Part shown: piece after piece, positions 1 through 64,000 of the stretch
Layout: every line of letters begins with the position of its first letter
How positions within the stretch are numbered: position 1 is the stretch's first letter
IMG/VR virus record: IMGVR_UViG_3300034072_000758
Location: 248,001 to 312,000 of that record
Length of the DNA: 64,000 nucleotides
Reading direction: 5' to 3' (one strand)
Program-made: the position numbers and the translations under genes
Notes under the pieces: model-generated
Databases searched by the model: none
Told to the model about the DNA's origin: nothing
Seen by the model: the letters and a program-made list of their open reading frames with translations, nothing else

Positions 1-103
1 AACCGATTAGACCGATAGCGAGAATGAGTAGTGCGGTGGTACGAAACATGATGTGGTCTCCTTTTAAATTGACTGTTCAGTAACAAAGCAAGTATCGTGC
101 CGT

Positions 104-481
104 ATGGAAACTTTTACGCTTGACCTTCTTATCAAACTTATAACGAATGCTCCGAAGAAGTATCGCCGTTCACAACACAATGCTTACACGGCGGAGTTTG
201 TTTGCGGGACAAAAATTTCCTTTGAGTACAAAGCAAGCTTAAAGTACATGGACTTTCGTTGCTACAAAGCGAGATCATTCAGTATACGTGGTTCCGTGAG
301 CGCCAACACTAACCCACCACATTCAAATTATTCACAGTCTTTGAGCTTGGTTGGCTACCGCACATTTCCACTTACCCTACATTTTAGACCCTCTTCGTAT
401 TACTGTCACCTGATCGTCAATGGCAATCAAGAGAAATCCGAAGAAGACTTAGTTAAGTTCCTGTTGGTCAACTGTGGGTAG
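104..481 (+). CDS. Hypothetical protein, C-terminal acidic-hydrophobic tail family
   Basis: ORF after a TTGACT..TATCGT promoter-like element; ends SEEDLVKFLLVNCG. Confidence 0.6.
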   Translation: METFTLDLLIKLITNAPKKYRRSQHNAYTAEFVCGTKISFEYKASLKYMDFRCYKARSFSIRGSVSANTNPPHSNYSQSLSLVGYRTFPLTLHFRPSSYYCHLIVNGNQEKSEEDLVKFLLVNCG

Positions 482-517
482 CTTTGTAGAACTTGGGGGC
501 GATGCTCATGACCCCGA

Positions 518-751
518 TCAGTCCAGAAAGTTGTCGTTGCCATCGCCGATCCAGTCTGGGAGAACCCATTCCAGATGATGCTTGTTGGCGAGTTCGTACA
601 TGTATTCCAGAGCCGTAGGAATGGTCTCGAAGCCACGACGCGAAGCGACTGAATAATCATTCAGTTCATACGACGAACTGTCATATATTTTACAGATCGA
701 AAGCTTGGTGTGGTCCCCACCCGGAAAAATGATGTGATACATGACGGACAT
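518..751 (-). CDS. Hypothetical protein
   Basis: Tightly packed minus-strand operon with 754..1053 and 1050..1370. Confidence 0.6.
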   Translation of the reverse strand: MSVMYHIIFPGGDHTKLSICKIYDSSSYELNDYSVASRRGFETIPTALEYMYELANKHHLEWVLPDWIGDGNDNFLD

Positions 752-753
752 GG

Positions 754-1053
754 TTAGGGTTCCTCCACTTCATATTGGCCACGAATGACCTCTCGACTGA
801 TTTCATTCCAATGGCCACCAAAAAGCCAAGTGCTTGGCTTGGTCAATGACCGTGGGACTTTCACCCATTCGCGCACAATTTTGGTGACGACGACTTGATC
901 GTCCGAGTGTCTATACAGGGTCCGAGCACAGCCGGGGCAATGCTCGAAACGACTGGCGATGAAGAATCCTGTCAGGAACGTAGACTTGTCTGCCGAATCA
1001 AAACAGTGGCGACATACCGAACAGCGAGCGGTGTAATAGACGTTTAGGCTCAT
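754..1053 (-). CDS. Hypothetical protein with two CxxC pairs (possible zinc ribbon)
   Basis: CSVC...CPGC; 4-nt overlap with upstream gene. Confidence 0.6.
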   Translation of the reverse strand: MSLNVYYTARCSVCRHCFDSADKSTFLTGFFIASRFEHCPGCARTLYRHSDDQVVVTKIVREWVKVPRSLTKPSTWLFGGHWNEISREVIRGQYEVEEP

Positions 1054-1370
1054 TGGTTCGGATACTTCGCTGCCAGAATTGCCAGTTGGGCGCGCTCATG
1101 CTTTTCCCGATCAGCAGCGATCTTTTCTTCACGAGCGATGCGTTGCGCCATCTGTTCGTCCGTTTCGGGGACGTAGTGATATATGGACAGCCCGTAACAC
1201 TCGTTAGGGTCATAGCTCCCAGCGATGTCTTCATAGGAGATCATGGCGTTCGGATAGTCGGACTGATACTTTTGGAGATACTTGATCGCATCACCGATGC
1301 TACCGTCAAGATCGCCGGTAATCGTGGTGATGACTTCCTTGACCTTGCCGCGCACACGATTAACAGTCAT
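1050..1370 (-). CDS. Hypothetical protein
   Basis: AGGAG RBS and TTGACA-N17-TATGTT promoter upstream. Confidence 0.7.
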   Translation of the reverse strand: MTVNRVRGKVKEVITTITGDLDGSIGDAIKYLQKYQSDYPNAMISYEDIAGSYDPNECYGLSIYHYVPETDEQMAQRIAREEKIAADREKHERAQLAILAAKYPNQ

Positions 1371-1442
1371 AATATATCTCCTAGAATATTGATATGCTCA
1401 CAACATAACATGAAGCGTGATATTGTCAAGTCATGCCAAGAA

Positions 1443-1468
1443 AAAAGCCCCGGTTATCCGGGGCTTTT
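1443..1468. terminator. Intrinsic terminator, possibly bidirectional
   Basis: AAAAGCCCCGG-TTAT-CCGGGGCTTTT perfect stem flanked by A and T tracts. Confidence 0.85.
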
Positions 1469-1471
1469 ATT

Positions 1472-2056
1472 TTAGAGTTCGTTTTCGTATTTCGAGAACA
1501 TCTTTTTCGAAATACCGTCGAAGACGACCGCGAGACGATGATACAGCATGTTGTAGAGACGAGTGAGTGGATCATTCAGAACCCACCACAGAGCCGACAC
1601 CGGCCAATAGGCCATCCAAAAAACAACACGACCCTTGTGTTCTTTGATGTTGGGTGGGAAGTCGCCTTCATTGTATTGATAACCAGCCAGACGCTTGAAA
1701 GTTTCCTTGTTGAAAGGCTTACCTTCTTCGGTATAAAGCTTGCGCAAAGCTTCGTACTTGTCACGTTGCTTGAGGCAGTAGAAGAACCACTTGACGATAC
1801 CCCAGAGGATGCCGACGCCGATATAACCGGCGACATAGTAGAGGATGGTCAGTGGATTGTGTGTCACCCATGTGAGCCACTGTTTGTCACCGAAAGCCGC
1901 GAACGCAGCGAAAGTGGCGACCAAAGTAAACAGGGCCATTCCGCTCTTTTCGTTCTCAACGAACGCAATAAGAAGAAGGAAAGGAATGACGGTCGCGGCC
2001 CAGAACCAGATGGACCCAAAAACGATCAGTTCGTAAAACATTGTGTTCTCCAACAC
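1472..2056 (-). CDS. Membrane protein
   Basis: Several hydrophobic segments; start probably the Met at about 2041 after GGAG. Confidence 0.7.
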   Translation of the reverse strand: MLENTMFYELIVFGSIWFWAATVIPFLLLIAFVENEKSGMALFTLVATFAAFAAFGDKQWLTWVTHNPLTILYYVAGYIGVGILWGIVKWFFYCLKQRDKYEALRKLYTEEGKPFNKETFKRLAGYQYNEGDFPPNIKEHKGRVVFWMAYWPVSALWWVLNDPLTRLYNMLYHRLAVVFDGISKKMFSKYENEL

Positions 2057-2118
2057 ATAAGATTATCTTAGTAATACATGTAAGACAATCGTAAGTCAAC
2101 TGTTAAAAGAACACCATT

Positions 2119-2349
2119 TCATCGGCGGAAAAGCCATGCGACATAAAAGACTGCCAGCGCAATCATAATGGCGATGTAGAACCCGCCTTGCGCAAGCTGG
2201 AATGTGCGGGGTTCGAGCTTGGAACCCGCGAAGAAGATGGTCATCACGCCGACAAACAGTACGGCTTCGATAGCGAAAAGAGCCAGTCCGGCCAGAATTT
2301 TCAGGATCATTGTTTTTACCTTAATCGAAGAAATTGAACCTTTTCCCAT
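2119..2349 (-). CDS. Small membrane protein (start likely about 2310)
   Basis: Two hydrophobic helices. Confidence 0.55.
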   Translation of the reverse strand: MGKGSISSIKVKTMILKILAGLALFAIEAVLFVGVMTIFFAGSKLEPRTFQLAQGGFYIAIMIALAVFYVAWLFRR

Positions 2350-2389
2350 GTCGTGATTTCATCTGCGTCGATGCGCTTTTCAGGAGGCA

Positions 2390-3013
2390 TTAGTAAATCT
2401 CCGACAAGTTCTTATTCGGGATGAACGTGACGATCACGCGATCCTCTGGGTTGTACACGAGGCCGATGGTTTCACTGGCGACATTCAGGGTCACCGTGAT
2501 ACAATCGTCATTGGTGTTGTGAAGCGTGTAGCGTCCCGCGTCCATTTGCTTCACGATCTCGTCCACATAGTCCGAGTTGAGGTCGATACCCCAGCGTTGC
2601 TTGGCACGTTCGACCGCATGTTTCGTGACGTGTTCATAGGCGGCGCTGGTCACCTTGGCTACCTGACGCTTACCGACATGGACCGTCACGCGGTACTTGC
2701 TACCCTCGTAGTAAACAGTGGCCGAATAGAACCACTTACCGTCATAGCGCTTCGGAACATCCGTCTCGAACAGAGACAGGAAATCCTTGGCAATCTTTTC
2801 TTGATGGGTTTTGAAACCGAGCTTGGATAGATCGGCGAACGCTTGGGTAGAAGCGATCTCGAAATCGTATAGAGGAAGTTCTTCGCTTTCATGCGTATAA
2901 CGATTTACACGCACACGATGTTCGCCACCCTTATGGTCCTTGTAGATGACGGTCGAGACGCCGTTTATACCATCGTAACGGAACACTTCGGCCACGCTAA
3001 AGAGAAGAGACAT
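2390..3013 (-). CDS. Hypothetical protein; C-terminal domain resembles RelE/DUF4258-like folds
   Basis: TKHAVERAKQRWGI...VYNPEDRVIVTFIP. Confidence 0.45.
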   Translation of the reverse strand: MSLLFSVAEVFRYDGINGVSTVIYKDHKGGEHRVRVNRYTHESEELPLYDFEIASTQAFADLSKLGFKTHQEKIAKDFLSLFETDVPKRYDGKWFYSATVYYEGSKYRVTVHVGKRQVAKVTSAAYEHVTKHAVERAKQRWGIDLNSDYVDEIVKQMDAGRYTLHNTNDDCITVTLNVASETIGLVYNPEDRVIVTFIPNKNLSEIY

Positions 3014-3210
3014 TATTGCTCCTTCCCATCCAGAACAGCCTTGATCTTTGCCGACAGTTCTTCGGCTTGGCGCGCAAGGTCTTCACCCTTTGCTTTGAGT
3101 TCAGCTTCCTTGGCTAATTCTTCTGGGGTAGGATCGACCCAGACTTGCTCCGGTTCCATCCAGCTATTGACGCCATCCGTGAAGCGTTTCATGACAGTCT
3201 TATATGGCAT
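3013..3210 (-). CDS. Hypothetical protein
   Basis: AGGAG RBS; coupled to downstream gene. Confidence 0.6.
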   Translation of the reverse strand: MPYKTVMKRFTDGVNSWMEPEQVWVDPTPEELAKEAELKAKGEDLARQAEELSAKIKAVLDGKEQ

Positions 3211-3319
3211 CAGATTCGATCTCCTATAAAATATTTGTCCATATTATCATACATTGTGTTTATGTCAATATACTCGGAAAATTATTGACAGTATAACATC
3301 ATTAAAATATATTCCGACC

Positions 3320-5035
3320 ATGAACATTAAGAACCATATTGCCGGATTATTGCGTCGTTCGATTGGCGAACAATTCGATAAGTACGATGAAGTAGTCATA
3401 TCGACTTCGGATAAAGAAGGCGTAGATTTCCAATACAATGGCGCATTCAAACTCGCCAAAGAAGTTGGGACATCGCCAGAAAAAATTGTCGAAATACTTT
3501 GTGCTAACTTCCCAACCGAAGTTGCTTCCACGTCTTTAGGTGGCAAAGGGTTCATGAATTTTTCGGTGAGCCAAGACTATCTTAACAAAACAATCTCGTG
3601 GCTTGCTAACGATAAACGTCTTGGGTTTCGAGAAGGTGTTCCGGGGTTCAGGATTATTATGGATTTTGGTGGACCCAATGTCGCCAAAGCCCTTCATGTC
3701 GGTCACCTTCGTTCGGCAATCATTGGTGACACACTGGCGCGGATATTCCGTTTCGCCGGATGTGAAGTCATCACCGATTGTCATCTAGGTGATTGGGGTT
3801 TTCAGATGGGCCTCTTGATTGTGGCCATTCAGGATTTATATCCCGATCTCCCCTATTTCGATTCAACCTTTGCTGGGGAATATCCACAAACGTCTCCGGT
3901 AACGCTCGCCGATCTGGAAGCGCTTTATCCCATCGCCTCGAAGAAGGCTGAAACCGACGAAGCATTCAGATCACGTGCGCAAGAAGCCACAACCATCCTC
4001 CAAACGCCATCCGACCGAAATGGGTATAAGGAACTGTGGAAACACATCGTTTCTGTTTCGGTCGCACAAATCAAAATCGACTTTGAACGTCTGGACGTAT
4101 CCTTCAATCTGTGGAACGGCGAGAGCCATGTCAATGACATGATCCCGGCGATGATCACCGAGCTTGAGCCTTTCACTAAGGAAGACGATGGCGCAATCAT
4201 CATGCCGCTGGATGATCTTCCACCTCTGATCGTCAAGTCCAAGGCTGGTGCGGCTCTTTATGGTACGACCGATCTGGCGACGATCAAGCAACGTAGCGAA
4301 GAGTATAAACCTTCGGTAATGTTCTATTGCGTGGACTATAGACAGGCTACGCATTTTGAACAGGTCTTCGCCGCTGCCTATAAGGCTGAGTTTACGTATG
4401 CCTCTCTTGAACACCTCAAGAATGGCACAGTCAACGGTCAGGATGGAAAACCGTTCAAGACCAGAACTGGCGGCACTGCGAAGCTGGTTGATCTGATCGA
4501 CATGGCACGGGATGCTGCGCGGGATGCTTTATCTCAATCGGAATCAGCAAAGAAGCTTTCAGAAGACAGTTTTGAAAAAGCGGTCGATGCCATTTCGCTG
4601 GCCGCATTGCGCTTTGGTGAATTGATCAACAAGCGTACCGAATCCTATGTGTTCGACACCGACCGTTTTGGCTTCGAAGGGAAGACCGGACCATATATCA
4701 TCTATCAGTGTGTTCGGATCAAGTCTGCCCTCAGCAAGACGACCGAGCAACCCGGTTATATCGACATCGGTGATGATGAACGTGAAATTGCGATCCTGAT
4801 TGACGGCTTCCAAGAAGCTATTCAACAGACGATGGTGAATCGTATGCCGCACTATCTGGCCACTCATGCCTATGAACTGGCAAGCGCATTCTCGCGGTAT
4901 TACGGGAAGGTTAGCATCCTTCATGAAGCGGATGACGACAAGAGACGTTCACGCTTGGCGCTGTTGTCTCTTGTCTACTCGACGCTCGAATTGGAGCTTG
5001 AGTTGCTGGGGATCAAAATCCCCGACGCGATGTGA
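3320..5035 (+). CDS. argS: Arginyl-tRNA synthetase
   Basis: DFGGPNVAKALHVGHLRSAIIGD (HIGH motif), HLGDWGFQMG, YGTTDLAT, KPFKTRTG, FEGKTGPYIIY, canonical C-terminus LLGIKIPDAM; start moved to ATG 3320. Confidence 0.95.
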   Translation: MNIKNHIAGLLRRSIGEQFDKYDEVVISTSDKEGVDFQYNGAFKLAKEVGTSPEKIVEILCANFPTEVASTSLGGKGFMNFSVSQDYLNKTISWLANDKRLGFREGVPGFRIIMDFGGPNVAKALHVGHLRSAIIGDTLARIFRFAGCEVITDCHLGDWGFQMGLLIVAIQDLYPDLPYFDSTFAGEYPQTSPVTLADLEALYPIASKKAETDEAFRSRAQEATTILQTPSDRNGYKELWKHIVSVSVAQIKIDFERLDVSFNLWNGESHVNDMIPAMITELEPFTKEDDGAIIMPLDDLPPLIVKSKAGAALYGTTDLATIKQRSEEYKPSVMFYCVDYRQATHFEQVFAAAYKAEFTYASLEHLKNGTVNGQDGKPFKTRTGGTAKLVDLIDMARDAARDALSQSESAKKLSEDSFEKAVDAISLAALRFGELINKRTESYVFDTDRFGFEGKTGPYIIYQCVRIKSALSKTTEQPGYIDIGDDEREIAILIDGFQEAIQQTMVNRMPHYLATHAYELASAFSRYYGKVSILHEADDDKRRSRLALLSLVYSTLELELELLGIKIPDAM

Positions 5036-5461
5036 TTATGTCGTTTGAACTACTTTGGCGTATTCTATAGTCAACGTTTGAGTACAAGGTTCAGTAAGTG
5101 AATATGATAATTCACTTCTTTCAATCGACACCACATTGCATTCAGATAGTTCCCAAGTTTCGAGCGGAAGGTGCTGTCCGCCATCAAGAACGCTGATAAC
5201 AATCTTGAAATCTTTACCCAGCAGTTTGATAGCGTTCTGCGCTTCCTGATTAACAAGCCAGCAAGGGGACGATTGGTTGCCGATCAAAGTCGTTTTCCGA
5301 GAAGATGGGCGAGATACCTTCGCCAAAGCTAATGACAGGTATTCAAGTTCTTCACCGGCACAAGTTGTGAAAACGACTTTGAACTTGTGCGAGACCATTG
5401 GTTGAATGATTCGACCGAGAGACGTTCCTAATGGAACGCCAAATGAAACTGTAGATGACAT
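5036..5461 (-). CDS. Tail-tube-like (gp19-type) paralog
   Basis: QPMVSHKFKVVF...SRP...VLDGG...LETWEL..C...LSYS..EP...LTIEY pattern; late promoter upstream. Confidence 0.55.
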   Translation of the reverse strand: MSSTVSFGVPLGTSLGRIIQPMVSHKFKVVFTTCAGEELEYLSLALAKVSRPSSRKTTLIGNQSSPCWLVNQEAQNAIKLLGKDFKIVISVLDGGQHLPLETWELSECNVVSIERSELSYSLTEPCTQTLTIEYAKVVQTT

Positions 5462-5468
5462 AATAAAA

Positions 5469-5494
5469 ACCCCTTAAAATATTATTTAAGGGGT
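5469..5494 (-). promoter_or_regulatory. Hairpin masking the RBS, with an embedded late promoter (TAAATA)
   Basis: ACCCCTTAAA-N6-TTTAAGGGGT 10-bp stem; the minus-strand 3' arm is the AAGGGG RBS. Confidence 0.65.
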
Positions 5495-5508
5495 AATTAA
5501 CACCGGCT

Positions 5509-5706
5509 TTAATCTTTGTCTTTGTCAGTCCAGATCACATAGGGTTGTTTGCCTTTTTCCTTGATCTTTTTGGCATTGTGAATACACCATTTATGGTCAG
5601 CGTATCGGGAATCGTCCGCCCGACGCCATTGTGACCAGAAGGTAGGCTTCACCTCGATTACGTAGCGGTCATCGACCCACCATTCATGAACAACGCGAAC
5701 TCGCAT
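5509..5706 (-). CDS. Hypothetical protein
   Basis: AAGGA RBS; similar in style to 9008..9259. Confidence 0.6.
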   Translation of the reverse strand: MRVRVVHEWWVDDRYVIEVKPTFWSQWRRADDSRYADHKWCIHNAKKIKEKGKQPYVIWTDKDKD

Positions 5707-5715
5707 GATGTTTCC

Positions 5716-6201
5716 TTAAATCTTATCCAGCATTGCTTGGTGGACGCCGAGCCAGTTGTGATGACGCTTGGCGACTTCATCTTTGTGAACGAACTCGCGC
5801 CCGGTACATTCGAAGCGAGCCTCGAACGGATGCGTCCGGTAGTCATCGATGGCGAAGAATAGTTGGTAACCGATAAGGGGATAGCCCTTCTCAACGCCCT
5901 TGGGGTTGTCGCGGTTGTCCACGCGGATCGCGCCCAGCAGATACATACCCAGAGCGTCGATACAGGCTTCCTCGAACACTTCCCGACGAATAGCCTCCGA
6001 GTGCGTCTCACCCGGCTCAACGTGACCCCCAATGATGTCCAGACCACGTGGATTGACGGTGAACATAACTTCGCCGCCATAGCCCAGCGGGAAGGCGTGG
6101 ACGGATGTTACAATCGGGTCTGTAATGCGCATGTATTCGACAACGGAAAGGGCGGTCAGATAGACCGCCGCATCACCGAACATGACCTTTTCTTCTGACA
6201 T
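5716..6201 (-). CDS. Nudix hydrolase
   Basis: Nudix box GGHVEPGETHSEAIRREVFEEA. Confidence 0.9.
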   Translation of the reverse strand: MSEEKVMFGDAAVYLTALSVVEYMRITDPIVTSVHAFPLGYGGEVMFTVNPRGLDIIGGHVEPGETHSEAIRREVFEEACIDALGMYLLGAIRVDNRDNPKGVEKGYPLIGYQLFFAIDDYRTHPFEARFECTGREFVHKDEVAKRHHNWLGVHQAMLDKI

Positions 6202-6833
6202 TAAACGTTCACCTCAATGCGTTCTTTGCCACGACGAACGAAGCCACCGTTCTTGATCAGTTCGTTGTGCGGAACCATAGTGTATTCGGCGATGGTTCGA
6301 AAATGCTGAATGTCGTATTGAACCACGATGCCTTCGAAGCGCTTGATCTCGCGGACGACAGCCGTTTGGAGCTTGATTTCACCGAATATTTCGAACTCGA
6401 AATCGACTGTTTCGCCGACCTTCAACGGAGCTTCGGTGACGCGGGCCAGATCAACGAGCTTGAAACCCATCATAGTGACTTCATGAGCTTCCTTATCATC
6501 GATCACGAAGATGTCGCCGAACATAGACGAGCGCAGACCATAGATTTTCCCGTTGCGGCCATCATGCCATAGAGGACGCTTCACTTCGACATTCGGGAAA
6601 TAGTCGCCATTACGCTCATAGCCTTCGGGATTTTCCGACCACTTGCTTTCGGGAACATCAAAATATGGCCCCATAGACCAAGAGCCTTTGACATTGTTGG
6701 TTTGACGCCACGATTTGTTCAAAGCATCATTCACATCGGTGCCATCTTCAAAAGTGATTTCGGCGACCAGTTCCATACCTTCCTTGAGGCCGGTCAGTTC
6801 ATTGAACTTTGTATGATAAACCGAAACTTTCAT
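6201..6833 (-). CDS. Hypothetical protein
   Basis: AGGAG RBS, TTGACA promoter upstream. Confidence 0.7.
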   Translation of the reverse strand: MKVSVYHTKFNELTGLKEGMELVAEITFEDGTDVNDALNKSWRQTNNVKGSWSMGPYFDVPESKWSENPEGYERNGDYFPNVEVKRPLWHDGRNGKIYGLRSSMFGDIFVIDDKEAHEVTMMGFKLVDLARVTEAPLKVGETVDFEFEIFGEIKLQTAVVREIKRFEGIVVQYDIQHFRTIAEYTMVPHNELIKNGGFVRRGKERIEVNV

Positions 6834-6898
6834 GTGATGTGCTCCTATATAATATTCGATATTATATTTCTATCACAGATATAAAAGTTGTCAAGCTA

Positions 6899-7123
6899 TC
6901 AACTTAAAAAGTCTTTAGGGAATAATGCTATTCTACATTGACCATCACTGGTTTTAATCATACGTTCTACATGTTGATTGGATAATGTTTCTTCGGTGTG
7001 GCCGTCTGAGCAAACATCAAATGTTTTGAAACAAGAATCGCATATGACGGTGCCTTCCTCGAAGGAGGACATTTCAAACCCGCAATGTAAACACTCGAAC
7101 TTGATCATACTTCTATTTAACAT
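6899..7123 (-). CDS. Small zinc-ribbon-like protein
   Basis: CLHC...CDSC. Confidence 0.45.
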   Translation of the reverse strand: MLNRSMIKFECLHCGFEMSSFEEGTVICDSCFKTFDVCSDGHTEETLSNQHVERMIKTSDGQCRIALFPKDFLS

Positions 7124-7142
7124 ATTTTGTAACTCGATGTGA

Positions 7143-7150
7143 AATAAATA
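7143..7150 (+). promoter_or_regulatory. T4-like late promoter, 5 nt before ATG
   Basis: AATAAATA-TCCAC-ATG. Confidence 0.7.
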
Positions 7151-7155
7151 TCCAC

Positions 7156-7539
7156 ATGAGCAACTGGTATAGAAATTTGATCAACCTTCTCGAAGGCGCG
7201 GAACCATTGGTGCTTTATCACGGGACACACGCCAAGTTTGATGGTGTTCCGACCATTCCAGAAAGCGGTGCTGGTCTATATGGGCGCGGGGTTTATTTCT
7301 CGACCGATAAACGTGTTGCGCAAGGCCACGGTCCCACCATTGTCACTTGTACAGTGTCAGGAAAACTCGCCACCAATGCTCAATTGGATGCGGCTAGAGA
7401 ACAAGCATCAGAAGAAGGCTTTGTTAGATCGGAGAAGATGCATCGTGCCAGAGACATCCTTATCGATGCCGGGTATGTGGGTGTTCAGGATAAAGACCTT
7501 GTGGTGGTCTATGTTCAGGATGCTATGACGAGAGTTTAA
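7156..7539 (+). CDS. Leader-bearing ADP-ribosyltransferase-like protein
   Basis: MSNWYRNLINLLE leader; LYHGT...YGRGVYFSTD. Confidence 0.65.
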   Translation: MSNWYRNLINLLEGAEPLVLYHGTHAKFDGVPTIPESGAGLYGRGVYFSTDKRVAQGHGPTIVTCTVSGKLATNAQLDAAREQASEEGFVRSEKMHRARDILIDAGYVGVQDKDLVVVYVQDAMTRV

Positions 7540-7819
7540 GCGCATCTATCTTCGTTTGAAGCGTGGCAATCTCGTTTAGATCAATATCCACCGCTTCGAC
7601 CGAATAATACTGTTTCGATTGTTGAAATTTCGAAGCGAGGTCCAATGCTTCTCCTGCTACCAGTATAGCATCAGCTACCAAAGCGTCTGCTGCGTTTTGG
7701 ACGAAGTATTTGGATAGGATATGCGTAGTCGCATCAACCTCAGCCAGCCGGGTCGTATGATACGCCGTTAGGACTTGCTCTACGAGCTTGCGTAAATTGA
7801 GATTATTTTGATATGACAT
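7523..7819 (-). CDS. Hypothetical late protein
   Basis: TTTAAATA and AAGGA RBS upstream; N-terminus ...LRKLVE. Confidence 0.55.
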   Translation of the reverse strand: MSYQNNLNLRKLVEQVLTAYHTTRLAEVDATTHILSKYFVQNAADALVADAILVAGEALDLASKFQQSKQYYSVEAVDIDLNEIATLQTKIDALKLSS

Positions 7820-7839
7820 ACTATCCTTATATCGCATAT

Positions 7840-8331
7840 TTAAAATGTGTCAAGCCAATAGGGGGCGCGACGATTTTTCCAAAAATGAATGTGTGCTTTT
7901 TCATGTCGATAGAAAAAACGATAGCTATCAACGAAATTATCACCTCTATATTTTTCAGGCATACAAAGCGTTACAGACGTAAATGGAATGTCCGGTAAGC
8001 TATCTATCCATAAAGGGTTTTGTTCTGAGAACTGATGCCATTTTAAGAATGATTTATGAAATTTTGTTTCTGGGTGATTATAGCGGTAGCGCCATTCGTG
8101 GTGTAACGCATGAAGTAAATCTTGTAACCAAAGAGCATTGTAGCGAGATTGTCCTACCCATAACCGCGAAGGGTGGTTCCAGTGTGTTGGCTTCATAGGC
8201 GTCTCATACCCAAGAACATTTGCTGTTGTACACAAAAGTTGCGCATACTCGGAAATCATTTTTACCACATGCTTATCGACATGGTATTCTGCGCAAATTA
8301 CGGGATCGAGGTCTAAGGCAAATATATTCAT
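7840..8331 (-). CDS. Pyrimidine-dimer DNA glycosylase (DenV-like) family protein
   Basis: MNIFALD.DP..CAEYHVDKHVVKMISEYAQLL...THWNHP. Confidence 0.75.
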   Translation of the reverse strand: MNIFALDLDPVICAEYHVDKHVVKMISEYAQLLCTTANVLGYETPMKPTHWNHPSRLWVGQSRYNALWLQDLLHALHHEWRYRYNHPETKFHKSFLKWHQFSEQNPLWIDSLPDIPFTSVTLCMPEKYRGDNFVDSYRFFYRHEKAHIHFWKNRRAPYWLDTF

Positions 8332-8498
8332 AAAAAAACATTTAGCCATAGTGTTGGTTTAGTTCAATTTAAAACCGGATTGACCCATCGATGTTTTTCC
8401 ATATATTTTTTTAGCATTAAAAAAGACGCTGCCTACCATTTACTACTTTGTTCAATATGTTTCAAACCGCCGATGGGCTACGCCTAAGTAAAAAATAC

Positions 8499-8963
8499 TT
8501 AGTCGGGGCGAAAAACTTTCTCTCCCCAATATTTCTTAGCAGCTTCACAGTATGCGGCATAGGCTTGTTCGGGAGTGTCAAAGTCACCAAGATGTCTATG
8601 CCGATCCCTGTAGAACAATCTAGCTTGATATTTACCGCGACGTTTGGTTACGCCTTTATATCCAGTAGATGAATTTTTTTGAAGGCCGCGTTTTGCTCGA
8701 CTTTCTTCATCCGTTAGCGGTTGAAGATTATCGTGGCGATCATCACCTTTTACGTTGTTTATGTGATCAATATTGGGCCGATCATCTGGGATAGCGCCAT
8801 ATACGAGCACGTACATGAGTCTATGCCGCATATATGGTTCACCATCGACCGTAACGCGATAATATCCTTCTCCTTTACCTTTTTCGCACCCGGCGTTTAA
8901 AAGGGTTTCTGGGGTGAAAATTTCTCGAAGACGTTCTTGTGTGGGTAACGGTTTTCTATACAT
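8499..8963 (-). mobile_element. Free-standing HNH-AP2 homing endonuclease
   Basis: HRLMY...IDHINNVKGDDRHDNL (HNH) plus NSSTGYKGV...YQARL...HLGDFDTPEQAYAAY (AP2). Confidence 0.85.
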
Positions 8964-9007
8964 ACCGCTATGGTATCGTAACCTCACAAGTATAGTCAAA
9001 ATAAATT

Positions 9008-9259
9008 TTAATCGTTGACCACACCCGTCCAGACGACCTTGCTAGGTGTCGTTTGAATTTTCAGCCACCTCAGCGCTTCGTGTTCAGTATCGAACATGGC
9101 TGTCCCTTTGATCGGCAAGATGTAATACTTCCAGCATTTGTAGCGATTGATGAACCCTTTGAAAGGGTTGATAGAAAATTCACAATGTTCTGCTTCCCAC
9201 TGAGGGAAATAGTACATCGTGCCATTGCGCGGTTCACGAACGATGCGAACGTTGGTCAT
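9008..9259 (-). CDS. Hypothetical protein
   Basis: Coupled to upstream ORF. Confidence 0.6.
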   Translation of the reverse strand: MTNVRIVREPRNGTMYYFPQWEAEHCEFSINPFKGFINRYKCWKYYILPIKGTAMFDTEHEALRWLKIQTTPSKVVWTGVVND

Positions 9260-9900
9260 TAGCGTTTATCCATTATAAGCTTAGACACGAGAAGAGAAAA
9301 CTCGACAGTGAAGCAATTGTCACGGATTTGATTGTCCGTGTCAACACAAGCATAGCTGATCGGCCCACGAAACTTGTTCAGTGCCTCCACACTATCAAGA
9401 CTTTCGGCGTAGGTAGAGATCGTCGCCCAGAGTTCATCCCGACGATGATAGACCGCTTGCTGCGCATCAGCGAAGGCAACCAGATCGGCCATCATTTTCT
9501 TTGTCAACTTGAGTGGCGTTGTTTCGGGAGTATGTGTGGTGTAGTTATACGGCGTATTGGACTCCGGGTCTTTGTAGAAGTCGCAGAGAACCGTAGCCCA
9601 TTCAACGCCGAAGCATCGGCGATACTTGATGTCGGCTTGGGTGATCATGTGGACCTGATGCATGGCATCCCGGCCCTTACGCAACGTGAGGTCCATAGCG
9701 TAGACCTTCTTACCGATCCGATTCCAGAGCTTTACCTGAATATCATAAACACGATCCAATTCATCGGCCAGATCAGTACACTGGTTGAGAAATGCTTCGG
9801 TAAGGATATGAGCATGTTCAGTCGGAACATACGCCATATAGCGCGAGAGATTTTGGGCGCGCTTTGTTTTCTTCTTGCTCGTGGTAGGATCAGCGCTCAT
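9259..9900 (-). CDS. Hypothetical protein
   Basis: GGAG RBS before MSADP. Confidence 0.65.
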   Translation of the reverse strand: MSADPTTSKKKTKRAQNLSRYMAYVPTEHAHILTEAFLNQCTDLADELDRVYDIQVKLWNRIGKKVYAMDLTLRKGRDAMHQVHMITQADIKYRRCFGVEWATVLCDFYKDPESNTPYNYTTHTPETTPLKLTKKMMADLVAFADAQQAVYHRRDELWATISTYAESLDSVEALNKFRGPISYACVDTDNQIRDNCFTVEFSLLVSKLIMDKR

Positions 9901-10031
9901 GATATTTTGTCTCCACAATATGATATACTTTCACCTATAGCATATATCGACAGCAAGTCAACATATAAACAATAATTGACCCACTTCACCGAACGATGAT
10001 ATACATATTTACCAAATAAAAGGACTACTCA

Positions 10032-10586
10032 ATGGACGATTACGCCAAAGAAGCTCAAGAAAAAAGCGTATTCAAGTTATATCAACCCGTTCGTGTAAGA
10101 CGATCTGGTGGATTGTCGCTCGTTAATGGAATGCACGAGATACCGCGTCCCGAAGATGATCCCAATTTGTATTTCGATTCCAGAGTTGTTGGGTGGGACA
10201 TGTTCGGGCGGATCGAAGTCGCCACGATTATCACAGATAACGTCCACTGTACTGAATGGTGTTGGTCCGAAGATAAGCTTCAAGCCCAACCAGCCGGTAA
10301 ATGGGACTGGTATCAGGATCGTATGGCCGGTCTGGCGGCTGGCAAAGATGGATATTGGGATAAAAATCGTTTCTGGCAGGAAGTGGGTTCCGAAATCTAC
10401 TTTATGTGGGAACTCACCACTAAATTTTGCGGGGATGATAATTATACTCTTGGCGAAACGGTCAAAGCGGTCTTAGTCGGCCCGCATATCAATCATGGTG
10501 ACTGGATAGTTTCTTATGAAAAGAAACCCAAGGACATGTGGATTACACGAGTTCTGAATGAACGGCAGATGTGGCCGCGCGAATAG
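10032..10586 (+). CDS. Hypothetical protein
   Basis: AAGGA RBS, TTGACC promoter-like element. Confidence 0.65.
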   Translation: MDDYAKEAQEKSVFKLYQPVRVRRSGGLSLVNGMHEIPRPEDDPNLYFDSRVVGWDMFGRIEVATIITDNVHCTEWCWSEDKLQAQPAGKWDWYQDRMAGLAAGKDGYWDKNRFWQEVGSEIYFMWELTTKFCGDDNYTLGETVKAVLVGPHINHGDWIVSYEKKPKDMWITRVLNERQMWPRE

Positions 10587-10660
10587 CTTATATTTCAGAA
10601 GCAACTTTCCGAGACGATGCCCTCATCAGGGCCACTGTTTAACAGAATAGAAGTCGGTGA

Positions 10661-10924
10661 TCATCGGTCGATGGTGATTACAGCGGGAATGATTTCGAAA
10701 TATTCTTTGTATTGTTCGTCCGTGAAATTACCAGCGGATACATCGGCTGATTTTTTCAAGAACGCACTCGCCTTCCCAATTGTCGGGAAAAGCTTTGATT
10801 TTTCTAATTCTTTTTGGAATCCTTTGTTGGCCAGATAATCTCCTGCGTCCCAACACCCATAATAGAAATATTCACTTGGGTGGTTTTTGATCGCCCGAAC
10901 GATATATTGCGTAAATGTCAGCAC
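10661..10924 (-). CDS. Hypothetical protein
   Basis: GAGG RBS, GTG start. Confidence 0.55.
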   Translation of the reverse strand: MLTFTQYIVRAIKNHPSEYFYYGCWDAGDYLANKGFQKELEKSKLFPTIGKASAFLKKSADVSAGNFTDEQYKEYFEIIPAVITIDR

Positions 10925-10979
10925 AGGAACCTCACTAAGGATAGCTATCCTAAAACATATGGGAGGATCGTTGTCAATC

Positions 10980-10987
10980 TATAAATA
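10980..10987 (+). promoter_or_regulatory. T4-like late promoter, 5 nt before ATG
   Basis: TATAAATA-TACGT-ATG. Confidence 0.8.
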
Positions 10988-10992
10988 TACGT

Positions 10993-11802
10993 ATGAGCAA
11001 TTGGTATCGAAATCTTGTAAATCTGATAGAAAGCGCTATAGACGAAGATGTATCTGACGGTTATTACCCGGCAACCGAACGTAACATAAAGCTTGCTAAA
11101 GCCTTTGTATTCGACAAATGGAAAGAGCGAGCCTATGAGCGCATGGGTGGTTTGGATAGCTATTCTCCGCCTACTGATTTAAGCAATTCCTGTAAATTCA
11201 CATCACAGTTTGTCAAGAATATTTTTGGCGGAACCATACAGGGAAACTTCGATCACCAGTATGTCGTCAAGGATGGTGCTATCATCGATTTGAATATCGA
11301 TGCTAAGGATGTCAAGACATTGGGCGATAAAGCTCATGTCCATGATCCTAAGTTCTTTGGAAAGCGTGACCACAAAGCTTCCATGAAAAGCTGCGAACCA
11401 AGAGTAGCCGCATGGACCCAAGAGTTTCTGTCCAAGTACGGTTCGAAGCTCGATAAAAAGCCTATTTACGAACAAGTTATAGAGCCTATTACGGTCTATC
11501 ATGTTACGCCAAAACGTAATTTGAAATCGATCAAATCCAACGGCTTAACTCCACAAATCGGAGATAATAGCACCCGTCTTGGAGAGACCGAAGAAGCCAT
11601 TCATGTATTTTATAATTTGGACGATCTTGAGGATGCGCTTTCGAATTGGGATTTGTTTGACGAAGATGAAGAACTTGTTTGCTTGAAGATAACAGTACCA
11701 AAAAACGAAGTAAAAGACGATCCGGCGTATCCTAATTCTGTAGGATTGATAAAAACGGTTGTTCCGCCACAGAATATAAAGAAGATGAATATAGAGCTAT
11801 GA
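10993..11802 (+). CDS. Leader-bearing protein: papain/transglutaminase-like domain plus ART-like domain
   Basis: MSNWYRNLVNLIE; NSCKF...DHQYV...IIDL; VYHVTPKRNLKSIKSNGLTP. Confidence 0.6.
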   Translation: MSNWYRNLVNLIESAIDEDVSDGYYPATERNIKLAKAFVFDKWKERAYERMGGLDSYSPPTDLSNSCKFTSQFVKNIFGGTIQGNFDHQYVVKDGAIIDLNIDAKDVKTLGDKAHVHDPKFFGKRDHKASMKSCEPRVAAWTQEFLSKYGSKLDKKPIYEQVIEPITVYHVTPKRNLKSIKSNGLTPQIGDNSTRLGETEEAIHVFYNLDDLEDALSNWDLFDEDEELVCLKITVPKNEVKDDPAYPNSVGLIKTVVPPQNIKKMNIEL

Positions 11803-12914
11803 GTAATTGGTACAGAGAAATTGTAAATCTACTGGAAGGTATCGGAGATATTCGACCGCACATTGAAACGATTGAGAAACAATATGGGGTATCCATAAAA
11901 TACACTATAGACAACAACGTATTTCGTTTAGAAAACATAGATCGAACAACTGGCACCAAAGGCAATGGAAGTCTCGCTTTATCCAAGTTGATCGAACTTA
12001 CTAATGAATATGGATTTAATATTACGCTAACGGTGGATAAAGGTCATCCAAATCTTGTCAAATTTTATCTGGATCATGGGTTTGTCCCTGCCGATCATCC
12101 AACCGACATAAAAGCGTGGTTCAATAAACATCAAAGAGACTGGTATTATGCTGACGAATATGAGCCAGAAGATGAAGATGATGAGCGACCAGAATTACCT
12201 TGGGTGAATATGATACATTACGCCGGTCAAGGAATAAGGTCTCCAAACACCATAATATCAGAAGATTTTAACATAGATGACTATACGTCTCTTGGGTTGG
12301 ATGCGACCAAAGCCGAACCATTCATGAAGGCCGGGTTTTCTCCCAAGGCCGCTAGAATGTATCTTGAAGTCAATGCTACGGTTGATGACGCGATGAGAGA
12401 TCGAGAGTTCGGCGAAAGACGTAGAGCCAAAGAAGAAGCCGAACAAAAAATGCTCGCCAACATCGAAAAAGTTGCGAAGAAGAATACGCCTATCACTTAT
12501 AACGAGGCTTGTGCGATCATCGCAGCCGATGATGATTTGTTCGATTTGGTACGCGGTTGGACTTGGAATGCTGACTATGCTGAGTACGACCAACCGGAAG
12601 ACGCTGCCCGCTTTCTTGCGGTGTTGAAGCGTATGAAGCCGGTTAAGAAGCATCTGTTTCGTGGCCAGATGCCATTTGGTGACCATGATAGCCATACGCG
12701 CGGCTTTCACTCATGGTCGGCCAATCGTCAGACTGCTGAAATTTTCGCCGAACGTAATGGTGTAGTTCTGGAAATTAATCGTCCGATCCAAGGAGTCGCA
12801 TTGAGCGATGTCCTTGATCTGCGCATGAAGCTCAGACCGGGTGAAAGCCATTATGGCGGACCACAAGCTGAATGGTTTGTTGTGGACCAGCCTGAGCAAT
12901 TTAAAAAATATTGA
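11799..12914 (+). CDS. Leader-bearing protein: GNAT-like domain plus R-S-E type ART-like domain
   Basis: MSNWYREIVNLLE; KGNGSLAL...LVKFYLDHGF; LFRG...HSWS...QAEWFV. Confidence 0.6.
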   Translation: MSNWYREIVNLLEGIGDIRPHIETIEKQYGVSIKYTIDNNVFRLENIDRTTGTKGNGSLALSKLIELTNEYGFNITLTVDKGHPNLVKFYLDHGFVPADHPTDIKAWFNKHQRDWYYADEYEPEDEDDERPELPWVNMIHYAGQGIRSPNTIISEDFNIDDYTSLGLDATKAEPFMKAGFSPKAARMYLEVNATVDDAMRDREFGERRRAKEEAEQKMLANIEKVAKKNTPITYNEACAIIAADDDLFDLVRGWTWNADYAEYDQPEDAARFLAVLKRMKPVKKHLFRGQMPFGDHDSHTRGFHSWSANRQTAEIFAERNGVVLEINRPIQGVALSDVLDLRMKLRPGESHYGGPQAEWFVVDQPEQFKKY

Positions 12915-13058
12915 CAGGCTTCAACATGATTTGTCTCCATCGCGGCCTTATGCCATAATGGCATCTTTGAAGAAATTGAAAACCTTTTTGGCTTTGTTTT
13001 TATCGGGTGACCAGCACGTTAGCAACCTCACGTAGCCCAAACGGACTGGATAAAAAAA

Positions 13059-13847
13059 TTACCAATCACCCTCATATGAAGGGTCGATGTAAAGCGGATC
13101 GATCATCACAATCTGTCCATTAGAACGCATCATTAGGTTATGTGGGGTAACATCTGCGTGTGGCTCCCAATTCGAAATGAATTTGGAGAGCTTGGCCAAA
13201 TCAGGATCACCGGCAATCGCGTCCTTATCCCTCCACGGTGCCGAATCAATCTGTTCCATCTTCTCACAAAATTCAACAGCCTTGTCAGTAGGGCAAGGAA
13301 CTAAGGTCTCAAGCCTAACCGCTTTAAAGATGCTATTAATTCGCAATGGGTTCCCTTTTATCTTCGGGACATACTTGTTACCCTTGTTGGATAACATGAA
13401 ATGAACAAACTCATCGTAACCCTGATCGTTGCGATACACTTTCAGAACATATGAATATGCCGGATGACTGAACACCGCTCCGTTGATACCCGATCCAATA
13501 AGGTCGAAGCCATAGTTCTTCATTGTCTTAACGAGGCTACGTTTCCATGCCGGGTTTTTTCTAGCCGCTTGTTGATGCACGTTTTTATCAATTTTAGGGT
13601 CATTAAACGATGATTTGAAATTTCGGTAATCATCGAGCGGACCTTCTTCAAGTTTAGAAATGCGTGGCTTGAAAAGCTTCTGGTCACCCTTATTGGTCTT
13701 CAATACTGGCTGGTTGTGTTCATCCTTATCGAACCCTTTGACAACAGCCTTGCGGTTCTTGAATTTACCCACGAGAACTTCATCGCCGACTTCGATGTCT
13801 GGTAATTCAAGTGTCTCTTTACTTTCAAGGATTTCACGATAGCGCAT
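13059..13847 (-). CDS. Leader-bearing protein kinase-like protein
   Basis: MRYREILE; IGSGINGAVF...VLKVY...ADVTPHNLMM...MIDP. Confidence 0.7.
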   Translation of the reverse strand: MRYREILESKETLELPDIEVGDEVLVGKFKNRKAVVKGFDKDEHNQPVLKTNKGDQKLFKPRISKLEEGPLDDYRNFKSSFNDPKIDKNVHQQAARKNPAWKRSLVKTMKNYGFDLIGSGINGAVFSHPAYSYVLKVYRNDQGYDEFVHFMLSNKGNKYVPKIKGNPLRINSIFKAVRLETLVPCPTDKAVEFCEKMEQIDSAPWRDKDAIAGDPDLAKLSKFISNWEPHADVTPHNLMMRSNGQIVMIDPLYIDPSYEGDW

Positions 13848-13856
13848 GTGTATATT

Positions 13857-14234
13857 TTACCAGTTCTTACAGGACCAGTAATTAGCCTTCCACTTTGGGC
13901 CGGGATCGGTATCGCAATGATGTCTTGCTCTATATGATTTTCTGTGTTCGGGATAACGCTTCTTGATCGTCATATCGGGGTCACCGAAATTGACTTTTAC
14001 AACATTATCCTTGTCGTTCTTCACATAGACAGAAAACTTCTTAGGGCCATCTGGGGTTCTGAATGGTTTGTTCAGTGTAACTTCGCGCCCTTGGTATTCA
14101 GCTTCGGTCAGAGTTTCAGACATTTCTACCCAGCCGTATTTTTCAAAGAAATCGTCACCGTGAAGGGTTTCTTCGCAATTTTCACGGTCGTGAGACTCGA
14201 TAAGATTGATTATATTTCGATACCAGTGTGTCAT
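13857..14234 (-). CDS. Leader-bearing phage protein of unknown function
   Basis: GTTAAATA-TAATC-ATG; MTHWYRNIINLIE; KVNFGDP...YRARHHCD...YWSCKNW. Confidence 0.7.
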   Translation of the reverse strand: MTHWYRNIINLIESHDRENCEETLHGDDFFEKYGWVEMSETLTEAEYQGREVTLNKPFRTPDGPKKFSVYVKNDKDNVVKVNFGDPDMTIKKRYPEHRKSYRARHHCDTDPGPKWKANYWSCKNW

Positions 14235-14251
14235 GATTATATTTAACAACT

Positions 14252-14878
14252 TTAATAAGCTTCATCTTTGAATGTGTAATCAAGAAGATTTATATGAGCA
14301 TTTGGTTTCAGACGAACTTCTTGTTCTTCTTCGTATGCCGGATCAGCGTTCATACCCAATGTGGCGACCCAATCGACTTCGTTTTCATCAACCTCGCCTT
14401 TCAGAACTACAATAACCGGATCAGAGATATGCTCGCGGCCCTGCCAGTAAGCTTCTGCCGAATGTTCTTCCCATGTCCAATATATACCTAAGTGACGAGA
14501 GTTCGGCTTCCACCCGCGAGGGACGGCCATCGCGCGATAGAGAATAATCTTGCCATTTTTTATACGCGAGGCGAGTTCATATTCAACCTCCGCATATCGT
14601 CCACGAACGTATTCAGAAAACCAGTTTTTAAATTCCTCAGTGGTATGGTCTACTTCACTACCATTATTTTTTGTAAAGTCCTTGAAAAAATCATCTTCTA
14701 TATCTTCCGAATCGTCTTCGATACCCATGTCTTCGCGGTATTCATCTTCGACCCGTTCACCCGTACCACTACTCCAATCAATATGATCGTAAGTAAATTC
14801 TACGACAGCATCATGAATATCAGTTGGAATCGAAGCACGTTCCATAAGATTAACAAGATTTCTATACCAGTGTGTCAT
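14252..14878 (-). CDS. Leader-bearing ART-like protein
   Basis: MTHWYRNLVNLME; LYRAM...GIYWT...EEEQEVRL. Confidence 0.6.
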   Translation of the reverse strand: MTHWYRNLVNLMERASIPTDIHDAVVEFTYDHIDWSSGTGERVEDEYREDMGIEDDSEDIEDDFFKDFTKNNGSEVDHTTEEFKNWFSEYVRGRYAEVEYELASRIKNGKIILYRAMAVPRGWKPNSRHLGIYWTWEEHSAEAYWQGREHISDPVIVVLKGEVDENEVDWVATLGMNADPAYEEEQEVRLKPNAHINLLDYTFKDEAY

Positions 14879-14883
14879 GAGTA

Positions 14884-14895
14884 TATTTATAAATA
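14884..14895. promoter_or_regulatory. Bidirectional overlapping late promoters
   Basis: Palindrome TATTTATAAATA gives TATAAATA on both strands, each 5 nt from an ATG (14878 minus, 14901 plus). Confidence 0.8.
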
Positions 14896-14900
14896 TTCAC

Positions 14901-15272
14901 ATGCGCGAATACATGACTATCCTAAACGAAATCTACCAAGAGCCGAAAGACTCTTCGTTCACACATGAGGGGGCGCAATATGATCTGAATGCCATCCTCA
15001 AAGCAACGAAGGATAATGAGACCGTTGATGTTGAGATCGCCGATTTGATCTGGGTATTCAAGTACGATCCGATGACCGAGGAAGATGCCGACCGAATATT
15101 CGGTTCCGACTTGGAAGCACCAATCCTGATCACCGTCGAAACCGAGGATGACCAAGAAAAAGTTGTTGTCTTGGATGGAGAGCACCGCCTAGCAAAAGCT
15201 GTGCTCTCAGGTCGAGCCACGTTACCAGCCGTCAAAGTTGATAGAGAATTTCTTTCGAAATTCAAAATTTAA
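14901..15272 (+). CDS. Leader-bearing ParB/Srx-like protein
   Basis: MREYMTILNE; PILI...VLDGEHRLAKA. Confidence 0.7.
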   Translation: MREYMTILNEIYQEPKDSSFTHEGAQYDLNAILKATKDNETVDVEIADLIWVFKYDPMTEEDADRIFGSDLEAPILITVETEDDQEKVVVLDGEHRLAKAVLSGRATLPAVKVDREFLSKFKI

Positions 15273-15275
15273 AAG

Positions 15276-15560
15276 TTATACGCGCTTGTGATTACGTTTA
15301 TCGACTGTGATAAACAAGTACCAAGTTTCGCCATTATCACCCTCGAACACTTTACATGTTTCCAGTTGATAATTTCCTACTTTGCTCTCGCTACCAGTCT
15401 GAATGAAATACTTGTTCCGGCGTGACTTATGAAGCTTGCGCGCATGGTTGCCAGCTTTCAACCGAACAAAGATACGACCATTCTCGGAGAATACCTTGTC
15501 CAGATATTCTTTAACCAGTGGGTGATCTGTCGGGTAATCGCCATATGCTATATCGACCAA
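15276..15560 (-). CDS. Hypothetical protein
   Basis: AGGAGG RBS, TTG start. Confidence 0.6.
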   Translation of the reverse strand: MVDIAYGDYPTDHPLVKEYLDKVFSENGRIFVRLKAGNHARKLHKSRRNKYFIQTGSESKVGNYQLETCKVFEGDNGETWYLFITVDKRNHKRV

Positions 15561-15664
15561 TGCTGCCTCCTAAGTTAACTCGAACGGGTTACCGTAAGTG
15601 TTAGGGTAATATTTTCAAACAGTATCAGGTGCTCGTGTTTTGTCAATGTAATAATAAATATCAT

Positions 15665-16573
15665 ATGCGTTTATATGAAATAATGGCAAATTGGCAAATA
15701 GAAGAACAATACGCTTATGGTGATTGTGATATACTTGCTATAGGTTTACATATAAAATTGAAGTTACCACTCAGAGCCGTGGTCGATGGTGACAAGTATT
15801 CGCATGTTTGGGTATCCCCATCACCCAATACCGCACTTGATATATGGGGAGAGCGCCCAGAAAAAGAAATATATCAAGCTTGGATCGCAGAAGATGATCA
15901 AGGTGGCGAAATTAAAACCGTCTCCCTCGAATGGCTGATGGCACATTTACCAGCCAAACAAAAAGAAAATCTAAATCAGCGAGTGAAAAAATCGTTAGAA
16001 GATTTTAAAATAGTTCACCCGAACAGTAGGTTGATTGAATCTTTCGGAAAAGTATTTAACTTTGATCCACAATTAGGCGACAAAACCCTGTTCGATCTGG
16101 ATGTTAAGGCTCGAAATGGCAGCTTAACACAAGACGACTTGAAATCTTTCAGAGCATTATTGAACCGCGATAAAAACGCATTTGTTCGTATGTATCATGG
16201 CACATCAAGCTCACATGACGTTCTGGGAAAAGGATTACTACCAACCTCACCAAATCGCTCTAAAAGCCTCCAAAGTGCCGCAGGATATGTTTATGTAGCA
16301 TATGATCCGAGGATGGCGTTAGCGTTCGCACGACACGCTTACCCATCTGATAATGAATTTACCGTTTATGCCGTGGATGTGACGATAGCTCGTTTATTAC
16401 CAGACCACGATCAATTACGAAACAAACGACATTTCGCCGGTATAGAAGTGGGAGACAGTCTTGTCGATTCATTAATCTTTGGTGGTGGAGCAAGAGTTAA
16501 GGGAAAGATCAGTCCGATGCAAATTCATATCTACGGTAAATTTGATAAGAGCGGTAAAGAGATTGATTTTTGA
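15665..16573 (+). CDS. Leader-bearing protein: papain-like domain plus ART-like domain
   Basis: AATAAATA-TCAT-ATG; MRLYE; YGDCDILAIGL...HVWV...ALDIWG; RLIE linker; MYHGT...GLLP...YVYVA. Confidence 0.6.
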   Translation: MRLYEIMANWQIEEQYAYGDCDILAIGLHIKLKLPLRAVVDGDKYSHVWVSPSPNTALDIWGERPEKEIYQAWIAEDDQGGEIKTVSLEWLMAHLPAKQKENLNQRVKKSLEDFKIVHPNSRLIESFGKVFNFDPQLGDKTLFDLDVKARNGSLTQDDLKSFRALLNRDKNAFVRMYHGTSSSHDVLGKGLLPTSPNRSKSLQSAAGYVYVAYDPRMALAFARHAYPSDNEFTVYAVDVTIARLLPDHDQLRNKRHFAGIEVGDSLVDSLIFGGGARVKGKISPMQIHIYGKFDKSGKEIDF

Positions 16574-16605
16574 TGCGGCACGAAGATCGATAACTTGATC
16601 TTGAA

Positions 16606-16959
16606 TTAGGATAGCAATGCCAGCATGGTCATGAAATGGTCGCGGAAGGCGCGGCCATTTTTATTGAACGTGATCGAACGCACCGATTTAATCTTAGAGT
16701 TCTTGATAAAAATATTGAGACGCCACCCGTTACCAACGATGCGGTATCGAGTGTAATAGTCTTGCATTCCAATATCCAAGACGCTCCAATGGGCTACGAT
16801 AAATTTGAACTCGTAGCCTTGAAACGATGCTGGGGCCGTAAACCAATCTACAACAAATGGAATGAATGATTTACACGTCTTGAATTTGGTATCACCCAAA
16901 TGATTGAGATCAAACAGATAGTTGTAGATTGCATCTTTCTGATCTTCGGTGAATGTCAT
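16606..16959 (-). CDS. Hypothetical protein, C-terminal tail family
   Basis: Ends FRDHFMTMLALLS. Confidence 0.6.
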   Translation of the reverse strand: MTFTEDQKDAIYNYLFDLNHLGDTKFKTCKSFIPFVVDWFTAPASFQGYEFKFIVAHWSVLDIGMQDYYTRYRIVGNGWRLNIFIKNSKIKSVRSITFNKNGRAFRDHFMTMLALLS

Positions 16960-17168
16960 TGAGGAACACAAACCGCATCGAGCGTCGTTTCGGTGATCGT
17001 GGTGTTACAGTAATCATCTGTGCTTGGATTCGTGCGACGGTCGCGGTAACGCCCTTGCTCCATGACCGCTTCTTGTTCGGCTCGCTCCTGTGACGTGAAG
17101 ACACCCACAAGCCATTGTGACATGACATCGTAATCGTGGTTGTCGGCGTATACCACCCAGACCTTCAT
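16956..17168 (-). CDS. Hypothetical protein
   Basis: MKVWVVY...GVFTSQERA, a common small phage protein pattern. Confidence 0.6.
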   Translation of the reverse strand: MKVWVVYADNHDYDVMSQWLVGVFTSQERAEQEAVMEQGRYRDRRTNPSTDDYCNTTITETTLDAVCVPQ

Positions 17169-17431
17169 GCTTGTAACACCCATTCCGAGATCATAAACAG
17201 ATTGTCATAGCCCTCGACGGATATGCCATACACCCAATGAACCTTTCGTCCGGCGCGCGCGTCGATCATCATAATCTCCCCGGTCGCAACGTCTTCCTCC
17301 GAAAACTTGAAATCATTAATGAAGTTCGCCGGAAAAGAAACCTTCTGATCCAGAGTAAATTTCGGCGGGTAATCCGGCAGAATCTTTTCTGGGATTGCCA
17401 TTCGTGAGGAATAAATCGGGTAGCTGGTCAC
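17165..17431 (-). CDS. Hypothetical protein
   Basis: Overlapping start/stop with neighbours. Confidence 0.55.
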   Translation of the reverse strand: MTSYPIYSSRMAIPEKILPDYPPKFTLDQKVSFPANFINDFKFSEEDVATGEIMMIDARAGRKVHWVYGISVEGYDNLFMISEWVLQA

Positions 17432-17913
17432 AGAGATAATCTTTCAAGTCCGGCGAGATAAATGATGGTTAAGGCTTGCTCGACCTCAGCATCAGGTACT
17501 TTATTGTACGCCCAATGTTTATCAATCTCAGGTTTTATGTTATAGGGGGATATGCCTTGAGACGCAAACGTTAAGACCGAGTTATCGGGTGTGGCTTCTT
17601 TATAGTGTATAACACGATACCAGAAGCGCAAATTTGTCAAATGCCGATCAGATTGATGGAGAGCGATTTCTTCGCTTAGCCAAAAATCGGCATTGGAGTC
17701 ATAACAAATGCTTGGATCGATCTTGAGCACATAATCTTGGAACTTCAACGGACGAAAGCGATTTCCGCCGATTGTCTTTTTGGATTCATCATTGGACTTG
17801 TTGATGACGCCAATCCAGAACTCATGATCAGTAAAAACGGTCATAATACCACCAAGGCTGCGATCAGAATGACCAAAAATAAAGTTAATAGTTTCTTGTT
17901 CGACATACACCAA
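17428..17913 (-). CDS. Hypothetical protein
   Basis: First gene of minus-strand operon; tail EVEQALTIIYL. Confidence 0.55.
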   Translation of the reverse strand: MVYVEQETINFIFGHSDRSLGGIMTVFTDHEFWIGVINKSNDESKKTIGGNRFRPLKFQDYVLKIDPSICYDSNADFWLSEEIALHQSDRHLTNLRFWYRVIHYKEATPDNSVLTFASQGISPYNIKPEIDKHWAYNKVPDAEVEQALTIIYLAGLERLSL

Positions 17914-17960
17914 GACTATTAAAATTGACTTAACGTGTCAACCTCAATTATGATTAACGT

Positions 17961-18443
17961 ATGCCATTTTCAGATGAAGAAATACATGATATTCAGCAAT
18001 GGGATACGATTGGTTATATGATAACCGATGAATGGGAAAAGTTTGCGTCGAGTAAAACGTTTACAAGAGACGTTCAGTTAAGAATAGTCAATTCGGCACC
18101 AGAAAATATAGTCCGACTCCACAATCCACACGAAGATGTAATTCAATATTGTAATGCTTTGTTCGTGAGTAGAATTGATAGGCTAAGACCCTATTCATTT
18201 GATGATTTTGCGATCTTCGCGTATTTTCATACTTTCTCAGCCGAAAGGATATTTGATTTCTTATATGAGAGTACGATAACGCATATCACCGAATTTGTTA
18301 TGGAGCGTCTTGATCGAATGATAATGTTCGTTCATAATTATTTCGAAGGGAACCGTATTCCAGAATACGTATCCGTCATCAACACAATCTCGCGCTTCAT
18401 CAATAACGACGAAGACCGCATCAAGTTCAGGCTCATGGTATGA
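17961..18443 (+). CDS. Hypothetical protein, paralog 1 of tandem trio
   Basis: VQLRIV...IVRLHNPHEDVI; ends DEDRIKFRLMV. Confidence 0.65.
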   Translation: MPFSDEEIHDIQQWDTIGYMITDEWEKFASSKTFTRDVQLRIVNSAPENIVRLHNPHEDVIQYCNALFVSRIDRLRPYSFDDFAIFAYFHTFSAERIFDFLYESTITHITEFVMERLDRMIMFVHNYFEGNRIPEYVSVINTISRFINNDEDRIKFRLMV

Positions 18444-18982
18444 TTACCGAAACCGACATTCAATTCATCAGTCTGTTTGACCAAGTTTCTAATACAAGGT
18501 ATTCCGATTCGGGTACACTTGAGTTCTATCAGATGATCCGTGAAACAGAACTGAGCGAAGTATGTCAGGTTGTATTCGTATCTCGATACATCCCGCATAT
18601 CGTTTTCCTATACAATCCCTGTCCAGCGGTCATAGATTTATTCAATCGATACATACAAAGAGATTTCCCATCTTGGCTATCTGAACTGGTTAATATGGAA
18701 TCGTCATATGATCACTACAATCTGGTTGCTAATCTGATCGACACATTTTCGAATGATGCGTTCAAGCTATTGACCGATCAAACTAAAGAACTAATCACAA
18801 GCACCATTCGAGGCAACTTTCAACAGAACGCCTACGACATTGGACACGCGGTCCAGAGGAATTATGGCGGGCGAGTCTTTGGGGGACCGGAGGTTACGAC
18901 AGAAGAAATGACAAAGAACATATTGTCCTTGCTTACTGATGAAGAAGCCGTCAAATTCGTTTTGTATGGCAGCACCCGATGA
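18440..18982 (+). CDS. Hypothetical protein, paralog 2 of tandem trio
   Basis: CQVVFV...IVFLYNPCPAVI; ends DEEAVKFVLYGSTR. Confidence 0.65.
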   Translation: MITETDIQFISLFDQVSNTRYSDSGTLEFYQMIRETELSEVCQVVFVSRYIPHIVFLYNPCPAVIDLFNRYIQRDFPSWLSELVNMESSYDHYNLVANLIDTFSNDAFKLLTDQTKELITSTIRGNFQQNAYDIGHAVQRNYGGRVFGGPEVTTEEMTKNILSLLTDEEAVKFVLYGSTR

Positions 18983-19917
18983 CAGAGCTAGAATGTATCC
19001 GATTACTCATTGAAGATCAGACATTTCTCGAACGTTATAATGGCAACGCGGGTAACCGGTGTGACGGTGGTATGAAAAGCCGTATGCCGCTCTATATGGA
19101 GCACAATCCGTCCTTCCAACAGCCATTGGTCCAGCTATACATTATCTCGAAGAACTATGGTTATCGCTATTGTATTAAAACAGATGATCCGATTTTCAAT
19201 GAGGTGGTAAACCAGCGGGTTTGCTCCATCCTTGATAGGATTGATGCGAAAATGCGCGCGAATTTGGATCGATCTGTGGTTTATTCCATGTTCGATGCTA
19301 CTAGCGTCATATTCCGCTACCTATACCCGGATGTGTTGAAACGGCTGTTTAATGTTTATAAACTTCTCGATGATCAGCCCGATAACATCGGGGCAAAGCA
19401 ATTGTACGCAGAGCATATTCGTGTGGCAGAACAAGCACTGATTGATTTTGAGAACGGTAACCTTCAAGGCGTCCCAGATTTAGCATCTGAAAACGACAAG
19501 CTTGTAGTCAAACAATTCGCGTTGATGACCAACACTTACTTCAACACAGAAAATTTTGATCTTGATGATTTCGATCCACGCGCACAAAATATGTTCATTT
19601 TTTACCTGCCCTTTGTGGCTGGAAAAGTGAAGAACATTAAACAGCTTCACCGGGATTATCTGAACATATATGCCCTCACGCAAGCCTCTGTGATAGGCAC
19701 AGCGGAAGAACTCATTTATTGGCAAATTGATAATTTCGCAGGTAACTTTACACACATCTTGACTGATGAAACTAAGAAAGCCATCGAGAAGATTTATGAC
19801 ACGCCGTCATTTTTCAAATTGTGGTGTGAATGCGACTTCTCACATTACAATGTCGATGGCTTTATTAGTGCGTTTTACTCGGACGAGTTCAAAATGAAAA
19901 TGAAGCTTACTGCTTAG
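18979..19917 (+). CDS. Hypothetical protein, paralog 3 (apparently internally duplicated)
   Basis: VQLYII and AQNMFI units; ends DEFKMKMKLTA. Confidence 0.65.
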   Translation: MTELECIRLLIEDQTFLERYNGNAGNRCDGGMKSRMPLYMEHNPSFQQPLVQLYIISKNYGYRYCIKTDDPIFNEVVNQRVCSILDRIDAKMRANLDRSVVYSMFDATSVIFRYLYPDVLKRLFNVYKLLDDQPDNIGAKQLYAEHIRVAEQALIDFENGNLQGVPDLASENDKLVVKQFALMTNTYFNTENFDLDDFDPRAQNMFIFYLPFVAGKVKNIKQLHRDYLNIYALTQASVIGTAEELIYWQIDNFAGNFTHILTDETKKAIEKIYDTPSFFKLWCECDFSHYNVDGFISAFYSDEFKMKMKLTA

Positions 19918-20185
19918 AATTGTCAACTACTAATCGAAGACCGGCCTTGGTGAAGGTAAAATCGCTCCATCCTTCGACATCAGTTGCGACCACCTTGAAA
20001 TGGTAGCCGTGGAGCTTGGCCATATCGATGTACAGTTCGGTGTTTTTCGTATGGAGGCAAGCCACCAGTTCGGCGGGTTGTTCTTCCTTCATACGTCGAT
20101 AGATTTCCCCAGCCTCAAAGCCGAGGGCGAAGCTTTCGCTTTGATCGGGAAAACGAAGGACAAGGCCATAGGTTGTGTCGGTCAT
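19907..20185 (-). CDS. Hypothetical protein
   Basis: Coupled to CYTH gene. Confidence 0.6.
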   Translation of the reverse strand: MTDTTYGLVLRFPDQSESFALGFEAGEIYRRMKEEQPAELVACLHTKNTELYIDMAKLHGYHFKVVATDVEGWSDFTFTKAGLRLVVDNSKQ

Positions 20186-20667
20186 TCTGGTGTCTCATTT
20201 AGCGAGAGATAGGCGTTAGAATATCGGTAGTCGTTTGTGACATCTTTACCCAGCCAAGCGGGGAAATTGTTGAGCACCACATCGGCGCTGTTGACCTCGA
20301 TCTCAGCCACGACAAGTCCGCGATGCTTTCCGTCGAAAATATCGACTTCGATTGTATGTTCTCCATGCGGGACGTAAACGCGGGTTTTCAATATCACTCG
20401 GTCGCCACAAAGAGCCAGAAGCTCTTTCGCATCGGTAACCGGAATGTCGTATTCATATTCCGACTTAACCAGTCCGCTGCCACCCTTGACGGTGATGTTG
20501 GCTTTGGTGTCTTTGCTTGGTTCAGTCGAGAGACGAACGCGAATAGCAATTTCTTCGTTGTCTTTTGTGAGGTAGCCTTGTTGGATAACACAGTATCCAC
20601 TAGGCTTATATACGGAACGAAAATCCGGGTCCGTCACGAGAAATTTGTATTCGATTTCTTTGGCCAT
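20182..20667 (-). CDS. CYTH-domain (triphosphate tunnel) protein
   Basis: EIEYKFLV...QGYL...RVR...EYEY...KTR...EVD.F...AEIE...WLGKDVT.D.RYSN. Confidence 0.9.
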   Translation of the reverse strand: MAKEIEYKFLVTDPDFRSVYKPSGYCVIQQGYLTKDNEEIAIRVRLSTEPSKDTKANITVKGGSGLVKSEYEYDIPVTDAKELLALCGDRVILKTRVYVPHGEHTIEVDIFDGKHRGLVVAEIEVNSADVVLNNFPAWLGKDVTNDYRYSNAYLSLNETPE

Positions 20668-20771
20668 CGTGTCCTCACAATCAGATTATTCATACCATAA
20701 ATCGACAGCTTATCAACTTTTTTATTGATCATTGATCTCAAAGCAAATATTATGCGGGTAGGAGAAATATT

Positions 20772-21215
20772 ATGTTAAAGATGTCTTATCTTCCAGCGCC
20801 AACAGCGCCAGTAGATGCCGACCTAGCAAGGCTCGGTTTCCTTTGGTATGGAGATTTGCTTTGTATTCGTGAGAAGTACATCGCGTATGTTGCCCCCACA
20901 ACTGTTGAGGATGAAGAAACGAAGGAAAAACACATCCTCTGGTTCGCTCAGTCTGAGCACAATGGTCGCATTACCAAGCGTAATACTTTCATTCCACGCG
21001 AATCCGCTGTGGATCAGGCCGAAGGCTGGGCGCGGCGCGAGCATAGCATCATGATTGGTCTTCTCGAAGAGATCAGGGCGTTGGAACGATTGGTCAAAGA
21101 AACGGAAGCGCAAGTCGCTCAACGTGACGAGACCATCAGCAAAATTCGCAGCGATGCGAGTTGGGAGGCGGAGTATAACCGCACCATGAACCCACCGGCT
21201 AGAGAAAGCTGGTAA
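20772..21215 (+). CDS. Hypothetical coiled-coil protein
   Basis: AGGAG RBS; C-terminal coiled coil. Confidence 0.65.
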   Translation: MLKMSYLPAPTAPVDADLARLGFLWYGDLLCIREKYIAYVAPTTVEDEETKEKHILWFAQSEHNGRITKRNTFIPRESAVDQAEGWARREHSIMIGLLEEIRALERLVKETEAQVAQRDETISKIRSDASWEAEYNRTMNPPARESW

Positions 21216-21500
21216 ATGAAAGTTTCTGGCCAAACGGTTGATAAGAAACCTACGATGGAGGATGTCTTTGTGCTCGTTGGCACCAAAGGAGTCCCCCTCG
21301 AATTTATCTTGGAGCAATTCAAGAAGAACGAATGGATCATGGATTGGCCAGCCTACGTTGATGATGCCATGAAGGACGGTGCGAAGCTCCGTACCGTCCG
21401 TGGCCGTATTCTGGCGGCTGTGGGTGAAGTCTATGGTCCCAAGTACGTCGATGGCTTTAAAGAGCGTTTCGACTCTTTTTATAATTTTGGTGATAAATGA
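21216..21500 (+). CDS. Small protein resembling a helical subdomain of alanyl-tRNA synthetase
   Basis: DVFVLVGTKGVPLEFI...MDW compared with AlaRS AFKLYDTYGFPLDLT...VD. Confidence 0.45.
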   Translation: MKVSGQTVDKKPTMEDVFVLVGTKGVPLEFILEQFKKNEWIMDWPAYVDDAMKDGAKLRTVRGRILAAVGEVYGPKYVDGFKERFDSFYNFGDK

Positions 21501-21781
21501 TGTCGCAAAAAGAACCAAAAATCGTTGTGATACCGGCATCGGATAAAGCACAAAAAGCATACCAGAAGCTCAAGGGCCTGTGGGAAGCAGCCATGCTAAC
21601 TGTACCGGGATTTGCCCGCCGTGGTTTGGATTGTCAGCACATAAATGAAATCCCAGAATATTCGATAGACGCTGACCAAGTGCTGCGCGCTCAAGCTGCC
21701 AAGCACGAGGTAAACGGGTGTACACATCGTATGGCTATAAAGGATGGGGTTCTTCAACATGTCATCGCCATCCCGAAATAA
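21497..21781 (+). CDS. Hypothetical protein
   Basis: ATGA overlap. Confidence 0.6.
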   Translation: MMSQKEPKIVVIPASDKAQKAYQKLKGLWEAAMLTVPGFARRGLDCQHINEIPEYSIDADQVLRAQAAKHEVNGCTHRMAIKDGVLQHVIAIPK

Positions 21782-22139
21782 CATCACGGTCAATCGCACC
21801 CTGAGCGTAAGGTTTACCAGCAAACTGGTGAATCTGGTAAAGAAGTACATTGCTGCGAATGTAGATCGCCCATTATTGCTTCTTTCGACGGGGAAACAAA
21901 GTGTTATCTATTCGGTTGGTGATGATGGCAAAACATCTATAAAAGTTTATAGAAGTTCATTCGCTTCCGCTCAATCTAGTATAGTATATGAAGGGGGCTT
22001 TTTTCGCTGGCATTTAGGCCATGTCGAAGTGGCTAATCATTTTCGATTAGCTTTTATCGGCGGTCGTCTCCGTTACCTCTCTGACATCAACATGGGCGAA
22101 GACGAAATCCTGATGAAAGTTGTGTTATTTTTGTCATGA
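21759..22139 (+). CDS. Hypothetical protein, C-terminal tail family
   Basis: Ends GEDEILMKVVLFLS. Confidence 0.6.
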   Translation: MSSPSRNNITVNRTLSVRFTSKLVNLVKKYIAANVDRPLLLLSTGKQSVIYSVGDDGKTSIKVYRSSFASAQSSIVYEGGFFRWHLGHVEVANHFRLAFIGGRLRYLSDINMGEDEILMKVVLFLS

Positions 22140-22471
22140 GTGGTCAAGCATCAACCGAAGCAATGACACGCTTTTTGAACGCCTATTTAAAGGCGTTTGA
22201 GGATCGTCGTGAGTGGAACAATGAGAGCGGCTTTTACGATCTGGGTAAAACCCAAATCGTAGTCAGGCGCAGTAAGCATTTGGAGAAACATAATGATTAT
22301 GTGAAAGTAGGGCGCATGATCGACACCAAAACGTATACCAAATACATATTGTATATAAATGTAATATGGTCACAACATATTATGGTTCATTTCTTCCACG
22401 ATGGAAGCCATGTGGTCACTAGCCAAGATGAACCCGATGACGCTTTAGTTTCTCTTTTATTATTGATATAA
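22136..22471 (+). CDS. Hypothetical protein, C-terminal tail family
   Basis: Ends PDDALVSLLLLI. Confidence 0.6.
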   Translation: MSGQASTEAMTRFLNAYLKAFEDRREWNNESGFYDLGKTQIVVRRSKHLEKHNDYVKVGRMIDTKTYTKYILYINVIWSQHIMVHFFHDGSHVVTSQDEPDDALVSLLLLI

Positions 22472-22791
22472 TGACGCCAGAAGTTCAGACATTTAGTAAA
22501 CAAGCCGTGAAGAGTATATTGTCAGTTTTGACGATAGACGCTATTACCAGCCAGATTTCGCAAAAATATTGTTCGGTTTTTCAGGTAGGTAAAACTTTTG
22601 TCCGCATATCGAGAACTGTCCAATTCGTATCGCCGGACATTGTATTGTATGGACCAACCCCGTATTATTACATCATGTATATAATGTACGAAAAAGATTT
22701 TATACACTTTGAACGTGACGGAACGTATGCTATATTTTGTGAGTACGATCATGATGAATTTCTCATGACAACTCTATTGGCTATGGCGTGA
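22471..22791 (+). CDS. Hypothetical protein, C-terminal tail family
   Basis: Ends HDEFLMTTLLAMA. Confidence 0.6.
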   Translation: MTPEVQTFSKQAVKSILSVLTIDAITSQISQKYCSVFQVGKTFVRISRTVQFVSPDIVLYGPTPYYYIMYIMYEKDFIHFERDGTYAIFCEYDHDEFLMTTLLAMA

Positions 22792-23472
22792 ATGGGATAC
22801 TGTTCAAAATTCTACGGATCAATCAAAATCACTCCTGCGGTCGAACTGACCCCGGAGTTTTTGGCGCGATATAATACTCTGGACATTACTGAGCGTTGGC
22901 AGAAATGTCAAAGTCAAAACGGGATGTTGTCTGGTAACTATTGGAAGATTTCGGATGACGGTCAACGTCTCGTATGGATGACTGGTTATGAAAAATTCTA
23001 CTTATCAAACCTGTGGCTCGAAGAAGTCATGGATTTTCTTACCGGACTCGGCCACAAGATGAATGGTCGTTTTCGTGTGAGTGGCGAGGAACGTCCCGAT
23101 TTTTGGGGCATGATGGTTGTGGATGGTGTCGTCTTCACCATTGGTCAAGAACATCTTTATTTTGAAGAGGCTGAACGGTCTTTAGTACGTTTTGCGTCGG
23201 CGACGGTGGGGATGGGTCAACCATATAGGCGGACAGATCGCGTCCCATCGGCAGTTGATGAAAAGCTCGTTCAGTATATCGTTCGAGGCAAAGTCAACGA
23301 TCCATTTCCTATAGAAATTCTCGAAACAGAATACCACGAGATCACTAATCCACCACTCGCCAGATTGGTCGCCAAGATCGCCGAACGCGAAGGCAAAGAC
23401 GATGTTGCCGTGGGATTGATCACCAAATTCGGTCGCAACAGTCATAGGCATTATTCCATTTATGCTCCGTAG
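22792..23472 (+). CDS. Hypothetical phage protein
   Basis: MGY.SKF.GSI.ITP...EKFY...WL...GEE..DFW pattern. Confidence 0.65.
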   Translation: MGYCSKFYGSIKITPAVELTPEFLARYNTLDITERWQKCQSQNGMLSGNYWKISDDGQRLVWMTGYEKFYLSNLWLEEVMDFLTGLGHKMNGRFRVSGEERPDFWGMMVVDGVVFTIGQEHLYFEEAERSLVRFASATVGMGQPYRRTDRVPSAVDEKLVQYIVRGKVNDPFPIEILETEYHEITNPPLARLVAKIAEREGKDDVAVGLITKFGRNSHRHYSIYAP

Positions 23473-23785
23473 ATCACAACTCCCCACCGCTGTTCCCCCA
23501 GATCAAATGTTCAAGATCGTAAAAATGATCTGGGACAAGCGCGCTCCTCTGGCTATCCATGCTGGTAAAATGAAGGTGGCTGGGTTGGAGGTTTTCGTTT
23601 GGGAAGAAAAGCCTACGAACGATGACGAAAAAGCCTCTGTGTTCCAAGTCAAGTCAATCACTTGGGATGACCTTCATATCGACTTGGAATATACATCGAA
23701 TAAGGTGTATGGCTATCTTGCTGCCCGTTATCCGGGGAGCCTTGACGACGCATTGATCACACTCAACCTGAAACTGGCCGCATGA
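23462..23785 (+). CDS. Hypothetical protein, C-terminal tail family
   Basis: Ends LDDALITLNLKLAA. Confidence 0.6.
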   Translation: MLRRSQLPTAVPPDQMFKIVKMIWDKRAPLAIHAGKMKVAGLEVFVWEEKPTNDDEKASVFQVKSITWDDLHIDLEYTSNKVYGYLAARYPGSLDDALITLNLKLAA

Positions 23786-24159
23786 CGACCCGAAAATATA
23801 TATCCTACAAGTCTCAGCAAGAAATCGTTCAATACGCCCGAAAGCTGTTAAGAAATAAAACGACAAAGGATGCTAGTTACACCGGAGTTGCTGGCCAGAT
23901 TGTATACGATTATGGAAAAGCAATCTTGACAATAGGCTATTCCTTTGACGGTAGCACTCATGGTACTATTGGTGATGTCAGTAGCTTGCTATTAATGAAG
24001 TCTGCTACCGATGACATAGCGCATTGGTTTCTGGTTTGTATTGAAATAGAAGAAGAGTTTAATTTAGTTTCTTATCGTAGCAAGATGCTATACTACTCTG
24101 AACACCAAGACTTAAGTGAAGACGAAATATTGGTCAAGGTTGGTCTTTATTTAAATTGA
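23782..24159 (+). CDS. Hypothetical protein, C-terminal tail family
   Basis: Ends SEDEILVKVGLYLN. Confidence 0.6.
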   Translation: MTTRKYISYKSQQEIVQYARKLLRNKTTKDASYTGVAGQIVYDYGKAILTIGYSFDGSTHGTIGDVSSLLLMKSATDDIAHWFLVCIEIEEEFNLVSYRSKMLYYSEHQDLSEDEILVKVGLYLN

Positions 24160-24192
24160 TGAATACTTATTCAATACTGTATAATATACGGT

Positions 24193-25170
24193 ATGAAGAA
24201 TATTCTCGTGACTGGCGGAGCCGGATATATTGGCTCCCATACTTGTAAAGCATTATCGAAAGCTGGCTATAAGCCAATCGTCATAGACAACCTCTCTACC
24301 GGCTTTGAGAAGGCCGTACAGTGGGGTCCGCTGATTGTCGCGGACATCCAAGACAAAGAGGTTGTCTCAACGATCCTGACCGATCACAACATCGACAGCG
24401 TAATTCATTTCGCGGCGTCCAGTCAGGTGGCGGAGTCCATCGATAACCCGGACAAATATTTTACGAACAATGTTGAGAACGCCTGTCTCTTCTTGAAGAC
24501 CTGTATCGATAATGGTGTGAAGAATTTCATCTTCTCTTCGACCGCCGCTGTCTATGGTAATCCTCTGACCGACATCATCACCGAAGATCATCAGACCAAG
24601 CCTATCAATCCGTATGGCGATAGCAAGCTGGCCTTCGAGACGATCCTGCGCGAGGAAGCACCCAAGTACGCTGGGGGAGATTTCAATTCAATTGTGCTGA
24701 GATACTTCAATGCGTGTGGGGCGGATGTGGATGGGGAGATTGGCGAAGACCATGACCCGGAGACGCACCTTATCCCGCTGATCTGTAAAGCTTGGCTTAA
24801 GGGCGATCACATCCGTATCTTCGGGACCGATTACAAGACCGTAGACGGCACAGCGGTGCGAGACTATGTGGACGTGGCCGATCTTGCTGACGCCCATGTA
24901 CGGGCCTTGGAGAGCCTTCTAGGGGGTGGTTCGTCTCAGGTGTTCAATGTAGGCACCGGAGCGGGCTACAGTGTCCTACAGGTCTGTCAGATGGCATCGG
25001 GGATGATGGAGGGGTTGCGGGGTGAGAACTTGGATCGCAGACCGGGTGATCCGCGTATTCTGGTAGCGTCGAACCAAAAGATAAAAGACGCCCTCGGTTG
25101 GGAACCGAAGACGCCTTTGGAAGAGAGTATCAGGCGGACGCTTGCTTGGGAGAGGAAGAAACTCGATTAA
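24193..25170 (+). CDS. galE: UDP-glucose 4-epimerase
   Basis: VTGGAGYIGSH, HFAA, FSSTAAVYG, PYGDSK, LRYFNACGA, RDYVDV.DLA.AH, RRPGDP. Confidence 0.95.
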   Translation: MKNILVTGGAGYIGSHTCKALSKAGYKPIVIDNLSTGFEKAVQWGPLIVADIQDKEVVSTILTDHNIDSVIHFAASSQVAESIDNPDKYFTNNVENACLFLKTCIDNGVKNFIFSSTAAVYGNPLTDIITEDHQTKPINPYGDSKLAFETILREEAPKYAGGDFNSIVLRYFNACGADVDGEIGEDHDPETHLIPLICKAWLKGDHIRIFGTDYKTVDGTAVRDYVDVADLADAHVRALESLLGGGSSQVFNVGTGAGYSVLQVCQMASGMMEGLRGENLDRRPGDPRILVASNQKIKDALGWEPKTPLEESIRRTLAWERKKLD

Positions 25171-26506
25171 TTCTTATTATCTCACTCTGTTCTCTATACC
25201 ACTTATTAAATGAGCCACTTGTTCGTGATCTCATACTATGATGCCTATTATATTCGTAACTCCCCACTACAAAATTTCCCAACTTATATTCTTCTAAAAG
25301 TTCTTCCGCACTTTTAGTTGAGTTGCGCTGATTATAAATTTCATCTGTTGCTTTTCGATAAGCTTCATTTTTTGCGCGCAACCTAATATGTCGATTGTGC
25401 TCATAAGTATTTGTAACAAAAGGGCCTTTGCGAAATAATTCAATCATGGCTTCGGGCGTGATTGTTTTATTTCTTGCTTTGGAAATTTGATCAGTTTCTC
25501 TTTTATAAGCTGAATTTTTTTTACGCAATGTGTAATGGCGCTCACTCAATTTTGACCCATTTTCAAACGTGCTCACTTTAAATAGTTCCAGCATTTCCTC
25601 AGCGCTTTTAGATTTAGGGCGTGTGGCAAGAATGGCTTCGGTTTCCGCCCTGTACCACTCGTTTTTTCTACGCTGGTAGTGATGGCGGATTAATTGAGAT
25701 TTGTTAAGAAGTCCTTCTTTAAACAATTTCAGCAATTCATTTAGTTCTTCTTGAGTTGTAGCTGACCTAAATTTCCATTTAGGGTTAATACGTATAAGTT
25801 CATCGATGAACGCCGGATCGGATTTATGTAGTCGAACCACCCCAGCCCCCAGCTTACCGCTCTTTGGGCGATCTCTTCCTTGTTTTGCCAAAGACAATAA
25901 TGATGTTTTCAGTTTCTCTATATTTCTGGTTTCAAACCATTCTGGACGCAAGTTATGTATTTCGGCAGATAGCGCAGCATCATACGTTTTTGATTTTGGA
26001 TTCCAACAATATCTCATAAAAGCCATGTTTATTTTCGGATCATCCTTTCTGTTGGAGCCATCCTTCGCAAATTGTAATATCATTTGTTTAGTTCTATCTA
26101 CAGACCGTAGCCACTCTGGGTGAAGGCTAAGAACCAAAGGTCTTAAGCTAATAGGCCCACTTTGGTTTAAATAAACATATGAGCTATATCCGCTATGAAG
26201 TGGATGCCCTTGTTTAGGAGGTATTTTCTCTTCTCTGATATACTTTTCTACACGATCTCTGAGTGTAAGTAACCAATCGGGATGATGCTTCTTCACTAGA
26301 TCAATAATGTATTGTCGATGATTTTTATTTGAGGGAGAAGCATATGCCACATATGCTGGATATAAGTCATGACCTTTCTCTGGTTTTTTGCTATCAGCAT
26401 TAATAATATATTCCACCAACTGTTCCACGCGATTGCGCTTATTCTCTAACCAAGAGGGGGCTTTAGTCCTTATTTCTTTTAGTAATCTCAACTGTTGATT
26501 TAACAT
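25130..26506 (-). CDS. Basic protein with two kinds of tandem helical repeats
   Basis: Repeats ending HPDWL/HPEWL/RPEWF/NPKWK, then four units of LLELFK...RH..LR.KN..Y...T..I. Confidence 0.7.
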   Translation of the reverse strand: MLNQQLRLLKEIRTKAPSWLENKRNRVEQLVEYIINADSKKPEKGHDLYPAYVAYASPSNKNHRQYIIDLVKKHHPDWLLTLRDRVEKYIREEKIPPKQGHPLHSGYSSYVYLNQSGPISLRPLVLSLHPEWLRSVDRTKQMILQFAKDGSNRKDDPKINMAFMRYCWNPKSKTYDAALSAEIHNLRPEWFETRNIEKLKTSLLSLAKQGRDRPKSGKLGAGVVRLHKSDPAFIDELIRINPKWKFRSATTQEELNELLKLFKEGLLNKSQLIRHHYQRRKNEWYRAETEAILATRPKSKSAEEMLELFKVSTFENGSKLSERHYTLRKKNSAYKRETDQISKARNKTITPEAMIELFRKGPFVTNTYEHNRHIRLRAKNEAYRKATDEIYNQRNSTKSAEELLEEYKLGNFVVGSYEYNRHHSMRSRTSGSFNKWYREQSEIIRINRVSSSPKQASA

Positions 26507-27120
26507 TACTTAACGCCTTGTTGAATTATTTTCATACCGTCTGGTCTAATATCACCATCTGGTGATACTATGCGATATAATGTGTTTCGAGTTATTTTCA
26601 TTTTCTTACAAAAATCTTCAATAGACATATCTCTATTAGAAGATTTCAGAAAATCAACTGCTTCGTACAATTCATTTGTTGTCCAAACAAATTTACGACC
26701 TCCGGGGTTACCGATCTCTATGCCGGAAAACGTTTTATATGCTTTATACAATCTATCCAACTCACTCTTCAAGTACAAAATCGCATATATTGAAATTTTA
26801 TATTTTGAACTTATTTGTTTATCAGGACAGCCATCCAATATATCTCTACAGATTGCGTCGGTTTTTTTATCAAACAGCCCAGCAAATAATTTTTCTTTCA
26901 TGTATTTCGGCTTCTTCTCAAGCATACACTCATACGCCTGTTTGTTTGTGATGCGTTTATAGGTATCACACTCGTTTCTATATTTCTGATGTGTATCCAA
27001 ATCGGAACCAGTGAAACGCTCACCACTCAAGGTTCTTTCTAAAAAAAGTTCTTTTTTATCTTTTAGTAGGTTAGGAGCATGCATTCTGAGCATAGAAAGT
27101 AACTGTTTCTCGGTCGCCAT
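26506..27120 (-). CDS. Protein with C-terminal serine-resolvase-type HTH
   Basis: GGRKF...FCKKMKITRNTLYRIVSPDGDIRPDG. Confidence 0.65.
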   Translation of the reverse strand: MATEKQLLSMLRMHAPNLLKDKKELFLERTLSGERFTGSDLDTHQKYRNECDTYKRITNKQAYECMLEKKPKYMKEKLFAGLFDKKTDAICRDILDGCPDKQISSKYKISIYAILYLKSELDRLYKAYKTFSGIEIGNPGGRKFVWTTNELYEAVDFLKSSNRDMSIEDFCKKMKITRNTLYRIVSPDGDIRPDGMKIIQQGVK

Positions 27121-27123
27121 TAT

Positions 27124-27852
27124 TTAATACCTCGATATATTGAAAAGAATGAAATACATCGGGGAAGAAGTAGTAGTCGCCCGATATAATTTGCTATCTA
27201 TTACATTCAAAATCTTCATATCCGTTATTTCCTCTAATAGCAATGAATAAATGGCAGAGGTAACAACTTCTAAAGTATTAAGTTTTAACACACGCTCGTC
27301 TACATCATGTGTGAAAACTTCTTTCGAGATATTGTCCGTTTGGCTATACATTTCTTCTTCGGAAAGATAAGCGTTATCGGACAAGAAGCGATAGAACCAA
27401 TCGGCAGTACCTCTTGGTGTTCTTTGGAATGTTACTCCAAGAATTAAATTTTTCTGGGAAGCATATTTAACAAAATCACAAATATCGGACATTATACTTT
27501 CTGATGGCGCTCCCATATAATCTAAAAAGGCAGCGTCGTGTTTTATCTTATCCGTTTCTGGATTATTGATATATTGGTGATTTATGTACTTATTCACCGA
27601 GCAATTGTACATGTGAATAAATGGATGCGCCGTCATAATACTATGATATATAGTCGTATCTATTTCACAGCCAACCAAGCGAATATTAGGCCATTTTGAT
27701 CGAAGTAATTTGGCATCATGAGCTTCCGCACTAGGAAGCAAGAATGTGTATTTCGGCTCTATTAAATGATTACTAAGAGCCGTAATAAAAGATTCTCTAC
27801 ATTCTTGCTTATGGCCTTCTGATGTATCGAACGGCATGTTCATCCGATCCAC
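27124..27852 (-). CDS. Class I SAM-dependent methyltransferase-like protein
   Basis: FLLPS...LVGCEID...DAAFLDYMG...LGVTF Rossmann-type pattern. Confidence 0.5.
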   Translation of the reverse strand: MDRMNMPFDTSEGHKQECRESFITALSNHLIEPKYTFLLPSAEAHDAKLLRSKWPNIRLVGCEIDTTIYHSIMTAHPFIHMYNCSVNKYINHQYINNPETDKIKHDAAFLDYMGAPSESIMSDICDFVKYASQKNLILGVTFQRTPRGTADWFYRFLSDNAYLSEEEMYSQTDNISKEVFTHDVDERVLKLNTLEVVTSAIYSLLLEEITDMKILNVIDSKLYRATTTSSPMYFILFNISRY

Positions 27853-29441
27853 TCCATGTTTTCATCATACTTTTCATTCAGGGCGCGCATCTGTTTTAAC
27901 AGGGGGCGGAACTCCACCGGACAGCTTTTAGCAGTCCCATCAAAAGAATCGCTATGTAAGAAATCCATGAATTTTTGGATAGTTAATGTTTCGGTATATT
28001 GTTTTGGATCACCGAATACGCGAAGGAAGGGAACGGCATTTGTGATCTTGCTTTTACGTGCCTCTCGAACAAAAAACAACGAGTTCTTTCTAAGTGTCAC
28101 TTGCGTGGAAACAATGCCAAGTTTTTCACAAATTTTCGAAAGAGCTTCATCATTCAGAGTTACTTGTTCGCATTGATTCTCATTAATTTCTATATTAGTA
28201 TCTGTGTCAGAAATACCATCGGCTTGAGTTCTAACAGCAGCGGTAAAAACCGAAGAACGATCATCGTCAGACAATTCTTCGTGCATATGAACAAAATTTT
28301 GAATGTCGCGTGAATAGAAATATTGACTGATGGGCTTGTTATCACATACTCGCGCAATTCGTCCGATACGTTGAATCAGACGAGAAATAGATTGCGTTGT
28401 AAAACGACTCAAAGTTCGACAATCGAACGCTAGTTCTAAGTCCGGTAAGTCGAAACCTTCTTGTAGCATACCAACTACGAAAATAGCATCCAGCGTTTTG
28501 TTCTTGAAATCGGCAATCCGATTTAAGGCGTGTGAAGTCTTACCGTGCGCGGCTCCCCCAAATTTTTTAATTCCGTACCGTTGAGCATACTTATTGAACT
28601 CGCGCGCAGCAAACTCGGCATCAGCGATCTGAGGGCAAAAGAAAATAGCTTGCTTGTTAGTATGACTAAATAGCTTAAAATACAGAGCGATCATTTCCAT
28701 ATGTCGAGCTTTGACAATGGCGTTCCGAGACTCGACTAAATTTACGCCAATCCCGTCTCTTTTACAAATCTTTGCCAGTTCCTCTAAGCTGTCGGCCTCG
28801 CGCGTTTCGATTTCTTGAAAATTTTGCCCCGTGGTATTTTGAAACTCTTCAATTTTCAAACGAAGTCCAGTCTCAACTTCGAGCATCATAACATCATTGA
28901 TAATACCATCATGGTAAGCATCGGTGAGGCTATAAGTGTAGGTGTGTCCTTCCTTCTGGCCAAGAAGTTTTTCCTCAGCAGCTTGAATCGTCGCTGACAC
29001 GTTGATGATTTCCATCGGGCGATAAAAATTCAAAATAGCCGGAATGCTGACGCTATCCTCGTGCGCGGCCCCTAAATGGCATTCGTCAAACATCAATCGA
29101 TTTAATACGTAGGATGGGTTATGTTTAATTTCAGAGTACAAAGTTTGCCATGTGGTGATACGCACTTTGCGACCAGTTGGGGACACGTAAATGTCAGGGT
29201 CTATCGGATCAACGGTGTATCCAAATTCCACAAACTTATCTTGGTGTTGCTCAACGATTTGGTTCATACCAACAATGATTATGTTGATGCCATCGCCAAT
29301 TGCTTGCTCAGAAGCATGATGTAAAAAAAAGGTCTTACCCGAACCTGTGGGCGCACTTACGTACACATGAGGTTTTTGTTCGATACGTAAAATACGATCA
29401 ACTGCCTCAAGTGCTTCTTTTTGCCACTTTCTCAATTCCAT
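27840..29441 (-). CDS. Superfamily 2 DExH helicase/ATPase
   Basis: LRKWQ, APTGSGKT, FDECH, SAT, MLQEGFDLP, QRIGRIAR. Confidence 0.9.
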   Translation of the reverse strand: MELRKWQKEALEAVDRILRIEQKPHVYVSAPTGSGKTFFLHHASEQAIGDGINIIIVGMNQIVEQHQDKFVEFGYTVDPIDPDIYVSPTGRKVRITTWQTLYSEIKHNPSYVLNRLMFDECHLGAAHEDSVSIPAILNFYRPMEIINVSATIQAAEEKLLGQKEGHTYTYSLTDAYHDGIINDVMMLEVETGLRLKIEEFQNTTGQNFQEIETREADSLEELAKICKRDGIGVNLVESRNAIVKARHMEMIALYFKLFSHTNKQAIFFCPQIADAEFAAREFNKYAQRYGIKKFGGAAHGKTSHALNRIADFKNKTLDAIFVVGMLQEGFDLPDLELAFDCRTLSRFTTQSISRLIQRIGRIARVCDNKPISQYFYSRDIQNFVHMHEELSDDDRSSVFTAAVRTQADGISDTDTNIEINENQCEQVTLNDEALSKICEKLGIVSTQVTLRKNSLFFVREARKSKITNAVPFLRVFGDPKQYTETLTIQKFMDFLHSDSFDGTAKSCPVEFRPLLKQMRALNEKYDENMEWIG

Positions 29442-29625
29442 GAGTCAATACTCCACATCAAATTATATATGCCTGAACATTAGAAAGATTTATTTTGATA
29501 GTCAATAAAAAAATGAATTAAGACAAATACATATAATCTAATTATAACAAAATCGCATATTCTGGTTTCAAGAAGAATCAATAAGAGACAGCGTTTTTTG
29601 AAGAATAATATGCTAAAATGGAATA

Positions 29626-29808
29626 TTACTTTTTCTTACTAAACAATCCAGCGATCCCGCCAATCAACCCAACCACGGCCAGAACGATCAGTGTAGCAAG
29701 TCCGAGGAAGCCAACGACCACCAACCCAATCGAGAAAATGATCATGTTCTCGATACGGTAGCCGTCGAAGTTGTTCTCAGCCTTGTCCAAAAAATAATCA
29801 ACCAGCAT
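29626..29808 (-). CDS. Small membrane protein
   Basis: Hydrophobic C-terminal half, KKK end. Confidence 0.45.
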   Translation of the reverse strand: MLVDYFLDKAENNFDGYRIENMIIFSIGLVVVGFLGLATLIVLAVVGLIGGIAGLFSKKK

Positions 29809-29809
29809 C

Positions 29810-30352
29810 CTATGTCCTCACCTTTAAAGGTATGTATCTAGCTTCTTCGTTGGTTAGGCCGAAATAATACTTCAACAACGACTGTATTGCCGACTTTTCT
29901 TTAGAGCCAACCACGTAGAAAATATGGAAAAGAGATCGCAAAATTACAACATATACACTTTCTCCACTTTGAGGAAGGCGCGGATCACTTAGTACCTTAT
30001 TATAAAGCTTGTGTAACGAAGTTGCTTGAAGCAAAACCGTTGTGAATTGATTATCATCCGGCATGCATTTTTGTCTGAATAAAAGTACCTTACCAAGATG
30101 TATCATGAGTTCATCTGCGGTTATGTTCTCAAAATCCATGACAGTCAGGTTGTTAAACTGGATACTATCTTCCAGATTCACAATGGAATATGTTCCGATC
30201 AGATTTAGTAATACCCATGCCAGCTTAATCAAAGACTCTGGATCGGTCGTCATTTGATGATTGGGATCGAAGTACCCATAAACTATGGACTGATAGATGA
30301 CCAACCCATCATTGGTATCGAACGTTATGTTACTATGTGGTGACATGGACAC
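29810..30352 (-). CDS. Hypothetical protein
   Basis: Operonic ORF. Confidence 0.55.
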   Translation of the reverse strand: MSMSPHSNITFDTNDGLVIYQSIVYGYFDPNHQMTTDPESLIKLAWVLLNLIGTYSIVNLEDSIQFNNLTVMDFENITADELMIHLGKVLLFRQKCMPDDNQFTTVLLQATSLHKLYNKVLSDPRLPQSGESVYVVILRSLFHIFYVVGSKEKSAIQSLLKYYFGLTNEEARYIPLKVRT

Positions 30353-30567
30353 TTCGAGTTATAGCAAACATAACCCATCGGGACGGTCCAGTCGAGATTA
30401 CAGACCGGGCAGTTGGAAGGAGGTGGAATATACGGGTCACCCGTAGTCCGATGCGGTAACGGGGTGGGAGGATTACCCGTGGGTTCCTCATATTCCTGTG
30501 ATAGAAGCTCGTCTAATTTCTTCTGGTTCATGGAAAGATGATACATTAACCATGAAGCAAAAAGCAA
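30325..30567 (-). CDS. Small Cys-rich protein (start likely MNQKK)
   Basis: CPVC...GYVC...CPC. Confidence 0.55.
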   Translation of the reverse strand: MLFASWLMYHLSMNQKKLDELLSQEYEEPTGNPPTPLPHRTTGDPYIPPPSNCPVCNLDWTVPMGYVCYNSKCPCHHIVT

Positions 30568-30578
30568 TAAATAAATTC

Positions 30579-31724
30579 ATGCGTTTACTTGAGTTAAAAC
30601 ATTCCGAACAAACTGTTGTACTGTATAGAGGCGACAATAAGCGTATCGATGTGTTTGATATTGAACAAACCGATATTAAGGCTCTGTTCGGAAAAGGTAT
30701 CTATTTGACTGATAGCAAAGTAGTCGCAAAGGATTACGCAAAGAAAGGCATTAATGTATTCTTCGAGGGTGATTACCCTTCTAAGAGTAAGAAAAGTCTA
30801 CTTAACAAATACTTGTTCAAAGTCATGATGGAAGAACTTAACCTTAAAGAAAAGGTCTACATGGCGACAAACAAAAAATATGAGCCGGAATTTCCGCGAT
30901 CTGGTCCTGAGCGGGTTCAAGCCATTGCTATGCTTAAGCTGGCAGTGAAGCACGTTGTTGCCGAGACGTTAGCTAAGGCCGTCACACTTTGGAATCAGCG
31001 TCGAAAGAATGTCAAGTTCCACACTGATACAACCGGGGCAGTCGTCATGATCGACAAGTCTGTTAAGGGGAGCGTATCTGAGTTCCACATTCCGACCGAT
31101 TATATGGCGCGTGTATTGGATGGCGAAGCACCCCTCCCAGACAAAGCTTTGAAGGTCGTTCGAGACACATTCGATGCCTTCCGTAGAAGCAAAGGTGGAT
31201 CAATCGAAGATGCTTTAGATTTTAGAAGTGTTGCGCACAAAGATAGCTTGGTCACTAAACATCTGAACTTCGATCAGTTCATAAAATACTATAAATCGCA
31301 TGGTTCCGAATATGCTTGGAGTGATGATGATGTGCGTGGTGGTGATAATCAGAACCCATCATTTGACTTCATCTTCAATGGTCAACACGCCGGGGAAATT
31401 TTAAAGATCAAAGAATTTCAGGATCATTTGATCGCGGGTCTCATGACTATTGGATATGTCGGTTTCAAATATGATGGTGGTATCCGCGCTGGGGGTGCTC
31501 TGGCTCGTGGCGGTGGTGGTTTGCGTCACACAGCGTATTCATTCTGGAACGCAGAATATATCAACGCACATCGCGTCAATGATGAAGAACCAGAAGACGC
31601 AAGAAACTATAATCCAAAGGTTACCGTTGACGATTATGAATTTGCGATTAACAGTGCTGTGGGCGAATCTGTCGAGATCGCCGAGACGTTCGATACGTCG
31701 CTTGATGTAAAATACAGAGGGTAA
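30579..31724 (+). CDS. Leader-bearing ART-like (polyvalent-protein type) protein
   Basis: AATAAATA-AATTC-ATG; MRLLE; LYRG...F...LFGKGIYLTDS..VA..YA; GYVGFKY. Confidence 0.65.
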   Translation: MRLLELKHSEQTVVLYRGDNKRIDVFDIEQTDIKALFGKGIYLTDSKVVAKDYAKKGINVFFEGDYPSKSKKSLLNKYLFKVMMEELNLKEKVYMATNKKYEPEFPRSGPERVQAIAMLKLAVKHVVAETLAKAVTLWNQRRKNVKFHTDTTGAVVMIDKSVKGSVSEFHIPTDYMARVLDGEAPLPDKALKVVRDTFDAFRRSKGGSIEDALDFRSVAHKDSLVTKHLNFDQFIKYYKSHGSEYAWSDDDVRGGDNQNPSFDFIFNGQHAGEILKIKEFQDHLIAGLMTIGYVGFKYDGGIRAGGALARGGGGLRHTAYSFWNAEYINAHRVNDEEPEDARNYNPKVTVDDYEFAINSAVGESVEIAETFDTSLDVKYRG

Positions 31725-32061
31725 GAATGGTGGATATGTTACCAAGATCGACATTGAGGGTCATCCATTTTTTGTCACGTTCTCTCCAAATGATAGCAAC
31801 GAATACCACGTCAGCTTTTATGATAAGAACTTCAACTTAGGAACAACCAATTCTGGCGAAGTTTCGGCCATGAAAGTTTTGAGTTCTATCGTAGATGTAA
31901 CCAAAAAGTTCGTGGATACTTATTCGCCCAACGCCTTGATCTTCGGCACGAGCGATGTAAAGAAGAACGCTTTATATGGCAAGATCGCTAAAAAGATTGG
32001 GGTACAATTACAAGCTCAATCCGGCCCTCACGGCGATTATTATAAGATTGAGCTTAACTGA
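31711..32061 (+). pseudogene. Frameshifted C-terminal domain of the 30579 gene (open +1 frame)
   Basis: The +1 frame is open from 31711 to 32061 and reads as a continuation of the domain starting at IAETFD. Confidence 0.5.
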
Positions 32062-32072
32062 CCAGCGCGCAA

Positions 32073-32477
32073 CTAACAATATTCGGGGCGCTCTGGCTGA
32101 ACTCCAAAGCAAACCATGAGACAGAGATCGTCTTGGAATTTTTCAACGTCCCCAGAGAAATACCAGCGAGCGCCGCCACCATGAATGATATTCCCGGTTT
32201 GCCAGTCGCGGTTCGAGATCGCTTCGTAGAACATCCCCGCACCTTGGGTCTCGATCCGCCATTCTTCGCAGAACATTGCGGATAAGCTGTCGCCGAAATA
32301 CAGGACGGTGAATGGCTTGCCTATAAATTCGATCACACACTCGCGGTAATTTTTCGCACAAATGATCAGGTTGCGCGGTTGAGGGATAATCTTTTCGGAC
32401 AACTTCTCACCGGTCTCCACAACATAGATAGCGTCAAGATCGATGTTGACAGGCTTATTTTTTTCAAACTTTAACAT
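32073..32477 (-). CDS. Hypothetical protein, C-terminal tail family
   Basis: FQDDLCLMVCFG near the C-terminus. Confidence 0.55.
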   Translation of the reverse strand: MLKFEKNKPVNIDLDAIYVVETGEKLSEKIIPQPRNLIICAKNYRECVIEFIGKPFTVLYFGDSLSAMFCEEWRIETQGAGMFYEAISNRDWQTGNIIHGGGARWYFSGDVEKFQDDLCLMVCFGVQPERPEYC

Positions 32478-33108
32478 GGTCTATCAACTCGTCACAGGCT
32501 TTGTTCAAGACCTCTTCGCGGGTGCCAGCGAAGGTATTCTCATGGCTCATTGGAGCATAGTAATCTCTGACCAGAATATTTTGTCTGGTCCCTATATCAT
32601 TGGCGACAACTATATCGGCCCCGGACTCACTGATTTGGCGGCGAGCCTTGGCTATTTGTGTGGTAGCGTCGTCATTGGAGGTCGTCTTGAAGCCGATCAC
32701 AAAGATGTCGGGCCGACGAAGCTTGATGTTGCTGATGATCTTCTTCGATGGTGTCAGGACCATAGTGTGTGGACCATCGCGGGATTGTAGGCGGGGCGCG
32801 GTCTTCCCGCTGGGGACTTCATCGATCTCGCCCGTAAAGTCACAGAGAGCCACGTTGAAAATCAGGGCCGATACGCCGGGATCGGTCAGGAGAGTGTTGA
32901 CGTAGATTTCCACATCCAGATTAGTGATCAATCCTGAATGATGATCCGCCATCTTGGTGAGAACCAGTTCCGGGTTACAGTGTTCCCGAAAATAGCTCAT
33001 GTAGTCGTACATATAGCGCGCTGTTCCACCGAACGCGCGTGTACACAAAGAAAGGTGGGCGCGAACGTCATTGAACGTTCCGCCACCCATGATTACGACT
33101 TTACTCAC
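32464..33108 (-). CDS. CoaB-like (DFP C-terminal, phosphopantothenate-cysteine ligase) protein
   Basis: VVIMGGGT...NVALCDF...VIGFK...DIVVAND; GTG start at 33108. Confidence 0.7.
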   Translation of the reverse strand: MSKVVIMGGGTFNDVRAHLSLCTRAFGGTARYMYDYMSYFREHCNPELVLTKMADHHSGLITNLDVEIYVNTLLTDPGVSALIFNVALCDFTGEIDEVPSGKTAPRLQSRDGPHTMVLTPSKKIISNIKLRRPDIFVIGFKTTSNDDATTQIAKARRQISESGADIVVANDIGTRQNILVRDYYAPMSHENTFAGTREEVLNKACDELIDHVKV

Positions 33109-33706
33109 CGATGATCCTTTGGAAAACTTCGTAGAGTTCTTCGGGCAGGGAGGTCCGGCGAGCGAAGAACGTTTTATTGAGCATGTAGCTACAACGCTTC
33201 GGATGATAGCGAGGTGTAGCCACCTTCGTTTCACCATGTCTGTTGACATAGGTTTCGATTTCGAGAAGTGAATTGTTCGTGATCAGGTCTTCAACGTCGA
33301 TCAGGTCTTGGTGTGTATCAAGGCGCAAAGGGGCGCTATACTTTTCAGTCTTGAAGATTTCACAAGCGGTCTTGATCGTCTCACCAAAGACAATATCCGT
33401 ATCGAGGATGCGAACGTTTGAGCCACGATAATTGATGTTGCCACACTTATGGCGTCGGCTTACCGAACCATCAGAGCGGAACACCCGCGATAGTTGGAAG
33501 TAAGGGATTTGGAGCTTGCTCGCTATGTGGCGGTCAATAGAGATCAATACTTCACCAAGTTGAACATCAAAGTCCTTGAGACTGATGTTGGTGTGATCGA
33601 TCAGGACCACGTTCATATTCGTGTGTTGCTCAATAGCTTGCTTGAGCTTTTCTTGGAGAGCAACACCTTCTGCGGTGAAAGCCCTCAAGAGGATTTCGGT
33701 TTTCAT
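33101..33706 (-). CDS. Hypothetical protein
   Basis: GGAGG RBS. Confidence 0.65.
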   Translation of the reverse strand: MKTEILLRAFTAEGVALQEKLKQAIEQHTNMNVVLIDHTNISLKDFDVQLGEVLISIDRHIASKLQIPYFQLSRVFRSDGSVSRRHKCGNINYRGSNVRILDTDIVFGETIKTACEIFKTEKYSAPLRLDTHQDLIDVEDLITNNSLLEIETYVNRHGETKVATPRYHPKRCSYMLNKTFFARRTSLPEELYEVFQRIIGE

Positions 33707-33769
33707 GCGTCATGACCTCCATGCGCTATATATCAGATATTTATAACACCGGTTGATCAATTTGGCAAG

Positions 33770-34207
33770 TTATTTTAATAACAAAGCCGTCATCAAAATA
33801 TCTCCGATACGTTTCTCGGAAATGAACCGATTATCTTCTGGCCATCTACGATCATAATCCCAGCGGTCAAAGAGATAAGCATGTGAATCTACAGCCTTCG
33901 TAGTATCGAATACATAATTTGCCACGTTGTCATATCGCGGAAGGCCATCATACAGATGAATTTCCTTTTGTTGTTCTGGGGTAATCGTACCCTCGAACAT
34001 GTATTCAACTTGAAAGTGTGGCCAAACGTTAAACTTGATCGTCAGATATACTTTGCCTTTGGGACCGAAACCCAAGTGCTCACGCTTGATGTCAATCCCG
34101 TAGGAACCACCTTCAAAATCAAATTTGATTCGTCTTGCCCCACTACCTAAAAAGATAGGTTCGGCCAGCGTGGCGAACGGTGCGACGTTATCAAATATTT
34201 TGTACAT
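33770..34207 (-). CDS. Hypothetical protein, C-terminal tail family
   Basis: Ends IGDILMTALLLK. Confidence 0.6.
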   Translation of the reverse strand: MYKIFDNVAPFATLAEPIFLGSGARRIKFDFEGGSYGIDIKREHLGFGPKGKVYLTIKFNVWPHFQVEYMFEGTITPEQQKEIHLYDGLPRYDNVANYVFDTTKAVDSHAYLFDRWDYDRRWPEDNRFISEKRIGDILMTALLLK

Positions 34208-34968
34208 TAGACCTTCAAATTCCTCGCGGCTTTTTCTTTCAGCATTTCCGCAATGAGCTTGGACATGTTGTCGTGCTCCGCAAGAAACCCTTCGACCATA
34301 TCGAAGAGGCGCTGGCCGCGTTCGCCATATGCCGACTTGTACTGATACAGATGCGAGCGCAACACCCGCATAAACTCTACTGTTCCATCCATGAAGTCGG
34401 GGTGAACGTTAGACGGCATCTTGAACAGCGTCCAGTTCTCGAATGTTTGCCAGATGCGGCTCAACAGTGCGGACGCGAGTTCCTTGGTGCTACCGTTATA
34501 GGTGGCGCGGTCAGTATAAAGATCAATGTTGTCGTAACGCAGCGCAAATTCCAGCGCTTCACGTTGGTCGAACGCCTTCTCGATAAACTCTTCGCGTGTC
34601 AGGGGCTTGTACGGGTCTTCGCGGACCATCACGCCGTTTGCGTCATAACCCCAAGTGTCCATAAACATGCCGATCATGGCAGACAGACGATTCGGATACA
34701 GTGTCGGATACGCCAGCAGCATATCCTTGATGTGATTCTCGAACAGATTACCGGGAAGAGGTTCTTGTTCCGGCATTGTGTCGGTTTCTTTAAGCGTGAA
34801 CGCCGAAATATAGAAGTCGCGGATCGCGCCTTCGTCATCGGTGATACGGACGGTTTCGCGGTCGAGCTTATTGCCGAACATGTCCTCGAAACCACGGCTA
34901 TGGACTTCATACGCACGACCGTGAGTCATAGCTCCCATTGTGCTACCGGTATATGTGGCAATAAGCAT
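34207..34968 (-). CDS. Hypothetical protein
   Basis: AGGAG RBS, TTGACA promoter. Confidence 0.7.
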   Translation of the reverse strand: MLIATYTGSTMGAMTHGRAYEVHSRGFEDMFGNKLDRETVRITDDEGAIRDFYISAFTLKETDTMPEQEPLPGNLFENHIKDMLLAYPTLYPNRLSAMIGMFMDTWGYDANGVMVREDPYKPLTREEFIEKAFDQREALEFALRYDNIDLYTDRATYNGSTKELASALLSRIWQTFENWTLFKMPSNVHPDFMDGTVEFMRVLRSHLYQYKSAYGERGQRLFDMVEGFLAEHDNMSKLIAEMLKEKAARNLKV

Positions 34969-35019
34969 GTGGTGGTCTCCTATATTGTATATCTCACAAT
35001 ATCACAGAAGACTAGATTG

Positions 35020-35283
35020 TCAAGTCTTCGGCTTCTTCTTATTTTTCTTATAGTCTTTGAAGAATTTGTCTATAGCTGGTTTGTGTTTGGTTTCGTGTAG
35101 ATAACCGTAACCACCGCGCCCACTATATCCACCCGTTCCCCTGATCGGGAAAACTTGGTTAGTAAGCGTCCAATCCAAAAAGGCGACGACCAAATCATGA
35201 TCGTCTTTTATACGGACATATACGGCATCGATTATTTTTACAGACATAATCCTATTATTAGGATTACGCCTCTTCGATGTCAA
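35020..35283 (-). CDS. Hypothetical protein (start likely MSVKI)
   Basis: Operonic ORF. Confidence 0.5.
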   Translation of the reverse strand: MTSKRRNPNNRIMSVKIIDAVYVRIKDDHDLVVAFLDWTLTNQVFPIRGTGGYSGRGGYGYLHETKHKPAIDKFFKDYKKNKKKPKT

Positions 35284-35482
35284 TATTTACTTTGACGACC
35301 GACTGACCATGATCGATTTCGTTGAAGATACCGTCGATTTCGGCATCCGTTTCCTTGGACAGATTTTGGGCGGTCAGACGAGAGAAGTTTTCGATAAAAC
35401 GAATCTTGGCGACACGCGCAGAGCCAGCCACGGTGTAGAGAAAGATACCGCCCGACTTCTTTTTGATAGCATATGCTTTCAT
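35264..35482 (-). CDS. Hypothetical protein
   Basis: GGGAG RBS. Confidence 0.55.
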   Translation of the reverse strand: MKAYAIKKKSGGIFLYTVAGSARVAKIRFIENFSRLTAQNLSKETDAEIDGIFNEIDHGQSVVKVNIDIEEA

Positions 35483-35554
35483 ATTTTATACTCCCGATAT
35501 AAATGATATAGTTTCACCTTACCACATGTTTTCTGGTTGTCAATAAATACACCT

Positions 35555-36202
35555 ATGCGTTATCACGAAATACTTAGAGAAAGCCGAGAAGCATCTTTGT
35601 ATCATGGCTATAAGAAGCCGGAACATGCTCGCATGGCTCTTGAGGCTAACGAAATGTTGGGGACAACTACTCAGCGCTGGTGGCCTAACGGGGTTGAACT
35701 CGTCCCCGAAGATGACCCTAAGTACCGCGAATCATACTGGATGAAGGGTATCTCGTTGACCCGCGATCTTAGCTACGCAGCGCATTGGGGAGACATTATT
35801 TTTGAACTCGATCAGCGCGCATTGTCTTACAATTATAAGATCATACCATTCAACTGGATGCGAGGTCGAGCACAGAAATATTCAGTCAATGATACGCAAA
35901 GCGACGTAGCTCACTTTAGAAAGGGTGAGCGCGAAGAGTTTCTGATCCTTGAAAAGGGACCAAATAATTACATGTTTCCGAAAGACCCTGAGTTCGATGA
36001 TTACCCGGAGTATGAACCGCGTTTAGACCTCAAGGCTTTTAAGACCCCAGCTAACAAAAAGCTGGCTCCATTGTCTCGCTACTTAAAAGCAATTTATGTC
36101 GAGCCGTATTTCATGAACAAATATCCCGAAACATATGACTATCAGTATTTTATTGATCATCCTAAATTCGGTGGATTTAAGTCTTTCCCGCGCAGAAAAT
36201 AA
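35555..36202 (+). CDS. Leader-bearing ART-like protein
   Basis: AATAAATA-CACCT-ATG; MRYHEILRE; LYHG...GISLTRD...EREE. Confidence 0.6.
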   Translation: MRYHEILRESREASLYHGYKKPEHARMALEANEMLGTTTQRWWPNGVELVPEDDPKYRESYWMKGISLTRDLSYAAHWGDIIFELDQRALSYNYKIIPFNWMRGRAQKYSVNDTQSDVAHFRKGEREEFLILEKGPNNYMFPKDPEFDDYPEYEPRLDLKAFKTPANKKLAPLSRYLKAIYVEPYFMNKYPETYDYQYFIDHPKFGGFKSFPRRK

Positions 36203-36235
36203 TATGCTATGGTCACTCGAAAATAGGAGTGTGTC

Positions 36236-36457
36236 ATGAAGTCTTGGAAAGACAGCAACAAAGAGTTTACGGATTACCTGAACGTTTATAACAAGGCTTC
36301 CGCCGAACTCAGCAGAAAGCAAAAGCGTTTCCTCGAAAACGTATTCGATGCCGGGGCGCTGGCTGATCTTCAAAACGAACAGCGCAAGTTCGACGCGGTG
36401 AACGAGGTCTATCTTCGTATGACCGAAGAACGCAAGCAGATGATGCTACATGGTTAG
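36236..36457 (+). CDS. Hypothetical helical protein
   Basis: AGGAG RBS. Confidence 0.6.
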   Translation: MKSWKDSNKEFTDYLNVYNKASAELSRKQKRFLENVFDAGALADLQNEQRKFDAVNEVYLRMTEERKQMMLHG

Positions 36458-36898
36458 GAAGTAAGTGAAGAGGTCTTCTTCATAGTCCTCTTCCAATACT
36501 CCATCAAAACGCTTGACTTCAAAATCATACAAATTGTTGCTATGGATACTTGCCAATATATCGGTTTGTTGGTTCGAAGAAAAGTTTTGTATCGAACATT
36601 TCAAGGTCAGCATTTCTTCGACTTTGGTTCCATCATATCGATAGTTGGGTTCGATTGATGATGAAGGTTTCGGTATGATGTTTGCCTTATACCCAAACAG
36701 AAACTTATCCGGGGCATAGAACCAGAACTGATAATGGCGTTTATGGTGAAAGTAGGTCACTGACATGCGGAAAGGTCGTGGGTGACCATGAACCACACGC
36801 CGCGCCGAATATGCGGTGAAGGTCGAATTTCGAGCGGCATGGAACGTATTCCGCTCCAATAGATGCCGCCAGATGTCATCATTCTTAAAAACGCTCAT
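36446..36898 (-). CDS. Hypothetical protein, C-terminal tail family
   Basis: Ends YEEDLFTYFLTM. Confidence 0.6.
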   Translation of the reverse strand: MSVFKNDDIWRHLLERNTFHAARNSTFTAYSARRVVHGHPRPFRMSVTYFHHKRHYQFWFYAPDKFLFGYKANIIPKPSSSIEPNYRYDGTKVEEMLTLKCSIQNFSSNQQTDILASIHSNNLYDFEVKRFDGVLEEDYEEDLFTYFLTM

Positions 36899-37383
36899 GA
36901 GAGCAAAGATAGCATAAACACATGATCTATCAAAGACTCTTCGGTCTTATCGACACATAATTTTGAATACATCGATTCAATTTCGAGACCATTATAATCT
37001 ACTTGTCTTGGAACTATACGGTTCTCGTCACTGACGACTCGCAAATGAAATGTTACCTTCGGCCCCGGCGTCTTGCTCATTCGGAATTTTATTACGAACC
37101 GCCCAAGTTGATGTACATGAGCGATGGCCACGATCCGGTGACCTTCATAAAACATTCTGACCTTGGCGCGGATACATTGTTCTATGTGTAGTTCCCCGGC
37201 AATTTCCGAGATAGTTGTCACACTATAGCGAGTGCCTAAGAGTGATCTACAGTAAGTAACCTTCCCGCGCATATCGATAAAATCGCTAAATCGATTGAAA
37301 AATCGAAGCCAAAGCTCCGCATCTTTCAGGGGAGAACCGTCAAGAACTTCGACGCTATTTAGCGGTATAGTCCACTTAGCCAT
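36895..37383 (-). CDS. Hypothetical protein, C-terminal tail family
   Basis: Start MAKWT; ends EESLIDHVFMLSLLS. Confidence 0.55.
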   Translation of the reverse strand: MAKWTIPLNSVEVLDGSPLKDAELWLRFFNRFSDFIDMRGKVTYCRSLLGTRYSVTTISEIAGELHIEQCIRAKVRMFYEGHRIVAIAHVHQLGRFVIKFRMSKTPGPKVTFHLRVVSDENRIVPRQVDYNGLEIESMYSKLCVDKTEESLIDHVFMLSLLS

Positions 37384-38086
37384 TATGCGCTTTGCGGATC
37401 GCGGTCGAAGACATAGGGTTGTCGCCACCCACGAAATTAATATGCCGCGAGCACCAAGGAAGATAGCTATACAGCTTATACATTTCCGAGTTCTCACGAC
37501 CGACGATGGTACATGCGCCAGAATCACGAAAAGCGAGAGCATAGTTAGCTCGGTCGCCACCAGACACAAAAATAGTTTTATATGAGGGGCGATTTTTCCG
37601 AAGTTCAGCGTAAAGACGAGTAAAATTGCGCGAACAACCGTTCGGCATAGCGTCTTCAAATACCGGAAATACGTTGAGAGAATGCCCGCGCCACTTAGCC
37701 TCTTTGATAAGGCGCAGGGCGTCAACAACCTTCTCTTCGGGATACTCACCCTTAGAATTACGGTATTCGCTGTGATCGACGTGAATGACTATGGCGACTG
37801 TACCACCAGCCACAAACGATTCAAAGCGCCCATCAACGACAGCGTTTTCGATTTCAGCTTGCGCATCCAACGCACCCATAATGACGCTCAGGTGACCTTC
37901 GTGGAAGGGATGGAATGCCCCTGAGAACTGGAAGACCCAATAGTAATCGTCGGAGGGAAGAACGTTGTGATCAGCGTAGCGTACCGAATCATCCCACGGC
38001 TTCGTTTCTTCGAAGTATCCGGCGCGGTCGCAGTATTCCATCCCATAGCGCTTGTAGAGTGTTTTGTACCAAGGATCGTTGATCAT
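37376..38086 (-). CDS. HxGH-type nucleotidyltransferase (NadD/cytidylyltransferase-like)
   Basis: FSGAFHPFHEGH, GGD, MSSTAIR. Confidence 0.8.
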   Translation of the reverse strand: MINDPWYKTLYKRYGMEYCDRAGYFEETKPWDDSVRYADHNVLPSDDYYWVFQFSGAFHPFHEGHLSVIMGALDAQAEIENAVVDGRFESFVAGGTVAIVIHVDHSEYRNSKGEYPEEKVVDALRLIKEAKWRGHSLNVFPVFEDAMPNGCSRNFTRLYAELRKNRPSYKTIFVSGGDRANYALAFRDSGACTIVGRENSEMYKLYSYLPWCSRHINFVGGDNPMSSTAIRKAHNG

Positions 38087-38097
38087 GTTACCCTTCC

Positions 38098-38427
38098 CTA
38101 TGGTGTGTGACGGAAACCCGCTGATGGAAAACATTTCCTCTTTATTTCAGCGGTGATTTTATTCACACGCTTCATCTTCCGAGGATGGGTGTCAATATTG
38201 ACGTAGTACCACTTTTTCATATCAGGAAGTTCGAAAAGATCACGGAGGAAACCGTCACCGTTTATATAGCGGTCGTATTGCCCCTTGGTCATTTCAGCGC
38301 CGAAGAAATCGTATTCATCTTCGGCGTTGAAAGCTATCGCCACGATCTTGGTCCCACGCTTGGTATCGAATGCTACCAATTGCGGCCCATCGTAGTAATA
38401 TAGTATTTCGACTTCCTGATTATTCAT
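38098..38427 (-). CDS. Hypothetical protein
   Basis: LYYYDGPQL start, operonic. Confidence 0.6.
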   Translation of the reverse strand: MNNQEVEILYYYDGPQLVAFDTKRGTKIVAIAFNAEDEYDFFGAEMTKGQYDRYINGDGFLRDLFELPDMKKWYYVNIDTHPRKMKRVNKITAEIKRKCFPSAGFRHTP

Positions 38428-38810
38428 GAAATCAGTGTATACTTCACTTCGGTATTAGAGTCAAAGAAGCCGTCGCTTAAAACGAAAATTTTCTTTGTCT
38501 TGAGTACGGTAAAGCGCGTTAGAGCTTTCTCGATGTCAGACCCACCGCAGAACTTTGTAGGTGCGCGAATGTCGGAAAATTTTGTTGTCACGATTTCCTT
38601 GATTATGTCGTTATCGAAGTAAACAACGTGATAGATGTTATTCAGACCGAAGCAGCCTTTTCGCAACGTTTTGAACGCCGGGTCGAACTCGAAATTGAAT
38701 TGGCTTCCCGACACGTCAATGGCGATGCCATAGCAACGAGTTGTGTACAGCCACGAGATCGCCACAGAGGCCAGTGCGGCGATGACTATGATTAGGCTAG
38801 AAGCCATAAG
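38424..38810 (-). CDS. Membrane-anchored vWA-like domain protein
   Basis: TM helix then AIDVSGS...YFD...GGSD...LSDG (MIDAS). Confidence 0.65.
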   Translation of the reverse strand, partial: LMASSLIIVIAALASVAISWLYTTRCYGIAIDVSGSQFNFEFDPAFKTLRKGCFGLNNIYHVVYFDNDIIKEIVTTKFSDIRAPTKFCGGSDIEKALTRFTVLKTKKIFVLSDGFFDSNTEVKYTLIS

Positions 38811-39618
38811 CCACGTCTCCCCGAATGATGTAGCGATGGCCATTGCCGACGAACTCTTGGACCTGATGGCAGAGCCAGTGCGGGAAGATCAGGAGACGAC
38901 CGGCCTTCGGCTGGATGCTGTGAATGATTTCGTCGGCGGTCGCTTGGCGCGTCCAATCATCACGCTTCCAGTCAGCCGGGGCCAGATGCTCTTGTCCGTC
39001 CTTGACGAATTGGAAATGACCGCCTTCGCCATCGAGATCGTTCAGATACAGAACCCACGAATAGAGGGTGATATATTTTTCCGATTCGTTGATAAATGGC
39101 GCGTCATAGTGCGGAACGTGCTTGCCACCCGACGAATATTTCATGAAGCGCATCCACGGCGTTGAGCCAAGAAGTTCATACTTCTGTTCCGGGGAGAATG
39201 GCAGCATGAAATCGAGCGGTTCATCTGAGCGTCCCCACGAAGCCGACATAGAGCCATCGCGTTCCAGCGTCAGATAGCGATAGTCCGCGAGACAGCCATC
39301 GAGAATGGTGGACATATAGGCGTCGAACCCATCCGCCCATGCCATTGCGCGCCATGAGCCGATATTGGCCGAAGGATCGCCGTAGCCATCAACGCCGACC
39401 GGGTACTTGGACGGTTGGGCTTCGAAGTCGGAGATCAGAGCTTGGCACTGTTCCGGCGACAGAACATCGTCACAGCACAGGGCCTTGTAGTCGATGTATT
39501 TTGTCTTGATGACGTGATCTGTCACTTCAACAGACTTGTTGTTTGCGTCATAGAAGTTGACGCAATTCCATGTCGGCTTTGCGGCCAGCGGACCAGTGTA
39601 TTTCTTGAGGTTCCACAT
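38797..39618 (-). CDS. 2OG-Fe(II) dioxygenase (prolyl-hydroxylase-like)
   Basis: RFMKY..GG.H.PHYD, LYLND, GRLLIFPH..CH, RYIIRGDV. Confidence 0.85.
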   Translation of the reverse strand: MWNLKKYTGPLAAKPTWNCVNFYDANNKSVEVTDHVIKTKYIDYKALCCDDVLSPEQCQALISDFEAQPSKYPVGVDGYGDPSANIGSWRAMAWADGFDAYMSTILDGCLADYRYLTLERDGSMSASWGRSDEPLDFMLPFSPEQKYELLGSTPWMRFMKYSSGGKHVPHYDAPFINESEKYITLYSWVLYLNDLDGEGGHFQFVKDGQEHLAPADWKRDDWTRQATADEIIHSIQPKAGRLLIFPHWLCHQVQEFVGNGHRYIIRGDVAYGF

Positions 39619-39620
39619 GG

Positions 39621-40058
39621 TTAGGCGTCCAGCTTCGACCAGAATTGAGCGCGCGAAGTCACGCCTTCTTCGCTGTTGCCGAAAAATTCGGGAAACAGTT
39701 GAGCCATCTGTCCGACAGCGCGTTCGTGTGCTGAAATCGTTTGACCCAAGCAAAGATTGGTAAGAACACCGCTGATAGTCCGATTGACGAAATCGGCCAC
39801 AGTTTGTTCACCGCCGACCACGGCACGGCGAAGACGTTCCAGAAGATCGCGCAGAGCGACACAGGTGTTATAGCTATCCACCGCCGATTGTGAGATATGA
39901 AGCATATCATCGGTGAAGGTCAGATTGATCACGCCGCCCATTTGCTTTTCAGTGGCTCGCGCATATTGAATGCGCTGGTCGATCTTCATCAGAAGTTCTT
40001 CTTTTAGAGAAAATTCGGACATAGATATATGCTCCATATTTTGTTGATATGGTGCCAA
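39621..40058 (-). CDS. Hypothetical protein (start likely MSEFS)
   Basis: GGAG RBS. Confidence 0.6.
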   Translation of the reverse strand: MAPYQQNMEHISMSEFSLKEELLMKIDQRIQYARATEKQMGGVINLTFTDDMLHISQSAVDSYNTCVALRDLLERLRRAVVGGEQTVADFVNRTISGVLTNLCLGQTISAHERAVGQMAQLFPEFFGNSEEGVTSRAQFWSKLDA

Positions 40059-40090
40059 TATATCCCAAACAAAGATATTGTCAAGCTATC

Positions 40091-40528
40091 TCAGTCGAAA
40101 TAAAGTTGAAAAAGTAATTCGTCATCATGGCTGAAAGAAATCCGAAGTGGATTTATGTCACCAATGATATGCTGAAATATTGGGAAGCGCTCAGATATAT
40201 CAGCAATGATCTTGTCAGTCTTCGTTTGGTGATAAACCGATAGACGATTTCCATACCAAATACGATATAAGTTATCACCGCATCGCCACATAACAATTCG
40301 ATCAGATTCTCGAATTGTTACGCCGTTAATTTCTAACACACATGTAATTGGAAGCGTGTTGTTGGTAATTAAGTGTATTGTCTGATCAGCGAAAATGGCA
40401 GTCTTATAGTCAAGCGTCATCCCACCCGATGATATGATTGGCGGTCCCGGCGGAGAAGATTTTATTCCACCTCCGCCTCCACCGTGGCCAAAACCAATAA
40501 AATCACTAACGCTCAATTTTAAACCCAA
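40091..40528 (-). CDS. Hypothetical protein, C-terminal tail family
   Basis: Gly/Pro-rich N-terminus; ends HDDELLFQLYFD. Confidence 0.5.
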   Translation of the reverse strand: MGLKLSVSDFIGFGHGGGGGGIKSSPPGPPIISSGGMTLDYKTAIFADQTIHLITNNTLPITCVLEINGVTIRESDRIVMWRCGDNLYRIWYGNRLSVYHQTKTDKIIADISERFPIFQHIIGDINPLRISFSHDDELLFQLYFD

Positions 40529-40561
40529 TCTGGTTGCTCGCTGCCATAGCCTTCGGCATAC

Positions 40562-41659
40562 TTAAACGGGAAATGATAACTTGTTTTCGTCGTACTCTTC
40601 GTCTCCATCACCCCATTCGGCGTGACGTTCTTTCTGTGACTTCCTCGATTCAACAACAACGCGCTTGACCAATTCGCCATACATATGGCCGCAGTCATTG
40701 CCGTAATCTTGACCTGTGTAGACCATCGGTGAAAGTCGAATACCGATTGTCTCTAAACCACTGATAAAATTGGCGTATTTCAGATAATAATAAAATGATA
40801 CCTGAGACTCTTGGAGACCTTGGATACGAGAGAGCGAGAGAAGGAGTTCGCCCAATTGGCGGCGCGAGAAGACTGGATTATGAAAACTGCCGTAATCACC
40901 GAAGAAAAATTTCAGCTTGTCGCTATTATCAAAGAAACGGCGTTCCGCCTTCAATTCGGCAATCTCTTGCGTTATCTCAGTCGCAGACAATTCCGGGTCG
41001 TTGGCGATCTCAGCAATTTCAGCTTCGAGTTTTTCGAATGCCTTTACATATTCGGACCAATAAAGCTCTTTCAGCCGGGGATTCTTACCATTCCAATCCG
41101 GGGTATTCTCGTAGATGTCGGCCAGAGCGTCATATGCTGTCTCGCTTACTACAAAGCGCGTGAGCAAGGCTGGTTGATTGTGGTGATTGATGAACATACG
41201 ATTGTCGTGGAAGTGTTCTTCTAACTCTTCCCATATGGAGTGAAGAACATCCCATGTGGGCGCAATTTCGGATGAAGGCACAAAACCCCGATCTTTAATC
41301 AATGCCTGAACATCAACCGCTTTCTGATGAACGGGATTGTTGCCCGCAACTACTTTAAGCGCGTAATAGTCCAATCCCGCCAAAAAATACATCATGGCTG
41401 TCATATTGTGAGCGTCTTCGGTCAGGACGAACGTGCCATAGTCGTTATACTTACCACGGAGGGGTAACCCGAACTCGTTCCAGAATGCGTTGTAATAGCA
41501 CGTAGAGTCGAAAGGCGCGCGAACCTTCACTTCATCCTTGCCGATAATGACGGTCGTTAAGCTATAATCGTTGTTTTGAAAAATGGGGATGATTACACAA
41601 GGCTGTTGCTCTTGGATCGATTGGTGTGTGACCGCGCATTGTGTAAGGAACGAACCCAT
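40562..41659 (-). CDS. Hypothetical phage protein
   Basis: MGSF...C.VT...PLRGKYNDYG. Confidence 0.7.
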   Translation of the reverse strand: MGSFLTQCAVTHQSIQEQQPCVIIPIFQNNDYSLTTVIIGKDEVKVRAPFDSTCYYNAFWNEFGLPLRGKYNDYGTFVLTEDAHNMTAMMYFLAGLDYYALKVVAGNNPVHQKAVDVQALIKDRGFVPSSEIAPTWDVLHSIWEELEEHFHDNRMFINHHNQPALLTRFVVSETAYDALADIYENTPDWNGKNPRLKELYWSEYVKAFEKLEAEIAEIANDPELSATEITQEIAELKAERRFFDNSDKLKFFFGDYGSFHNPVFSRRQLGELLLSLSRIQGLQESQVSFYYYLKYANFISGLETIGIRLSPMVYTGQDYGNDCGHMYGELVKRVVVESRKSQKERHAEWGDGDEEYDENKLSFPV

Positions 41660-41732
41660 TTGTAACCCCAGCTTGTTAAGAAATTGTTAACCGAATTGCG
41701 TTCGGTTGTCAAATCTCATTTCAAACATAAAA

Positions 41733-42113
41733 TCATTTGTAAGTCAACAATAGGTAAGAAAGAAAATCCCAAGCGGATTCGTCATCTGCCTCCGTATTAT
41801 AAATGTATGTTAATTTATCCATTCGTAGAAAAACAGAATTTCCACCCAACACTGTATATTGTGGATTGAAACCAGAGACATCCCACCCAATTACTATATA
41901 GGCGAACTGTTTCCCGTTTATGATGATGTGTAGCGAAAGGCTATCCGCGCGCTGGAACTGGTATACAAGTATGGGATGTCCGTGATAATTGACATCCCAT
42001 ACATTTTGTTTGACCTCGACAAGGTTTTCCTTACTCAAGCGCCATAGGTCTTGAACAAAAAATACCCAAGCCTCTTGGAGATTATAATTTTTGCTGACTT
42101 GTAACATATACAC
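41733..42113 (-). CDS. Hypothetical protein, C-terminal tail family
   Basis: Ends DDESAWDFLSYLLLTYK. Confidence 0.55.
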   Translation of the reverse strand: MYMLQVSKNYNLQEAWVFFVQDLWRLSKENLVEVKQNVWDVNYHGHPILVYQFQRADSLSLHIIINGKQFAYIVIGWDVSGFNPQYTVLGGNSVFLRMDKLTYIYNTEADDESAWDFLSYLLLTYK

Positions 42114-42966
42114 GGCACCCCATGATGATGCTATCGTAGTAACGTTGGCGGAAATCTTCGAGTTTTTTGTTCAGATGGAATCCACCGAACGGAAGCTCGT
42201 ATTTGAAACGGTTACGAAAGATGTTGTCCATGAACAGTTGCGGGTCGCCCAGCTTGCCGATAGTTTCACCGATTTTCATAATTTCGGGGATCGTCGGCTC
42301 ATATGCCAACCGAGCGATAAGTTCGATCTGATCATAATTGGCACCGATCATGGTATAATCGTTCACTTCCCCGGAAAACAGGAGGTCACCAGATGGAACG
42401 GCTTCTATGATCGATTGTGGCACACCGAGTTCCCGTGCCATTTGATAAACTTCGGACTTGTGAAGATGGCTGATCAGATAGAGGTCTTGAGCGGCGTCCG
42501 ACGCTTTGCCCCAGAAACCGAGGTAGGCGGCTTCATCGAAATTGGCCGTACCGACCACGACCGGTTTAAGGCCGTAGCAACGATATTCGGCAGCGACACC
42601 ATAGAAGATGGCGTTACGGATGATCGGAAGGGCGGCTTCGTTCATCGCACCTTCGGTCATGTCACAGTTCAGACGACCATCGGAAAGAACCGTGCCGAAG
42701 GGGAACTGGAAATTGACCGTCTTGGGCGTGGCGTTGCGGAAGATTTCGCAGAACTCGCGCGTATTGTTCCCGGCCTTGCTGGAATAGGTTTGGTTTGGAG
42801 CATTGGCGCAGACGAGAATGACGCGGATGCCAGCTTCGGACAGGATAGCCGCTGTGACGGCGCTGTCGATACCGCCTGAAAAGCCGACGATGGCCGTGTT
42901 CAGATCGCGGTCTTTGAACCATTGCTTTGTGAGACCTATGATATTTTCGCGCACTAGAATGCTCAT
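42082..42966 (-). CDS. nadE: NH3-dependent NAD+ synthetase
   Basis: VGFSGGIDSAV, VVGTAN..E...GFWGK..D, LHKSEVY..A..LGVP.SII...PSGDL. Confidence 0.9.
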   Translation of the reverse strand: MSILVRENIIGLTKQWFKDRDLNTAIVGFSGGIDSAVTAAILSEAGIRVILVCANAPNQTYSSKAGNNTREFCEIFRNATPKTVNFQFPFGTVLSDGRLNCDMTEGAMNEAALPIIRNAIFYGVAAEYRCYGLKPVVVGTANFDEAAYLGFWGKASDAAQDLYLISHLHKSEVYQMARELGVPQSIIEAVPSGDLLFSGEVNDYTMIGANYDQIELIARLAYEPTIPEIMKIGETIGKLGDPQLFMDNIFRNRFKYELPFGGFHLNKKLEDFRQRYYDSIIMGCRVYVTSQQKL

Positions 42967-43081
42967 AGAAAATGCTCCTATATTATTTCGATCTTTCTTT
43001 CATAGCATAGATTTCAAAAATGTAAAGTCATCTTGATTTACTTAATGATGTTTTGTATAATAGGTTAATGGAGAATTAAAT

Positions 43082-43540
43082 ATGTTTGATCTGAATGGTA
43101 TATTGCCTGAGAGCTATCCCAATATATTGATAAAACTTACCGATCTTATGGATATTCCTGTATTAGTTGACGCTATTGAAAATATAGATAATGATTCAAA
43201 AACTATTCCAATGATGCTTCATTTGAGAGTGGGTGGGGCCTATGATCGCATGATTGCTTATTATTTCGACGCGATCAGAAATCTTCAAAAAACGGACAAA
43301 GAAATAGCATCTATGTTCGCTATCTCTTTAAAAGACGTATATTCTATGCGAGCGGGTATTTTTGAAGCGTGTCTGAAACGAGCGATACCCATGCTCTACC
43401 ATGACTATTTCCAACACAATAGGAGTGGTTGCGAATGGAGCTTCGAAACTTCCTACAGAAGGAAACTTATCGATACAAACTTGCGCAACCCTCACGCATT
43501 GTATATAAATAGCTTCATTCGTTTCCACAGGTACGCCTAA
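43082..43540 (+). CDS. Hypothetical protein with a possible HTH
   Basis: TDKEIASMFAISLKDVY; TTGATT..TATAAT promoter and GGAG RBS. Confidence 0.55.
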   Translation: MFDLNGILPESYPNILIKLTDLMDIPVLVDAIENIDNDSKTIPMMLHLRVGGAYDRMIAYYFDAIRNLQKTDKEIASMFAISLKDVYSMRAGIFEACLKRAIPMLYHDYFQHNRSGCEWSFETSYRRKLIDTNLRNPHALYINSFIRFHRYA

Positions 43541-43548
43541 ATATTCCC

Positions 43549-43839
43549 ATGAGAGACATCCTAAACAAACTGAGCGGCTTAACCGAAAGTGAATCCTTGA
43601 CGCACGAGGATAAGAAATACGTATGCTATACGGAAGATAGCAACGGCAATCAGCTATCTCAATTTTATGGCGATGCTATCAACGATCTTCTCAAAGAAGC
43701 CCTTCGTTCGGATGACTCTGTTCATGTTGTGACTATATTCCGCAATGAGAATAACGAACACGTTGCTACTTATACTCGCACGGACGCGCCAACTCTTCGT
43801 GGTGATGGCTGGGAACTGATTAAACAAAATATTGGTTGA
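43549..43839 (+). CDS. Leader-bearing small late protein
   Basis: CCTAAATA-TTCCC-ATG; MRDILNKLSGLTE. Confidence 0.65.
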   Translation: MRDILNKLSGLTESESLTHEDKKYVCYTEDSNGNQLSQFYGDAINDLLKEALRSDDSVHVVTIFRNENNEHVATYTRTDAPTLRGDGWELIKQNIG

Positions 43840-43886
43840 TTTCGTAGACTAAGCTTTCTATAGTCTTCCCACTATAGGAGTTCAGA

Positions 43887-44615
43887 ATGTCAGATACCGA
43901 GGTTAGCCCATCGCATTGGATGCTTGAGCCAGATGCTCGCATTTTCAAGCACATAGGCTATGATCTCAATCCTTCCAAAATGCGAATGATGATGGAGTTT
44001 GCCGAGAACTTCAACCAATCAAAATTCAATGATGGTAAGCATGTATCTGGGCGCGATCTGATCTTTAATTTTTTCAGCATACCCGATAAAAGCGTTCGTG
44101 CCGAGATTGGTGATGAATTGCTCAACTTTATCATTGGGCCGTGTGCCGAACGCTATAAGGTCAACAATGACCTGAAACTGTTCACCGATCTTGTCAAATT
44201 TCCTCTTCTATACACACTCGTGGAAGTCTTGTCTCTTGGGCTTCTTCCAACAAGTGCTCGTAAAGACTTCTATCCAAAATTCCTCGATCTGGGAGATACG
44301 TTCTCCCCGGAGATTCCCAATATCGAAATGGGGCCGTTGGGGCTTGTCGTCAATCCCGATCCGCTATGGGAAGCGCGAACACAGGTCTTCGGGCTTCTCG
44401 CCGAGGTATGCGCACCGATCTTTGATGAAGCTGGGTCCGGGGAGATTGCTGAGATCGCCCGCAAGATCATCGCTGATAACCCGGCGCAAGCGGACAAGGC
44501 CAGAGAGGATCAAAAGCTGGTGGGATGGTTCATGGGCCAAGTCATGAAACAGCTTAAGACCAAGACCGATCCTAACGCTGTTCGAGCGGTCGTAATCGAA
44601 GAGTTGTCCAAATGA
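43887..44615 (+). CDS. Protein with C-terminal GatB/YqeY tRNA-binding domain
   Basis: IIADNP......KLVGWFMGQVMK......DP..V. Confidence 0.75.
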   Translation: MSDTEVSPSHWMLEPDARIFKHIGYDLNPSKMRMMMEFAENFNQSKFNDGKHVSGRDLIFNFFSIPDKSVRAEIGDELLNFIIGPCAERYKVNNDLKLFTDLVKFPLLYTLVEVLSLGLLPTSARKDFYPKFLDLGDTFSPEIPNIEMGPLGLVVNPDPLWEARTQVFGLLAEVCAPIFDEAGSGEIAEIARKIIADNPAQADKAREDQKLVGWFMGQVMKQLKTKTDPNAVRAVVIEELSK

Positions 44616-44986
44616 AGATAGGCGATGTGGAAGCCGATACGGCGTTCTGGGTAAGATTTTGGAACGTTACTCCGACAGAGGGATACCTAAAACACTGGAA
44701 TGGTAGAACGATCCGCCTGATAAAAGCGCGTCACCAGATGCGAGACAGCATAGGGATGTATTCTTTCTATTATCGTCTCGATCTCCATATTTACGGGATG
44801 ATGCGTTGCTATGTATCTTGGAATACAAGGCGCGTGTTGCCCGGTGTTGATCATCCGTCAATTGAGTTTTATGGCCCGACGCCCATTGAGAAAAATTTCA
44901 AGAAATCTTGGATAAAATTCTACAAGGACTGTAATGTCAACGAAGTTCAAGACATCATGGTTATGGCTATGATGGGTATACTTTAA
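44612..44986 (+). CDS. Hypothetical protein, C-terminal tail family
   Basis: Ends EVQDIMVMAMMGIL. Confidence 0.6.
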   Translation: MKIGDVEADTAFWVRFWNVTPTEGYLKHWNGRTIRLIKARHQMRDSIGMYSFYYRLDLHIYGMMRCYVSWNTRRVLPGVDHPSIEFYGPTPIEKNFKKSWIKFYKDCNVNEVQDIMVMAMMGIL

Positions 44987-45032
44987 CCCTTGCTTAATTC
45001 CAAAACGCTTGATTTAACAGAGGGTCTTGTGG

Positions 45033-45065
45033 TATAAATACTGTACGGCCCTTAAGGCCGTTTTT
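45033..45065 (+). promoter_or_regulatory. Late promoter TATAAATA followed by a short hairpin and T tract, upstream of the RF1-like gene
   Basis: TATAAATA 45033-45040; ACGGCC-CTTAA-GGCCGT-TTTT. Confidence 0.55.
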
Positions 45066-45078
45066 ATGGAGTATCACG

Positions 45079-45762
45079 ATGAAGTATAATATCGAGATTC
45101 GCTCCGCCGAAGGTGGGAGCGATAGTCAGCTTTTCGTAGCTGATCTGGCCAATGCTTATGCCAAACTCTTCAACTCGAAGGGTTGAAAGCACCGTGTCGT
45201 AAAAGAGAGACCGAGCGACACAGGTTTCTTCGAAATCACCATAGAGGTCAATGGTGAAAATCTCAAACAATTAAAGAATGAAGCTGGTGGACACCGTATC
45301 CAACGTGTTCCACCAACGGAAAAACGTGGCCGGGTACATACCAGTACCGTAACGGTCGCGGTGATCGATGCTGACCAGACGCAGGATACTGCCGACGAAC
45401 AGTTCGAATACCGTTGGTTCTCAGGCACCGGGGCTGGTGGTCAACACCGTAACAAGCACCAGAACTGCCTAGAGCTTACACACGTCGCCACAGGCATCAA
45501 ACAGAGCGCCCACGGGCGTTGTCGAGAAAGCAACAAGCGTGAGGCTCTGGACGCCATCAGGGCGAAGCTACAGAGCCATTATGCGGGTCAGTTTGGTGTC
45601 AAGAAGAATACGGATCGTTCCAGTCAGATCGGATCGGGAATGCGCGGGGACAAGCGCCGCACATATCGTTTCCAAGATGATTCGGTGGTCGATCATGAAA
45701 CCAATAAAGCCACGTCCTGCCGGTCTCTAATGAAGGGGAAGTTTGACGAGCTTTGGTCCTAA
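45079..45762 (+). CDS. RF1-like peptide chain release factor lacking domain 1, with in-frame TGA at codon 36
   Basis: GGAG RBS; MKYNIEIRSAEGGSDSQLF...YAKLFNSKG*KHR...EAGGHRIQRVPPTEKRGRVHTSTVTVAV...GAGGQHRNK...KRRTY; TGA at 45184-45186. Confidence 0.85.
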
Positions 45763-46076
45763 GCGACACCCGGAGCGGGGTTCTTATCCCGCTCCATATT
45801 CGTTCGGATGCGCCCACGTAGAATGTTTTTGGCGTGAGTGAAATATATGGTTTCGTTCTCAGTAAAGAAGTCGAAAGAGACAATCTCTTTTATGAGAGAA
45901 TGGTACGCCCATTTCCGCACCAAATCGTCTTCGATCTTAGATATACCGACGATCATGTTACTGTAGTGGTTCACGAAGCTGGCGATTTTTCGCACCCGTA
46001 CATCATCGGGCGCTTTTACCAGCATGTCGGCCAGATTGATCGCGGCTTGAGAATTTCCGAAAGTCGTGGGGTTCAT
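45759..46076 (-). CDS. Hypothetical protein
   Basis: Operonic ORF. Confidence 0.55.
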   Translation of the reverse strand: MNPTTFGNSQAAINLADMLVKAPDDVRVRKIASFVNHYSNMIVGISKIEDDLVRKWAYHSLIKEIVSFDFFTENETIYFTHAKNILRGRIRTNMERDKNPAPGVA

Positions 46077-46675
46077 ACGTGTAACATTACCTTCATTAGG
46101 TCTTCTTCTAGTTTGGTCATGTCACCACAAACAATCAAGGGTGTGTTGACAATAATACCATGCGGGGGTGATTTGCCCCAGCGCCCGATGCTTCCGTTTT
46201 CGGTCTCAACATATAGAACTTTGATCGGGATTTTAGAACGATTTGATGTTTGATAATGACTATAACCGGAATCGCGGAAATGCCTATCCCATTCATTCTC
46301 GCGTTGTCTTTGCTTATATTCTTCGTCCACATAATGAGTACGAAAAGACGGTCCCTTAAAGCTAGGGCGTGTTTCTATCACCGCATTTCCTTCGCGGTCA
46401 TATGTATGTTTAATTGCGAAATCTGGGTAATCTTTGATATGGTCTTCGATCCGGCGCAGAAAAGTTTCAAATGTGGTGAAATCGAAAGAGATTTTCTTCG
46501 CATCGATCCACTGACCAAAACTTATGTACGAGTCCTCGTCAGATAAGGATTTGTGTCTATTATATTTGGCTTCTTCGGCCTCAAACCAGACGCTCGAACG
46601 TTCTTCTTCACGATCAATGCTGGCCGTGAACCAGATAGTCAATAAGACAGCAACAACCCCTAGTGCGATCCACAT
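46073..46675 (-). CDS. Membrane-anchored protein, C-terminal tail family
   Basis: N-terminal TM; ends LEEDLMKVMLHV. Confidence 0.65.
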   Translation of the reverse strand: MWIALGVVAVLLTIWFTASIDREEERSSVWFEAEEAKYNRHKSLSDEDSYISFGQWIDAKKISFDFTTFETFLRRIEDHIKDYPDFAIKHTYDREGNAVIETRPSFKGPSFRTHYVDEEYKQRQRENEWDRHFRDSGYSHYQTSNRSKIPIKVLYVETENGSIGRWGKSPPHGIIVNTPLIVCGDMTKLEEDLMKVMLHV

Positions 46676-47125
46676 TTACTTCAAAGCCGCTATTTCTCTG
46701 TAAACCAGTTCGATAGAACGAATATTTTCAAGAATTTCGTTCGTTGGCTTAAGCGCATGGGCGATACGGGCGGCTGTCTGAAAGATCATTTCTTCATTAG
46801 CCAGATCACCAGTACCATTCTCCTTACGAAGCAATTCACGAATTTCAGCCCAATCCGCGTCATAGCGGGATTGAATGGCATTCTTGGATGCTTCGTAAGT
46901 CGCCACTTCGGCGCGATAATTTAACAATTCCGTCTTGGCGTTTTCGAGTTCTTCGTCCGTGAAATTGGCGAGGCTCTTTGCCAGCAGTGGCGACGGGATA
47001 GGGGCAATCGGATTTGCCATGCGGGGGAAGAAATGGCCCGCATTCAGCTTGGCCCTCAGTGTCGTAGGTTCGGTGCGATCTTTGTGGTCGATCTCTACTT
47101 CGAAATTGAGGTAATCAGGATTCAT
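46676..47125 (-). CDS. Hypothetical protein
   Basis: AGGGG RBS. Confidence 0.65.
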   Translation of the reverse strand: MNPDYLNFEVEIDHKDRTEPTTLRAKLNAGHFFPRMANPIAPIPSPLLAKSLANFTDEELENAKTELLNYRAEVATYEASKNAIQSRYDADWAEIRELLRKENGTGDLANEEMIFQTAARIAHALKPTNEILENIRSIELVYREIAALK

Positions 47126-47146
47126 TACTCGCCCCTAAAATGACTT

Positions 47147-47194
47147 GTCCCGACTACATGGCTTTGGGGGGGGGGTGGACCATGTAGCCGGGAC
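47147..47194. repeat. 15-bp imperfect inverted repeat with a G10/C10 loop
   Basis: GTCCCGACTACATGG ... CCATGTAGCCGGGAC. Confidence 0.75.
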
Positions 47195-47303
47195 TTGCTC
47201 AACCAGAAAGGCGCTTACCCTCTGGGAGAAGCCTACTATGATAGATGGATGACTCCGTGTCAACACTTATTTTCAAACTTTTTGTGTTTGAATAAATATG
47301 TGT

Positions 47304-47837
47304 ATGATCGATTTAGAAAAGATACAGGAATCCCAACACCTTTTGGATGTTCTTCTACAGATGGAAGACGTTCTCGACTCGTTGGATTTGTACGTTTTTG
47401 AGAACTGGTATAATGGCGAGATCATTGATGGTCCGAACATCAAGAGATACTGGCTCGATTTCACGTTAAAATACGCATGGGACAAGCAACCAGACGATAA
47501 AGCTGCTTATCGTCTTATGAAACATGGTATTCGTGTATCCTTTGATAAGATGAGATATTCTAAGGGTAAGGAAGAACCGGAGATCGTTGAAGATGAAGAC
47601 GATGAAGAAAAGGTATTTCTTGCTGTAAAGATCAGTATACCTCGTATGCTTTGCGTACAAATTGCCGACGAAGAACTTGACTTCTACGATGAAGAAATTG
47701 ATGCGGAGGACGTTTCTGACGCTAAGGACTCTGACATCGAGAGTGAAGACGAATATTATGGAGACCAAGAAGGCGACGATGATATGAACGCCGACGCAGA
47801 AGGAGAGGCCCCAGATGACCAAGAAAAACCTCAGTGA
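47304..47837 (+). CDS. Acidic late protein of unknown function
   Basis: AATAAATA-TGTGT-ATG; LDSLDLYVFENW..GEII.GP...RYW. Confidence 0.75.
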   Translation: MIDLEKIQESQHLLDVLLQMEDVLDSLDLYVFENWYNGEIIDGPNIKRYWLDFTLKYAWDKQPDDKAAYRLMKHGIRVSFDKMRYSKGKEEPEIVEDEDDEEKVFLAVKISIPRMLCVQIADEELDFYDEEIDAEDVSDAKDSDIESEDEYYGDQEGDDDMNADAEGEAPDDQEKPQ

Positions 47838-49383
47838 GGGCCTAAGACGTGGTGATCTGGAAGACCAAGTTCTTCCTATGATCTCCTTCGATGAATATGA
47901 AAGCAACTTCGGCGACACCGCCCTGACTATCGCTTTTTATATTCATGGTAAGGACGCCGCGACCGACTTCAACAAATTTCTCCAAAAGTCTCACGTAAAC
48001 TTCCTCACGACCGATATTTCGCCATCGCAGGATAAGGACGGTTACTACGCTGTATTTGTCGAGTTCAAGATCGATGACAAGCTTATCGCCAACTTCTTTG
48101 ACATCATCGAAGAGGTAAATAACCTCACCCTGATCGAAGAATGGCAAATCCACTTGAATAACCGCGAACTCATGGCTCTCTCAAAAAAAGCCTTGGAGTT
48201 CTATATCCACGCCAAGTACGAGCGCGTGATCATGAAGGAAGATGTTCAAGAAGATACCAGCGTCGAACAAAAGGCCAAGGCATTCATTGTTAAAAATTTA
48301 GAACACCTCAGCAAGTATTATTCCCTACGTGATTTCAAGAGTGAAGACGCCGCGCGCGAGTTCTATTTTAACTCCTTGGAAAAGGACGATAAATCACCTT
48401 GGGTTCAAGCCATGCCAAGTAGTTTCCACGGTACTGAACTGAATAAGGCAATTAGTCTACTTGTGCCAATCTACAAGGCTGGTAAGAATTTCCGTATCGG
48501 CAAAGCTCCAAAGAAAGTTGCTAGAGACCCTTGGGCCGAAATTGATGTCACCACACCAAGCCTCGCGCCATTACAGTCTGTAGGCATTCTGAACCCATTC
48601 GACGGCTATAAAGTGAAGGGTGTGAAGATGCTCTCGATCAACGATATTAATATGACAGAAGACCATAGTTATACTACTGGTGGAGTCAAAAAAGTCGAAT
48701 GGTTGGCCGAGAAGATTAAAGAGAATGGGAAATTTACGGCCATTATCGTGAACCAAGATTATTCTATTTTGGACGGGCATCACCGTTTTAGAGCCATTCG
48801 TGATTATCTGCGTTACAAGACCATTCCCGCGCTGGTAATCGAAATCAATGACGGAACCAACGAAAGCTATCTGATCGAAGGCTCTGGGGAAGAAGTGACT
48901 TTTGAAAATGTTCACATTGATTTTCATCACGATCAACATGATTATGAATTACGTGCCATCATTCTGGGTAAAGTTGTTGGCTATATACGCTATGTCGTTT
49001 ATCAGGACGAAGTTCACCTCAGCATGATCAAGGTCCACGAGGATTACCGTCGCAAGGGAATAGCTACACAACTGGTGAAGCATCTACAAAAGATGTTCCC
49101 CAATACTGAAATACAAAAGGGTTCAATGACCGATGATGGTTCAAAGCTGTTTGGTGTCTTGCCAACTCATACTGTCGTTGATCCTAATTATGCGCCCAAG
49201 TTCAAGCGCCACGAAGAAGTCAAGAATATGTTAAAGAAATATTCCGATGACTTTGAGGCAATGTCGGATAAGTCAACCTTTATGGATACTCACTCGGATT
49301 GGAATGATCTCCACGACGAAAACGACAAGTTAGATCAAGAGCTTTACGGTAAAAAACCAACAAAAACAATATTTAAGGTGTAA
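47815..49383 (+). CDS. Multidomain late protein: N-terminal domain, ParB-like and GNAT
   Basis: MTKKNLSE; ILDGHHRFRA (ParB); IKVHEDYRRKGIATQL (GNAT). Confidence 0.75.
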   Translation: MTKKNLSEGLRRGDLEDQVLPMISFDEYESNFGDTALTIAFYIHGKDAATDFNKFLQKSHVNFLTTDISPSQDKDGYYAVFVEFKIDDKLIANFFDIIEEVNNLTLIEEWQIHLNNRELMALSKKALEFYIHAKYERVIMKEDVQEDTSVEQKAKAFIVKNLEHLSKYYSLRDFKSEDAAREFYFNSLEKDDKSPWVQAMPSSFHGTELNKAISLLVPIYKAGKNFRIGKAPKKVARDPWAEIDVTTPSLAPLQSVGILNPFDGYKVKGVKMLSINDINMTEDHSYTTGGVKKVEWLAEKIKENGKFTAIIVNQDYSILDGHHRFRAIRDYLRYKTIPALVIEINDGTNESYLIEGSGEEVTFENVHIDFHHDQHDYELRAIILGKVVGYIRYVVYQDEVHLSMIKVHEDYRRKGIATQLVKHLQKMFPNTEIQKGSMTDDGSKLFGVLPTHTVVDPNYAPKFKRHEEVKNMLKKYSDDFEAMSDKSTFMDTHSDWNDLHDENDKLDQELYGKKPTKTIFKV

Positions 49384-49386
49384 GAT

Positions 49387-49935
49387 ATGCGTTTATTTGA
49401 AATGTGCGGAGCATTCCATCAACCAGTTATCGATGAACTTAATCAAGTTCTGAGCGATACATTTGCGCTATATTTCAAGACGCATACTTATCACTGGAAT
49501 GTGGAAGGTATGTTCTTCCACTCTCTTCACGATCTTTTCGGTAAACAATATACCGAAATGTGGGAATCAATTGACGAGATTGCTGAACAAATTCGCCAAC
49601 TAGGTGCCAAGCCAGCTACCGCGATGAAAGACATGATGCCTACCGTTATCACGAACGGTCGTCCAGACATGAGCGCCAAGGATATGATCATCGATTTGCG
49701 AAATGGCCATAGCTTGATCATTGATCGTTTAAGAGAAGCTATACGCATTGCTCAAAACAACGGTGACGAAGGCACAGCCGATCTCTTCATTCAACGCATC
49801 AAGGCCCATCAAAAGCATATGTGGATGCTGGCTTCCAGTGCCAAGGAGATTATTGATTCCCCGGCTCCGGTAGAAGATGCCGTTCGATCCGACATCAGCG
49901 TTGCTTCCGTGCTTATTTCGGTTTCACGAGATTAA
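49387..49935 (+). CDS. dps: Dps/ferritin-like protein with MRLFE leader
   Basis: LYFKTHTYHWNVEG..F.SLH.LF..QY...DEIAE.IR.LG...D.GTADL...HQKHMWML. Confidence 0.9.
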   Translation: MRLFEMCGAFHQPVIDELNQVLSDTFALYFKTHTYHWNVEGMFFHSLHDLFGKQYTEMWESIDEIAEQIRQLGAKPATAMKDMMPTVITNGRPDMSAKDMIIDLRNGHSLIIDRLREAIRIAQNNGDEGTADLFIQRIKAHQKHMWMLASSAKEIIDSPAPVEDAVRSDISVASVLISVSRD

Positions 49936-50239
49936 GAGAACGTTTATTCACAATTCGCACTGTGGTGTAGATTGGGATAGTAAATATCCCAACAATAATT
50001 CCAATCGCAAGGACCGCTGGGGCGAGCATTCCGAACAAGAACGCACCGAGAGTGGTTACCAGAGAGCATAAAATAGAATCTCCAATAGGAGTTTTTTTAA
50101 GACATTTCTTTTGATCTACGTAAAACAAGTAGAAGAAAATATTGAATGCTATAAACACGAGAATAAGGACCAAGGGCATATTACCGAAGAATAGACCCAA
50201 CCATTTAATCATGATAGCGAAGGGGTTCTCCATATACAT
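49913..50239 (-). CDS. Membrane protein
   Basis: Hydrophobic helices. Confidence 0.6.
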   Translation of the reverse strand: MYMENPFAIMIKWLGLFFGNMPLVLILVFIAFNIFFYLFYVDQKKCLKKTPIGDSILCSLVTTLGAFLFGMLAPAVLAIGIIVGIFTIPIYTTVRIVNKRSLNLVKPK

Positions 50240-50745
50240 TAAATAGCCTCACCAGCAATCAACTTATCATAGAGCTTTTGTTCGAGTACGAATACCTCTA
50301 CTTGGGTCTTACACCCGACTTCACAATCCTTGATGATCTCGGAAATGACTTTCCAATCGCCGCCACCCAGACCCGCGCCGATTAATGGGATGCGAACTAC
50401 CAATTCGGCAGCATTGGCAAACTGGCAGACATCGCTCATAGCTTTAGCAACAGCAACGTAATTGACCTGACGACGATTCGTGCCCGTATTTTGTTGGGTA
50501 ATACAGTTGGCAATTAGGACTTCATTTTCAGGGTTGCCATCATTGTGATGGTAGTACACCACCTCGCCAAGTTTCAAGCCGTTCTTTTGGTGCCAGCGGG
50601 AATATTCCGAAAAACATGCGGGAAATTGATCCTTGATCGCCTTAGCGATCCCCGAACCCATCACACCTAGAGCATTACACCCGTGCGCGATCAAACCGCC
50701 TCTGATGTTTTCGGGAGCAAGAAGATTGCCGTGGTAATAGAGCAT
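50239..50745 (-). CDS. Macrodomain (ADP-ribose processing) protein
   Basis: GNLL...IAHGCNALGVMGSGIAKAIK...PLIGAGLGGGDW. Confidence 0.9.
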   Translation of the reverse strand: MLYYHGNLLAPENIRGGLIAHGCNALGVMGSGIAKAIKDQFPACFSEYSRWHQKNGLKLGEVVYYHHNDGNPENEVLIANCITQQNTGTNRRQVNYVAVAKAMSDVCQFANAAELVVRIPLIGAGLGGGDWKVISEIIKDCEVGCKTQVEVFVLEQKLYDKLIAGEAI

Positions 50746-50793
50746 GATACAAATCCTATAACTCGGATTAACTTTGTCTTAGGATTTGTATCA
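50745..50793 (-). promoter_or_regulatory. 14-bp hairpin covering the RBS and start of the macrodomain gene
   Basis: TGATACAAATCCTA ... TAGGATTTGTATCA perfect inverted repeat. Confidence 0.65.
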
Positions 50794-50797
50794 GATT

Positions 50798-51523
50798 TTA
50801 TCGGACATCCGCAATATCTAATTTGCGCTCGACTGACCAATTTTCTGGCATGAACTTAGGTGACATAACTTCTAGGAAATGCTTGCGCCAAAGAATGACG
50901 AACTCGTGGAGCTTTTCTGGGGTGTCAAGCTTTTCAACCACACGCTTGGCCCAATCGAAATACTTGATCTCCATCGTATCTTTGTAGCTCGCAAATTGTT
51001 GAAGGCGCTCTCTACGCTCCGGGGGAATTAGATGACCATAACGCTCCAAAGTCAAATGCGCTTTAATCGCAGATCGACTTTGGTTGGCTTCGTTTTGAAG
51101 CTCATTAAATGGACGACCGAGATAGCGTTCACACAGTTCTTCTCGATAGCGATCTCCCACACGCTCGTAAGTCTCATGACATTCGCCACAGACAAATAGA
51201 ACATCGTGGAACGAATGCGCCTTGTTCTCGACCGGAAAGTATCGACGGAAAGCCGAAGGGACAACATGATGCCGAGTCAGAAGGTCTTTACTCCCACAAC
51301 ACACACATTGATTTTGGAAATTTTGGAGGTAATAGTCGTCATCATGCTTCCCCTTACCGTTCGGAACAAACAGTAAGCGATAGGACTGTTGATCGTCATC
51401 CATCCATTCAGCAAGACCACGATTGATATACCACAAAGCTTTATCCTTGGTGGTACTACACATCAATGTCCCGTCCATATGGAACATTTTGTATGAGTCG
51501 TAGAAACGCTTAGTGCCTTGCAT
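50798..51523 (-). CDS. HNH/zinc protein resembling the EXD2 C-terminal domain
   Basis: KALWYI.RGL...YY....NQCVCCG...TRHHVVP..FRRYFP...K.H.FHDVL..C..CH. Confidence 0.7.
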   Translation of the reverse strand: MQGTKRFYDSYKMFHMDGTLMCSTTKDKALWYINRGLAEWMDDDQQSYRLLFVPNGKGKHDDDYYLQNFQNQCVCCGSKDLLTRHHVVPSAFRRYFPVENKAHSFHDVLFVCGECHETYERVGDRYREELCERYLGRPFNELQNEANQSRSAIKAHLTLERYGHLIPPERRERLQQFASYKDTMEIKYFDWAKRVVEKLDTPEKLHEFVILWRKHFLEVMSPKFMPENWSVERKLDIADVR

Positions 51524-51561
51524 GACATATCCCTTTCCCTTTTAATATAGAGGGTAGCCGC

Positions 51562-52029
51562 TCAGGCGTCAACCTTTGTGAAATAGAAATCCAACATATT
51601 GAATTGAAATGCGTTGGCTTGCGGTATTGTCATATTTGGTGATTGTAATAAAATAATATTTGTTACTTTATAAATGATAGTTCTTACTCGATCATCCTCA
51701 CTCATTGTGGGGTTAGAATAAACACCCGCCTGTTGCTCTGCTAAAAAATTCCAAGCATCTATAATATGTTTCATACAAGAGAACGAATAGTATCTGAGTA
51801 AGTTTGGTTCAGATTCTAAATTGTTATGCCAGACGAAAAACGATCCTTTTTGATAAAAATCGACATCACCCGTGGGTATAGACTTATATCCGCTGGTAAT
51901 AGAAGTCAAAGCTTTTGTATGAATATTATCGGGATAGCTGTCGTACACCAGACCCAGAATATCGAGATACAGAAGGAGAAACCTTTGTAAATTGATCTCG
52001 TATTTTCGGTCCATTATGGCAACTAACAT
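51562..52029 (-). CDS. Hypothetical protein
   Basis: Operonic ORF. Confidence 0.55.
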   Translation of the reverse strand: MLVAIMDRKYEINLQRFLLLYLDILGLVYDSYPDNIHTKALTSITSGYKSIPTGDVDFYQKGSFFVWHNNLESEPNLLRYYSFSCMKHIIDAWNFLAEQQAGVYSNPTMSEDDRVRTIIYKVTNIILLQSPNMTIPQANAFQFNMLDFYFTKVDA

Positions 52030-52676
52030 TCAACTCCCGACAACGAAGGCTTCATGGCCTTCACCAGATTTACTCTAGTATTTAATTGCGAAATCATTCC
52101 ACGCACCATATTTCGGGTATATTTTTCGTCGGTATTGCTTTCGTCTTCAACCCACCAGAGATCGCGCGTATAAGACATGCGGTAAATCTCTTCTTTCTCG
52201 AATGACAGAAGAGGCTTATAGCGCACCATGTTGCGATGATAAGAAAAGGTTTTCATGTTCAGCGAATCATGTGGTTTTCCACGCATGAGAGACATGAATA
52301 CCTGTTCCACGTTGTCATTAAGATTATGAGCGGTGATAACCAGATTGGAACTCCCGCTAATCACACTCTCGACATACTTCCAGCGCTGATCATGCGCTTG
52401 GGCCTCAGTATTTGTTTTGGAGATATTACGCCCATGTCCGTGGTGAAATGTGATTCCGTGTTGTTCACAGAGCGTTTTAATACCCTGAGCTTCAACGTCA
52501 TCCGTATCTCGGATATGGTGTTGAAAATGAATTACTTCAAATGAAAATCCATTTCTTACCATCAAATCGAAGAGGAACATCGAGTCCACGCCGCCCGACA
52601 CCATCAGGTAAGTATGATCATACTTCTTGACGGTTTCCAACATATGTTGGATGACTTTGCGGATAGATGCTTGCAT
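52023..52676 (-). CDS. tilS: tRNA(Ile)-lysidine synthetase, catalytic domain only
   Basis: VSGGVDSM, HFQHHIR, TAHNLND..E, KPLL, WVEDESN....YTRN.VR. Confidence 0.85.
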   Translation of the reverse strand: MQASIRKVIQHMLETVKKYDHTYLMVSGGVDSMFLFDLMVRNGFSFEVIHFQHHIRDTDDVEAQGIKTLCEQHGITFHHGHGRNISKTNTEAQAHDQRWKYVESVISGSSNLVITAHNLNDNVEQVFMSLMRGKPHDSLNMKTFSYHRNMVRYKPLLSFEKEEIYRMSYTRDLWWVEDESNTDEKYTRNMVRGMISQLNTRVNLVKAMKPSLSGVEC

Positions 52677-53161
52677 TATTCCTCCTTAAGCGCTTCCTGA
52701 AAAGCTCTCGCTCGTAAGCGATACATATTATACAAGTATTCGGAAACGGTCAACAAAGTATCTTGTTGATCATGTTTGCCGATATAGTGTGTAAATAAGC
52801 TGAACTCCGACTCCAACAAAGCTTCGCGGAAGGCCGGGTTTTGTTCATAGCATTCGTTGTAGGCGCGCTCCATTAGGTCTTTGTACTGCTTGGAGTTTCG
52901 CTTGATGGGGTCTTCCAACCAATAGACCGTTTGATCCTCTTTCCAGACGTTTCCGCGCTCTTGTCCGACCTTGAAGGCTTCGAACGACTTCTCCATCGTG
53001 GCGATCTCGAATTGTTCCTCCAACGTCTTGAACTTCAAGCACTGAATAAACGTTTCCATCGACGTACATGGCATGTCATCCATAACGAAGGGATAGTTGT
53101 AAAGATTGGACAGTCTCTTACCGAGACCTTGCTGTTTAATGCCTAATTCTATAGATTTCAT
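52676..53161 (-). CDS. NADAR-like (T4 gp30.3-type) protein
   Basis: LSNLY.YPF.MD...C.S.E.FIQCLKF...QN..FR.ALL. Confidence 0.7.
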   Translation of the reverse strand: MKSIELGIKQQGLGKRLSNLYNYPFVMDDMPCTSMETFIQCLKFKTLEEQFEIATMEKSFEAFKVGQERGNVWKEDQTVYWLEDPIKRNSKQYKDLMERAYNECYEQNPAFREALLESEFSLFTHYIGKHDQQDTLLTVSEYLYNMYRLRARAFQEALKEE

Positions 53162-53240
53162 GACTCACCTCATTTTCTTTTCAAAGATAATAGCACATTT
53201 GAGACTTGAAGGCGAAATAGAAATCAATTAGGCTAGAAGT

Positions 53241-53555
53241 ATGATCAGCTATCACTATACCCATGCGCGGAACGCCGAAGCCATCTATGATGCGCTCTTG
53301 AAGAAGATCGAGTGGATTCCCCAACAGAATTTTGAAATGGAGCTTTTTGGGTATCCGAGCAAACTCAAAACATCACTCTGTAAAGAAATCATGATGATGT
53401 ATATCAGCCATGTCGAAACCGAAGACTTGGAAATTGTCTTCGGCGTCAAGTGGGCGGGGCTGGATAAAGTGAAATGTTACGCCATTTACATGTCGGCCAG
53501 ATCGGAGAAAGCCGCCGAAGACTGGCTAATGGACATCATGCTTTATTTAAATTGA
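53241..53555 (+). CDS. Hypothetical protein, C-terminal tail family
   Basis: Ends AEDWLMDIMLYLN. Confidence 0.6.
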   Translation: MISYHYTHARNAEAIYDALLKKIEWIPQQNFEMELFGYPSKLKTSLCKEIMMMYISHVETEDLEIVFGVKWAGLDKVKCYAIYMSARSEKAAEDWLMDIMLYLN

Positions 53556-53823
53556 CCGATTGCTCGATCCGAAGCATGAACATCATCAGGTCATCGTCAT
53601 CGAAGGTCACAACCAGTCCCTTGATAGAAGATGATGGGAAGTTCGTTTTTAACATTTCATCGAACGCCGGGTTCGATTTGAAGAGAGTGAAATTTTCACC
53701 GTTCCGTATAAGAACGTTGTCATACGCAAAATCGTAAGTGCTCGCGGTGTATGGTTTGGAGGACTTGACTTCCTCCATAACCATAATTTTCACACCGTCG
53801 ATTTCCATATAGGATTTTTTCAT
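53536..53823 (-). CDS. Hypothetical protein, C-terminal tail family
   Basis: FDDDDLMMFMLRI near the C-terminus. Confidence 0.6.
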   Translation of the reverse strand: MKKSYMEIDGVKIMVMEEVKSSKPYTASTYDFAYDNVLIRNGENFTLFKSNPAFDEMLKTNFPSSSIKGLVVTFDDDDLMMFMLRIEQSVNLNKA

Positions 53824-54431
53824 AGTTCAACCGAAGGGTCCGATAGGACTTTCAGGACGCGAGTGGCACCTTCTCCGCTATGGCGATAGTTGGGAGCCAT
53901 GAACTCATAGCCTTCGACCACGAGTACACCATCGGGCAAAACATCACCCACTACGACTTTCTCGTAGCTTGTCAGACCGAACGCAATGAAGCCCATAGCC
54001 ACATAGTCACCACGCTTCGCCTCGGCCAGATCGGTAACTTTCTTGCCTCTGCGCTTTTTAGGTGGAGTTTTGGGGACATCAGCGGCGAGGATATATTCGC
54101 CATCGTAGCGGGTAAGTTCAGACATAACACCGTCAACGAAACGATAGCCCCAGCCGGTCCCGGCGTTGTCGCCGTCGCTGCTGCTGAACCAGATTTCGCC
54201 GTTGACCTTGTTGTCCAAAAGGATTTTCAGAACCTCCTTATTCCAGACATAATCCATCCATTCCTTATGGCGTCTCAGGAAGACGAGCTTGTCACCTTCG
54301 TAAGAAATGCCTATACCGTTGATGGGTTTGCTGAAACGGGGATCGACCCAATGCTCAAGAGCGTTGATGCCAGCTTTGACCCCATCATTGATAATGAGGT
54401 CGTTTTTTACGAGATTGATATACCACCCCAT
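53820..54431 (-). CDS. Hypothetical protein
   Basis: Start MGWYI directly after upstream stop. Confidence 0.65.
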   Translation of the reverse strand: MGWYINLVKNDLIINDGVKAGINALEHWVDPRFSKPINGIGISYEGDKLVFLRRHKEWMDYVWNKEVLKILLDNKVNGEIWFSSSDGDNAGTGWGYRFVDGVMSELTRYDGEYILAADVPKTPPKKRRGKKVTDLAEAKRGDYVAMGFIAFGLTSYEKVVVGDVLPDGVLVVEGYEFMAPNYRHSGEGATRVLKVLSDPSVEL

Positions 54432-54432
54432 T

Positions 54433-54702
54433 TTACACCGGATCATAAGTTGCGAGGAAGATGCCTTCCTTACAAGGATAAAACTCACCCTTCACGCCTT
54501 TGATGATGTAATCTGACGGAATGGCAGTCATCGAGCCTTCCAAAGTTTCGATGATGATAATTGTTTGGGAGTGATCCGTTGGATTAAGATCACCCTCTAA
54601 CACGGCAGACTCGCCGATAAAGTCCAAAACTTCTTGGACATTATCAAGTCTGAACTGTAAAGCGTCGATCTGGACGGGTTTCTTGGTGTACTGTCTTACC
54701 AT
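54433..54702 (-). CDS. Small phage protein of the KKPV...GDYIIKGVKGEFYPCK type
   Basis: YTKKPVQIDALQF...TLEG...DYIIKGVKGEFYPCK..IF..TY. Confidence 0.8.
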   Translation of the reverse strand: MVRQYTKKPVQIDALQFRLDNVQEVLDFIGESAVLEGDLNPTDHSQTIIIIETLEGSMTAIPSDYIIKGVKGEFYPCKEGIFLATYDPV

Positions 54703-54958
54703 TGAGTTTTTCCGTTTTTATGTAGAATAGGTCATCCGAGGTAACCCAAGGTAATCTGGTCTTTGCCTTGGTCATATGCCATCCACGGCAATTTTCGCAC
54801 TGATAAACACCCATTACGCGAGGTGCGTTCTCTTGAGTATTGATAACATGCTGCGCCGAAATTCTTGCCGTAAACTCGTCAGAATAGCGACGTTTGTTTC
54901 GACAATGCTTATCCCATGCGTCTTGAGTTCGACCATGAGATTTATTCGGGGCAGTCAT
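54644..54958 (-). CDS. Small zinc-binding protein
   Basis: C..KRRY...Y.C..C.GWHMT. Confidence 0.65.
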   Translation of the reverse strand: MTAPNKSHGRTQDAWDKHCRNKRRYSDEFTARISAQHVINTQENAPRVMGVYQCENCRGWHMTKAKTRLPWVTSDDLFYIKTEKLNGKTVHQETRPDRRFTVQT

Positions 54959-54971
54959 GTTATGTCCTTTC

Positions 54972-57026
54972 TTATGATAGACCTTCTTCGTAAGTGGTAA
55001 AGTCGTTCTCTTTGCGGACCATTAGGACATTGTTGATACGCGCTGTCAAGTCGTCTTTGTGGCTGATCAAGAAAATAGATTTACCGCCTTCTCTTGACAT
55101 TGTTTTCAAAATAGCCAGCGCCGCTTCGACACCACTTGTATCCGTACCTTGATCCAAGATTTCGTCCACAAACATCAAGTTGACTTTTTCATTCATAGCT
55201 TCCCAAACATCGCGGAACGCCCAAGATGTAGCCATGATTACACGATTCATTTCACCTCTGGACAATTGCTCAAAGTCGTAATCACGACCTACTTGAGAAA
55301 TCTCGACAGTGAGATCGGACATGAAACGCACTTGGTGTGGAAGGCCCAGCTTTTCCAAGTAGTGAGACATACGATAGTTGAGGTGGTGAATGTTCTGATC
55401 GATGATCTTCTTACGGATAAAGCTGTCCTTGTTGGTTAATAACTTCAACAGGAACTCTTGATGCTTCAAGAGCAATTCCGCATCATTCAAGCCCTCATAA
55501 TCGATCTCTTGAAGCGTAGCGGTCAAGGTCTCGATCTGGTAGGTATTCGGATTGTCTTTCGCGCTTTCGGTCTCGTAATCCTTAACTAGATTATCTACAG
55601 TCTGTTTAGTCTGGTAGATTTCATCCTTGGACGAGAAAATGAGTTGTGGCTTATCACCCAGACCAGCAAGTCGATCATTCAAGATTTGAATACCCGCATT
55701 CAGATCAGCAAGTTCGGTTATTTTTTCGATCAGCGATTGCTCGACCATAACTCGATTAGCTTCTTGCTCAGAAGCCTTCGTGGCAGCTTCTTCCGTGATT
55801 TGCTTGATTTCCGCTTGGATGTTGACGATTTCGTTTTCAAAAGCAGTTTTCTTACCTTCTAGCGAAACAAGGTCTTTTTCTAAAGCGACCAGACTTGCGG
55901 ACATATTCTCGATAACGGATGCTAAGTGATCCGTACCTTCAAGGTTCTGGCCGCAACAAACGCATACCTGATCATCCGCATTTTCGATGTCGGCAGCAAC
56001 CTTGGCGAACTCAACAGCTTTGTTTTCCATTGCCGTTTCGGTAGCGGCGATGTCACGCTTCTTACGAGCAATTTCATTCTCAAGACGGGTGATCTGCGGA
56101 TCGGAACCCCCAGAGGTCACGGTTTTGATCTGAGAGTTCAGGAGAGCAATTTCACGCTGGGTGACTTGGATCGACTTTTGCAGGTTGACCTTTTCCTGTT
56201 CAATAGTCGCGGCGGCAGAAACCCATGCCTGATAATCGTCGTATTTCTTAAGTTCGCCATCAAAATCGATTTCCGAGAAGGCAGCAATATCCTGTTCAAG
56301 TTGTGTCAGGCGGGAGGCATGTGTGCGGTCCCATTGATCGCGGCTTATTTCGAGAGCCTTGATAGATGTGCTAATATGAGCATTCGATTCTGTCTTGGCG
56401 CGAATGACAGCCTGTATATTTTTGATGTCGTCCTTTGTAGCCGTGATTTCTGTTTTCAATGACGCGGCGCGGGTTGAAATTTGAGAAATGGCGATCAGTT
56501 CTTCAATCACTTCACGTTGTTCAGCGGCCTTCATTTGAAGAAATGGCGTGGTATGAGTATTCAACGCAATCAGATGACGGAAGAGATTATAACTCATACC
56601 AACGGCGCGCTCAATCTCTTCTTGAGTATGACGGTTTTCACCTAAAGCGTTGTCTTCTTCGGTATCGTAGTCTTGTTTCTGATCGTTGATAAAGAAACGC
56701 AGAACATTCGGCTTGCGGCCTCGCTCAATACGGTACACGACATCACCCTTTTCAAACTCAAGAGTGACAATCATGTTTTTCGTATTGATATTGTTGATCA
56801 GGTTGTCTTTCTTGATGTTCGAGATCGGCGAGCCGTACAGAGCATAAGAAATTGCCTGAATGATAACCGACTTACCCACGCCGTTGCGCGAGATACCCGA
56901 ACCATTGGAAGTGTCCTTGTTTTCTCCCAGAACAAGCGTAAGACCTTTTTTGTCCAAGGTAATCGCCGTGGTGACGTTACCGACAGACAAGAAGTTTTTC
57001 ATGGAAATGTTGAGAATATTAAGCAT
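54972..57026 (-). CDS. Recombination nuclease ATPase subunit (T4 gp46/SbcC/Rad50-like)
   Basis: KNFLSVGN, NGVGKS, coiled coil with CVCCGQ hook, LSRGE, VDEILD, LISH. Confidence 0.95.
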   Translation of the reverse strand: MLNILNISMKNFLSVGNVTTAITLDKKGLTLVLGENKDTSNGSGISRNGVGKSVIIQAISYALYGSPISNIKKDNLINNINTKNMIVTLEFEKGDVVYRIERGRKPNVLRFFINDQKQDYDTEEDNALGENRHTQEEIERAVGMSYNLFRHLIALNTHTTPFLQMKAAEQREVIEELIAISQISTRAASLKTEITATKDDIKNIQAVIRAKTESNAHISTSIKALEISRDQWDRTHASRLTQLEQDIAAFSEIDFDGELKKYDDYQAWVSAAATIEQEKVNLQKSIQVTQREIALLNSQIKTVTSGGSDPQITRLENEIARKKRDIAATETAMENKAVEFAKVAADIENADDQVCVCCGQNLEGTDHLASVIENMSASLVALEKDLVSLEGKKTAFENEIVNIQAEIKQITEEAATKASEQEANRVMVEQSLIEKITELADLNAGIQILNDRLAGLGDKPQLIFSSKDEIYQTKQTVDNLVKDYETESAKDNPNTYQIETLTATLQEIDYEGLNDAELLLKHQEFLLKLLTNKDSFIRKKIIDQNIHHLNYRMSHYLEKLGLPHQVRFMSDLTVEISQVGRDYDFEQLSRGEMNRVIMATSWAFRDVWEAMNEKVNLMFVDEILDQGTDTSGVEAALAILKTMSREGGKSIFLISHKDDLTARINNVLMVRKENDFTTYEEGLS

Positions 57027-57031
57027 GGGTC

Positions 57032-58048
57032 TTACATATTTTTCAGAGTGTTGTAGATAGCAATAAGCTTCTGGCTTTGAATGTCTTTGCTAGTGATACT
57101 ATTCAGACCTTCAATTACGATCTGATCAATCGACTGATAATCGACGTTTTCTTCAAACTCAGCGGCTTCAACCGATACCGCTTGCGGAACCAATTCCAGC
57201 TTACGAAGCCCATAGTTTTTGATGAACTCTTCCTTGATGACCTGAGACTCTTCATATGTAATGTCAAAGTCTATGGCGACCCGTGCCGACATCTTTTGCT
57301 TGAGCATTTCATTAGGCTTATTGATCATGTCGCTAAGACGCATGGTTCGGAACAACGGTTGTTCATCCCAAGCCTTAAAGATGGGGTCTTTACCCCATTC
57401 CAACATCATAATCCCACGGTCCTGATCCCAAGCATCCGAATAGTTGAATGGAAAAGTATTACCAATATAGACCACGTTCTTCTTTTGCTGGCGGATGTGG
57501 AAGTGTCCAGAGAATACATATTCTTGGTTCACAAACGAACTATGAGTAACCGAGTGACCAGTCTCAGGCATGACGACTTTCGCGTTCATCATAAAGCCAC
57601 CCATTTCCAAATGACCAAATGCATAGCGTGTCTTGATATTCGGAAGCTTCTTGTGTTCGTCCCCGACCAGCCAAGGCAACAAAAGAACATCGTCCATGAC
57701 TGTGGGTTCGGTAATTACCTTGATGTTGGGAAGAAGCTTGGCGAACTCGACCGACGACAGGTCGCGCTTATCACGATAGAACAGATCGTGGTTGCCGGGA
57801 AGCCAGATTACATTGAAGGCTTCGTTGAGCTTTTCCATACCACGAAGGCCGTAGTGGAGCGTCGAAACGGCAACAGAGTGGCGATTATCAAAGTAATCAC
57901 CACAGAAGATCATGGTTTCAGCGCCCCACGTTTTCCCCTGTTCAATAGCCCAATCGATAAACTCTAAGTTATCAAGATTAGCTTGGGGCGAATTACCCGT
58001 TCTACCAAAGTGAATATCAGTAAAAGAAATGGCTTTCTTAAAGAGCAT
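57032..58048 (-). CDS. Recombination nuclease subunit (T4 gp47/SbcD/Mre11-like)
   Basis: TDIHFG, GDYFDNR, GNHD, GHLE, SGHFH. Confidence 0.95.
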   Translation of the reverse strand: MLFKKAISFTDIHFGRTGNSPQANLDNLEFIDWAIEQGKTWGAETMIFCGDYFDNRHSVAVSTLHYGLRGMEKLNEAFNVIWLPGNHDLFYRDKRDLSSVEFAKLLPNIKVITEPTVMDDVLLLPWLVGDEHKKLPNIKTRYAFGHLEMGGFMMNAKVVMPETGHSVTHSSFVNQEYVFSGHFHIRQQKKNVVYIGNTFPFNYSDAWDQDRGIMMLEWGKDPIFKAWDEQPLFRTMRLSDMINKPNEMLKQKMSARVAIDFDITYEESQVIKEEFIKNYGLRKLELVPQAVSVEAAEFEENVDYQSIDQIVIEGLNSITSKDIQSQKLIAIYNTLKNM

Positions 58049-58212
58049 CGTATTACCTTCTTTCCTATAAAAGGTATATCATGGTTAACAATGCTGTTAC
58101 AATTTAAATGAGTCAAATCAAACAATAAAAAAGGTAAGCCGAATCGCTTGACAAACAAAGTTTTTGATATATTGTCTATCTATCAATATATAAAATATTC
58201 GGAGATACAAAT

Positions 58213-58926
58213 ATGCTGAACTCTATGGTTTTTGAAGGTGATATGAATGTCGCTGGTTCGTTTTGCGATGCTGACCTTCGAGCTATTCGTAATCCGAAAT
58301 GGCAAGCGAAAGTAGAACGCTATCTTTCGCGCCTTCCCTTTAAGTTTGATTTGATCATCCGTAATCAAACACCAGAAGATCATTTCAAAATTCTAACAAA
58401 AGTCATTCTGGGTGGTCATACACACCAACCAGAATCCAATATTTTGTCCGAAGATGATCTCAAACGAAATAAGGACGACACAATCACCATTATTCTTGGT
58501 GGTAATCGAGAACTTGGAACATCCGCTAATAAAATAAATGGCGAAGCTTTTACTCCGTGGATTTTAGTTCATAGGATGGCTCATGCTATGGATTTTGCTA
58601 TGGCCATAAAGGATGGCGCTGGTTGGAAGATGGGGACGGCTGAATACAAAGCATGGCATACTGCCTATAGCAACCTCACCAATCATCTTCCGGTTACATA
58701 CGAAAACTATGGTATTAAAACTGCTATACCGGGAACTAAAGTTAATGATTTCCATATCGAAGTCATGACTAAGTATATGATCAACAATAAACTACGTCCG
58801 CACGAGGACGGTTTTGTTGGACCTCTGAGACAACATTATCTTAGGCCATCGGATCATATTCTTCATTTTGAGCAATGTGCTCATGCTTTCATCGAATCTT
58901 GTGTCGGGAAGGTCTTTTATTTCTGA
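58213..58926 (+). CDS. Hypothetical protein with an HxxxH motif
   Basis: TPWILVHRMAHA; GGAG RBS. Confidence 0.6.
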   Translation: MLNSMVFEGDMNVAGSFCDADLRAIRNPKWQAKVERYLSRLPFKFDLIIRNQTPEDHFKILTKVILGGHTHQPESNILSEDDLKRNKDDTITIILGGNRELGTSANKINGEAFTPWILVHRMAHAMDFAMAIKDGAGWKMGTAEYKAWHTAYSNLTNHLPVTYENYGIKTAIPGTKVNDFHIEVMTKYMINNKLRPHEDGFVGPLRQHYLRPSDHILHFEQCAHAFIESCVGKVFYF

Positions 58927-58990
58927 TAGCTTGACAAGCCCATGTTTTATGTTAAACTGTAAGTATATCAAATATACAGGAGTACAAAAT

Positions 58991-59146
58991 ATGGGCTTAT
59001 TTCTTTGGACTATCGTTTTGCTCTCTGCGCTGGTACTCATTTGGGTATTCCTCGGCGCTGTGTATATTTTCATGGGAACCGCTGCTGGCCTGTTCATAGT
59101 CTGGCTCGGTCGTCTCTTCGGCTTTTGGGGTAGCCCCGTACTATGA
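58991..59146 (+). CDS. Small membrane protein
   Basis: AGGAG RBS before MGLFLW. Confidence 0.55.
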   Translation: MGLFLWTIVLLSALVLIWVFLGAVYIFMGTAAGLFIVWLGRLFGFWGSPVL

Positions 59147-59547
59147 GTGACATCGGCATTAAATTCATCCAAGACTATCATGAGGGAAAGTACGGTTACG
59201 CGGTGCGTGACGAAATGAAAGCTCTCATGTTCTATCGCGCTACCTTTCTGGAAACAGAAGATCAGCGGCGTAGTATGCTGTGGGCTTTCGAGAACAGCAT
59301 CGGTGGCGACGGTCGTTGTGCTTGGGTTGGTCCAGATGGTGACATCATATATGTTCAACACGGCCATCATCTAGCCGTCGCGGAACATATATTCATGACT
59401 TCCGAAGGGGAGTTTGAAAAAATCTGGGCGAAAATTACTCGATCTACCAAGTCGCCAGAAGACGCACTCAAGTACGTCGAAAACCCCACACGCCGCCAAA
59501 AGCGCTTTGTGGAAGAAACCTTTTACAATCATCGTAAGGAGTCCTAA
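59143..59547 (+). CDS. Hypothetical protein
   Basis: AWVGPDG....HGHH pattern. Confidence 0.65.
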   Translation: MSDIGIKFIQDYHEGKYGYAVRDEMKALMFYRATFLETEDQRRSMLWAFENSIGGDGRCAWVGPDGDIIYVQHGHHLAVAEHIFMTSEGEFEKIWAKITRSTKSPEDALKYVENPTRRQKRFVEETFYNHRKES

Positions 59548-59817
59548 ATGTCTATTCTCGCAATTCTCATGGCAATCATTCTACTGGTCGTCATGTACGC
59601 TGTTCTCCAATTCATCTTCTTTTTTGTCGGCGGCTTCGTCGGCGGTATCTGGACAATCCTGTCCAAAAGCATGAAGGGTCTCGCTATCAAGGGCGTCATT
59701 ACTGCGTGTGTGATGTTCGGTGGACCCTTCGTCACCACGCTCCTGCTGTACCCGCCGATCTTCGAGTTCTTATTTCACCGAAACTTCTGGGCGCTCTTGA
59801 GCACACCGGTCATCTAA
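59548..59817 (+). CDS. Small membrane protein
   Basis: AAGGAG RBS; hydrophobic. Confidence 0.65.
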   Translation: MSILAILMAIILLVVMYAVLQFIFFFVGGFVGGIWTILSKSMKGLAIKGVITACVMFGGPFVTTLLLYPPIFEFLFHRNFWALLSTPVI

Positions 59818-59822
59818 AAAAG

Positions 59823-59850
59823 AAAAAGCCTCCCAACCGGGAGGCTTTTT
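59823..59850. terminator. Bidirectional intrinsic terminator
   Basis: AAAAAGCCTCCC-AACC-GGGAGGCTTTTT between convergent genes. Confidence 0.9.
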
Positions 59851-60638
59851 TAATCGTTTGTTCCGACTGCTGCGGCCTTGGCTGCTGCGGCGGCTTCTTG
59901 TTGTTTCTTCATTTCCATTTCGTGTTCGATCTGGCGAGTATGAGACGGGCTGCTACCATACATCATGAGCAAATCGTCACGCAAGTGCTGGTGTTGTTTC
60001 TCAATGTTCAGGATACGAGTGAAGCACATCTTCATACAAGTGGTCAGATAACTGAACGGGTTAGATGATTTGCTTTCGTCAAATTGAAGACCAACCTGAG
60101 ACATCTGAACTAACGCTTGCCCTTTCATTTCCTCGGCGTAGGTGTAGCCTCGCCAGTTCGACTTCTCAGCATAACGAGTGACCATGATTAGCATCATACG
60201 GGCCAGACGACGATTGATCGTCCCGTGCGTGATACAGAAGTGGCCATTATCGAAGCCACCCACCCAATGTGATCTCAGAACTTCTTTGGGGCCTTCGGGT
60301 GTCATAATGTAATGCTTGAAAGGTGGGAAAGGAGTCTTCTTCCAAGGGGTCGAGTTCTTCTTTTGTTTGTCGGTCGCGTCTTTGAGCGGAATATGCTCGG
60401 CAGTCATGACACGCAAGACGATGTTCTCAGGTGTCAATTTCTTCTCTTGTTTCTTCTTGGTAAGACTTTCGGCGATAATTTGTTCAATCAATTCGTCATT
60501 AAACTTATTGACATCATCAACGATATAATCATATTGAATATACTTTTCATCAAGATAAGAACAATATGAAGCTTTACTTAAATTAATCTCACGTAGAAGG
60601 TCTTTGTTTCGAACAAATTCTACTGGTTTCTTAATCAT
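59850..60638 (-). CDS. Late-transcription sigma factor (T4 gp55-like)
   Basis: VRNKDLL.EI, NWRGYTYAEEM...A......QFDESKSSNPFSYLT...F.RIL..EK; lies near gp47/gp46 as in T4-like genomes. Confidence 0.85.
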   Translation of the reverse strand: MIKKPVEFVRNKDLLREINLSKASYCSYLDEKYIQYDYIVDDVNKFNDELIEQIIAESLTKKKQEKKLTPENIVLRVMTAEHIPLKDATDKQKKNSTPWKKTPFPPFKHYIMTPEGPKEVLRSHWVGGFDNGHFCITHGTINRRLARMMLIMVTRYAEKSNWRGYTYAEEMKGQALVQMSQVGLQFDESKSSNPFSYLTTCMKMCFTRILNIEKQHQHLRDDLLMMYGSSPSHTRQIEHEMEMKKQQEAAAAAKAAAVGTND

Positions 60639-60661
60639 TACAATTCCTCGGCAAGAATCTA

Positions 60662-60707
60662 TAGTATAGTTAATTAACTATACTAAATCAATATTTTTAT
60701 TGATTTA
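60662..60707. promoter_or_regulatory. Divergent promoter region with a 24-bp perfect palindrome
   Basis: TAGTATAGTTAATTAACTATACTA; minus strand TTGATT-N17-TATACT. Confidence 0.7.
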
Positions 60708-60751
60708 AAATGGAAGTGTGTTATTTATTAATCATACGTTGAGGAGGATTC

Positions 60752-61294
60752 ATGCGCGAGCCATTGATCAGCATTATTTTAGCCACCGATCTGAAATTGG
60801 GTATCGGTAAGGACGGTAAGTTGCCGTGGCATATTCCAGAGGACATGAAATGGTTCAGGACCATGACGAAAGACAAAATCGTCATCATGGGTTGGAAGAC
60901 TTGGGAAAGCCTCGCATTTCAGCCTCTTAAGGGACGGTTGAATGTTATCGTCACCTCTCGCAAAGAAACACCACAAGAAGAGTGGCTGACCGCTATCACA
61001 ATCTTTGTGAAGTCGATTGCCGATGCTCTAGCCGTAACCAAAATGAACGGTCATCCAGAAGCGGTCTTCATTGGTGGCGCTGTGTTGTGGGAGAGCTTAT
61101 TCGCAGACTATGTGGTAGACCGTATGTATATCACCGAAGTTCAAGGCGAATATGATTGTGATACGTTCTTCGACTACGTTGGTCGGGGAACCAAGCTCAC
61201 CAAATTCCAGTATGTCGCCAAGACAGATCGTTGTACATTTGCGATTGTGACGGACCCGGATAAGTTCGACAGGTTTCCGTCTATTCAGTATTAA
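60752..61294 (+). CDS. folA: Dihydrofolate reductase
   Basis: GIGKDGKLPWHIPEDMKWF, IMGWKTWESL, PLKGRLN, FIGG, CDTFF. Confidence 0.95.
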   Translation: MREPLISIILATDLKLGIGKDGKLPWHIPEDMKWFRTMTKDKIVIMGWKTWESLAFQPLKGRLNVIVTSRKETPQEEWLTAITIFVKSIADALAVTKMNGHPEAVFIGGAVLWESLFADYVVDRMYITEVQGEYDCDTFFDYVGRGTKLTKFQYVAKTDRCTFAIVTDPDKFDRFPSIQY

Positions 61295-61322
61295 AAAAGC
61301 CGCCCCGAAGGGCGGCTTTTTT
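61293..61322. terminator. Bidirectional intrinsic terminator
   Basis: AAAAAAGCCGCCC-CGAA-GGGCGGCTTTTTT. Confidence 0.9.
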
Positions 61323-61945
61323 TAAATTATCTTGACGTTTGGTACGCCAGCATATTCCTCGGCGAGAACCTGATCGATGTCGCGGACGATACCCTTGACC
61401 AGATCGCGCTTGATGGTGACGTTAAAGCCGCGCTTGACGAAGCCTTCGACCGCCCAATGGACGCAGAAGTCAGCCGCCACGCCGACGATTTCGATGTCGG
61501 TAACACCGCTTTGTTTCAGACGGTCGAACATGGTTTCTGCCAGTTCAATACCATTATTCGCCAGCGTAAGGTCTGGGTCGGTCGGGTCTTCATTGAAATC
61601 CGACACCATGAATTGCTTCCACCACATACCGAAGACATCTTTTTCCAGACGATACATCGGAAGATCGGTATTCAGCGCAGTCGGATTGTCGATGACCAGT
61701 TGCCAGCCCCAAGTCGGCTTGACGCAGTGAATGCCGAATTGTTTGGCTTCTTCCGAGTCGGCATATTCTTCGGGATCATGTGTGTCGAAAGTCCAGAGGA
61801 CGCCTTGCGTTGTCTCTGGACGCAGGGCCTTAATATAGTTGGCCAGAGGCGCGATCAGCGAATCAGCACCAGCCACGGCCAGTGCGCCGGTTTGCGCGAT
61901 GAAGTCATTTTGTGCGTCGATGACTACGACGAATTTCTTACCCAT
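61322..61945 (-). CDS. pncA: Nicotinamidase
   Basis: VIDAQNDF..GALAV, DTH, HCV..T.G, K, VGVAADFCV. Confidence 0.9.
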   Translation of the reverse strand: MGKKFVVVIDAQNDFIAQTGALAVAGADSLIAPLANYIKALRPETTQGVLWTFDTHDPEEYADSEEAKQFGIHCVKPTWGWQLVIDNPTALNTDLPMYRLEKDVFGMWWKQFMVSDFNEDPTDPDLTLANNGIELAETMFDRLKQSGVTDIEIVGVAADFCVHWAVEGFVKRGFNVTIKRDLVKGIVRDIDQVLAEEYAGVPNVKII

Positions 61946-61956
61946 TGTCTTTCCCC

Positions 61957-63201
61957 TCATACTTTCACAGGAATGTTTGTTTGGCCTTCGGTTCCGAAGA
62001 CACGGCGATAGCGGTCAATTTCCGAAGGCTGACCGATGGCCTTTAAATAGTTGTCCGACAGCTTCACCGCGCTGCGGCCATTGACCGTCTTGAGTTTACA
62101 AACGATACTCATGGCCTTCTTGCCAGCGGCACGGAAGTCGTTGGTGAAGTTGGTTCCCCAGCCGAAACCGAGGTTGACACGTTCCGCGAAATAGTCACGA
62201 AGTTCAACCATATCCGTTCCGTTCAAAACGTAGGTGTCGTTGTTGTCCGAAACGTCCACGTCCAGCCCATCGGCGAAAATGACAGTCTTTTCCTGCGGAT
62301 TGCGGTCATTTTCCAACCACCACTTAATTAATTCTTCGCCAGCCACATAGGCGTCCTTGGAGTCTGGACGAATTGATGGCCAATCCAGAAGATATTCTGG
62401 CGCATCCTTGAGGAACTGGCTGGTTCCGTAAGTATCGGGAAGAATGGTACGGCGATCCGGGTACATTTCGCCCCAGAGTTCAGTAACCTTGTAAGGCGAA
62501 TGTTTGAGGTCTTCGTCCGTTTCGGCTAATGCGGCTTGCGCCATCGGAAGCTCATGGGCGTTGGTGCCAACGGCTTTCAGGTTATATTTCATGGCAAAAT
62601 AAACGTTCGATGTGCCGACGATGACGCCGTAATCCACCGCCATGCGGATCGCGCGGTCTTGCCAAGCGAACGAATGGCGGCGGCGGGTGCCCATATCAGC
62701 AAAGACCACCTTGTTTTCTTGAAGGCGTTGAAGCTTCTGATGAAGAATGAACGCCGCGACTTCTTGATCATCATCTTCCTTCGATGGATCGGGATCGACC
62801 GAGGCCATTTCATTGATGATAGCAAGAACGTAGATTTCCCAAAGGGTCGTCTGTTCGATAGGACCGGTGAACGTAATTTCGTACTGGCCTTCTTCGGTCT
62901 TCGACGGGACAATGGCGAAGCTGACCTTATCAAAGTTGAAGGTCTTGAGCCATTTCAGAAAGTCCTTGTCGAAGTTGCCCTGCGAACCAATGTAGGCGAT
63001 TTCAGCCGGTGTGAACCGGAGATCGTAGAGTGAATTGATTTCGAGGCTCAAATGCTCTATATCGACCAGATCAGCCAGCTTGATTCCTTTGGAACGATTA
63101 GTAACCGCCCAAGTCGAAACCGTGCCACGAAGATGCTTCCAGTGATATTGGAGCATGGTGAACTTGTACAAATCATTGTCTGCGAGTGTCGTGATAATCA
63201 T
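61957..63201 (-). CDS. pncB: Nicotinate phosphoribosyltransferase
   Basis: DNDLYKFTMLQ, DMGTRRRHSF.WQ, GTSNV, GTNAHE, LPDTYG, RPDS, FGWGTNFTND, VKLSDN..KA.G. Confidence 0.92.
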   Translation of the reverse strand: MIITTLADNDLYKFTMLQYHWKHLRGTVSTWAVTNRSKGIKLADLVDIEHLSLEINSLYDLRFTPAEIAYIGSQGNFDKDFLKWLKTFNFDKVSFAIVPSKTEEGQYEITFTGPIEQTTLWEIYVLAIINEMASVDPDPSKEDDDQEVAAFILHQKLQRLQENKVVFADMGTRRRHSFAWQDRAIRMAVDYGVIVGTSNVYFAMKYNLKAVGTNAHELPMAQAALAETDEDLKHSPYKVTELWGEMYPDRRTILPDTYGTSQFLKDAPEYLLDWPSIRPDSKDAYVAGEELIKWWLENDRNPQEKTVIFADGLDVDVSDNNDTYVLNGTDMVELRDYFAERVNLGFGWGTNFTNDFRAAGKKAMSIVCKLKTVNGRSAVKLSDNYLKAIGQPSEIDRYRRVFGTEGQTNIPVKV

Positions 63202-63205
63202 GGCC

Positions 63206-64000
63206 TTAGTCCCTCGCCAGATGCTTGTTTTTTTGGATCATCAGATAATGATCCTCGAACATGATGCGGGGATCGACTTCATCCAGAGGAACCCACTTTG
63301 CTTTTTTGGCGTCGTCAGCCGCCTTGATTTTCGGGAGACCGAACGCCTTAATAAGACGCTTGTTGAACGAAGCGTTACTTTCGCCGCGTTCGGGCTTGGG
63401 AGCCGTAGGAACGAGGTGATAGATCGTCGCTTGTGTGATGGTGCGCAGACGGGTAGAGCGATAAGGATTGTCTTCCAGAGACACGCCCTTGATCGCGCCA
63501 CGAAGAACAGCGGTCGGCACGTCGATCTTGGTTTCTTCGATCAGTTCACGCATAGAACCGTCAATGAACGTTTCATTGCGGTTCAAGTGGCCACCCGGAA
63601 GCGCCCACAAATTTTTGCCGGGAAACGATTTACGTTGAACCAGAAGGATATGGCCGGACTGAATGACGATGTTATCCACAGTCACGAAGTTTGGCGGATA
63701 CGGAGACGAATCCCATTGTGCCAGATAGTTCTTCATGAACACGAACTCTTCGTGTTGTTCCTTGTACGCAGCCGTGGACAAAAAGTCCGCCATGTACTGC
63801 GCCGCGCCATCACCGATATGCTCCGCATCGATAAAGCCCGTTTCCAGATACTTGTCGCGCAAGGGCGTGGCGCTCAGACCAATGTTGTTGAGTGGAGAGG
63901 TCCAGCATTCCGCATTGATGCTTTCCCATTGCGGGAACAGTTTCAGATAGAAACTGGTATTGTCCTTCGAGTGGCCGATCAAGGTCACACGCTCGGCGCT
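63206..64000 (-). CDS. Bifunctional NMN/NaMN adenylyltransferase-Nudix hydrolase (NadM-Nudix), 5' end outside window
   Basis: LIGHSKD.TSFYL.LFPQW, SAT..R, PYPPNFVTVD, WALPGG....ET......RELIEET, AADDA..A.W, MFEDH. Confidence 0.88.
   Translation of the reverse strand, partial: SAERVTLIGHSKDNTSFYLKLFPQWESINAECWTSPLNNIGLSATPLRDKYLETGFIDAEHIGDGAAQYMADFLSTAAYKEQHEEFVFMKNYLAQWDSSPYPPNFVTVDNIVIQSGHILLVQRKSFPGKNLWALPGGHLNRNETFIDGSMRELIEETKIDVPTAVLRGAIKGVSLEDNPYRSTRLRTITQATIYHLVPTAPKPERGESNASFNKRLIKAFGLPKIKAADDAKKAKWVPLDEVDPRIMFEDHYLMIQKNKHLARD

What the first reader, a model, noticed from the sequence alone, without database searches (positions are those of the whole stretch)
10993..49383. Internal [IL]-x-E sites at domain boundaries suggest protease-cut polyproteins
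Seen: in the multidomain leader proteins the same motif lies at the junctions between domains. Examples are PIYE/QVIE before the ART of 10993, IISE in 11799, KLEE before the kinase in 13059, TLTE in 13857, RLIE in 15665, EIAE in 30579 and YLIE before the GNAT of 47815. Inference: one leader loads a chain of domains that the prohead protease then separates into pieces small enough to be ejected. The motif is short, so chance matches are possible.
Basis: inference. Interest (0 to 1): 0.6.

Follow-up and report, generated by a model that had tools for sequence, protein, structure and literature searches.

The report
Protease-site motifs between phage cargo domains
In a 517-kb T4-related giant phage, proteins tagged for loading into the capsid carry the head protease's short cutting motif at their tag and again at the seams between fused domains, so one tag may load several enzymes that are then cut apart; this is well supported by comparison but not yet shown by experiment.

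Summary
All eight cited tetrapeptides are present. Five (PIYE, IISE, KLEE, TLTE, RLIE) lie at seams that I could define without using the motif. Four of these align in register with the end of the N-terminal leader of stand-alone homologues elsewhere. Three do not fit the description. QVIE has V at P3 and Pro at P1'. EIAE is 12 residues from a C-terminus. YLIE is in a protein with no consensus leader and eight such motifs.

The window belongs to a 516,805-bp phage with a T4-type prohead protease (Peptidase_S77) and at least 25 genes with two conserved leader types ending in [IL]xE.

Evidence beyond chance:
- [IL]xE is 1.8-fold enriched in junction windows across homologues (3.3-fold with small P1'); [IL]xD, [IL]xK and [IL]xxE are not enriched.
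- The motif is depleted inside leader-protein bodies.
- AlphaFold places two sites in linkers.
- Among cultured viruses, an N-terminal extension ending in [IL]xE before one shared domain occurs in 3 of 3 phages with S77; only one motif, in a different context, occurs in 7 viruses without S77.

Best reading (confidence about 0.5): fusions of leader-tagged cargo cassettes keep the leader's cut site, and the prohead protease separates the domains. The main rival is that these are uncut fusion relics. The "small enough to eject" rationale is unsupported. This is a new variant of T4 capsid-targeting and gp21 processing.

The parts
10993..11031 (+). Class A leader (13 aa, ends L-I-E) of the 269-aa protein 10993-11802
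   Evidence: predicted helix 3-15
11461..11484 (+). PIYE (res 157-160) and QVIE (161-164) in the linker between the N-domain (29-152) and the Tpt1/KptA-like ART-fold C-domain (165-264)
   Evidence: Domain limits and the AlphaFold model. Foldseek match to Tpt1, E 1e-4. I-Y-E aligns with the leader end I-F-E of the 117-aa stand-alone homologue P0015.
11799..11837 (+). Class A leader of the 371-aa protein 11799-12914
12252..12263 (+). IISE (res 152-155), the seam between the GNAT-like half plus acidic linker and the C-terminal half
   Evidence: Stand-alone homologues L003-L005 start with a class B leader ending I-N-E or I-F-E in register. The N-half has a leader-tagged stand-alone paralogue at genome 141194.
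13824..13847 (-). Class B leader (MRYREILE) of the 262-aa protein 13059-13847
13644..13655 (-). KLEE (res 65-68), at the end of a 55-aa KOW-like module and before the kinase-like domain; the only internal [IL]xE in the protein
   Evidence: Homology to 8 IMG/VR contigs ends at res 67-73 in 6 of them. Kinase PHROG hit at res 100-164, E 6e-11. Motif count.
14196..14234 (-). Class A leader of the 125-aa protein 13857-14234
14103..14114 (-). TLTE (res 41-44), directly before the conserved 80-aa domain (A-E-Y-Q-G-R...)
   Evidence: 48 of 119 homologues have [IL]xE at exactly this place. Among cultured viruses this extension is seen only in those with S77 protease.
15665..15706 (+). Leader-like N-terminus (14 aa, L-Y-E and I-E-E) of the 302-aa protein 15665-16573
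16028..16039 (+). RLIE (res 122-125) in a low-confidence linker before the ART-like C-terminal part (from res 126)
   Evidence: 22 stand-alone homologues of about 185 aa start with class A or B leaders. 19 have [IL]xE in the short leader directly upstream of the domain, most in register with RLIE, and 2 have V-S-E. pLDDT is below 50 at 118-126.
31674..31685 (+). EIAE (res 366-369 of 381) of the ART-PolyVal-like protein 30579-31724; a C-terminal tail site, not a domain seam
   Evidence: no homologues found
48868..48879 (+). YLIE (res 352-355) between ParB_N (270-349) and GNAT (367-431) of the 522-aa protein 47815-49383, which has no consensus leader; residues 1-233 match a virion structural protein family
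7156..7194 (+). Class A leader of a single-domain ART-like protein (7156-7539), showing the unfused cassette form
14840..14878 (-). Class A leader of the 208-aa protein 14252-14878, which has no internal [IL]xE
35555..35581 (+). Class B leader (MRYHEILRE) of the 215-aa protein 35555-36202
14901..14930 (+). Leader-like start (10 aa ending L-N-E) of the 123-aa protein 14901-15272, after a TAAATA box

Best explanation
The phage loads many small enzymes into its prohead. These include ADP-ribosyltransferase-fold proteins, acetyltransferase-like proteins and a kinase-like protein. Loading uses short N-terminal capsid-targeting leaders of two types, 13 and about 9 residues long, that end in [IL]-x-E. 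The T4-type S77 prohead protease removes them by cutting after the Glu.

Genes for such leader-tagged cassettes lie side by side, and some have fused. The fusion keeps only the last residues of the downstream leader, the cut site, in an exposed linker. So one leader carries two or three modules into the prohead, and the protease then separates them.

Shown here: the protease gene, the leaders, the fusion history, the in-register sites, the linker location and the statistical enrichment. Inferred: packaging, and actual cleavage at both the leader and the internal sites.
For: 1. The genome has a Peptidase_S77 gene and a T4-type major capsid protein. The presumptive capsid maturation site is V-M-E|S here and L-M-E|T in phage Phosso.
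2. About 25 genes carry the two leader types. These are conserved as amino acids with synonymous codon changes.
3. Internal motifs align in register with the leader ends of stand-alone homologues for the 11799 protein, the 15665 protein, the 10993 protein, the 13857 protein and the genome genes 9388-10707 and 223536-225596. P1 and P3 are kept while the rest of the leader has decayed.
4. Before the 10993-type C-domain the motif sits 4-12 residues upstream, at varying distance.
5. In 92 junction windows of homologues, [IL]xE is seen 47 times against 26.3 in shuffles. [IL]xE[SAG] is seen 18 times against 5.5. Control motifs give ratios of 0.87-1.2.
6. Leader proteins are poor in the motif: 0.72 against 1.04 per 100 aa (P 0.02). 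O/E is 0.68 once the junction sites are set aside (P 0.003).
7. Predicted linkers hold the sites.
8. There is no internal promoter box or start codon at the seams.
9. In cultured viruses, the extension ending in [IL]xE before the 13857-type domain occurs in 3 of 3 with S77. Of 7 without S77, five proteins start directly at the domain, one has a short extension without the motif and one has an L-E-E in a different context.
10. gp21 cuts after L/I-x-E, and T4 Alt is cut at both ends (PMC9026906).
Against: - There is no proteomic or biochemical evidence for any cut.
- In-register motifs are also what an uncut fusion relic would look like.
- Enrichment is only 1.8-fold, and about 40% of junction windows have a motif.
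- The reversed spacing E-x-[IL] is also enriched 1.6-fold.
- The link between having a leader and having a junction motif is only a trend (18/31 against 21/58, P 0.07).
- Homologues are related, so windows are not fully independent.
- Some P1' residues (Pro after QVIE, Asp after IISE, Gln after PIYE) differ from the Ser, Gly or Ala common after leaders.
- The first seam of the 47815 protein (res 233-267) has no motif.
- In the 13857 family the hydrophobic P3 column is also often I or L when P1 is not Glu (24 of 70).
Confidence: 0.5

Rival explanations
1. Fusion relics. The internal motifs are leftovers of the downstream gene's leader after in-frame fusion of neighbouring leader cassettes. The fused proteins are packaged and act whole, and the motif is not cut or its cutting does not matter.
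For: Fusion history is directly visible. Relics would be in register by construction. Some P1' residues are unfavourable. In SPN3US all mapped prohead-protease cuts release N-terminal propeptides only (PMC10052503).
Against: P1 Glu and P3 Ile/Leu are kept in all six fusions while the other leader positions have decayed. The motif's distance to the domain varies. Enrichment is specific to [IL]xE and strongest with small P1'. The motif is avoided inside cargo bodies, which implies exposure to a protease of this specificity, and an exposed linker site would then be cut.
Confidence: 0.3
2. Structural motif. A hydrophobic-x-acidic triplet is simply a common way to start these domains (a strand or helix cap) and has nothing to do with the protease.
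For: In the 13857 and 15665 families the motif is at a fixed distance from the domain. The P3 column is often hydrophobic even without Glu at P1. E-x-[IL] is also enriched.
Against: In viruses without S77 the 13857-type protein mostly starts directly at the domain (5 of 7), so the domain does not need the triplet. [IL]xD, [IL]x[KR] and [IL]xxE are not enriched. The distance is variable before the 10993-type C-domain.
Confidence: 0.1
3. Chance. The motif is three residues long and occurs about once per 100 residues, so the reader picked coincidences.
For: Background density is 0.98-1.04 per 100 aa. This explanation is adequate for YLIE, EIAE and QVIE.
Against: The five supported sites fall within a few residues of independently defined seams in proteins that have only 1-3 internal motifs. 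Shuffle tests give P below 0.0005.
Confidence: 0.05

Closest known systems
Phage T4 internal proteins IPI-III and Alt: capsid targeting sequence plus gp21 processing
   Same: An S77 prohead protease that cuts after L/I-x-E. An N-terminal targeting leader of about 10 residues that is removed in the prohead. An ADP-ribosyltransferase among the cargo. A T4-late-promoter-like box upstream. (PMC9026906.)
   Different: There are two leader types (13 and about 9 aa) on about 25 genes rather than four. The cargo is often two or three fused modules with a further site at each seam. In T4, proteins that stay in the virion lose only terminal propeptides, and only core proteins are cut into several pieces (PMC9026906).
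Polyvalent proteins of phages and conjugative elements (Iyer, Burroughs, Anand, de Souza, Aravind 2017, PMC5512222)
   Same: Several unrelated effector domains (ART, ParB-like and others) in one polypeptide that is delivered with the DNA. That paper also proposes that the chain is processed into working units. The 10993 N-domain occurs inside proteins of 2,270 and 3,238 aa.
   Different: There the processing is ascribed to an embedded zincin metallopeptidase. None is present in the seven cited proteins. Here the seams carry the prohead protease's motif. The proteins are small (125-522 aa). No paper in the library joins 'capsid targeting' with 'polyvalent protein'.
Head-protein processing in phiKZ, 201phi2-1 and SPN3US giant phages
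   Same: A gp21-related protease cuts many packaged or ejected proteins after Glu in a three-residue motif. Propeptides may hold several sites (PMC9026906, PMC10052503).
   Different: The motif there is S/A/G-x-E, and the phage lineage is different. Mapped substrate cuts release N-terminal propeptides rather than separating enzymes (PMC10052503).

Membership tests
T4-type capsid-targeted, gp21-processed head cargo | The phage encodes a Peptidase_S77 (gp21-type) prohead protease | tested here: met
   PF03420, E 1.5e-21, 75 bits (cut-off 27), at genome 323908-324354
T4-type capsid-targeted, gp21-processed head cargo | T4-type major capsid protein with an N-terminal propeptide | tested here: met
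   PF07068, E 3.8e-91. The model starts at residue 65 of the 403-aa protein, which leaves an N-terminal extension containing L-L-E and V-M-E
T4-type capsid-targeted, gp21-processed head cargo | Short N-terminal leader ending in L/I-x-E, conserved as protein | tested here: met
   Two leader classes on about 25 genes. Synonymous codon variation is present. The DNA pattern gives 5 matches in the window against 0.03 expected
T4-type capsid-targeted, gp21-processed head cargo | Late expression | tested here: inconclusive
   A TAAATA box lies 4-5 nt before the start codon of nearly all leader genes and of structural genes. No RNA data exist
T4-type capsid-targeted, gp21-processed head cargo | Protein found in virions with the leader removed | not testable with these tools
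   Needs virion proteomics
Polyvalent proteins (PMC5512222) | Two or more unrelated effector domains in one phage polypeptide | tested here: met
   10993: N-domain plus Tpt1-like ART fold. 13059: KOW-like module plus kinase. 47815: virion protein plus ParB_N plus GNAT
Polyvalent proteins (PMC5512222) | Signature Pfam domains such as ART-PolyVal | tested here: inconclusive
   ART-PolyVal hits of 24.5 and 25.5 bits lie below the 31.2-bit cut-off
Polyvalent proteins (PMC5512222) | Embedded zincin metallopeptidase as the processing agent | tested here: not met
   No peptidase family is found in the seven cited proteins. An HExxH segment occurs only in genome genes 223536-225596 and 106280-107629
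Protease-processed polyprotein | A site matching the cognate protease at every domain seam | tested here: inconclusive
   Present at the seams of 10993, 11799, 13059 and 15665. Absent at the first seam of 47815 (res 233-267)
Protease-processed polyprotein | Separated products observed | not testable with these tools
   Needs N-terminomics or an in vitro cleavage assay

The most novel reading that the evidence does not exclude
T4-related phages, from 150-kb marine myoviruses to this 517-kb phage, share a grammar for head cargo. Every cargo module is preceded by a gp21-type [ILV]-x-E cut site. Modules can therefore be fused, shuffled and loaded behind a single capsid-targeting leader, and the prohead protease undoes the fusions inside the capsid. 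This would be a polyprotein strategy in a DNA phage, driven by the maturation protease rather than by a peptidase inside the cargo.
Probability: 0.45. Interest if true: 0.75.

Novelty: new variant of a known kind. Interest (0 to 1): 0.6.

Why it matters
If the seams are cut, a three-residue motif plus a leader of about 10 residues is enough to predict which proteins a T4-related phage injects, and in what pieces. That would turn hundreds of unannotated genes in giant phages into a defined set of candidate host-takeover enzymes.

It would also explain how cargo genes can fuse and shuffle without loss of function. It extends the T4 expression-packaging-processing idea to several proteins loaded behind one tag. 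The prediction can be tested directly with virion mass spectrometry on cultured relatives.

Tried and rejected
Searches that found nothing:
- Megablast of the region against cultured phages: no match.
- tblastn against cultured phages with the 11799 protein, the 15665 C-part, the 10993 N-domain and the KOW-like module: no match.
- IMG/VR scans for relatives of the 10993, 15665, 47815 and 30579 proteins: none.
- Word search with the 10993 C-domain: none; the full HMMER search then found it.
- Late-promoter-plus-leader DNA pattern in phage Phosso: no match. The leader pattern alone gave one match, so the leader families are not shown to be expanded in that relative.
- tRNA scan of the window: none.

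Readings tested and rejected:
- An internal promoter or start codon at the seams, which would give separate expression. None is present.
- Leaders conserved only as nucleotides for leaderless translation. Rejected because of synonymous variation and because other genes with the same box lack the leader.

Weak result: leader-positive against leader-negative homologues gave only a trend (P 0.07).

Not attempted:
- A complex prediction of protease with substrate, because a transient enzyme-substrate contact is outside what that test can judge.
- Read laying, because no RNA run holds the stretch and reads cannot show proteolysis.

Only genetic code 11 was used.
Full report
**Context.** The window is bases 248001-312000 of a 516,805-bp virus record with direct terminal repeats.
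- The genome has a T4-type prohead protease (Peptidase_S77, E 1.5e-21) and a T4-type major capsid protein (Gp23 family, E 3.8e-91). Both lie just outside the window.
- The nearest cultured relatives by capsid protein are Sinorhizobium phage Phosso (78% identity, 469 kb) and Agrobacterium phage Atu_ph07 (67%, 490 kb).
- Runs that hold the stretch are subsurface and soil metagenomes.
- In Atu_ph07, mass spectrometry found 112 virion-associated proteins beyond those predicted (PMC6102473). A heavy protein load in this lineage is therefore plausible.

**The leaders.** Two conserved N-termini recur.
- Class A is 13 residues (M-S/T-N/H-W-Y-R-N-[LI]-[VI]-N-L-[ILM]-E). It is found on five window genes and two more in the genome.
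- Class B is about 9 residues (M-R/K-Y/F-x-E-[IL]-[LI]-x-E). It resembles the T4 capsid targeting sequence and is found on about 18 genes.
- Both classes end in [IL]-x-E. This is the motif after which T4 gp21 cuts (PMC9026906).
- Codons vary synonymously (Arg by AGA, CGA or CGT; Leu by four codons), so selection acts on the peptide.
- Nearly all these genes have a TAAATA box 4-5 nt before the ATG.
- The presumptive capsid maturation site is V-M-E|S here and L-M-E|T in Phosso. Val at P3 is therefore probably tolerated.

**The observation.** All cited tetrapeptides are present. I defined the seams without using the motif.
- 10993 protein. 1,092 HMMER hits split into an N-domain family that ends at residues 145-158 and a C-domain family that starts at 158-167. 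AlphaFold gives domains 29-152 and 165-264 with a linker at 153-164. The C-domain matches Tpt1/KptA, an ART fold. The 117-aa stand-alone homologue P0015 begins with a leader whose I-F-E aligns with I-Y-E of PIYE.
- 11799 protein. Three IMG/VR homologues match residues 151-368 only. They begin with a class B leader whose I-N-E or I-F-E aligns with I-S-E. The N-half has its own leader-tagged stand-alone paralogue.
- 15665 protein. 22 homologues of about 185 aa cover residues 122-301. Each starts with a class A or class B leader, and most end in register with L-I-E before S-F-G. The model has pLDDT below 50 at residues 118-126 and above 90 from residue 130.
- 13059 protein. KLEE closes a 55-aa KOW-like module that is 60-85% identical in eight contigs. 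There the module sits at the start, middle or end of other multidomain proteins, and internal copies are again preceded by I-G-E, L-N-E or L-A-E. KLEE is the only internal motif in 262 residues. The C-domain hits a T7-type kinase PHROG.
- 13857 protein. TLTE lies directly before a very widespread 80-aa domain. 48 of 119 homologues have [IL]xE at exactly that place. Of the 49 with Glu at P1, 48 have I or L at P3. Here the piece between leader and site is only a 27-residue spacer, so this is a doubly cut propeptide rather than two domains.

**Sites without support.**
- QVIE has Val at P3 and Pro at P1'.
- EIAE is 12 residues from the C-terminus of an ART-like protein. At most it recalls the C-terminal trimming of T4 Alt (PMC9026906).
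- The 47815 protein has no consensus leader and eight motifs. Its first 233 residues match a virion structural protein family, and that first seam has no motif.

**More cases outside the window.**
- Genome gene 9388-10707 carries T-L-E-E at residue 155-159. This aligns with the leaders of two stand-alone paralogues.
- Gene 223536-225596 carries L-N-E...L-T-E before G-R-D. This aligns with the leader of the adjacent gene 225618-226277.
- In all six fusions P1 and P3 are kept, while the targeting half of the leader has decayed.

**Statistics.**
- [IL]xE occurs 0.98-1.04 times per 100 aa in other proteins of the genome. In leader proteins the density is 0.72 (P 0.02 against random sets of 25 proteins). 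O/E falls to 0.68 once the nine junction sites are set aside (P 0.003).
- Across homologues of the 10993 N-domain, 92 junction windows hold 47 motifs against 26.3 in composition-preserving shuffles (P below 0.0005). With Ser, Ala or Gly at P1' the count is 18 against 5.5.
- In the same windows [IL]xD, [IL]x[KR], [IL]xQ, [IL]E and [IL]xxE give ratios of 0.87-1.11. E-x-[IL] is also raised, at 1.6-fold. Domain cores are depleted (71 against 114).
- Before the 10993-type C-domain the motif lies 4-12 residues upstream, so it is not a fixed structural element.
- Proteins with an N-terminal leader have junction motifs more often (18/31 against 21/58), but this is only a trend (P 0.07).

**Link to the protease.** Ten cultured viruses carrying the 13857-type domain were examined.
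- The three with an S77 protease (phage C48C1, Pelagibacter phage HTVC008M, Flavobacterium phage immuto) all have an N-terminal extension ending in [IL]xE directly before the domain.
- Of the seven without S77 (podoviruses, siphoviruses and an archaeal spindle-shaped virus), five proteins start directly at the domain. One has a short extension without the motif. One has an L-E-E in a different context.
- The domain therefore does not need the triplet; the protease-bearing phages add it.
- S77 is also present on two of the contigs that carry the KOW-like module.

**Interpretation.**
- The fusion origin of the seams is shown.
- That the leaders are capsid-targeting propeptides cut by the S77 protease is a strong inference from T4.
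- That the internal sites are cut is likely but unproven. Exposure in linkers, retention of P1 and P3, motif avoidance in cargo bodies and specific enrichment all point that way.
- There is no internal promoter or start codon that could express the downstream module alone.
- The main rival is an uncut fusion relic.
T4 ejects Alt from its head (PMC9026906), and phage N4 packages its large virion RNA polymerase unprocessed (PMC5512222). A simpler benefit is that one leader loads several enzymes in fixed ratio.

**Comparison with known systems.**
- The parts are T4-like: capsid targeting sequence, gp21 and Alt.
- The multidomain effectors fit the 'polyvalent protein' theme. In that work, processing was proposed to come from embedded zincin peptidases (PMC5512222), which the cited proteins lack.
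- In SPN3US, apart from the protease's own self-cleavage, all mapped prohead-protease cuts release N-terminal propeptides (PMC10052503).
- No paper in the library links capsid targeting with polyvalent proteins.
- I therefore rate this a new variant of a known kind.

Noticed in passing
genome-wide; in the window e.g. 7139-7155, 10976-10992, 15649-15664, 30562-30578, 35538-35554: A TAAATA box ends exactly 4-5 nt before the start codon of 45 of 770 crude genes (12 at 4 nt, 33 at 5 nt). Only one of them has a Shine-Dalgarno-like motif. With T4-late-promoter geometry these late mRNAs would be leaderless.
   Followed up: partly
window 47304-47837 and 47815-49383: Two overlapping late genes match 'virion structural protein' PHROGs (12928, and 13138 at residues 1-233). 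The second is fused to ParB_N and GNAT domains, so a nuclease-like and an acetyltransferase domain may ride on a structural protein.
   Followed up: partly
window 13644-13820 (-); loci L006-L013: A 55-aa KOW-like module is 60-85% identical across eight otherwise different viral contigs. It sits at N-terminal, internal or C-terminal positions of multidomain proteins. This is unusually high conservation for a shuffled module, and its role is unknown. No match in cultured phages.
   Followed up: partly
window 49387-49935 (+): A ferritin/Dps-like protein (PF00210, E 2e-29) that starts M-R-L-F-E. It has a ribosome-binding-like upstream sequence rather than the TAAATA box.
   Followed up: partly
window 58213-58926 (+); genome 9388-10707, 142551-143441, 514400-515656: A paralogous family shares a W-[IL]-[IL]-[AV]-H-R-x-x-H motif and has no Pfam match. 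Three of the four members carry class B leaders.
   Followed up: no
genome 223536-225596 (-) and 106280-107629 (+), outside the window: The two genes share an HExxH zincin-like segment. The second protein starts with an ART-like Y/F-H-G-T strand. These are the only candidates here for the metallopeptidase of classical polyvalent proteins.
   Followed up: no
L001 1432-2067 (protease) and 463-1416 (acidic scaffold-like protein), genome 322408-325854: The protease itself starts M-S-L-L-L-R-E, with an L-x-E near its N-terminus as noted for T4 gp21. The acidic 317-aa protein upstream has I-L-E and I-I-E in its first 15 residues.
   Followed up: no
L004 and L005 (IMG/VR contigs of 21 and 46 kb): The stand-alone homologue of the 11799 C-half, with a CTAAATA box 5 nt before its ATG, lies next to ABC-transporter-like genes on high-GC contigs. 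The contigs may be phage fragments carrying host-like genes, or misassigned.
   Followed up: no
proteins P0002-P0173 from the two homologue searches: The same two leader types (for example M-R-N-W-I-N-L-V-E and M-R-Y-x-E-I-I-x-E) head many metagenomic homologues. Orthologous domains carry either type, so leaders are exchanged between cargo genes.
   Followed up: partly

What the first reader, a model, noticed from the sequence alone, without database searches (positions are those of the whole stretch)
14876..14903. 28-bp bidirectional, leaderless late expression unit, and a window-wide TAAATA-N5-ATG rule
Seen: CAT-GAGTA-TATTTATAAATA-TTCAC-ATG contains a 12-bp palindrome that gives TATAAATA on both strands, each exactly 5 nt from a start codon, with no room for a Shine-Dalgarno. 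The same 5-nt spacing recurs at 7156, 10993, 14234(-), 30579, 35555, 43549 and 47304, with 4 nt at 15665 and an AAAATA variant at 13847(-). Established: T4 gp55 promoters are a lone TATAAATA with transcription starting a few nt downstream. Inference: these late mRNAs start at or next to the AUG and are translated leaderless. A cassette this small would be easy to graft onto new cargo genes and might resist shut-off of SD-led translation.
Basis: partly seen in the sequence, partly recalled or inferred. Interest (0 to 1): 0.7.

Follow-up and report, generated by a model that had tools for sequence, protein, structure and literature searches.

The report
Back-to-back leaderless late promoters
A giant T4-related phage places its late-gene promoter box exactly five bases before the start codon of about 60 genes, so that the late messages probably begin with AUG and need no ribosome-binding site; the 28-bp element is two such promoters set back to back.

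Summary
Window 14876-14903 reads CAT-gagta-TATTTATAAATA-ttcac-ATG. TAAATA-N5-ATG occurs 11 times in the window against 0.8 expected. In the whole 517-kb phage genome, 56 of 318 TAAATA boxes have ATG at N5, against a background of about 7.

The genome is a T4-superfamily jumbo phage. It has a gp23-type capsid gene, and a gp55-type late sigma gene lies in the window at 59850-60638(-). In T4 the late box occupies -13..-6, so N5 puts +1 on the A of ATG.

Sequence tests agree with leaderless late mRNAs:
- None of the 58 motif genes has a Shine-Dalgarno sequence.
- The start codon is always ATG.
- Position -1 is a pyrimidine in 42 of 46 genes.
- Position -12 is A or C.
- The 5' ends are less structured than those of SD genes.
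- The genes encode virion, tail or terminase proteins, or carry T4-like capsid-targeting N-termini.

The only homolog of the + gene, in another phage, keeps TATAAATA-N5-ATG.

The rule covers only about half of the late promoters. The rest sit 20-40 nt upstream of SD-led starts, as in T4. T4, Atu_ph07, Phosso and PA5oct show no N5 peak. No RNA data exist, so the 5' ends remain inferred.

Verdict: a new variant of known kinds.

The parts
14884..14895 (.). 12-bp palindrome TATTTATAAATA. It holds two overlapping late-promoter boxes, TATAAATA on + at 14888-14895 and on - at 14884-14891.
14901..15272 (+). 123-aa gene whose ATG lies 5 nt after the + box. The predicted +1 is A14901. Its N-terminus MREYMTILNE is like a capsid-targeting peptide, and it contains LDGEHRLAKA, a ParB-like motif by my own reading.
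   Evidence: The homolog P0003 aligns from residue 1 and has TATAAATA-N5-ATG.
14252..14878 (-). 208-aa ORFan gene whose ATG lies 5 nt after the - box. The predicted +1 is the complement of T14878. Its N-terminus is MTHWYRNLVNLME (second targeting-like peptide type).
   Evidence: The database's automatic gene call starts 11 codons too late.
7145..7158 (+). TAAATA-N5-ATG before a 127-aa gene (MSNWYRNLINLLE...; weak ART-PolyVal match).
7106..7119 (-). TAAATA-N5-ATG before a 69-aa ORF (MIKFE...). It diverges from the 7156 site across 47 bp.
10980..10995 (+). TATAAATA-N5-ATG before a 269-aa gene (MSNWYRNLVNLIE...).
13845..13859 (-). Variant TAAAATA-N5-ATG before a 262-aa gene (MRYREILESKE...).
14232..14245 (-). 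TAAATA-N5-ATG before a 125-aa gene (MTHWYRNIINLIE...).
15655..15667 (+). TAAATA-N4-ATG before a 302-aa gene (MRLYEIM...).
30568..30581 (+). TAAATA-N5-ATG before a 381-aa gene (MRLLELK...; weak ART-PolyVal/DUF3990 match).
35544..35557 (+). TAAATA-N5-ATG before a 215-aa gene (MRYHEILRE...).
43538..43551 (+). TAAATA-N5-ATG before a 96-aa gene (MRDILNKL...).
47293..47306 (+). TAAATA-N5-ATG before a 177-aa gene (MIDLEKIQE...).
59850..60638 (-). Gene for the gp55-type late sigma factor that should read these boxes.
   Evidence: phrog_12791 E=6e-76; phrog_234 E=7e-18; T4 gp55, E=8e-5; homologs annotated 'sigma factor for late transcription'

Best explanation
The 28-bp element is a pair of back-to-back late promoters of the T4 type, with the core [A/C]TAAATA. 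They are read by host RNA polymerase carrying the phage's own gp55-like sigma. Each box ends 5 nt before a start codon. In the T4 family the box occupies -13..-6, so transcription should start on the A of ATG. The + strand RNA would then begin at 14901 and the - strand RNA at 14878, and each would be a leaderless mRNA whose 5'-terminal AUG is bound directly by the ribosome without a Shine-Dalgarno sequence.

The same geometry heads about 58 genes of this 517-kb phage. These are virion, tail-fibre, baseplate, adaptor and terminase genes, plus about 20-25 small, mutually unrelated genes that share only a short N-terminal peptide. That peptide resembles the T4 capsid-targeting sequence, so these genes probably encode proteins that are packaged and injected.

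Shown here: the motif, its spacing and statistics, the sigma gene, the gene classes, the absence of SD, the exclusive use of ATG, the conservation in a homolog, and the contrast with T4. Inferred: the transcription start point, leaderless translation, and capsid targeting.
For: - Geometry: PMC1524935 places TATAAATA at -13..-6, so N5 puts +1 on the A of ATG.
- Sharp genome-wide N5 peak: 56 sites against a background of about 7. The hexamer is specific and ATG is the only codon at N5.
- Unconstrained flanks fit the T4-family late promoter and a transcription start. Position -12 is A in 34 and C in 10 of 46 genes. Position -13 is A or T. Nothing is conserved further upstream. Positions -5..-1 are AT-rich. 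Position -1 is T or C in 42 of 46 and never G.
- A gp55-type sigma is encoded in the window.
- None of the 58 motif genes has an SD, against 357 of 718 other genes.
- In 48 of 58 genes the ATG is the first in the ORF.
- In 36 of 58 genes the upstream neighbour is divergent, against 27% for other genes. Four divergent pairs (eight genes) are separated by only 21-28 bp, which leaves no room for another promoter.
- The same box also lies 20-40 nt upstream of SD-led starts, for example before the portal and sheath genes. It therefore behaves as a promoter and not as a ribosome-binding signal.
- The genes served are late-type genes.
- The first 45 nt of these RNAs are less structured than those of SD genes (MFE -4.0 against -5.6 kcal/mol, p=4e-5). 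With the zero-length leader and the AUG this matches the three determinants of leaderless initiation in PMC8459731.
- The start codon is fixed by peptide-level conservation with synonymous codon changes.
- The homolog P0003 aligns from residue 1, and its gene in another phage has TATAAATA-N5-ATG.
- A second jumbo lineage, G002, shows the same peak, with 18 of 39 sites at N5.
- T4 control: the TATAAATA-to-ATG distance peaks at 23-29 nt.
Against: - There is no transcript evidence at all. No RNA run holds this phage.
- Homologs of the co-activator gp33 and the sliding clamp gp45 were not found by phmmer or Pfam. Only a gp44-like clamp loader was found.
- The nearest large relatives lack an N5 peak: the 524-kb contig G001, Phosso, Atu_ph07 and PA5oct. 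The geometry is therefore not a property of the sigma family.
- About half of the other genes also lack a recognisable SD by my crude criteria. Initiation without an SD on leadered RNA is therefore possible in this system.
- About a third of the motif genes are linked by shared N-terminal modules and are not fully independent observations.
- The lower folding energy is partly explained by lower GC (0.39 against 0.43).
Confidence: 0.72

Rival explanations
1. The box is a late promoter, but the RNAs are not strictly leaderless or are not the translated templates. Transcription may start 1-3 nt away from the A. Alternatively, the proteins may be made mainly from longer read-through RNAs by coupling or by initiation without an SD.
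For: - An N4 shoulder exists, with 16 sites.
- Among relatives, the ortholog of one virion gene carries GGTAAATA-N7-ATG, and a 70-aa family carries the box at N5, N6 or N8. Leaders of 0-3 nt are therefore tolerated.
- 22 motif genes are in tandem with an upstream gene at gaps of 3-64 nt.
- Half of the other genes lack a clear SD.
Against: - The N5 peak is 3.5 times the N4 peak and 6 times the N6 peak.
- Pyrimidine at -1 and A at +1 fit a start exactly on the A.
- 36 of 58 genes head divergent units, where no read-through RNA from an upstream gene on the same strand exists.
Confidence: 0.13
2. TAAATA-N5 is a translation signal and not a promoter. It would be an AU-rich enhancer or alternative ribosome-binding element, placed where an SD would sit, on mRNAs that start further upstream.
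For: - The box lies where an SD would lie (-11..-6), and the motif genes lack an SD.
- AU-rich leaders can enhance translation (established knowledge).
Against: - The motif equals the T4-family late promoter, including the -12 A/C preference (PMC1524935).
- The identical box also occurs 20-40 nt upstream of genes that have their own SD, where it cannot act as a ribosome-binding site.
- It marks late gene classes.
- One-mismatch variants are not tolerated, which is unlike a loose AU-rich enhancer.
- Divergent pairs only 21-28 bp apart leave no other promoter.
Confidence: 0.07
3. The boxes are -10-like elements read by the host's primary sigma factor, giving constitutive or early leaderless genes, and not by the phage's gp55-like factor.
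For: Leaderless genes with a -10 box abutting the ORF are the usual cellular pattern (PMC12340547 and PMC3160421).
Against: - TAAATA is a poor TATAAT, because it has A where the invariant last T should be.
- There is no -35 or extended -10 conservation.
- The box is invariant at all six positions, as in T4-like late promoters.
- The genes served are virion genes.
- The phage carries the matching sigma.
Confidence: 0.05
4. The pattern is chance, or merely a by-product of gene duplication in which copies inherited the upstream sequence.
For: About 20-25 of the 58 genes share one of two N-terminal peptide types.
Against: - 0 of 100 shuffles reach the window count.
- More than 30 motif genes are unrelated structural genes.
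- Full-length BLAST families among the motif genes are tiny.
- The N5 spacer letters differ between copies while the spacing is kept.
Confidence: 0.03

Closest known systems
Bacteriophage T4 late promoters (gp55/gp33/gp45-dependent), including the divergent pair of genes 26 and 51
   Same: - The box is the same: TATAAATA, or at least [A/C]TAAATA.
- There is no -35 element.
- The phage encodes a gp55-type sigma.
- The promoters serve virion genes.
- The T4 26/51 promoters even share the identical TATTTATAAATA palindrome, and the T4 53/4 promoters are also back to back.
   Different: In T4 every late promoter is followed by a 17-30-nt leader with an SD. The TATAAATA-to-ATG distance peaks at 23-29 nt, and only 1 of 32 boxes lies at N5, before no annotated gene. 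Here about half of the boxes abut the AUG with no leader. gp33 and gp45 homologs were not detected here.
Cellular leaderless genes with the -10 box adjacent to the ORF (Deinococcus-Thermus, Actinobacteria, Caulobacter)
   Same: - A promoter box lies at a fixed short distance from ATG.
- There is no SD.
- AUG is required.
- The 5' end is unstructured.
Sources: PMC12340547, PMC3160421, PMC4117421 and PMC8459731.
   Different: Those boxes are read by the primary sigma factor and serve housekeeping genes. Here the box belongs to a phage late sigma factor and defines a temporal class of viral genes.
Lambda cI mRNA from pRM (the classic leaderless phage message)
   Same: A phage mRNA that starts with AUG and is translated without an SD (PMC10491246, listed; otherwise established knowledge).
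   Different: It is a single regulatory gene of a temperate phage read by sigma-70, not a programme of about 60 late genes.
T4 internal proteins and Alt with the capsid-targeting sequence (CTS)
   Same: - Highly diverse proteins share only a roughly 10-aa N-terminal peptide ending in [LI]-x-E. In T4, ipII and ipIII begin MKTYQEFIAE and ipI begins MKTFKEF (PMC3012670).
- Here the peptides are MRY[FH]E[IL]LxE and M[ST][NH]WYRN[LI][IV]NL[IM]E.
- A gp21-type prohead protease is present.
- Some cargo proteins look like ADP-ribosyltransferases, as Alt is.
   Different: The T4 ip genes have SD-bearing leaders and no box within 70 nt. Here the targeting peptide is fused directly to a leaderless late promoter. 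Packaging and cleavage are untested.
Poxvirus late promoters (TAAATG initiator overlapping the start codon)
   Same: A viral late promoter element is fused to the ATG, so late mRNAs carry almost no encoded leader (my own knowledge, not tested here).
   Different: The polymerase and host domain are unrelated, and poxvirus late RNAs acquire a 5' poly(A) head. This is an analogy only.

Membership tests
T4-type (gp55-dependent) late promoter | Conserved TATAAATA-like box, with a variable first position or two, and no -35 element | tested here: met
   TAAATA is invariant, -12 is A in 34 and C in 10 of 46, -13 is A or T, and nothing is conserved upstream of -13. Compare PMC1524935.
T4-type (gp55-dependent) late promoter | The phage encodes a gp55-family sigma factor | tested here: met
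   Window 59850-60638(-): phrog_12791 E=6e-76 and phrog_234 E=7e-18; T4 gp55 by phmmer E=8e-5; homologs annotated as late sigma.
T4-type (gp55-dependent) late promoter | Co-activator gp33 and sliding clamp gp45 are present | tested here: inconclusive
   phmmer with T4 gp33 and gp45 found nothing, and PF02916 did not ring, though its control rang nowhere either. A gp44-like clamp loader is present. These small proteins diverge quickly.
T4-type (gp55-dependent) late promoter | Located in front of late (virion, packaging) genes | tested here: met
   The genes served include TerL, gp25-like baseplate wedge, head-tail adaptor, tail fibres and virion structural proteins. Leadered copies precede the portal and sheath genes.
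T4-type (gp55-dependent) late promoter | AT-rich segment between the box and the start | tested here: met
   Positions -5..-1 are 54-76% A+T, against 55% for the genome. Compare PMC2988020.
T4-type (gp55-dependent) late promoter | Transcription starts about 6 nt after the box, late in infection, and depends on gp55 | not testable with these tools
   No RNA run holds the phage.
Leaderless mRNA gene | Promoter box at a fixed distance that places +1 on the start codon | tested here: met
   Sharp N5 peak, combined with the -13..-6 geometry.
Leaderless mRNA gene | No Shine-Dalgarno sequence | tested here: met
   0 of 58 motif genes, against 357 of 718 other genes.
Leaderless mRNA gene | AUG (not GUG or UUG) start codon | tested here: met
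   The only enriched triplet at N5 is ATG, with 56 sites against 10 for the next most common triplet.
Leaderless mRNA gene | Accessible, weakly structured 5' end | tested here: met
   MFE over +1..+45 is -4.0 against -5.6 kcal/mol, p=4e-5. Unpaired probability is only a trend (p=0.09). GC content is a confound.
Leaderless mRNA gene | Mapped primary 5' end at the A of AUG, and translation from that RNA | not testable with these tools
   No RNA, ribosome-profiling or proteomic data exist.
T4-type capsid-targeted internal proteins (CTS) | A short conserved N-terminal peptide on otherwise unrelated proteins, ending in a [LI]-x-E protease site | tested here: met
   22 genes matched by pattern. The peptides end in ILNE, ILRE, LLE, LIE or LME. 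Synonymous codon changes show selection at the peptide level.
T4-type capsid-targeted internal proteins (CTS) | gp21-family prohead protease encoded | tested here: met
   T4 gp21 by phmmer, E=1.2e-15, at C1:323839.
T4-type capsid-targeted internal proteins (CTS) | Protein present in the capsid with the peptide cleaved off | not testable with these tools
   This needs virion mass spectrometry.

The most novel reading that the evidence does not exclude
In some T4-superfamily phages the late programme also switches the mode of translation. About half of the late transcription units would be made as 5'-AUG leaderless mRNAs by gp55-type promoters fused to the start codon. Phage-encoded bS21 and IF1 both lie behind TAAATA boxes here, so they may be made late and may retune host ribosomes toward these messages. 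The roughly 45-bp module 'box + N5 + AUG + targeting peptide' would then be a portable cassette that turns any ORF into a late-expressed, capsid-packaged, injected protein. That would explain the fast turnover of such cargo genes.
Probability: 0.2. Interest if true: 0.85.

Novelty: new variant of a known kind. Interest (0 to 1): 0.62.

Why it matters
- T4 late transcription is a textbook system, and its messages are thought of as SD-led. A phage that makes terminase, baseplate, tail-fibre and dozens of putative injected proteins from leaderless late mRNAs would show that a viral temporal class can be defined at transcription and translation together by a 14-nt signal.
- It offers a concrete handle on why huge phages carry bS21 and IF1.
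- It gives a minimal bidirectional late expression unit of 28 bp.
- It has a practical side. Automatic gene callers mis-start such genes: the database call for the - gene is 11 codons short, which cuts off the very peptide that may direct packaging.
- The IMG/VR scans suggest that box-abutting-AUG genes with T4-like targeting peptides are common in uncultured T4-like phages. The habit may therefore be widespread and overlooked.

Tried and rejected
- Near-identity search of 10 kb against cultured phages found no match.
- NCLDV capsid search found nothing, so a giant eukaryotic virus is rejected.
- RNA evidence was sought twice. Only DNA-type metagenome runs hold the phage. Laying four runs showed an identical strain and close relatives whose contigs do not span 14876-14903, so there is no informative variation.
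- Relatives: 80 IMG/VR loci around a conserved virion gene behave like T4, with 18-30-nt leaders, apart from one gene with GGTAAATA-N7.
- Whole genomes of the 524-kb relative G001, Phosso, Atu_ph07 and PA5oct show no N5 peak. No cultured model was found.
- The pattern for the second peptide type (MSNWY) found nothing in IMG/VR.
- Raw counts of TATAAATA-Nx-ATG-MKT[FY] in IMG/VR do not discriminate between spacings. Only the quality of the hits favours N5.
- gp45 and gp33 were not found. A T4 regB homolog was not found. IF3 was not found.
- Pfam gives nothing for the two genes of the unit, or for most cargo genes. Both are near-ORFans in the 5.8-billion-protein set.
- The idea that the TAA inside the box is simply the upstream gene's stop codon holds for only 6 of 58 genes.
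- Literature searches found no paper linking leaderless initiation with T4-type late promoters or jumbo phages.
Full report
**What is in the sequence.** Window 14870-14910 reads gtgtgtCATgagtaTATTTATAAATAttcacATGcgcgaat. CAT at 14876-14878 is the start of a 208-aa gene on the - strand (14252-14878). ATG at 14901-14903 starts a 123-aa gene on the + strand (14901-15272). The 12-bp palindrome at 14884-14895 gives TATAAATA on both strands, and each box ends 5 nt before its ATG. CATG also creates an in-frame ATG at 14877 for the + ORF. The only homolog, P0003, aligns from its residue 1 to the 14901 start, and the database's own gene call uses 14901, so 14901 is the start. I add 7108(-), which forms a second divergent pair with 7156. 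I discount 26179(+), which opens only a 12-codon ORF.

**Is it more than chance?** TAAATA-N5-ATG occurs 11 times in the window against 0.81 expected, and none of 100 shuffles reaches 11. The window is part of a single 516,805-bp virus record with terminal repeats. In that genome the distance from TAAATA to ATG has one sharp peak, with N5 = 56 and N4 = 16 against a background of about 7. Single-mismatch variants of the hexamer show no such peak, and ATG is the only enriched triplet at N5. A motif search upstream of 776 crudely called genes, with nothing presupposed, returns two classes. One has AGGAG at -13..-11 and the other has TAAATA at -11.

**What the genome is.** It has a T4 gp23-type capsid gene and no NCLDV capsid. 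phmmer with T4 proteins finds homologs of gp20, gp21, gp17, gp18, gp43 and gp44. Its SbcC-like protein and late sigma are nearest to those of the jumbo phages Phosso, Atu_ph07, PA5oct, CBB and RaK2-like phages, at about 40% identity. A gp55-type late sigma gene lies in the window at 59850-60638(-) (phrog_12791, E=6e-76).

**Geometry.** The T4 late promoter TATAAATA lies at -13..-6. The first position is poorly conserved among T4-like phages, and Aeh1 uses CTAAATA (PMC1524935). TAAATA followed by five bases and then ATG therefore places +1 on the A of ATG. The flanks that I did not constrain fit this reading:
- Position -12 is A in 34 of 46 genes and C in 10.
- Position -13 is A or T.
- Nothing is conserved further upstream, so there is no -35 element.
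- Positions -5..-1 are AT-rich.
- Position -1 is T or C in 42 of 46 genes and never G, which is the usual pyrimidine/purine signature of a start point.

**Tests of the leaderless reading.**
- Of 58 genes that start at an N5 or N4 site, none has an SD, against 357 of 718 other genes. In 48 of the 58 the ATG is the first in the ORF.
- 36 of 58 have a divergent upstream neighbour, against 27% for other genes. In four divergent pairs the two start codons are only 21-28 bp apart, which leaves no room for another promoter.
- The first 45 nt of these RNAs fold less stably than those of SD genes (-4.0 against -5.6 kcal/mol, p=4e-5), partly because GC is lower.
- Start-codon identity, zero leader length and accessibility are the three determinants of leaderless initiation reported for Caulobacter (PMC8459731).
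- Only 6 of 58 boxes use their TAA as the stop codon of an upstream gene.

**Which genes.** Outside the window the motif heads these genes:
- the large terminase;
- a gp25-like baseplate wedge protein;
- a head-tail adaptor;
- several tail-fibre proteins;
- large virion structural proteins of 2423, 1773, 782, 351 and 258 aa.

None of the motif genes I annotated is a replication or nucleotide-metabolism gene.

**The rule is not universal.** Another 45-55 intergenic [A/C]TAAATA boxes lie 20-40 nt upstream of SD-led starts, for example before the portal and sheath genes. The phage therefore uses one box in two geometries. This argues that the box is a promoter and not a ribosome-binding signal.

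**Control and precedent in T4.** In T4 the TATAAATA-to-ATG distance peaks at 23-29 nt, and only 1 of 32 boxes lies at N5, before no annotated gene. T4 already has divergent late promoters. Genes 26 and 51 share the same TATTTATAAATA core, and genes 53 and 4 are back to back, but all have SD-bearing leaders. The bidirectional palindrome is therefore known. What differs here is the loss of the leaders, which shrinks the unit to 28 bp.

**The cargo genes.** The motif genes in the window share N-termini of two kinds, MRY[FH]E[IL]LxE and M[ST][NH]WYRN[LI][IV]NL[IM]E, on otherwise unrelated proteins.
- 22 genes match these patterns. 19 of them have the N5 or N4 box, and one (13847-) has the TAAAATA variant.
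- Codons vary synonymously between copies (CGT/CGC, TAT/TAC, AGC/TCA/TCT), so selection acts on the peptide and the ATG is the true start.
- The peptides resemble the T4 capsid-targeting sequence, read here from the T4 record: MKTYQEFIAE for ipII and ipIII, and MKTFKEF for ipI.
- T-even internal proteins are described as highly diverse defence proteins that share only that sequence (PMC3012670).
- A gp21-type prohead protease is present.
- Two of the window's proteins give weak ART-PolyVal matches directly after the peptide, which recalls T4 Alt.

I infer that these are packaged, injected proteins. This is untested.

**Conservation elsewhere.**
- The + gene's only homolog (46% identity, aligned from residue 1) lies on a 175-kb T4-like contig of 36% GC. 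It is preceded by TATAAATAcctttATG and begins MKTFKHYITE. Box, spacing and targeting-type peptide are thus kept while more than half of the residues have changed.
- A scan for the box plus MRYFE finds a second jumbo lineage, G002. Of its 39 TAAATA-N0..12-ATG sites, 18 are at N5, and the genes again have such N-termini.
Of these, 84 have ORFs of at least 40 aa and 28 continue as strict T4-like targeting peptides.
- N6 and N8 controls give 46 and 40 such ORFs and 3 strict peptides each. They include a 70-aa family with the box at N5, N6 or N8.
- Leaders of 0-3 nt therefore seem tolerated and fairly common among uncultured T4-like phages.
- By contrast the 524-kb relative G001, Phosso, Atu_ph07 and PA5oct show no N5 peak. 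Some 50 non-redundant loci of more distant relatives look like T4.

**Side observations bearing on mechanism.**
- The phage encodes bS21 and IF1 but no IF3.
- IF1 has ATAAATA 26 nt upstream of an SD and a TTG start. bS21 follows a ClpX-like gene that has CTAAATA 28 nt upstream. Both may therefore be late genes.
- Phage bS21 has been proposed to favour phage transcripts late in infection (PMC9723584).
- The phage ArgRS (window 3254-5035) is closest, at 43-47% identity, almost only to Caulobacterales.
- C. crescentus has 375 leaderless mRNAs that are translated as well as leadered ones (PMC4117421).

These are hints and not evidence.

**What is missing.** No RNA run holds this phage. The DNA runs show only an identical strain, plus relatives that do not span the unit. 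The start point, leaderless translation and packaging are therefore inferred. I found no paper describing leaderless T4-type late genes. phiKZ and AR9, the jumbo phages with mapped starts, have none.

**Verdict.** It is a new variant of known kinds: T4 late promoters, leaderless genes with a promoter box abutting the ORF, and T4 capsid-targeting peptides.

Noticed in passing
window 7156-7539(+), 10993-11802(+), 13059-13847(-), 13857-14234(-), 14252-14878(-), 14901-15272(+), 15665-16573(+), 30579-31724(+), 35555-36202(+); also about 12 genes elsewhere in the genome: Unrelated small proteins share only a 9-13-aa N-terminus, MRY[FH]E[IL]LxE or M[ST][NH]WYRN[LI][IV]NL[IM]E. It resembles the T4 capsid-targeting sequence (MKTYQEFIAE) and ends in an [LI]-x-E protease-type site. 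They are probably packaged, injected proteins.
   Followed up: partly
window 7156-7539(+) and 30579-31724(+): Weak ART-PolyVal/DUF3990 matches below Pfam cut-offs (E about 3e-5 to 5e-5) begin right after the N-terminal peptide. Several paralogs have a YHG/YRG motif. These may be Alt-like ADP-ribosyltransferases carried in the capsid.
   Followed up: partly
window 59850-60638(-): A gp55-type late sigma factor gene lies in the same window as the promoters it should read. It is itself SD-led.
   Followed up: yes
window 14252-14878(-): The public protein collection holds this gene as a 197-aa product that starts 11 codons downstream. Automatic gene calling missed the SD-less start and cut off the conserved N-terminal peptide.
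   Followed up: yes
window 3254-5035(+): A phage-encoded arginyl-tRNA synthetase with a TTG start. Its nearest cellular relatives (43-47% identity) are almost all Caulobacterales. This is a weak host hint, and that group is known for efficient leaderless translation.
   Followed up: partly
G000:C1:501044-501199(-) and G000:C1:30364-30549(-): The phage encodes ribosomal protein bS21 and initiation factor IF1 but no IF3. Both genes lie behind leadered [A/C]TAAATA boxes, so they may be late genes. bS21 follows a ClpX-like gene.
   Followed up: partly
L048-L110 (IMG/VR relatives), upstream of the ortholog of G000:C1:461841-462896: About 30 distinct relatives keep GGTAAATA-N7-ATG before this virion gene, which implies a leader of about 2 nt and no SD. 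The rest of their TAAATA boxes have T4-like 18-30-nt leaders.
   Followed up: partly
L258-L377 and L378-L478 (IMG/VR): A widespread family of about 70 aa in T4-like contigs (MKTF.Q[LI]RE..GRKP.G..VF.KK) carries TATAAATA at N5, N6 or N8 from its ATG in different clades, never with an SD.
   Followed up: partly
window 14901-15272(+): The + gene and its homolog share the motif VVLDG(E/I)HRLAKA, which resembles the ParB/sulfiredoxin DGHHR motif by my own reading. Pfam gave no hit. Another gene in the window (47815-49383) has ParB_N plus GNAT domains.
   Followed up: no
G000:C1:10707/10734, 99985/100014, 225596/225618; window 7108/7156: Four more divergent pairs of box-abutting starts exist. The pair at 225596/225618 uses the same TATTTATAAATA palindrome as the finding.
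   Followed up: yes
window 54972-58048(-) and 61957-63201(-): SbcC/SbcD-like (gp46/gp47) recombination nuclease genes and a nicotinate phosphoribosyltransferase gene. These are SD-led genes of early or middle type on the opposite strand from most motif genes.
   Followed up: no
L136 5145-5876(+): In the 175-kb T4-like contig that holds P0003, an ADPrib_exo_Tox-family gene has a targeting-like N-terminus (MRKFTTFLSE) behind a leadered TAAATA box with an SD. It is the leadered counterpart of the same cargo logic.
   Followed up: no

What the first reader, a model, noticed from the sequence alone, without database searches (positions are those of the whole stretch)
25130..29441. AT-rich four-gene island: SF2 helicase, MTase-like, HTH and repeat proteins
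Seen: four tightly coupled minus-strand genes, the downstream three visibly more AT-rich than flanking galE, converging on and overlapping the end of galE. I recognised no nuclease motif. A helicase with a methyltransferase-fold protein and basic repeat proteins recalls restriction-like or anti-phage modules, but this combination matches none I can name. Inference: a horizontally acquired defence, superinfection-exclusion or selfish module.
Basis: partly seen in the sequence, partly recalled or inferred. Interest (0 to 1): 0.62.

Follow-up and report, generated by a model that had tools for sequence, protein, structure and literature searches.

The report
Huge-phage helicase, methyltransferase-like, repeat-array module
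The AT-rich four-gene block is this 517-kb soil phage's split copy of an undescribed gene set found only in large uncultivated phages: a motor helicase, an odd methyltransferase-fold partner and a fast-changing basic repeat array, whose function is still untested.

Summary
Four translationally coupled minus-strand genes lie at 25130-29441. Their GC is 38.8% against 45.1% for the genome, the 0.16th percentile of all 4.3-kb windows. They overlap the 3' end of galE by 41 bp.

Three of the four products form a conserved module:
- a DExH SF2 helicase;
- a 239-aa class I methyltransferase-fold protein with no Pfam, PHROG or PADLOC match and a non-canonical motif I;
- a basic array of about 59-aa three-helix repeats with no Pfam or PDB relative.

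Helicase and methyltransferase-like genes are adjacent in all 10 independent loci examined. These loci are on contigs of up to 568 kb, and in five the array is fused to the helicase C-terminus. Here the array is a separate protein, and an orphan HTH protein sits between it and the methyltransferase-like gene.

Between two near-identical phages, helicase and methyltransferase-like proteins are 95-98% identical, but the array is only 55% identical. A complex prediction supports helicase–methyltransferase-like binding.

No nuclease was found. The module has no relatives in IMG/VR or GenBank phages. In 185,579 prokaryote species genomes only the helicase was searched, and it gave one distant hit.

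Best reading: a nuclease-free translocase–methyltransferase complex aimed by a variable array, used in phage conflict. The function is inferred, not shown.

The parts
29442..29625 (-). AT-rich 184-bp intergenic leader upstream of the helicase gene. Promoter-like elements read by eye: TTGAAA (29571-29566), a 19-nt spacer, then TGT-TATAAT (29549-29541, extended -10). GGAG lies 9 nt before the ATG.
   Evidence: Sequence; GC 0.35-0.36. The consensus scan did not list it because the spacer exceeds 18 nt. Inference only.
27840..29441 (-). SF2 DExH helicase/translocase (533 aa, P0001). It has no nuclease domain and starts directly at the Q motif.
   Evidence: ResIII 7e-16 and Helicase_C 3e-9; phrog_16 1e-33. 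Motifs Q, I, II, III, V and VI are invariant across 14 family members. It is 37% identical over 503 aa to the 865-aa helicase-repeat fusion of a 568-kb scaffold.
27124..27843 (-). Methyltransferase-fold protein (239 aa from the ATG at 27843; P0006/P0002). Its start overlaps the helicase stop as ATGA.
   Evidence: No Pfam, PHROG, PADLOC or NCBIfam hit. The exhaustive HMMER search gave 48 hits at E<=0.001, 35 of them full-length proteins of about 200-260 aa. AF2 model pLDDT 92. Class I SAM methyltransferase fold: Foldseek E 4e-7; VIA Z 15.8, rmsd 3.2 A over 167 residues. Motif I reads LPSxxA, not GxGxG; E60 and D108 are conserved.
26506..27120 (-). Basic 204-aa orphan protein (P0003, pI 9.25) with a weak C-terminal helix-turn-helix (about aa 155-192, nt 26545-26658).
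   Evidence: HTH_7, HTH_26 and HTH_11 at E 0.014-0.08, all below cut-off; phrog_11187 at 0.004. No homologue in any related locus or in GenBank phages. Its N-terminal 20 aa weakly resemble the start of P0004 (z 3.5).
25766..26506 (-). N-terminal half of P0004 (aa 1-247): four diverged 'A' repeats, each three helices ending in P-x-W-F/L. They are homologous to the arrays fused to, or encoded next to, the helicases of other loci.
   Evidence: HMM of 27 canonical repeats against P0004: E 6e-12 in a test set of eight proteins and 2e-9 against the 2,651 ORFs of the genome. phmmer against the L015, L016 and L004 arrays: 2.5e-19 to 6e-16. In-register alignment. AF2 pLDDT 85.7, all-helical. No PDB match.
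25172..25765 (-). C-terminal half of P0004 (aa 248-445): four 'B' repeats of about 47-52 aa, basic (pI 9.85), specific to this phage.
   Evidence: Pairwise local alignment scores are 7-15 sd above shuffles. No match in other loci. No significant match to the variant repeats of L008 (E 0.17).
25084..25118 (-). Terminator-like hairpin (16-bp stem, then a T-rich tail) 12 nt after the P0004 stop, lying inside the 3' end of the convergent galE gene.
   Evidence: A consensus match only.

Best explanation
The block is one phage's version of a conserved, phage-restricted three-part machine.

Shown:
- An SF2 DExH helicase, a small class I methyltransferase-fold protein and a strongly basic array of about 59-aa three-helix repeats are always encoded together. 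They appear in shuffled order and in fused or split states.
- Here the array is split off as P0004, and an orphan HTH protein is inserted between it and the methyltransferase-like gene.

Supported by prediction:
- The methyltransferase-fold subunit docks on the second RecA lobe of the helicase.

Inferred:
- The array is the targeting part. It is basic, has a conserved scaffold with variable loops and a variable helix 2, and has been swapped or diversified between two near-identical phages.
- The array brings the ATP-driven translocase and its methyltransferase-like partner to particular nucleic-acid sites, most likely DNA.
- The logic is that of a Type I restriction-modification enzyme (motor, methylase, variable specificity subunit) but without the nuclease.
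- The complex would mark or remodel nucleic acid rather than cut it.
- The most likely use is in phage-host or phage-phage conflict, for example protective self-modification or counter-defence.
- The block has its own promoter-like leader and a terminator-like hairpin, so it is probably an autonomous accessory operon.
For: Linkage:
- The helicase and methyltransferase-like genes are adjacent in 10 of 10 independent loci, mostly with a 4-bp overlap.
- Order and fusion state vary. Helicase+array fusion then methyltransferase-like gene: L004, L021, L016, L022, L008, L012. Helicase, array, array, methyltransferase-like: L015. Methyltransferase-like, helicase, array, array: L013. Methyltransferase-like then helicase: L020.
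- The pairing holds even for the distant methyltransferase-like subgroup P0022.
- Distant helicase relatives outside the clade lack both partners.

Activity and fold:
- All helicase motifs are invariant across the family.
- Methyltransferase fold. The beta2 acid E60 and the motif IV acid D108 are conserved.

Complex prediction:
- Score 0.69, best of 3 controls 0.00.
- That mark was reached by 58 of 80 solved complexes and 2 of 110 mismatched pairs. The counts hold only roughly, because my own alignments were used.
- The runs agree in at least 0% of their contacts. The partner's pLDDT is at least 78. One of the three runs scored 0.00.
- The interface is helicase 280-316, which includes the family-invariant F282 and near-invariant N283, with methyltransferase-like 158-214 and 239.

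Array:
- pI is 9.4-10.1 in every locus.
- Entropy is concentrated after the PRP motif, in helix 2 and in the loop before YDP.
- L004 versus L021: flanking genes are 96-99% identical in protein, helicase core 95%, methyltransferase-like 98.3%, array 55% with 6 versus 5 repeats.
- DNA identity falls from 87-100% to 22-58% over the array and the linker just before it (L004 6809-7965; array 6943-7995).
- A-like repeats share one protein with DUF723 zinc fingers and an HNH_3-like end in L013. A DUF723 gene sits next to the module in L022. DUF723 is described as a DNA-binding zinc finger of phage homing endonucleases (bioRxiv 10.1101/2023.03.23.533998).

Accessory and phage-restricted:
-.
Against: - No methyl transfer, SAM binding, ATPase activity or nucleic-acid binding has been measured.
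- The glycine-rich SAM loop is replaced by LPSxxA, so the subunit could be a pseudo-enzyme.
- The fold matches do not single out DNA methyltransferases. rRNA, tRNA, protein and small-molecule methyltransferases tie at Z 13-16.
- The repeat unit has no structural relative, so nucleic-acid binding rests on charge and on domain company only.
- Hypervariability rests on a single informative pair of phages. The other close pairs are identical throughout.
- One of the three complex runs failed.
- The HTH protein and the B repeats are unexplained by this model.
- No expression data exist. Only DNA runs hold the locus.
Confidence: 0.4

Rival explanations
1. A phage-carried defence or superinfection-exclusion system. 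The array recognises invading DNA, the helicase translocates on it, and the methyltransferase-like subunit marks self, as in restriction-modification, DISARM or BREX.
For: Helicase plus methyltransferase-fold plus a variable specificity element is the composition of restriction-like systems. The block is accessory, AT-rich and has its own operon signals. The array is swapped between near-identical phages, as expected for conflict genes. There are weak helicase matches to PbeA and Type I R models.
Against: No nuclease, toxin or other effector is found in the window or in most loci. The methyltransferase-like, HTH and repeat proteins have no significant PADLOC match. The helicase clade has one distant hit in 185,579 prokaryote species genomes and none in IMG/VR, unlike known defence systems.
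Confidence: 0.2
2. An RNA-directed module. The DExH helicase remodels an rRNA, tRNA or mRNA, and the partner methylates it, as part of the translation-related gene load of huge phages.
For: Among the nearest solved folds are RsmD-like, RlmI/RlmO-like, Trm11/Trm14/TrmN and Trm1 RNA methyltransferases. The profile weakly matches RsmD-like HI0767 over beta2-beta4. Some loci carry lysyl- and arginyl-tRNA synthetase, RF-1-domain or RNA ligase genes nearby.
Against: The Z-scores tie with small-molecule and protein methyltransferases. A rapidly swapped targeting array is unexpected for a conserved RNA target. The repeats keep company with DNA-binding zinc fingers and an HNH-like domain. The neighbouring genes differ from locus to locus.
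Confidence: 0.15
3. The methyltransferase-fold protein is a catalytically dead structural or regulatory subunit. The helicase-array complex works purely as a DNA translocase or remodeller, for example displacing host proteins or serving replication or recombination.
For: Motif I lacks all glycines (LPSxxA) across the family. No methyltransferase Pfam model reaches its cut-off, with only weak Methyltransf_35 hits in 5 of 25 members. The helicase's distant relatives in cultured phages are replication-module helicases at 20-25% identity.
Against: The acidic residue at the end of beta2 (E60), the motif IV aspartate (D108) and other pocket-region residues are conserved over 25 divergent sequences. 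This is hard to explain for a mere scaffold. The module is not inside a replication gene cluster. Its methyltransferase-like and repeat genes have no match in the GenBank phage collection, which holds the nearest cultured relatives.
Confidence: 0.15
4. A selfish, homing-type mobile cassette whose repeats are the DNA-binding arms of a homing endonuclease lineage.
For: In L013 a protein joins A-like repeats, DUF723 zinc fingers and an HNH_3-like end. A DUF723 gene flanks the module in L022. GIY-YIG or HNH genes lie within a few kb in L004, L012 and L021. The block is AT-rich and its position differs between phages.
Against: No nuclease is present in the window's block or in most modules. Helicase and methyltransferase-fold genes are not parts of known homing endonuclease genes. 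No flanking repeats or target duplication were found.
Confidence: 0.05

Closest known systems
Type I restriction-modification enzymes (HsdR, HsdM, HsdS)
   Same: Three-part logic: a ResIII-type SF2 ATP-driven motor, a Rossmann-fold methyltransferase subunit, and a separate or swappable variable specificity element. The genes are tightly linked. The helicase gives weak matches to EcoAI-type R models.
   Different: There is no nuclease domain on the motor. The methyltransferase-fold protein is not of the N6_Mtase family, lacks NPPY/F and the glycine loop, and has only 239 aa. The specificity element is a tandem array of 59-aa helical repeats, not an HsdS with two target-recognition domains. The helicase clade is found on phage-like contigs, with one distant hit in prokaryote genomes.
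Phage P1 DarB and 'polyvalent proteins' of phages and conjugative elements (helicase plus methyltransferase, often with ART-PolyVal domains).
   Same: A phage-encoded pairing of a DExH/SF2 helicase with a methyltransferase and no nuclease, thought to counter host restriction. ART-PolyVal-like genes lie close to the module in the window (30498-31724) and in L014.
   Different: DarB and polyvalent proteins are giant single polypeptides with canonical N6-adenine methyltransferase domains. Here the parts are small and separate, the methyltransferase fold is an orphan family, and there is a repeat array. Virion packaging is untested.
DISARM and BREX-type defence systems (helicase plus methyltransferase plus accessory genes)
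   Same: An SF2 helicase is genetically coupled to a methyltransferase in a conflict context.
   Different: None of their signature proteins (DrmB, DrmC, PglZ, BrxC and others) is present. PADLOC finds no component apart from generic helicase similarity. The module's helicase clade is essentially restricted to phage-like contigs.
Helicases with C-terminal tandem 'HA' (helicase-associated, PF03457) three-helix domains. Resemblance recalled from memory.
   Same: Architecture: a ResIII/Helicase_C core followed by several copies of a 55-65-aa predicted three-helix module.
   Different: No sequence match of the arrays to PF03457, even at E<=10, and no HA match in the genome. No profile-profile test could be run.
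Repeated DNA-binding modules of phage T5orf172 homing endonucleases (CapR, DUF723, DUF4397; bioRxiv 10.1101/2023.03.23.533998)
   Same: Tandem, exchangeable binding modules that diversify quickly. DUF723 fingers co-occur with A-like repeats in one protein (L013) and flank the module in L022.
   Different: The A repeat is helical and has no cysteine or zinc motif. It is attached to a helicase rather than to a nuclease.

Membership tests
SF2 helicase (ResIII / DExH type) | Motifs Q, I (GxGKT/S), II (DExH), III (SAT), V and VI (QxxGRxxR) in two RecA-like lobes | tested here: met
   ResIII, DEAD and Helicase_C are above Pfam cut-offs. W6-Q7, G35-K36, D119-E120, S149-A150-T151, V322-D331 and Q357-G360-R361-R364 are invariant in 14 sequences.
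Class I SAM-dependent methyltransferase superfamily | Seven-stranded Rossmann-like methyltransferase fold | tested here: met
   AF2 pLDDT 92. All top 50 Foldseek PDB hits are methyltransferases, best E 4e-7. VIA Z 15.8, rmsd 3.2 A, 167 residues aligned. ESM Atlas neighbours are methyltransferase families.
Class I SAM-dependent methyltransferase superfamily | Glycine-rich motif I (E/DxGxGxG) after beta1 | tested here: not met
   The loop reads L-P-S-x-x-A across 25 members. L36 is near-invariant, P37 invariant, and there are no glycines.
Class I SAM-dependent methyltransferase superfamily | Acidic residue at the end of beta2 (ribose contact) and a motif IV acid at the end of beta4 | tested here: met
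   E60 is conserved in at least 90% of members (GVExD). D108 is invariant (FDxAFLDYxG). Strand positions come from the model.
Class I SAM-dependent methyltransferase superfamily | SAM binding and methyl transfer | not testable with these tools
   No ligand test was run. This needs biochemistry.
Type I restriction-modification system | HsdR carries a PD-(D/E)XK nuclease domain | tested here: not met
   The helicase begins at the Q motif (residue 1-7). No nuclease family is found in any library.
Type I restriction-modification system | HsdM of the N6_Mtase family with NPPY/F, and HsdS of the Methylase_S family | tested here: not met
   There are no Pfam, NCBIfam or PADLOC hits for P0002. P0003 and P0004 have none in NCBIfam and only sub-threshold, unrelated ones in Pfam and PADLOC. 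Motif IV is LDYxG.
Any anti-phage defence system in PADLOC-DB 2.0 | Signature proteins of a system are present together | tested here: not met
   Only generic helicase similarity was found (PbeA 1e-10, REase_I 1e-9). There was nothing for the methyltransferase-like protein, and nothing significant for P0003 (mad1, 0.029) or P0004 (PtuA, 0.009).
HA (helicase-associated) domain, PF03457 | Match to the Pfam HA model | tested here: not met
   No HA hit for five repeat arrays at E<=10. No match in the genome, though the control genomes also did not ring. Profile-profile comparison was not possible.
Homing endonuclease gene | A nuclease domain (HNH, GIY-YIG, T5orf172, LAGLIDADG) in the cassette | tested here: not met
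   None is present in the four window proteins. An HNH_3-like end, read by eye, is seen only in the last protein of L013.
The module described here (helicase, methyltransferase-like protein, A-repeat array) | Orthologous helicase, adjacent methyltransferase-like gene and an A-type array in one cluster | tested here: met
   P0001 is 37% identical to P0058, E 1e-103. P0002 matches the family HMM at 5e-76. P0004 matches the repeat HMM at 6e-12 and gives phmmer 2.5e-19.

The most novel reading that the evidence does not exclude
The 59-aa three-helix repeats are a new class of modular, exchangeable nucleic-acid recognition units. Arrays of them aim a nuclease-free translocase-methyltransferase complex at chosen sequences. 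This would be a phage-only relative, in logic, of Type I restriction-modification enzymes that writes or remodels rather than cuts. The array would act as a swappable specificity cassette in an arms race.
Probability: 0.2. Interest if true: 0.85.

Novelty: new variant of a known kind. Interest (0 to 1): 0.64.

Why it matters
Huge phages carry many accessory genes of unknown use. Here three orphan parts are tied into one recurring unit, with testable predictions:
- a motor and a methyltransferase-fold partner that should bind each other;
- a basic repeat array that changes wholesale between near-identical phages and should set the target.

If the methyltransferase-fold protein is active, this is a new family with an unusual cofactor loop. 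It would also be a new way for phages to mark or protect nucleic acid.

If the repeats read sequence in a modular way, they would be of interest beyond phage biology.

Even if the function proves modest, the methyltransferase-like family and the repeat family both lack any Pfam or PHROG model. They deserve one.

Tried and rejected
Searches that found nothing:
- Close relatives of the whole region in GenBank phages by megablast: none.
- Relatives in IMG/VR by peptide patterns for P0001, P0002, P0004 and the family alignments: none confirmed. One alignment was too diverse to use.
- JGI metagenome contig scans: the first found nothing, the second only two distant helicases.
- Genome scan of 185,579 species with the helicase alignment: one distant helicase in a Tannerella MAG, without partners.
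- Word-index protein search: P0002 and P0004 found only themselves. Relatives of P0002 appeared only in the exhaustive HMMER search.
- tblastn of P0002, P0003, P0004 and a canonical array against GenBank phages: no match.
- Paralogues inside the 517-kb genome: none.
- Papers naming PF20553, PF28273 or Methyltransf_35: none.
- PP_RS20740 appears only as a hypothetical protein in a furfural-tolerance study.
- A general search for a described huge-phage helicase-methyltransferase-repeat system gave nothing relevant.

Structure and family tests that gave no assignment:
- PDB sequence search with the helicase: none. With the methyltransferase-like profile: only sub-threshold hits.
- Fold of the repeat array: Foldseek best E 0.16, VIA best Z 4.8 over about 50 residues. 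No assignment.
- ESM Atlas for P0004: nothing usable.
- BFVD for the methyltransferase-like model: generic methyltransferases only.
- HA domain link: not supported by HMM.
- B repeats against the variant repeats of L008: not significant.

Other checks:
- Flanking direct or inverted repeats that would mark an insertion: only short, chance-like matches.
- Module GC in other loci is close to that of their flanks, so AT-richness is peculiar to this phage.
- Reads: the same sequence occurs in two samples of one study, with no variant lacking the block and no RNA run.
- Searching the records behind L004, L012 and L016 for flank synteny: those records are not held.
- A second informative pair for array divergence: the other close pairs are identical.

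Full report
**1. Setting**

The window is bases 248001-312000 of a 516,805-bp virus record with direct terminal repeats, judged complete. Its large terminase is 52-55% identical to those of Sinorhizobium phage Phosso (469 kb) and Agrobacterium phage Atu_ph07 (490 kb). It is therefore a very large tailed phage of that broad group. The same sequence, letter for letter, lies in contigs from two samples of one study, labelled subsurface and soil metagenome. No RNA run holds it, and no variant lacking the block was seen. Table 11 reads the region without trouble, and no other genetic code was used.

**2. The observation**

- The helicase stop and the next start overlap as ATGA, taking the ATG at 27843 that the database record uses.
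- The next two junctions are TAA-ata-ATG and TAATG.
- The last gene runs 41 bp into the 3' end of the convergent galE.
- GC is 42.1% for the helicase and 36.2%, 34.6% and 38.3% for the three genes after it. galE is 52.5% and the genome 45.1%.
- The block as a whole is at the 0.16th percentile of all windows of its size.
- A 184-bp AT-rich leader precedes the helicase gene. By eye it carries TTGAAA, a 19-nt spacer and an extended -10 (TGTTATAAT), then GGAG before the ATG.
- A 16-bp-stem hairpin with a T-rich tail follows the last stop, inside galE.

The promoter and terminator are consensus matches only.

**3. The four proteins**

*P0001 (533 aa).*
- It is an SF2 DExH helicase: ResIII, DEAD and Helicase_C are above cut-off, and phrog_16 scores 1e-33.
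- It starts at the Q motif.
- No nuclease domain appears in any library.
- Its best matches in cultured phages are replication-type helicases at only 20-25% identity.

*P0002 (239 aa).*
- It matches nothing in Pfam, PHROGs, NCBIfam or PADLOC.
- It was alone in the word-index search.
- Because the claim rested on absence, the exhaustive HMMER search was used once. It gave 48 hits at E<=0.001, of which 35 are full-length proteins of about 200-260 aa.
- With 25 of them as an alignment, AlphaFold2 gave a model of pLDDT 92.
- The model is a class I SAM methyltransferase fold. All of the top 50 Foldseek hits are methyltransferases, best E 4e-7.
- VIA gives Z 15.8, rmsd 3.2 A over 167 residues, with RsmD-like, RlmI/RlmO-like and Trm11-like enzymes and many small-molecule methyltransferases tied within about 2 Z units.
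- The ESM Atlas view agrees.
- The family is unusual. The glycine loop after beta1 is replaced by L-P-S-x-x-A.
- The acid at the end of beta2 (E60, in GVExD) and the motif IV aspartate (D108, in FDxAFLDYxG) are conserved. So are K12-Q13-x-x-R16 in the first helix and a C-terminal S-x-x-M-x-F.
- Only 5 of 25 members touch Pfam Methyltransf_35, all below cut-off.
- Whether it binds SAM cannot be decided here.

*P0003 (204 aa, pI 9.25).*
- It has a sub-threshold C-terminal HTH.
- It has no relative anywhere I could look.

*P0004 (458 aa, pI 9.9).* It holds two repeat types.
- Residues 1-247 are four diverged copies of a unit I call A.
- Residues 248-445 are four copies of a 47-52-aa unit B. Pairwise scores among the B units are 7-15 sd above shuffles.

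None of the four proteins has a paralogue in the genome.

**4. Synteny: the key result**

I looked up contigs that encode relatives of the methyltransferase-like protein and of the helicase. Every independent locus showed the same partnership.

| Locus | Contig size | Gene order (aa) |
|---|---|---|
| L004 | 568-kb scaffold | helicase + 6 A repeats (865), then methyltransferase-like (231), 4-bp overlap |
| L021 | 223 kb | helicase + 5 A repeats (805), methyltransferase-like (231) |
| L016/L017 | 263-295 kb | helicase + 6 A repeats (859), methyltransferase-like (233) |
| L022-L024 | up to 123 kb | DUF723 protein (299), helicase + 5 A repeats (807), methyltransferase-like (216, distant subgroup) |
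| L008-L011 | 3-14 kb | helicase + seven variant repeats (947), small 45-aa ORF on the opposite strand (called in L008/L009), methyltransferase-like (244) |
| L012 | 82 kb | helicase + another repeat variant (900), methyltransferase-like (245) |
| L015 | 24 kb | helicase (573), 7-repeat protein (424), 9-repeat protein (513), methyltransferase-like (238) |
| L013/L014 | 87 kb | methyltransferase-like (248), helicase (571), repeat protein (569), repeats + DUF723 fingers + HNH_3-like end (561) |
| L020 | 146 kb, terminase nearby | methyltransferase-like (234), helicase (901), 479-aa protein |
| Window | 517 kb | helicase (533), methyltransferase-like (239), HTH protein (204), array protein (458) |

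- Short fragments (L002, L003, L005-L007) show a repeat protein ending just before the methyltransferase-like gene.
- P0001 is 37% identical over 503 residues to the L004 helicase core, E 1e-103.
- The canonical repeat consensus is VDTAAKNKAELLALPVGSPRPKSKKTKLGKALTRYTNKSSSSYDPEFDAQIRAKFPHWF.
- Residues 1-247 of P0004 match the repeat HMM at E 6e-12 in a test set of eight proteins, and at 2e-9 against the 2,651 ORFs of the genome.
- They match the arrays of L015, L016 and L004 by phmmer at 2.5e-19 to 6e-16.
- They align in register, with the P-x-W ends invariant.
- Helicases just outside this clade (L018, L026) have neither partner.

Shuffled gene order with repeated fusion and fission of the same three parts is strong evidence that they work together. 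The window's block is a split version with one extra, lineage-specific gene (P0003) and an extra repeat type (B).

**5. Do the parts touch?**

A complex prediction of the helicase with the methyltransferase-like protein passed.
- Score 0.69, best of 3 controls 0.00.
- That mark was reached by 58 of 80 solved complexes and 2 of 110 mismatched pairs. The counts hold only roughly, because my own alignments were used.
- The runs agree in at least 0% of their contacts. The partner's pLDDT is at least 78.
- One of the three runs scored 0.00.
- The interface joins helicase residues 280-316 in the second RecA lobe to methyltransferase-like residues 158-214 and 239. The helicase stretch includes the family-invariant F282 and near-invariant N283.

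This supports binding but does not show it.

**6. What the array looks like**

- The A region of P0004 folds as a string of three-helix units (pLDDT 85.7, pTM 0.53).
- It has no informative match among solved structures: Foldseek best E 0.16, VIA best Z 4.8.
- No Pfam family, including HA (PF03457), matches the arrays.
- All arrays are strongly basic, pI 9.4-10.1, while the methyltransferase-like proteins are acidic to neutral.
- Across 27 canonical repeats the scaffold is conserved (K-x-x-L-L-A-L-P, G-S-P-R-P, L-G, Y-T, Y-D-P-x-F, I-R-A, P-x-W-F). Variation concentrates right after PRP, on helix 2 and in the loop before YDP.

The most telling comparison is between L004 and L021, which are near-identical phages.
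- Flanking genes are 96-99% identical in protein, the helicase core 95% and the methyltransferase-like protein 98.3%.
- The array is only 55% identical and has six versus five repeats.
- At DNA level, identity drops from 87-100% to 22-58% over L004 6809-7965, which covers the linker just before the array and the array itself (6943-7995). It then returns to 99-100%.
- This is the behaviour of a specificity cassette.
- It is one pair only. The other close pairs I hold are identical throughout.

**7. Distribution**

- The word-index search found only 16 helicases of this clade among 5.8 billion clusters, mostly on contigs of 24 to 568 kb.
- No relatives were confirmed in IMG/VR.
- The methyltransferase-like and repeat proteins have no match in GenBank phages. 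This collection includes Atu_ph07 and Phosso, the phages with the closest terminases.
- The helicase search of one genome for each of 185,579 prokaryote species gave a single distant helicase.
- So the module looks like an accessory gene set of large, presumably virulent, uncultivated phages, and not like a bacterial defence island.
- In other loci its GC matches the flanks. The AT-richness is peculiar to this phage and is the only sign of recent acquisition. No flanking repeats or integrase were found.

**8. Mechanism**

*Shown:*
- the three parts are linked;
- the helicase has intact motifs;
- the partner has a methyltransferase fold with conserved acidic residues but no glycine loop;
- the array is basic, modular and variable.

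*Inferred:*
- The array binds nucleic acid, most likely DNA, given its company with DUF723 zinc fingers and an HNH-like end. DUF723 is described as a DNA-binding finger of phage homing endonucleases (bioRxiv 10.1101/2023.03.23.533998).
- The array sets where the ATP-driven motor and its methyltransferase-like partner act.
- The logic is that of a Type I restriction-modification enzyme without the nuclease.
- For a phage, the most plausible use is marking or remodelling DNA in conflict with hosts or rival phages, as protective modification or counter-defence.

I put 0.4 on this overall reading. I put about 0.9 on the statement that this is a conserved functional module. I put only about 0.25 on DNA methylation for counter-defence specifically.

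*Rivals:*
- a phage-borne defence or exclusion system (0.2);
- an RNA-directed helicase-methyltransferase (0.15);
- a dead methyltransferase fold serving as a scaffold for a pure translocase (0.15, and partly compatible with the others);
- a homing-type selfish cassette (0.05).

P0003 may be an operon regulator or an extra DNA-binding subunit. Nothing tests this.

**9. Comparison with known systems**

The module works like a Type I restriction-modification enzyme in outline, but it fails every membership feature except the motor: no nuclease, no N6_Mtase, no HsdS. It recalls P1 DarB and the 'polyvalent' helicase-methyltransferase proteins of phages. That resemblance is from memory, and the domains here are different families. 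PADLOC finds no system. The helicase-plus-tandem-three-helix architecture recalls Pfam HA-domain helicases, but no sequence link was detected. I therefore file it as a new variant of a known kind (helicase-coupled methyltransferase modules). Two of its component families, the methyltransferase-like protein and the A repeat, are undescribed.

Noticed in passing
window 30498-31724 (+); L014 7089-7658 (-): The 408-aa protein encoded just beyond the minus-strand block has a sub-threshold ART-PolyVal/DUF3990-like N-terminus (E 5e-5). An ART-PolyVal gene also lies three genes from the module in L014. The two align weakly (E 4e-4). This is a possible recurring neighbour, seen in two of about ten loci.
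   Followed up: partly
window 24193-25170 (+): A full-length UDP-glucose 4-epimerase-like gene (galE; Epimerase 7e-53, phrog_540 9e-67) is carried by the phage at 52.5% GC. Its last 41 bp also encode the C-terminus of P0004 on the other strand. The block's terminator-like hairpin (25084-25118) lies inside its coding sequence.
   Followed up: partly
L013 9397-11082 (same protein in L014 3944-5629): A 561-aa protein joins A-like repeats, two DUF723-type zinc-finger units and, by eye, an HNH_3-like C-terminus. It looks like a homing endonuclease that shares the module's repeat type.
   Followed up: partly
L004 6809-7965 versus L021: There is a sharp mosaic boundary. DNA identity between two otherwise 87-100% identical phage contigs falls to 22-58% over the repeat array and the linker before it, with six versus five repeats.
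   Followed up: yes
L022-L024, flanks of the module: The module sits between a class I lysyl-tRNA synthetase gene and an arginyl-tRNA synthetase gene, next to a Na+/H+ exchanger gene. The contigs carrying this methyltransferase-like protein reach 0.2-1 Mb. Whether this is a huge phage or a small cellular genome was not settled.
   Followed up: no
P0002 residues 116-160 (window about 27364-27498): In the exhaustive search, this stretch alone hit 5-9 separate segments in each of several long proteins of 565-1749 aa (P0025, P0028, P0034 and others; E 3e-10 to 7e-4). The cause is unexplained; it may be a repeated motif or a composition effect.
   Followed up: no
window 29626-29808 (-) and 29810-30352 (-): Two more minus-strand genes lie upstream of the AT-rich leader. 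One is a 60-aa hydrophobic protein with a faint holin-like match (E 0.008). The other is a 180-aa orphan. They are probably a separate transcription unit.
   Followed up: no
window 26775-26788 and 29547-29560: An exact 14-nt direct repeat, ACAAAATCGCATAT, occurs inside the P0003 gene and again in the leader, overlapping the spacer of the promoter-like site. It may be chance.
   Followed up: no
L002 1625-2104: Directly after the methyltransferase-like gene lies a 159-aa protein with a signal-peptide-like start and a weak HNH motif (E 0.1).
   Followed up: no
window 32464-33249 (-): A 261-aa protein matches the DFP (DNA/pantothenate metabolism flavoprotein) C-terminal domain at E 5e-8. This is an unusual metabolic gene for a phage.
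   Followed up: no
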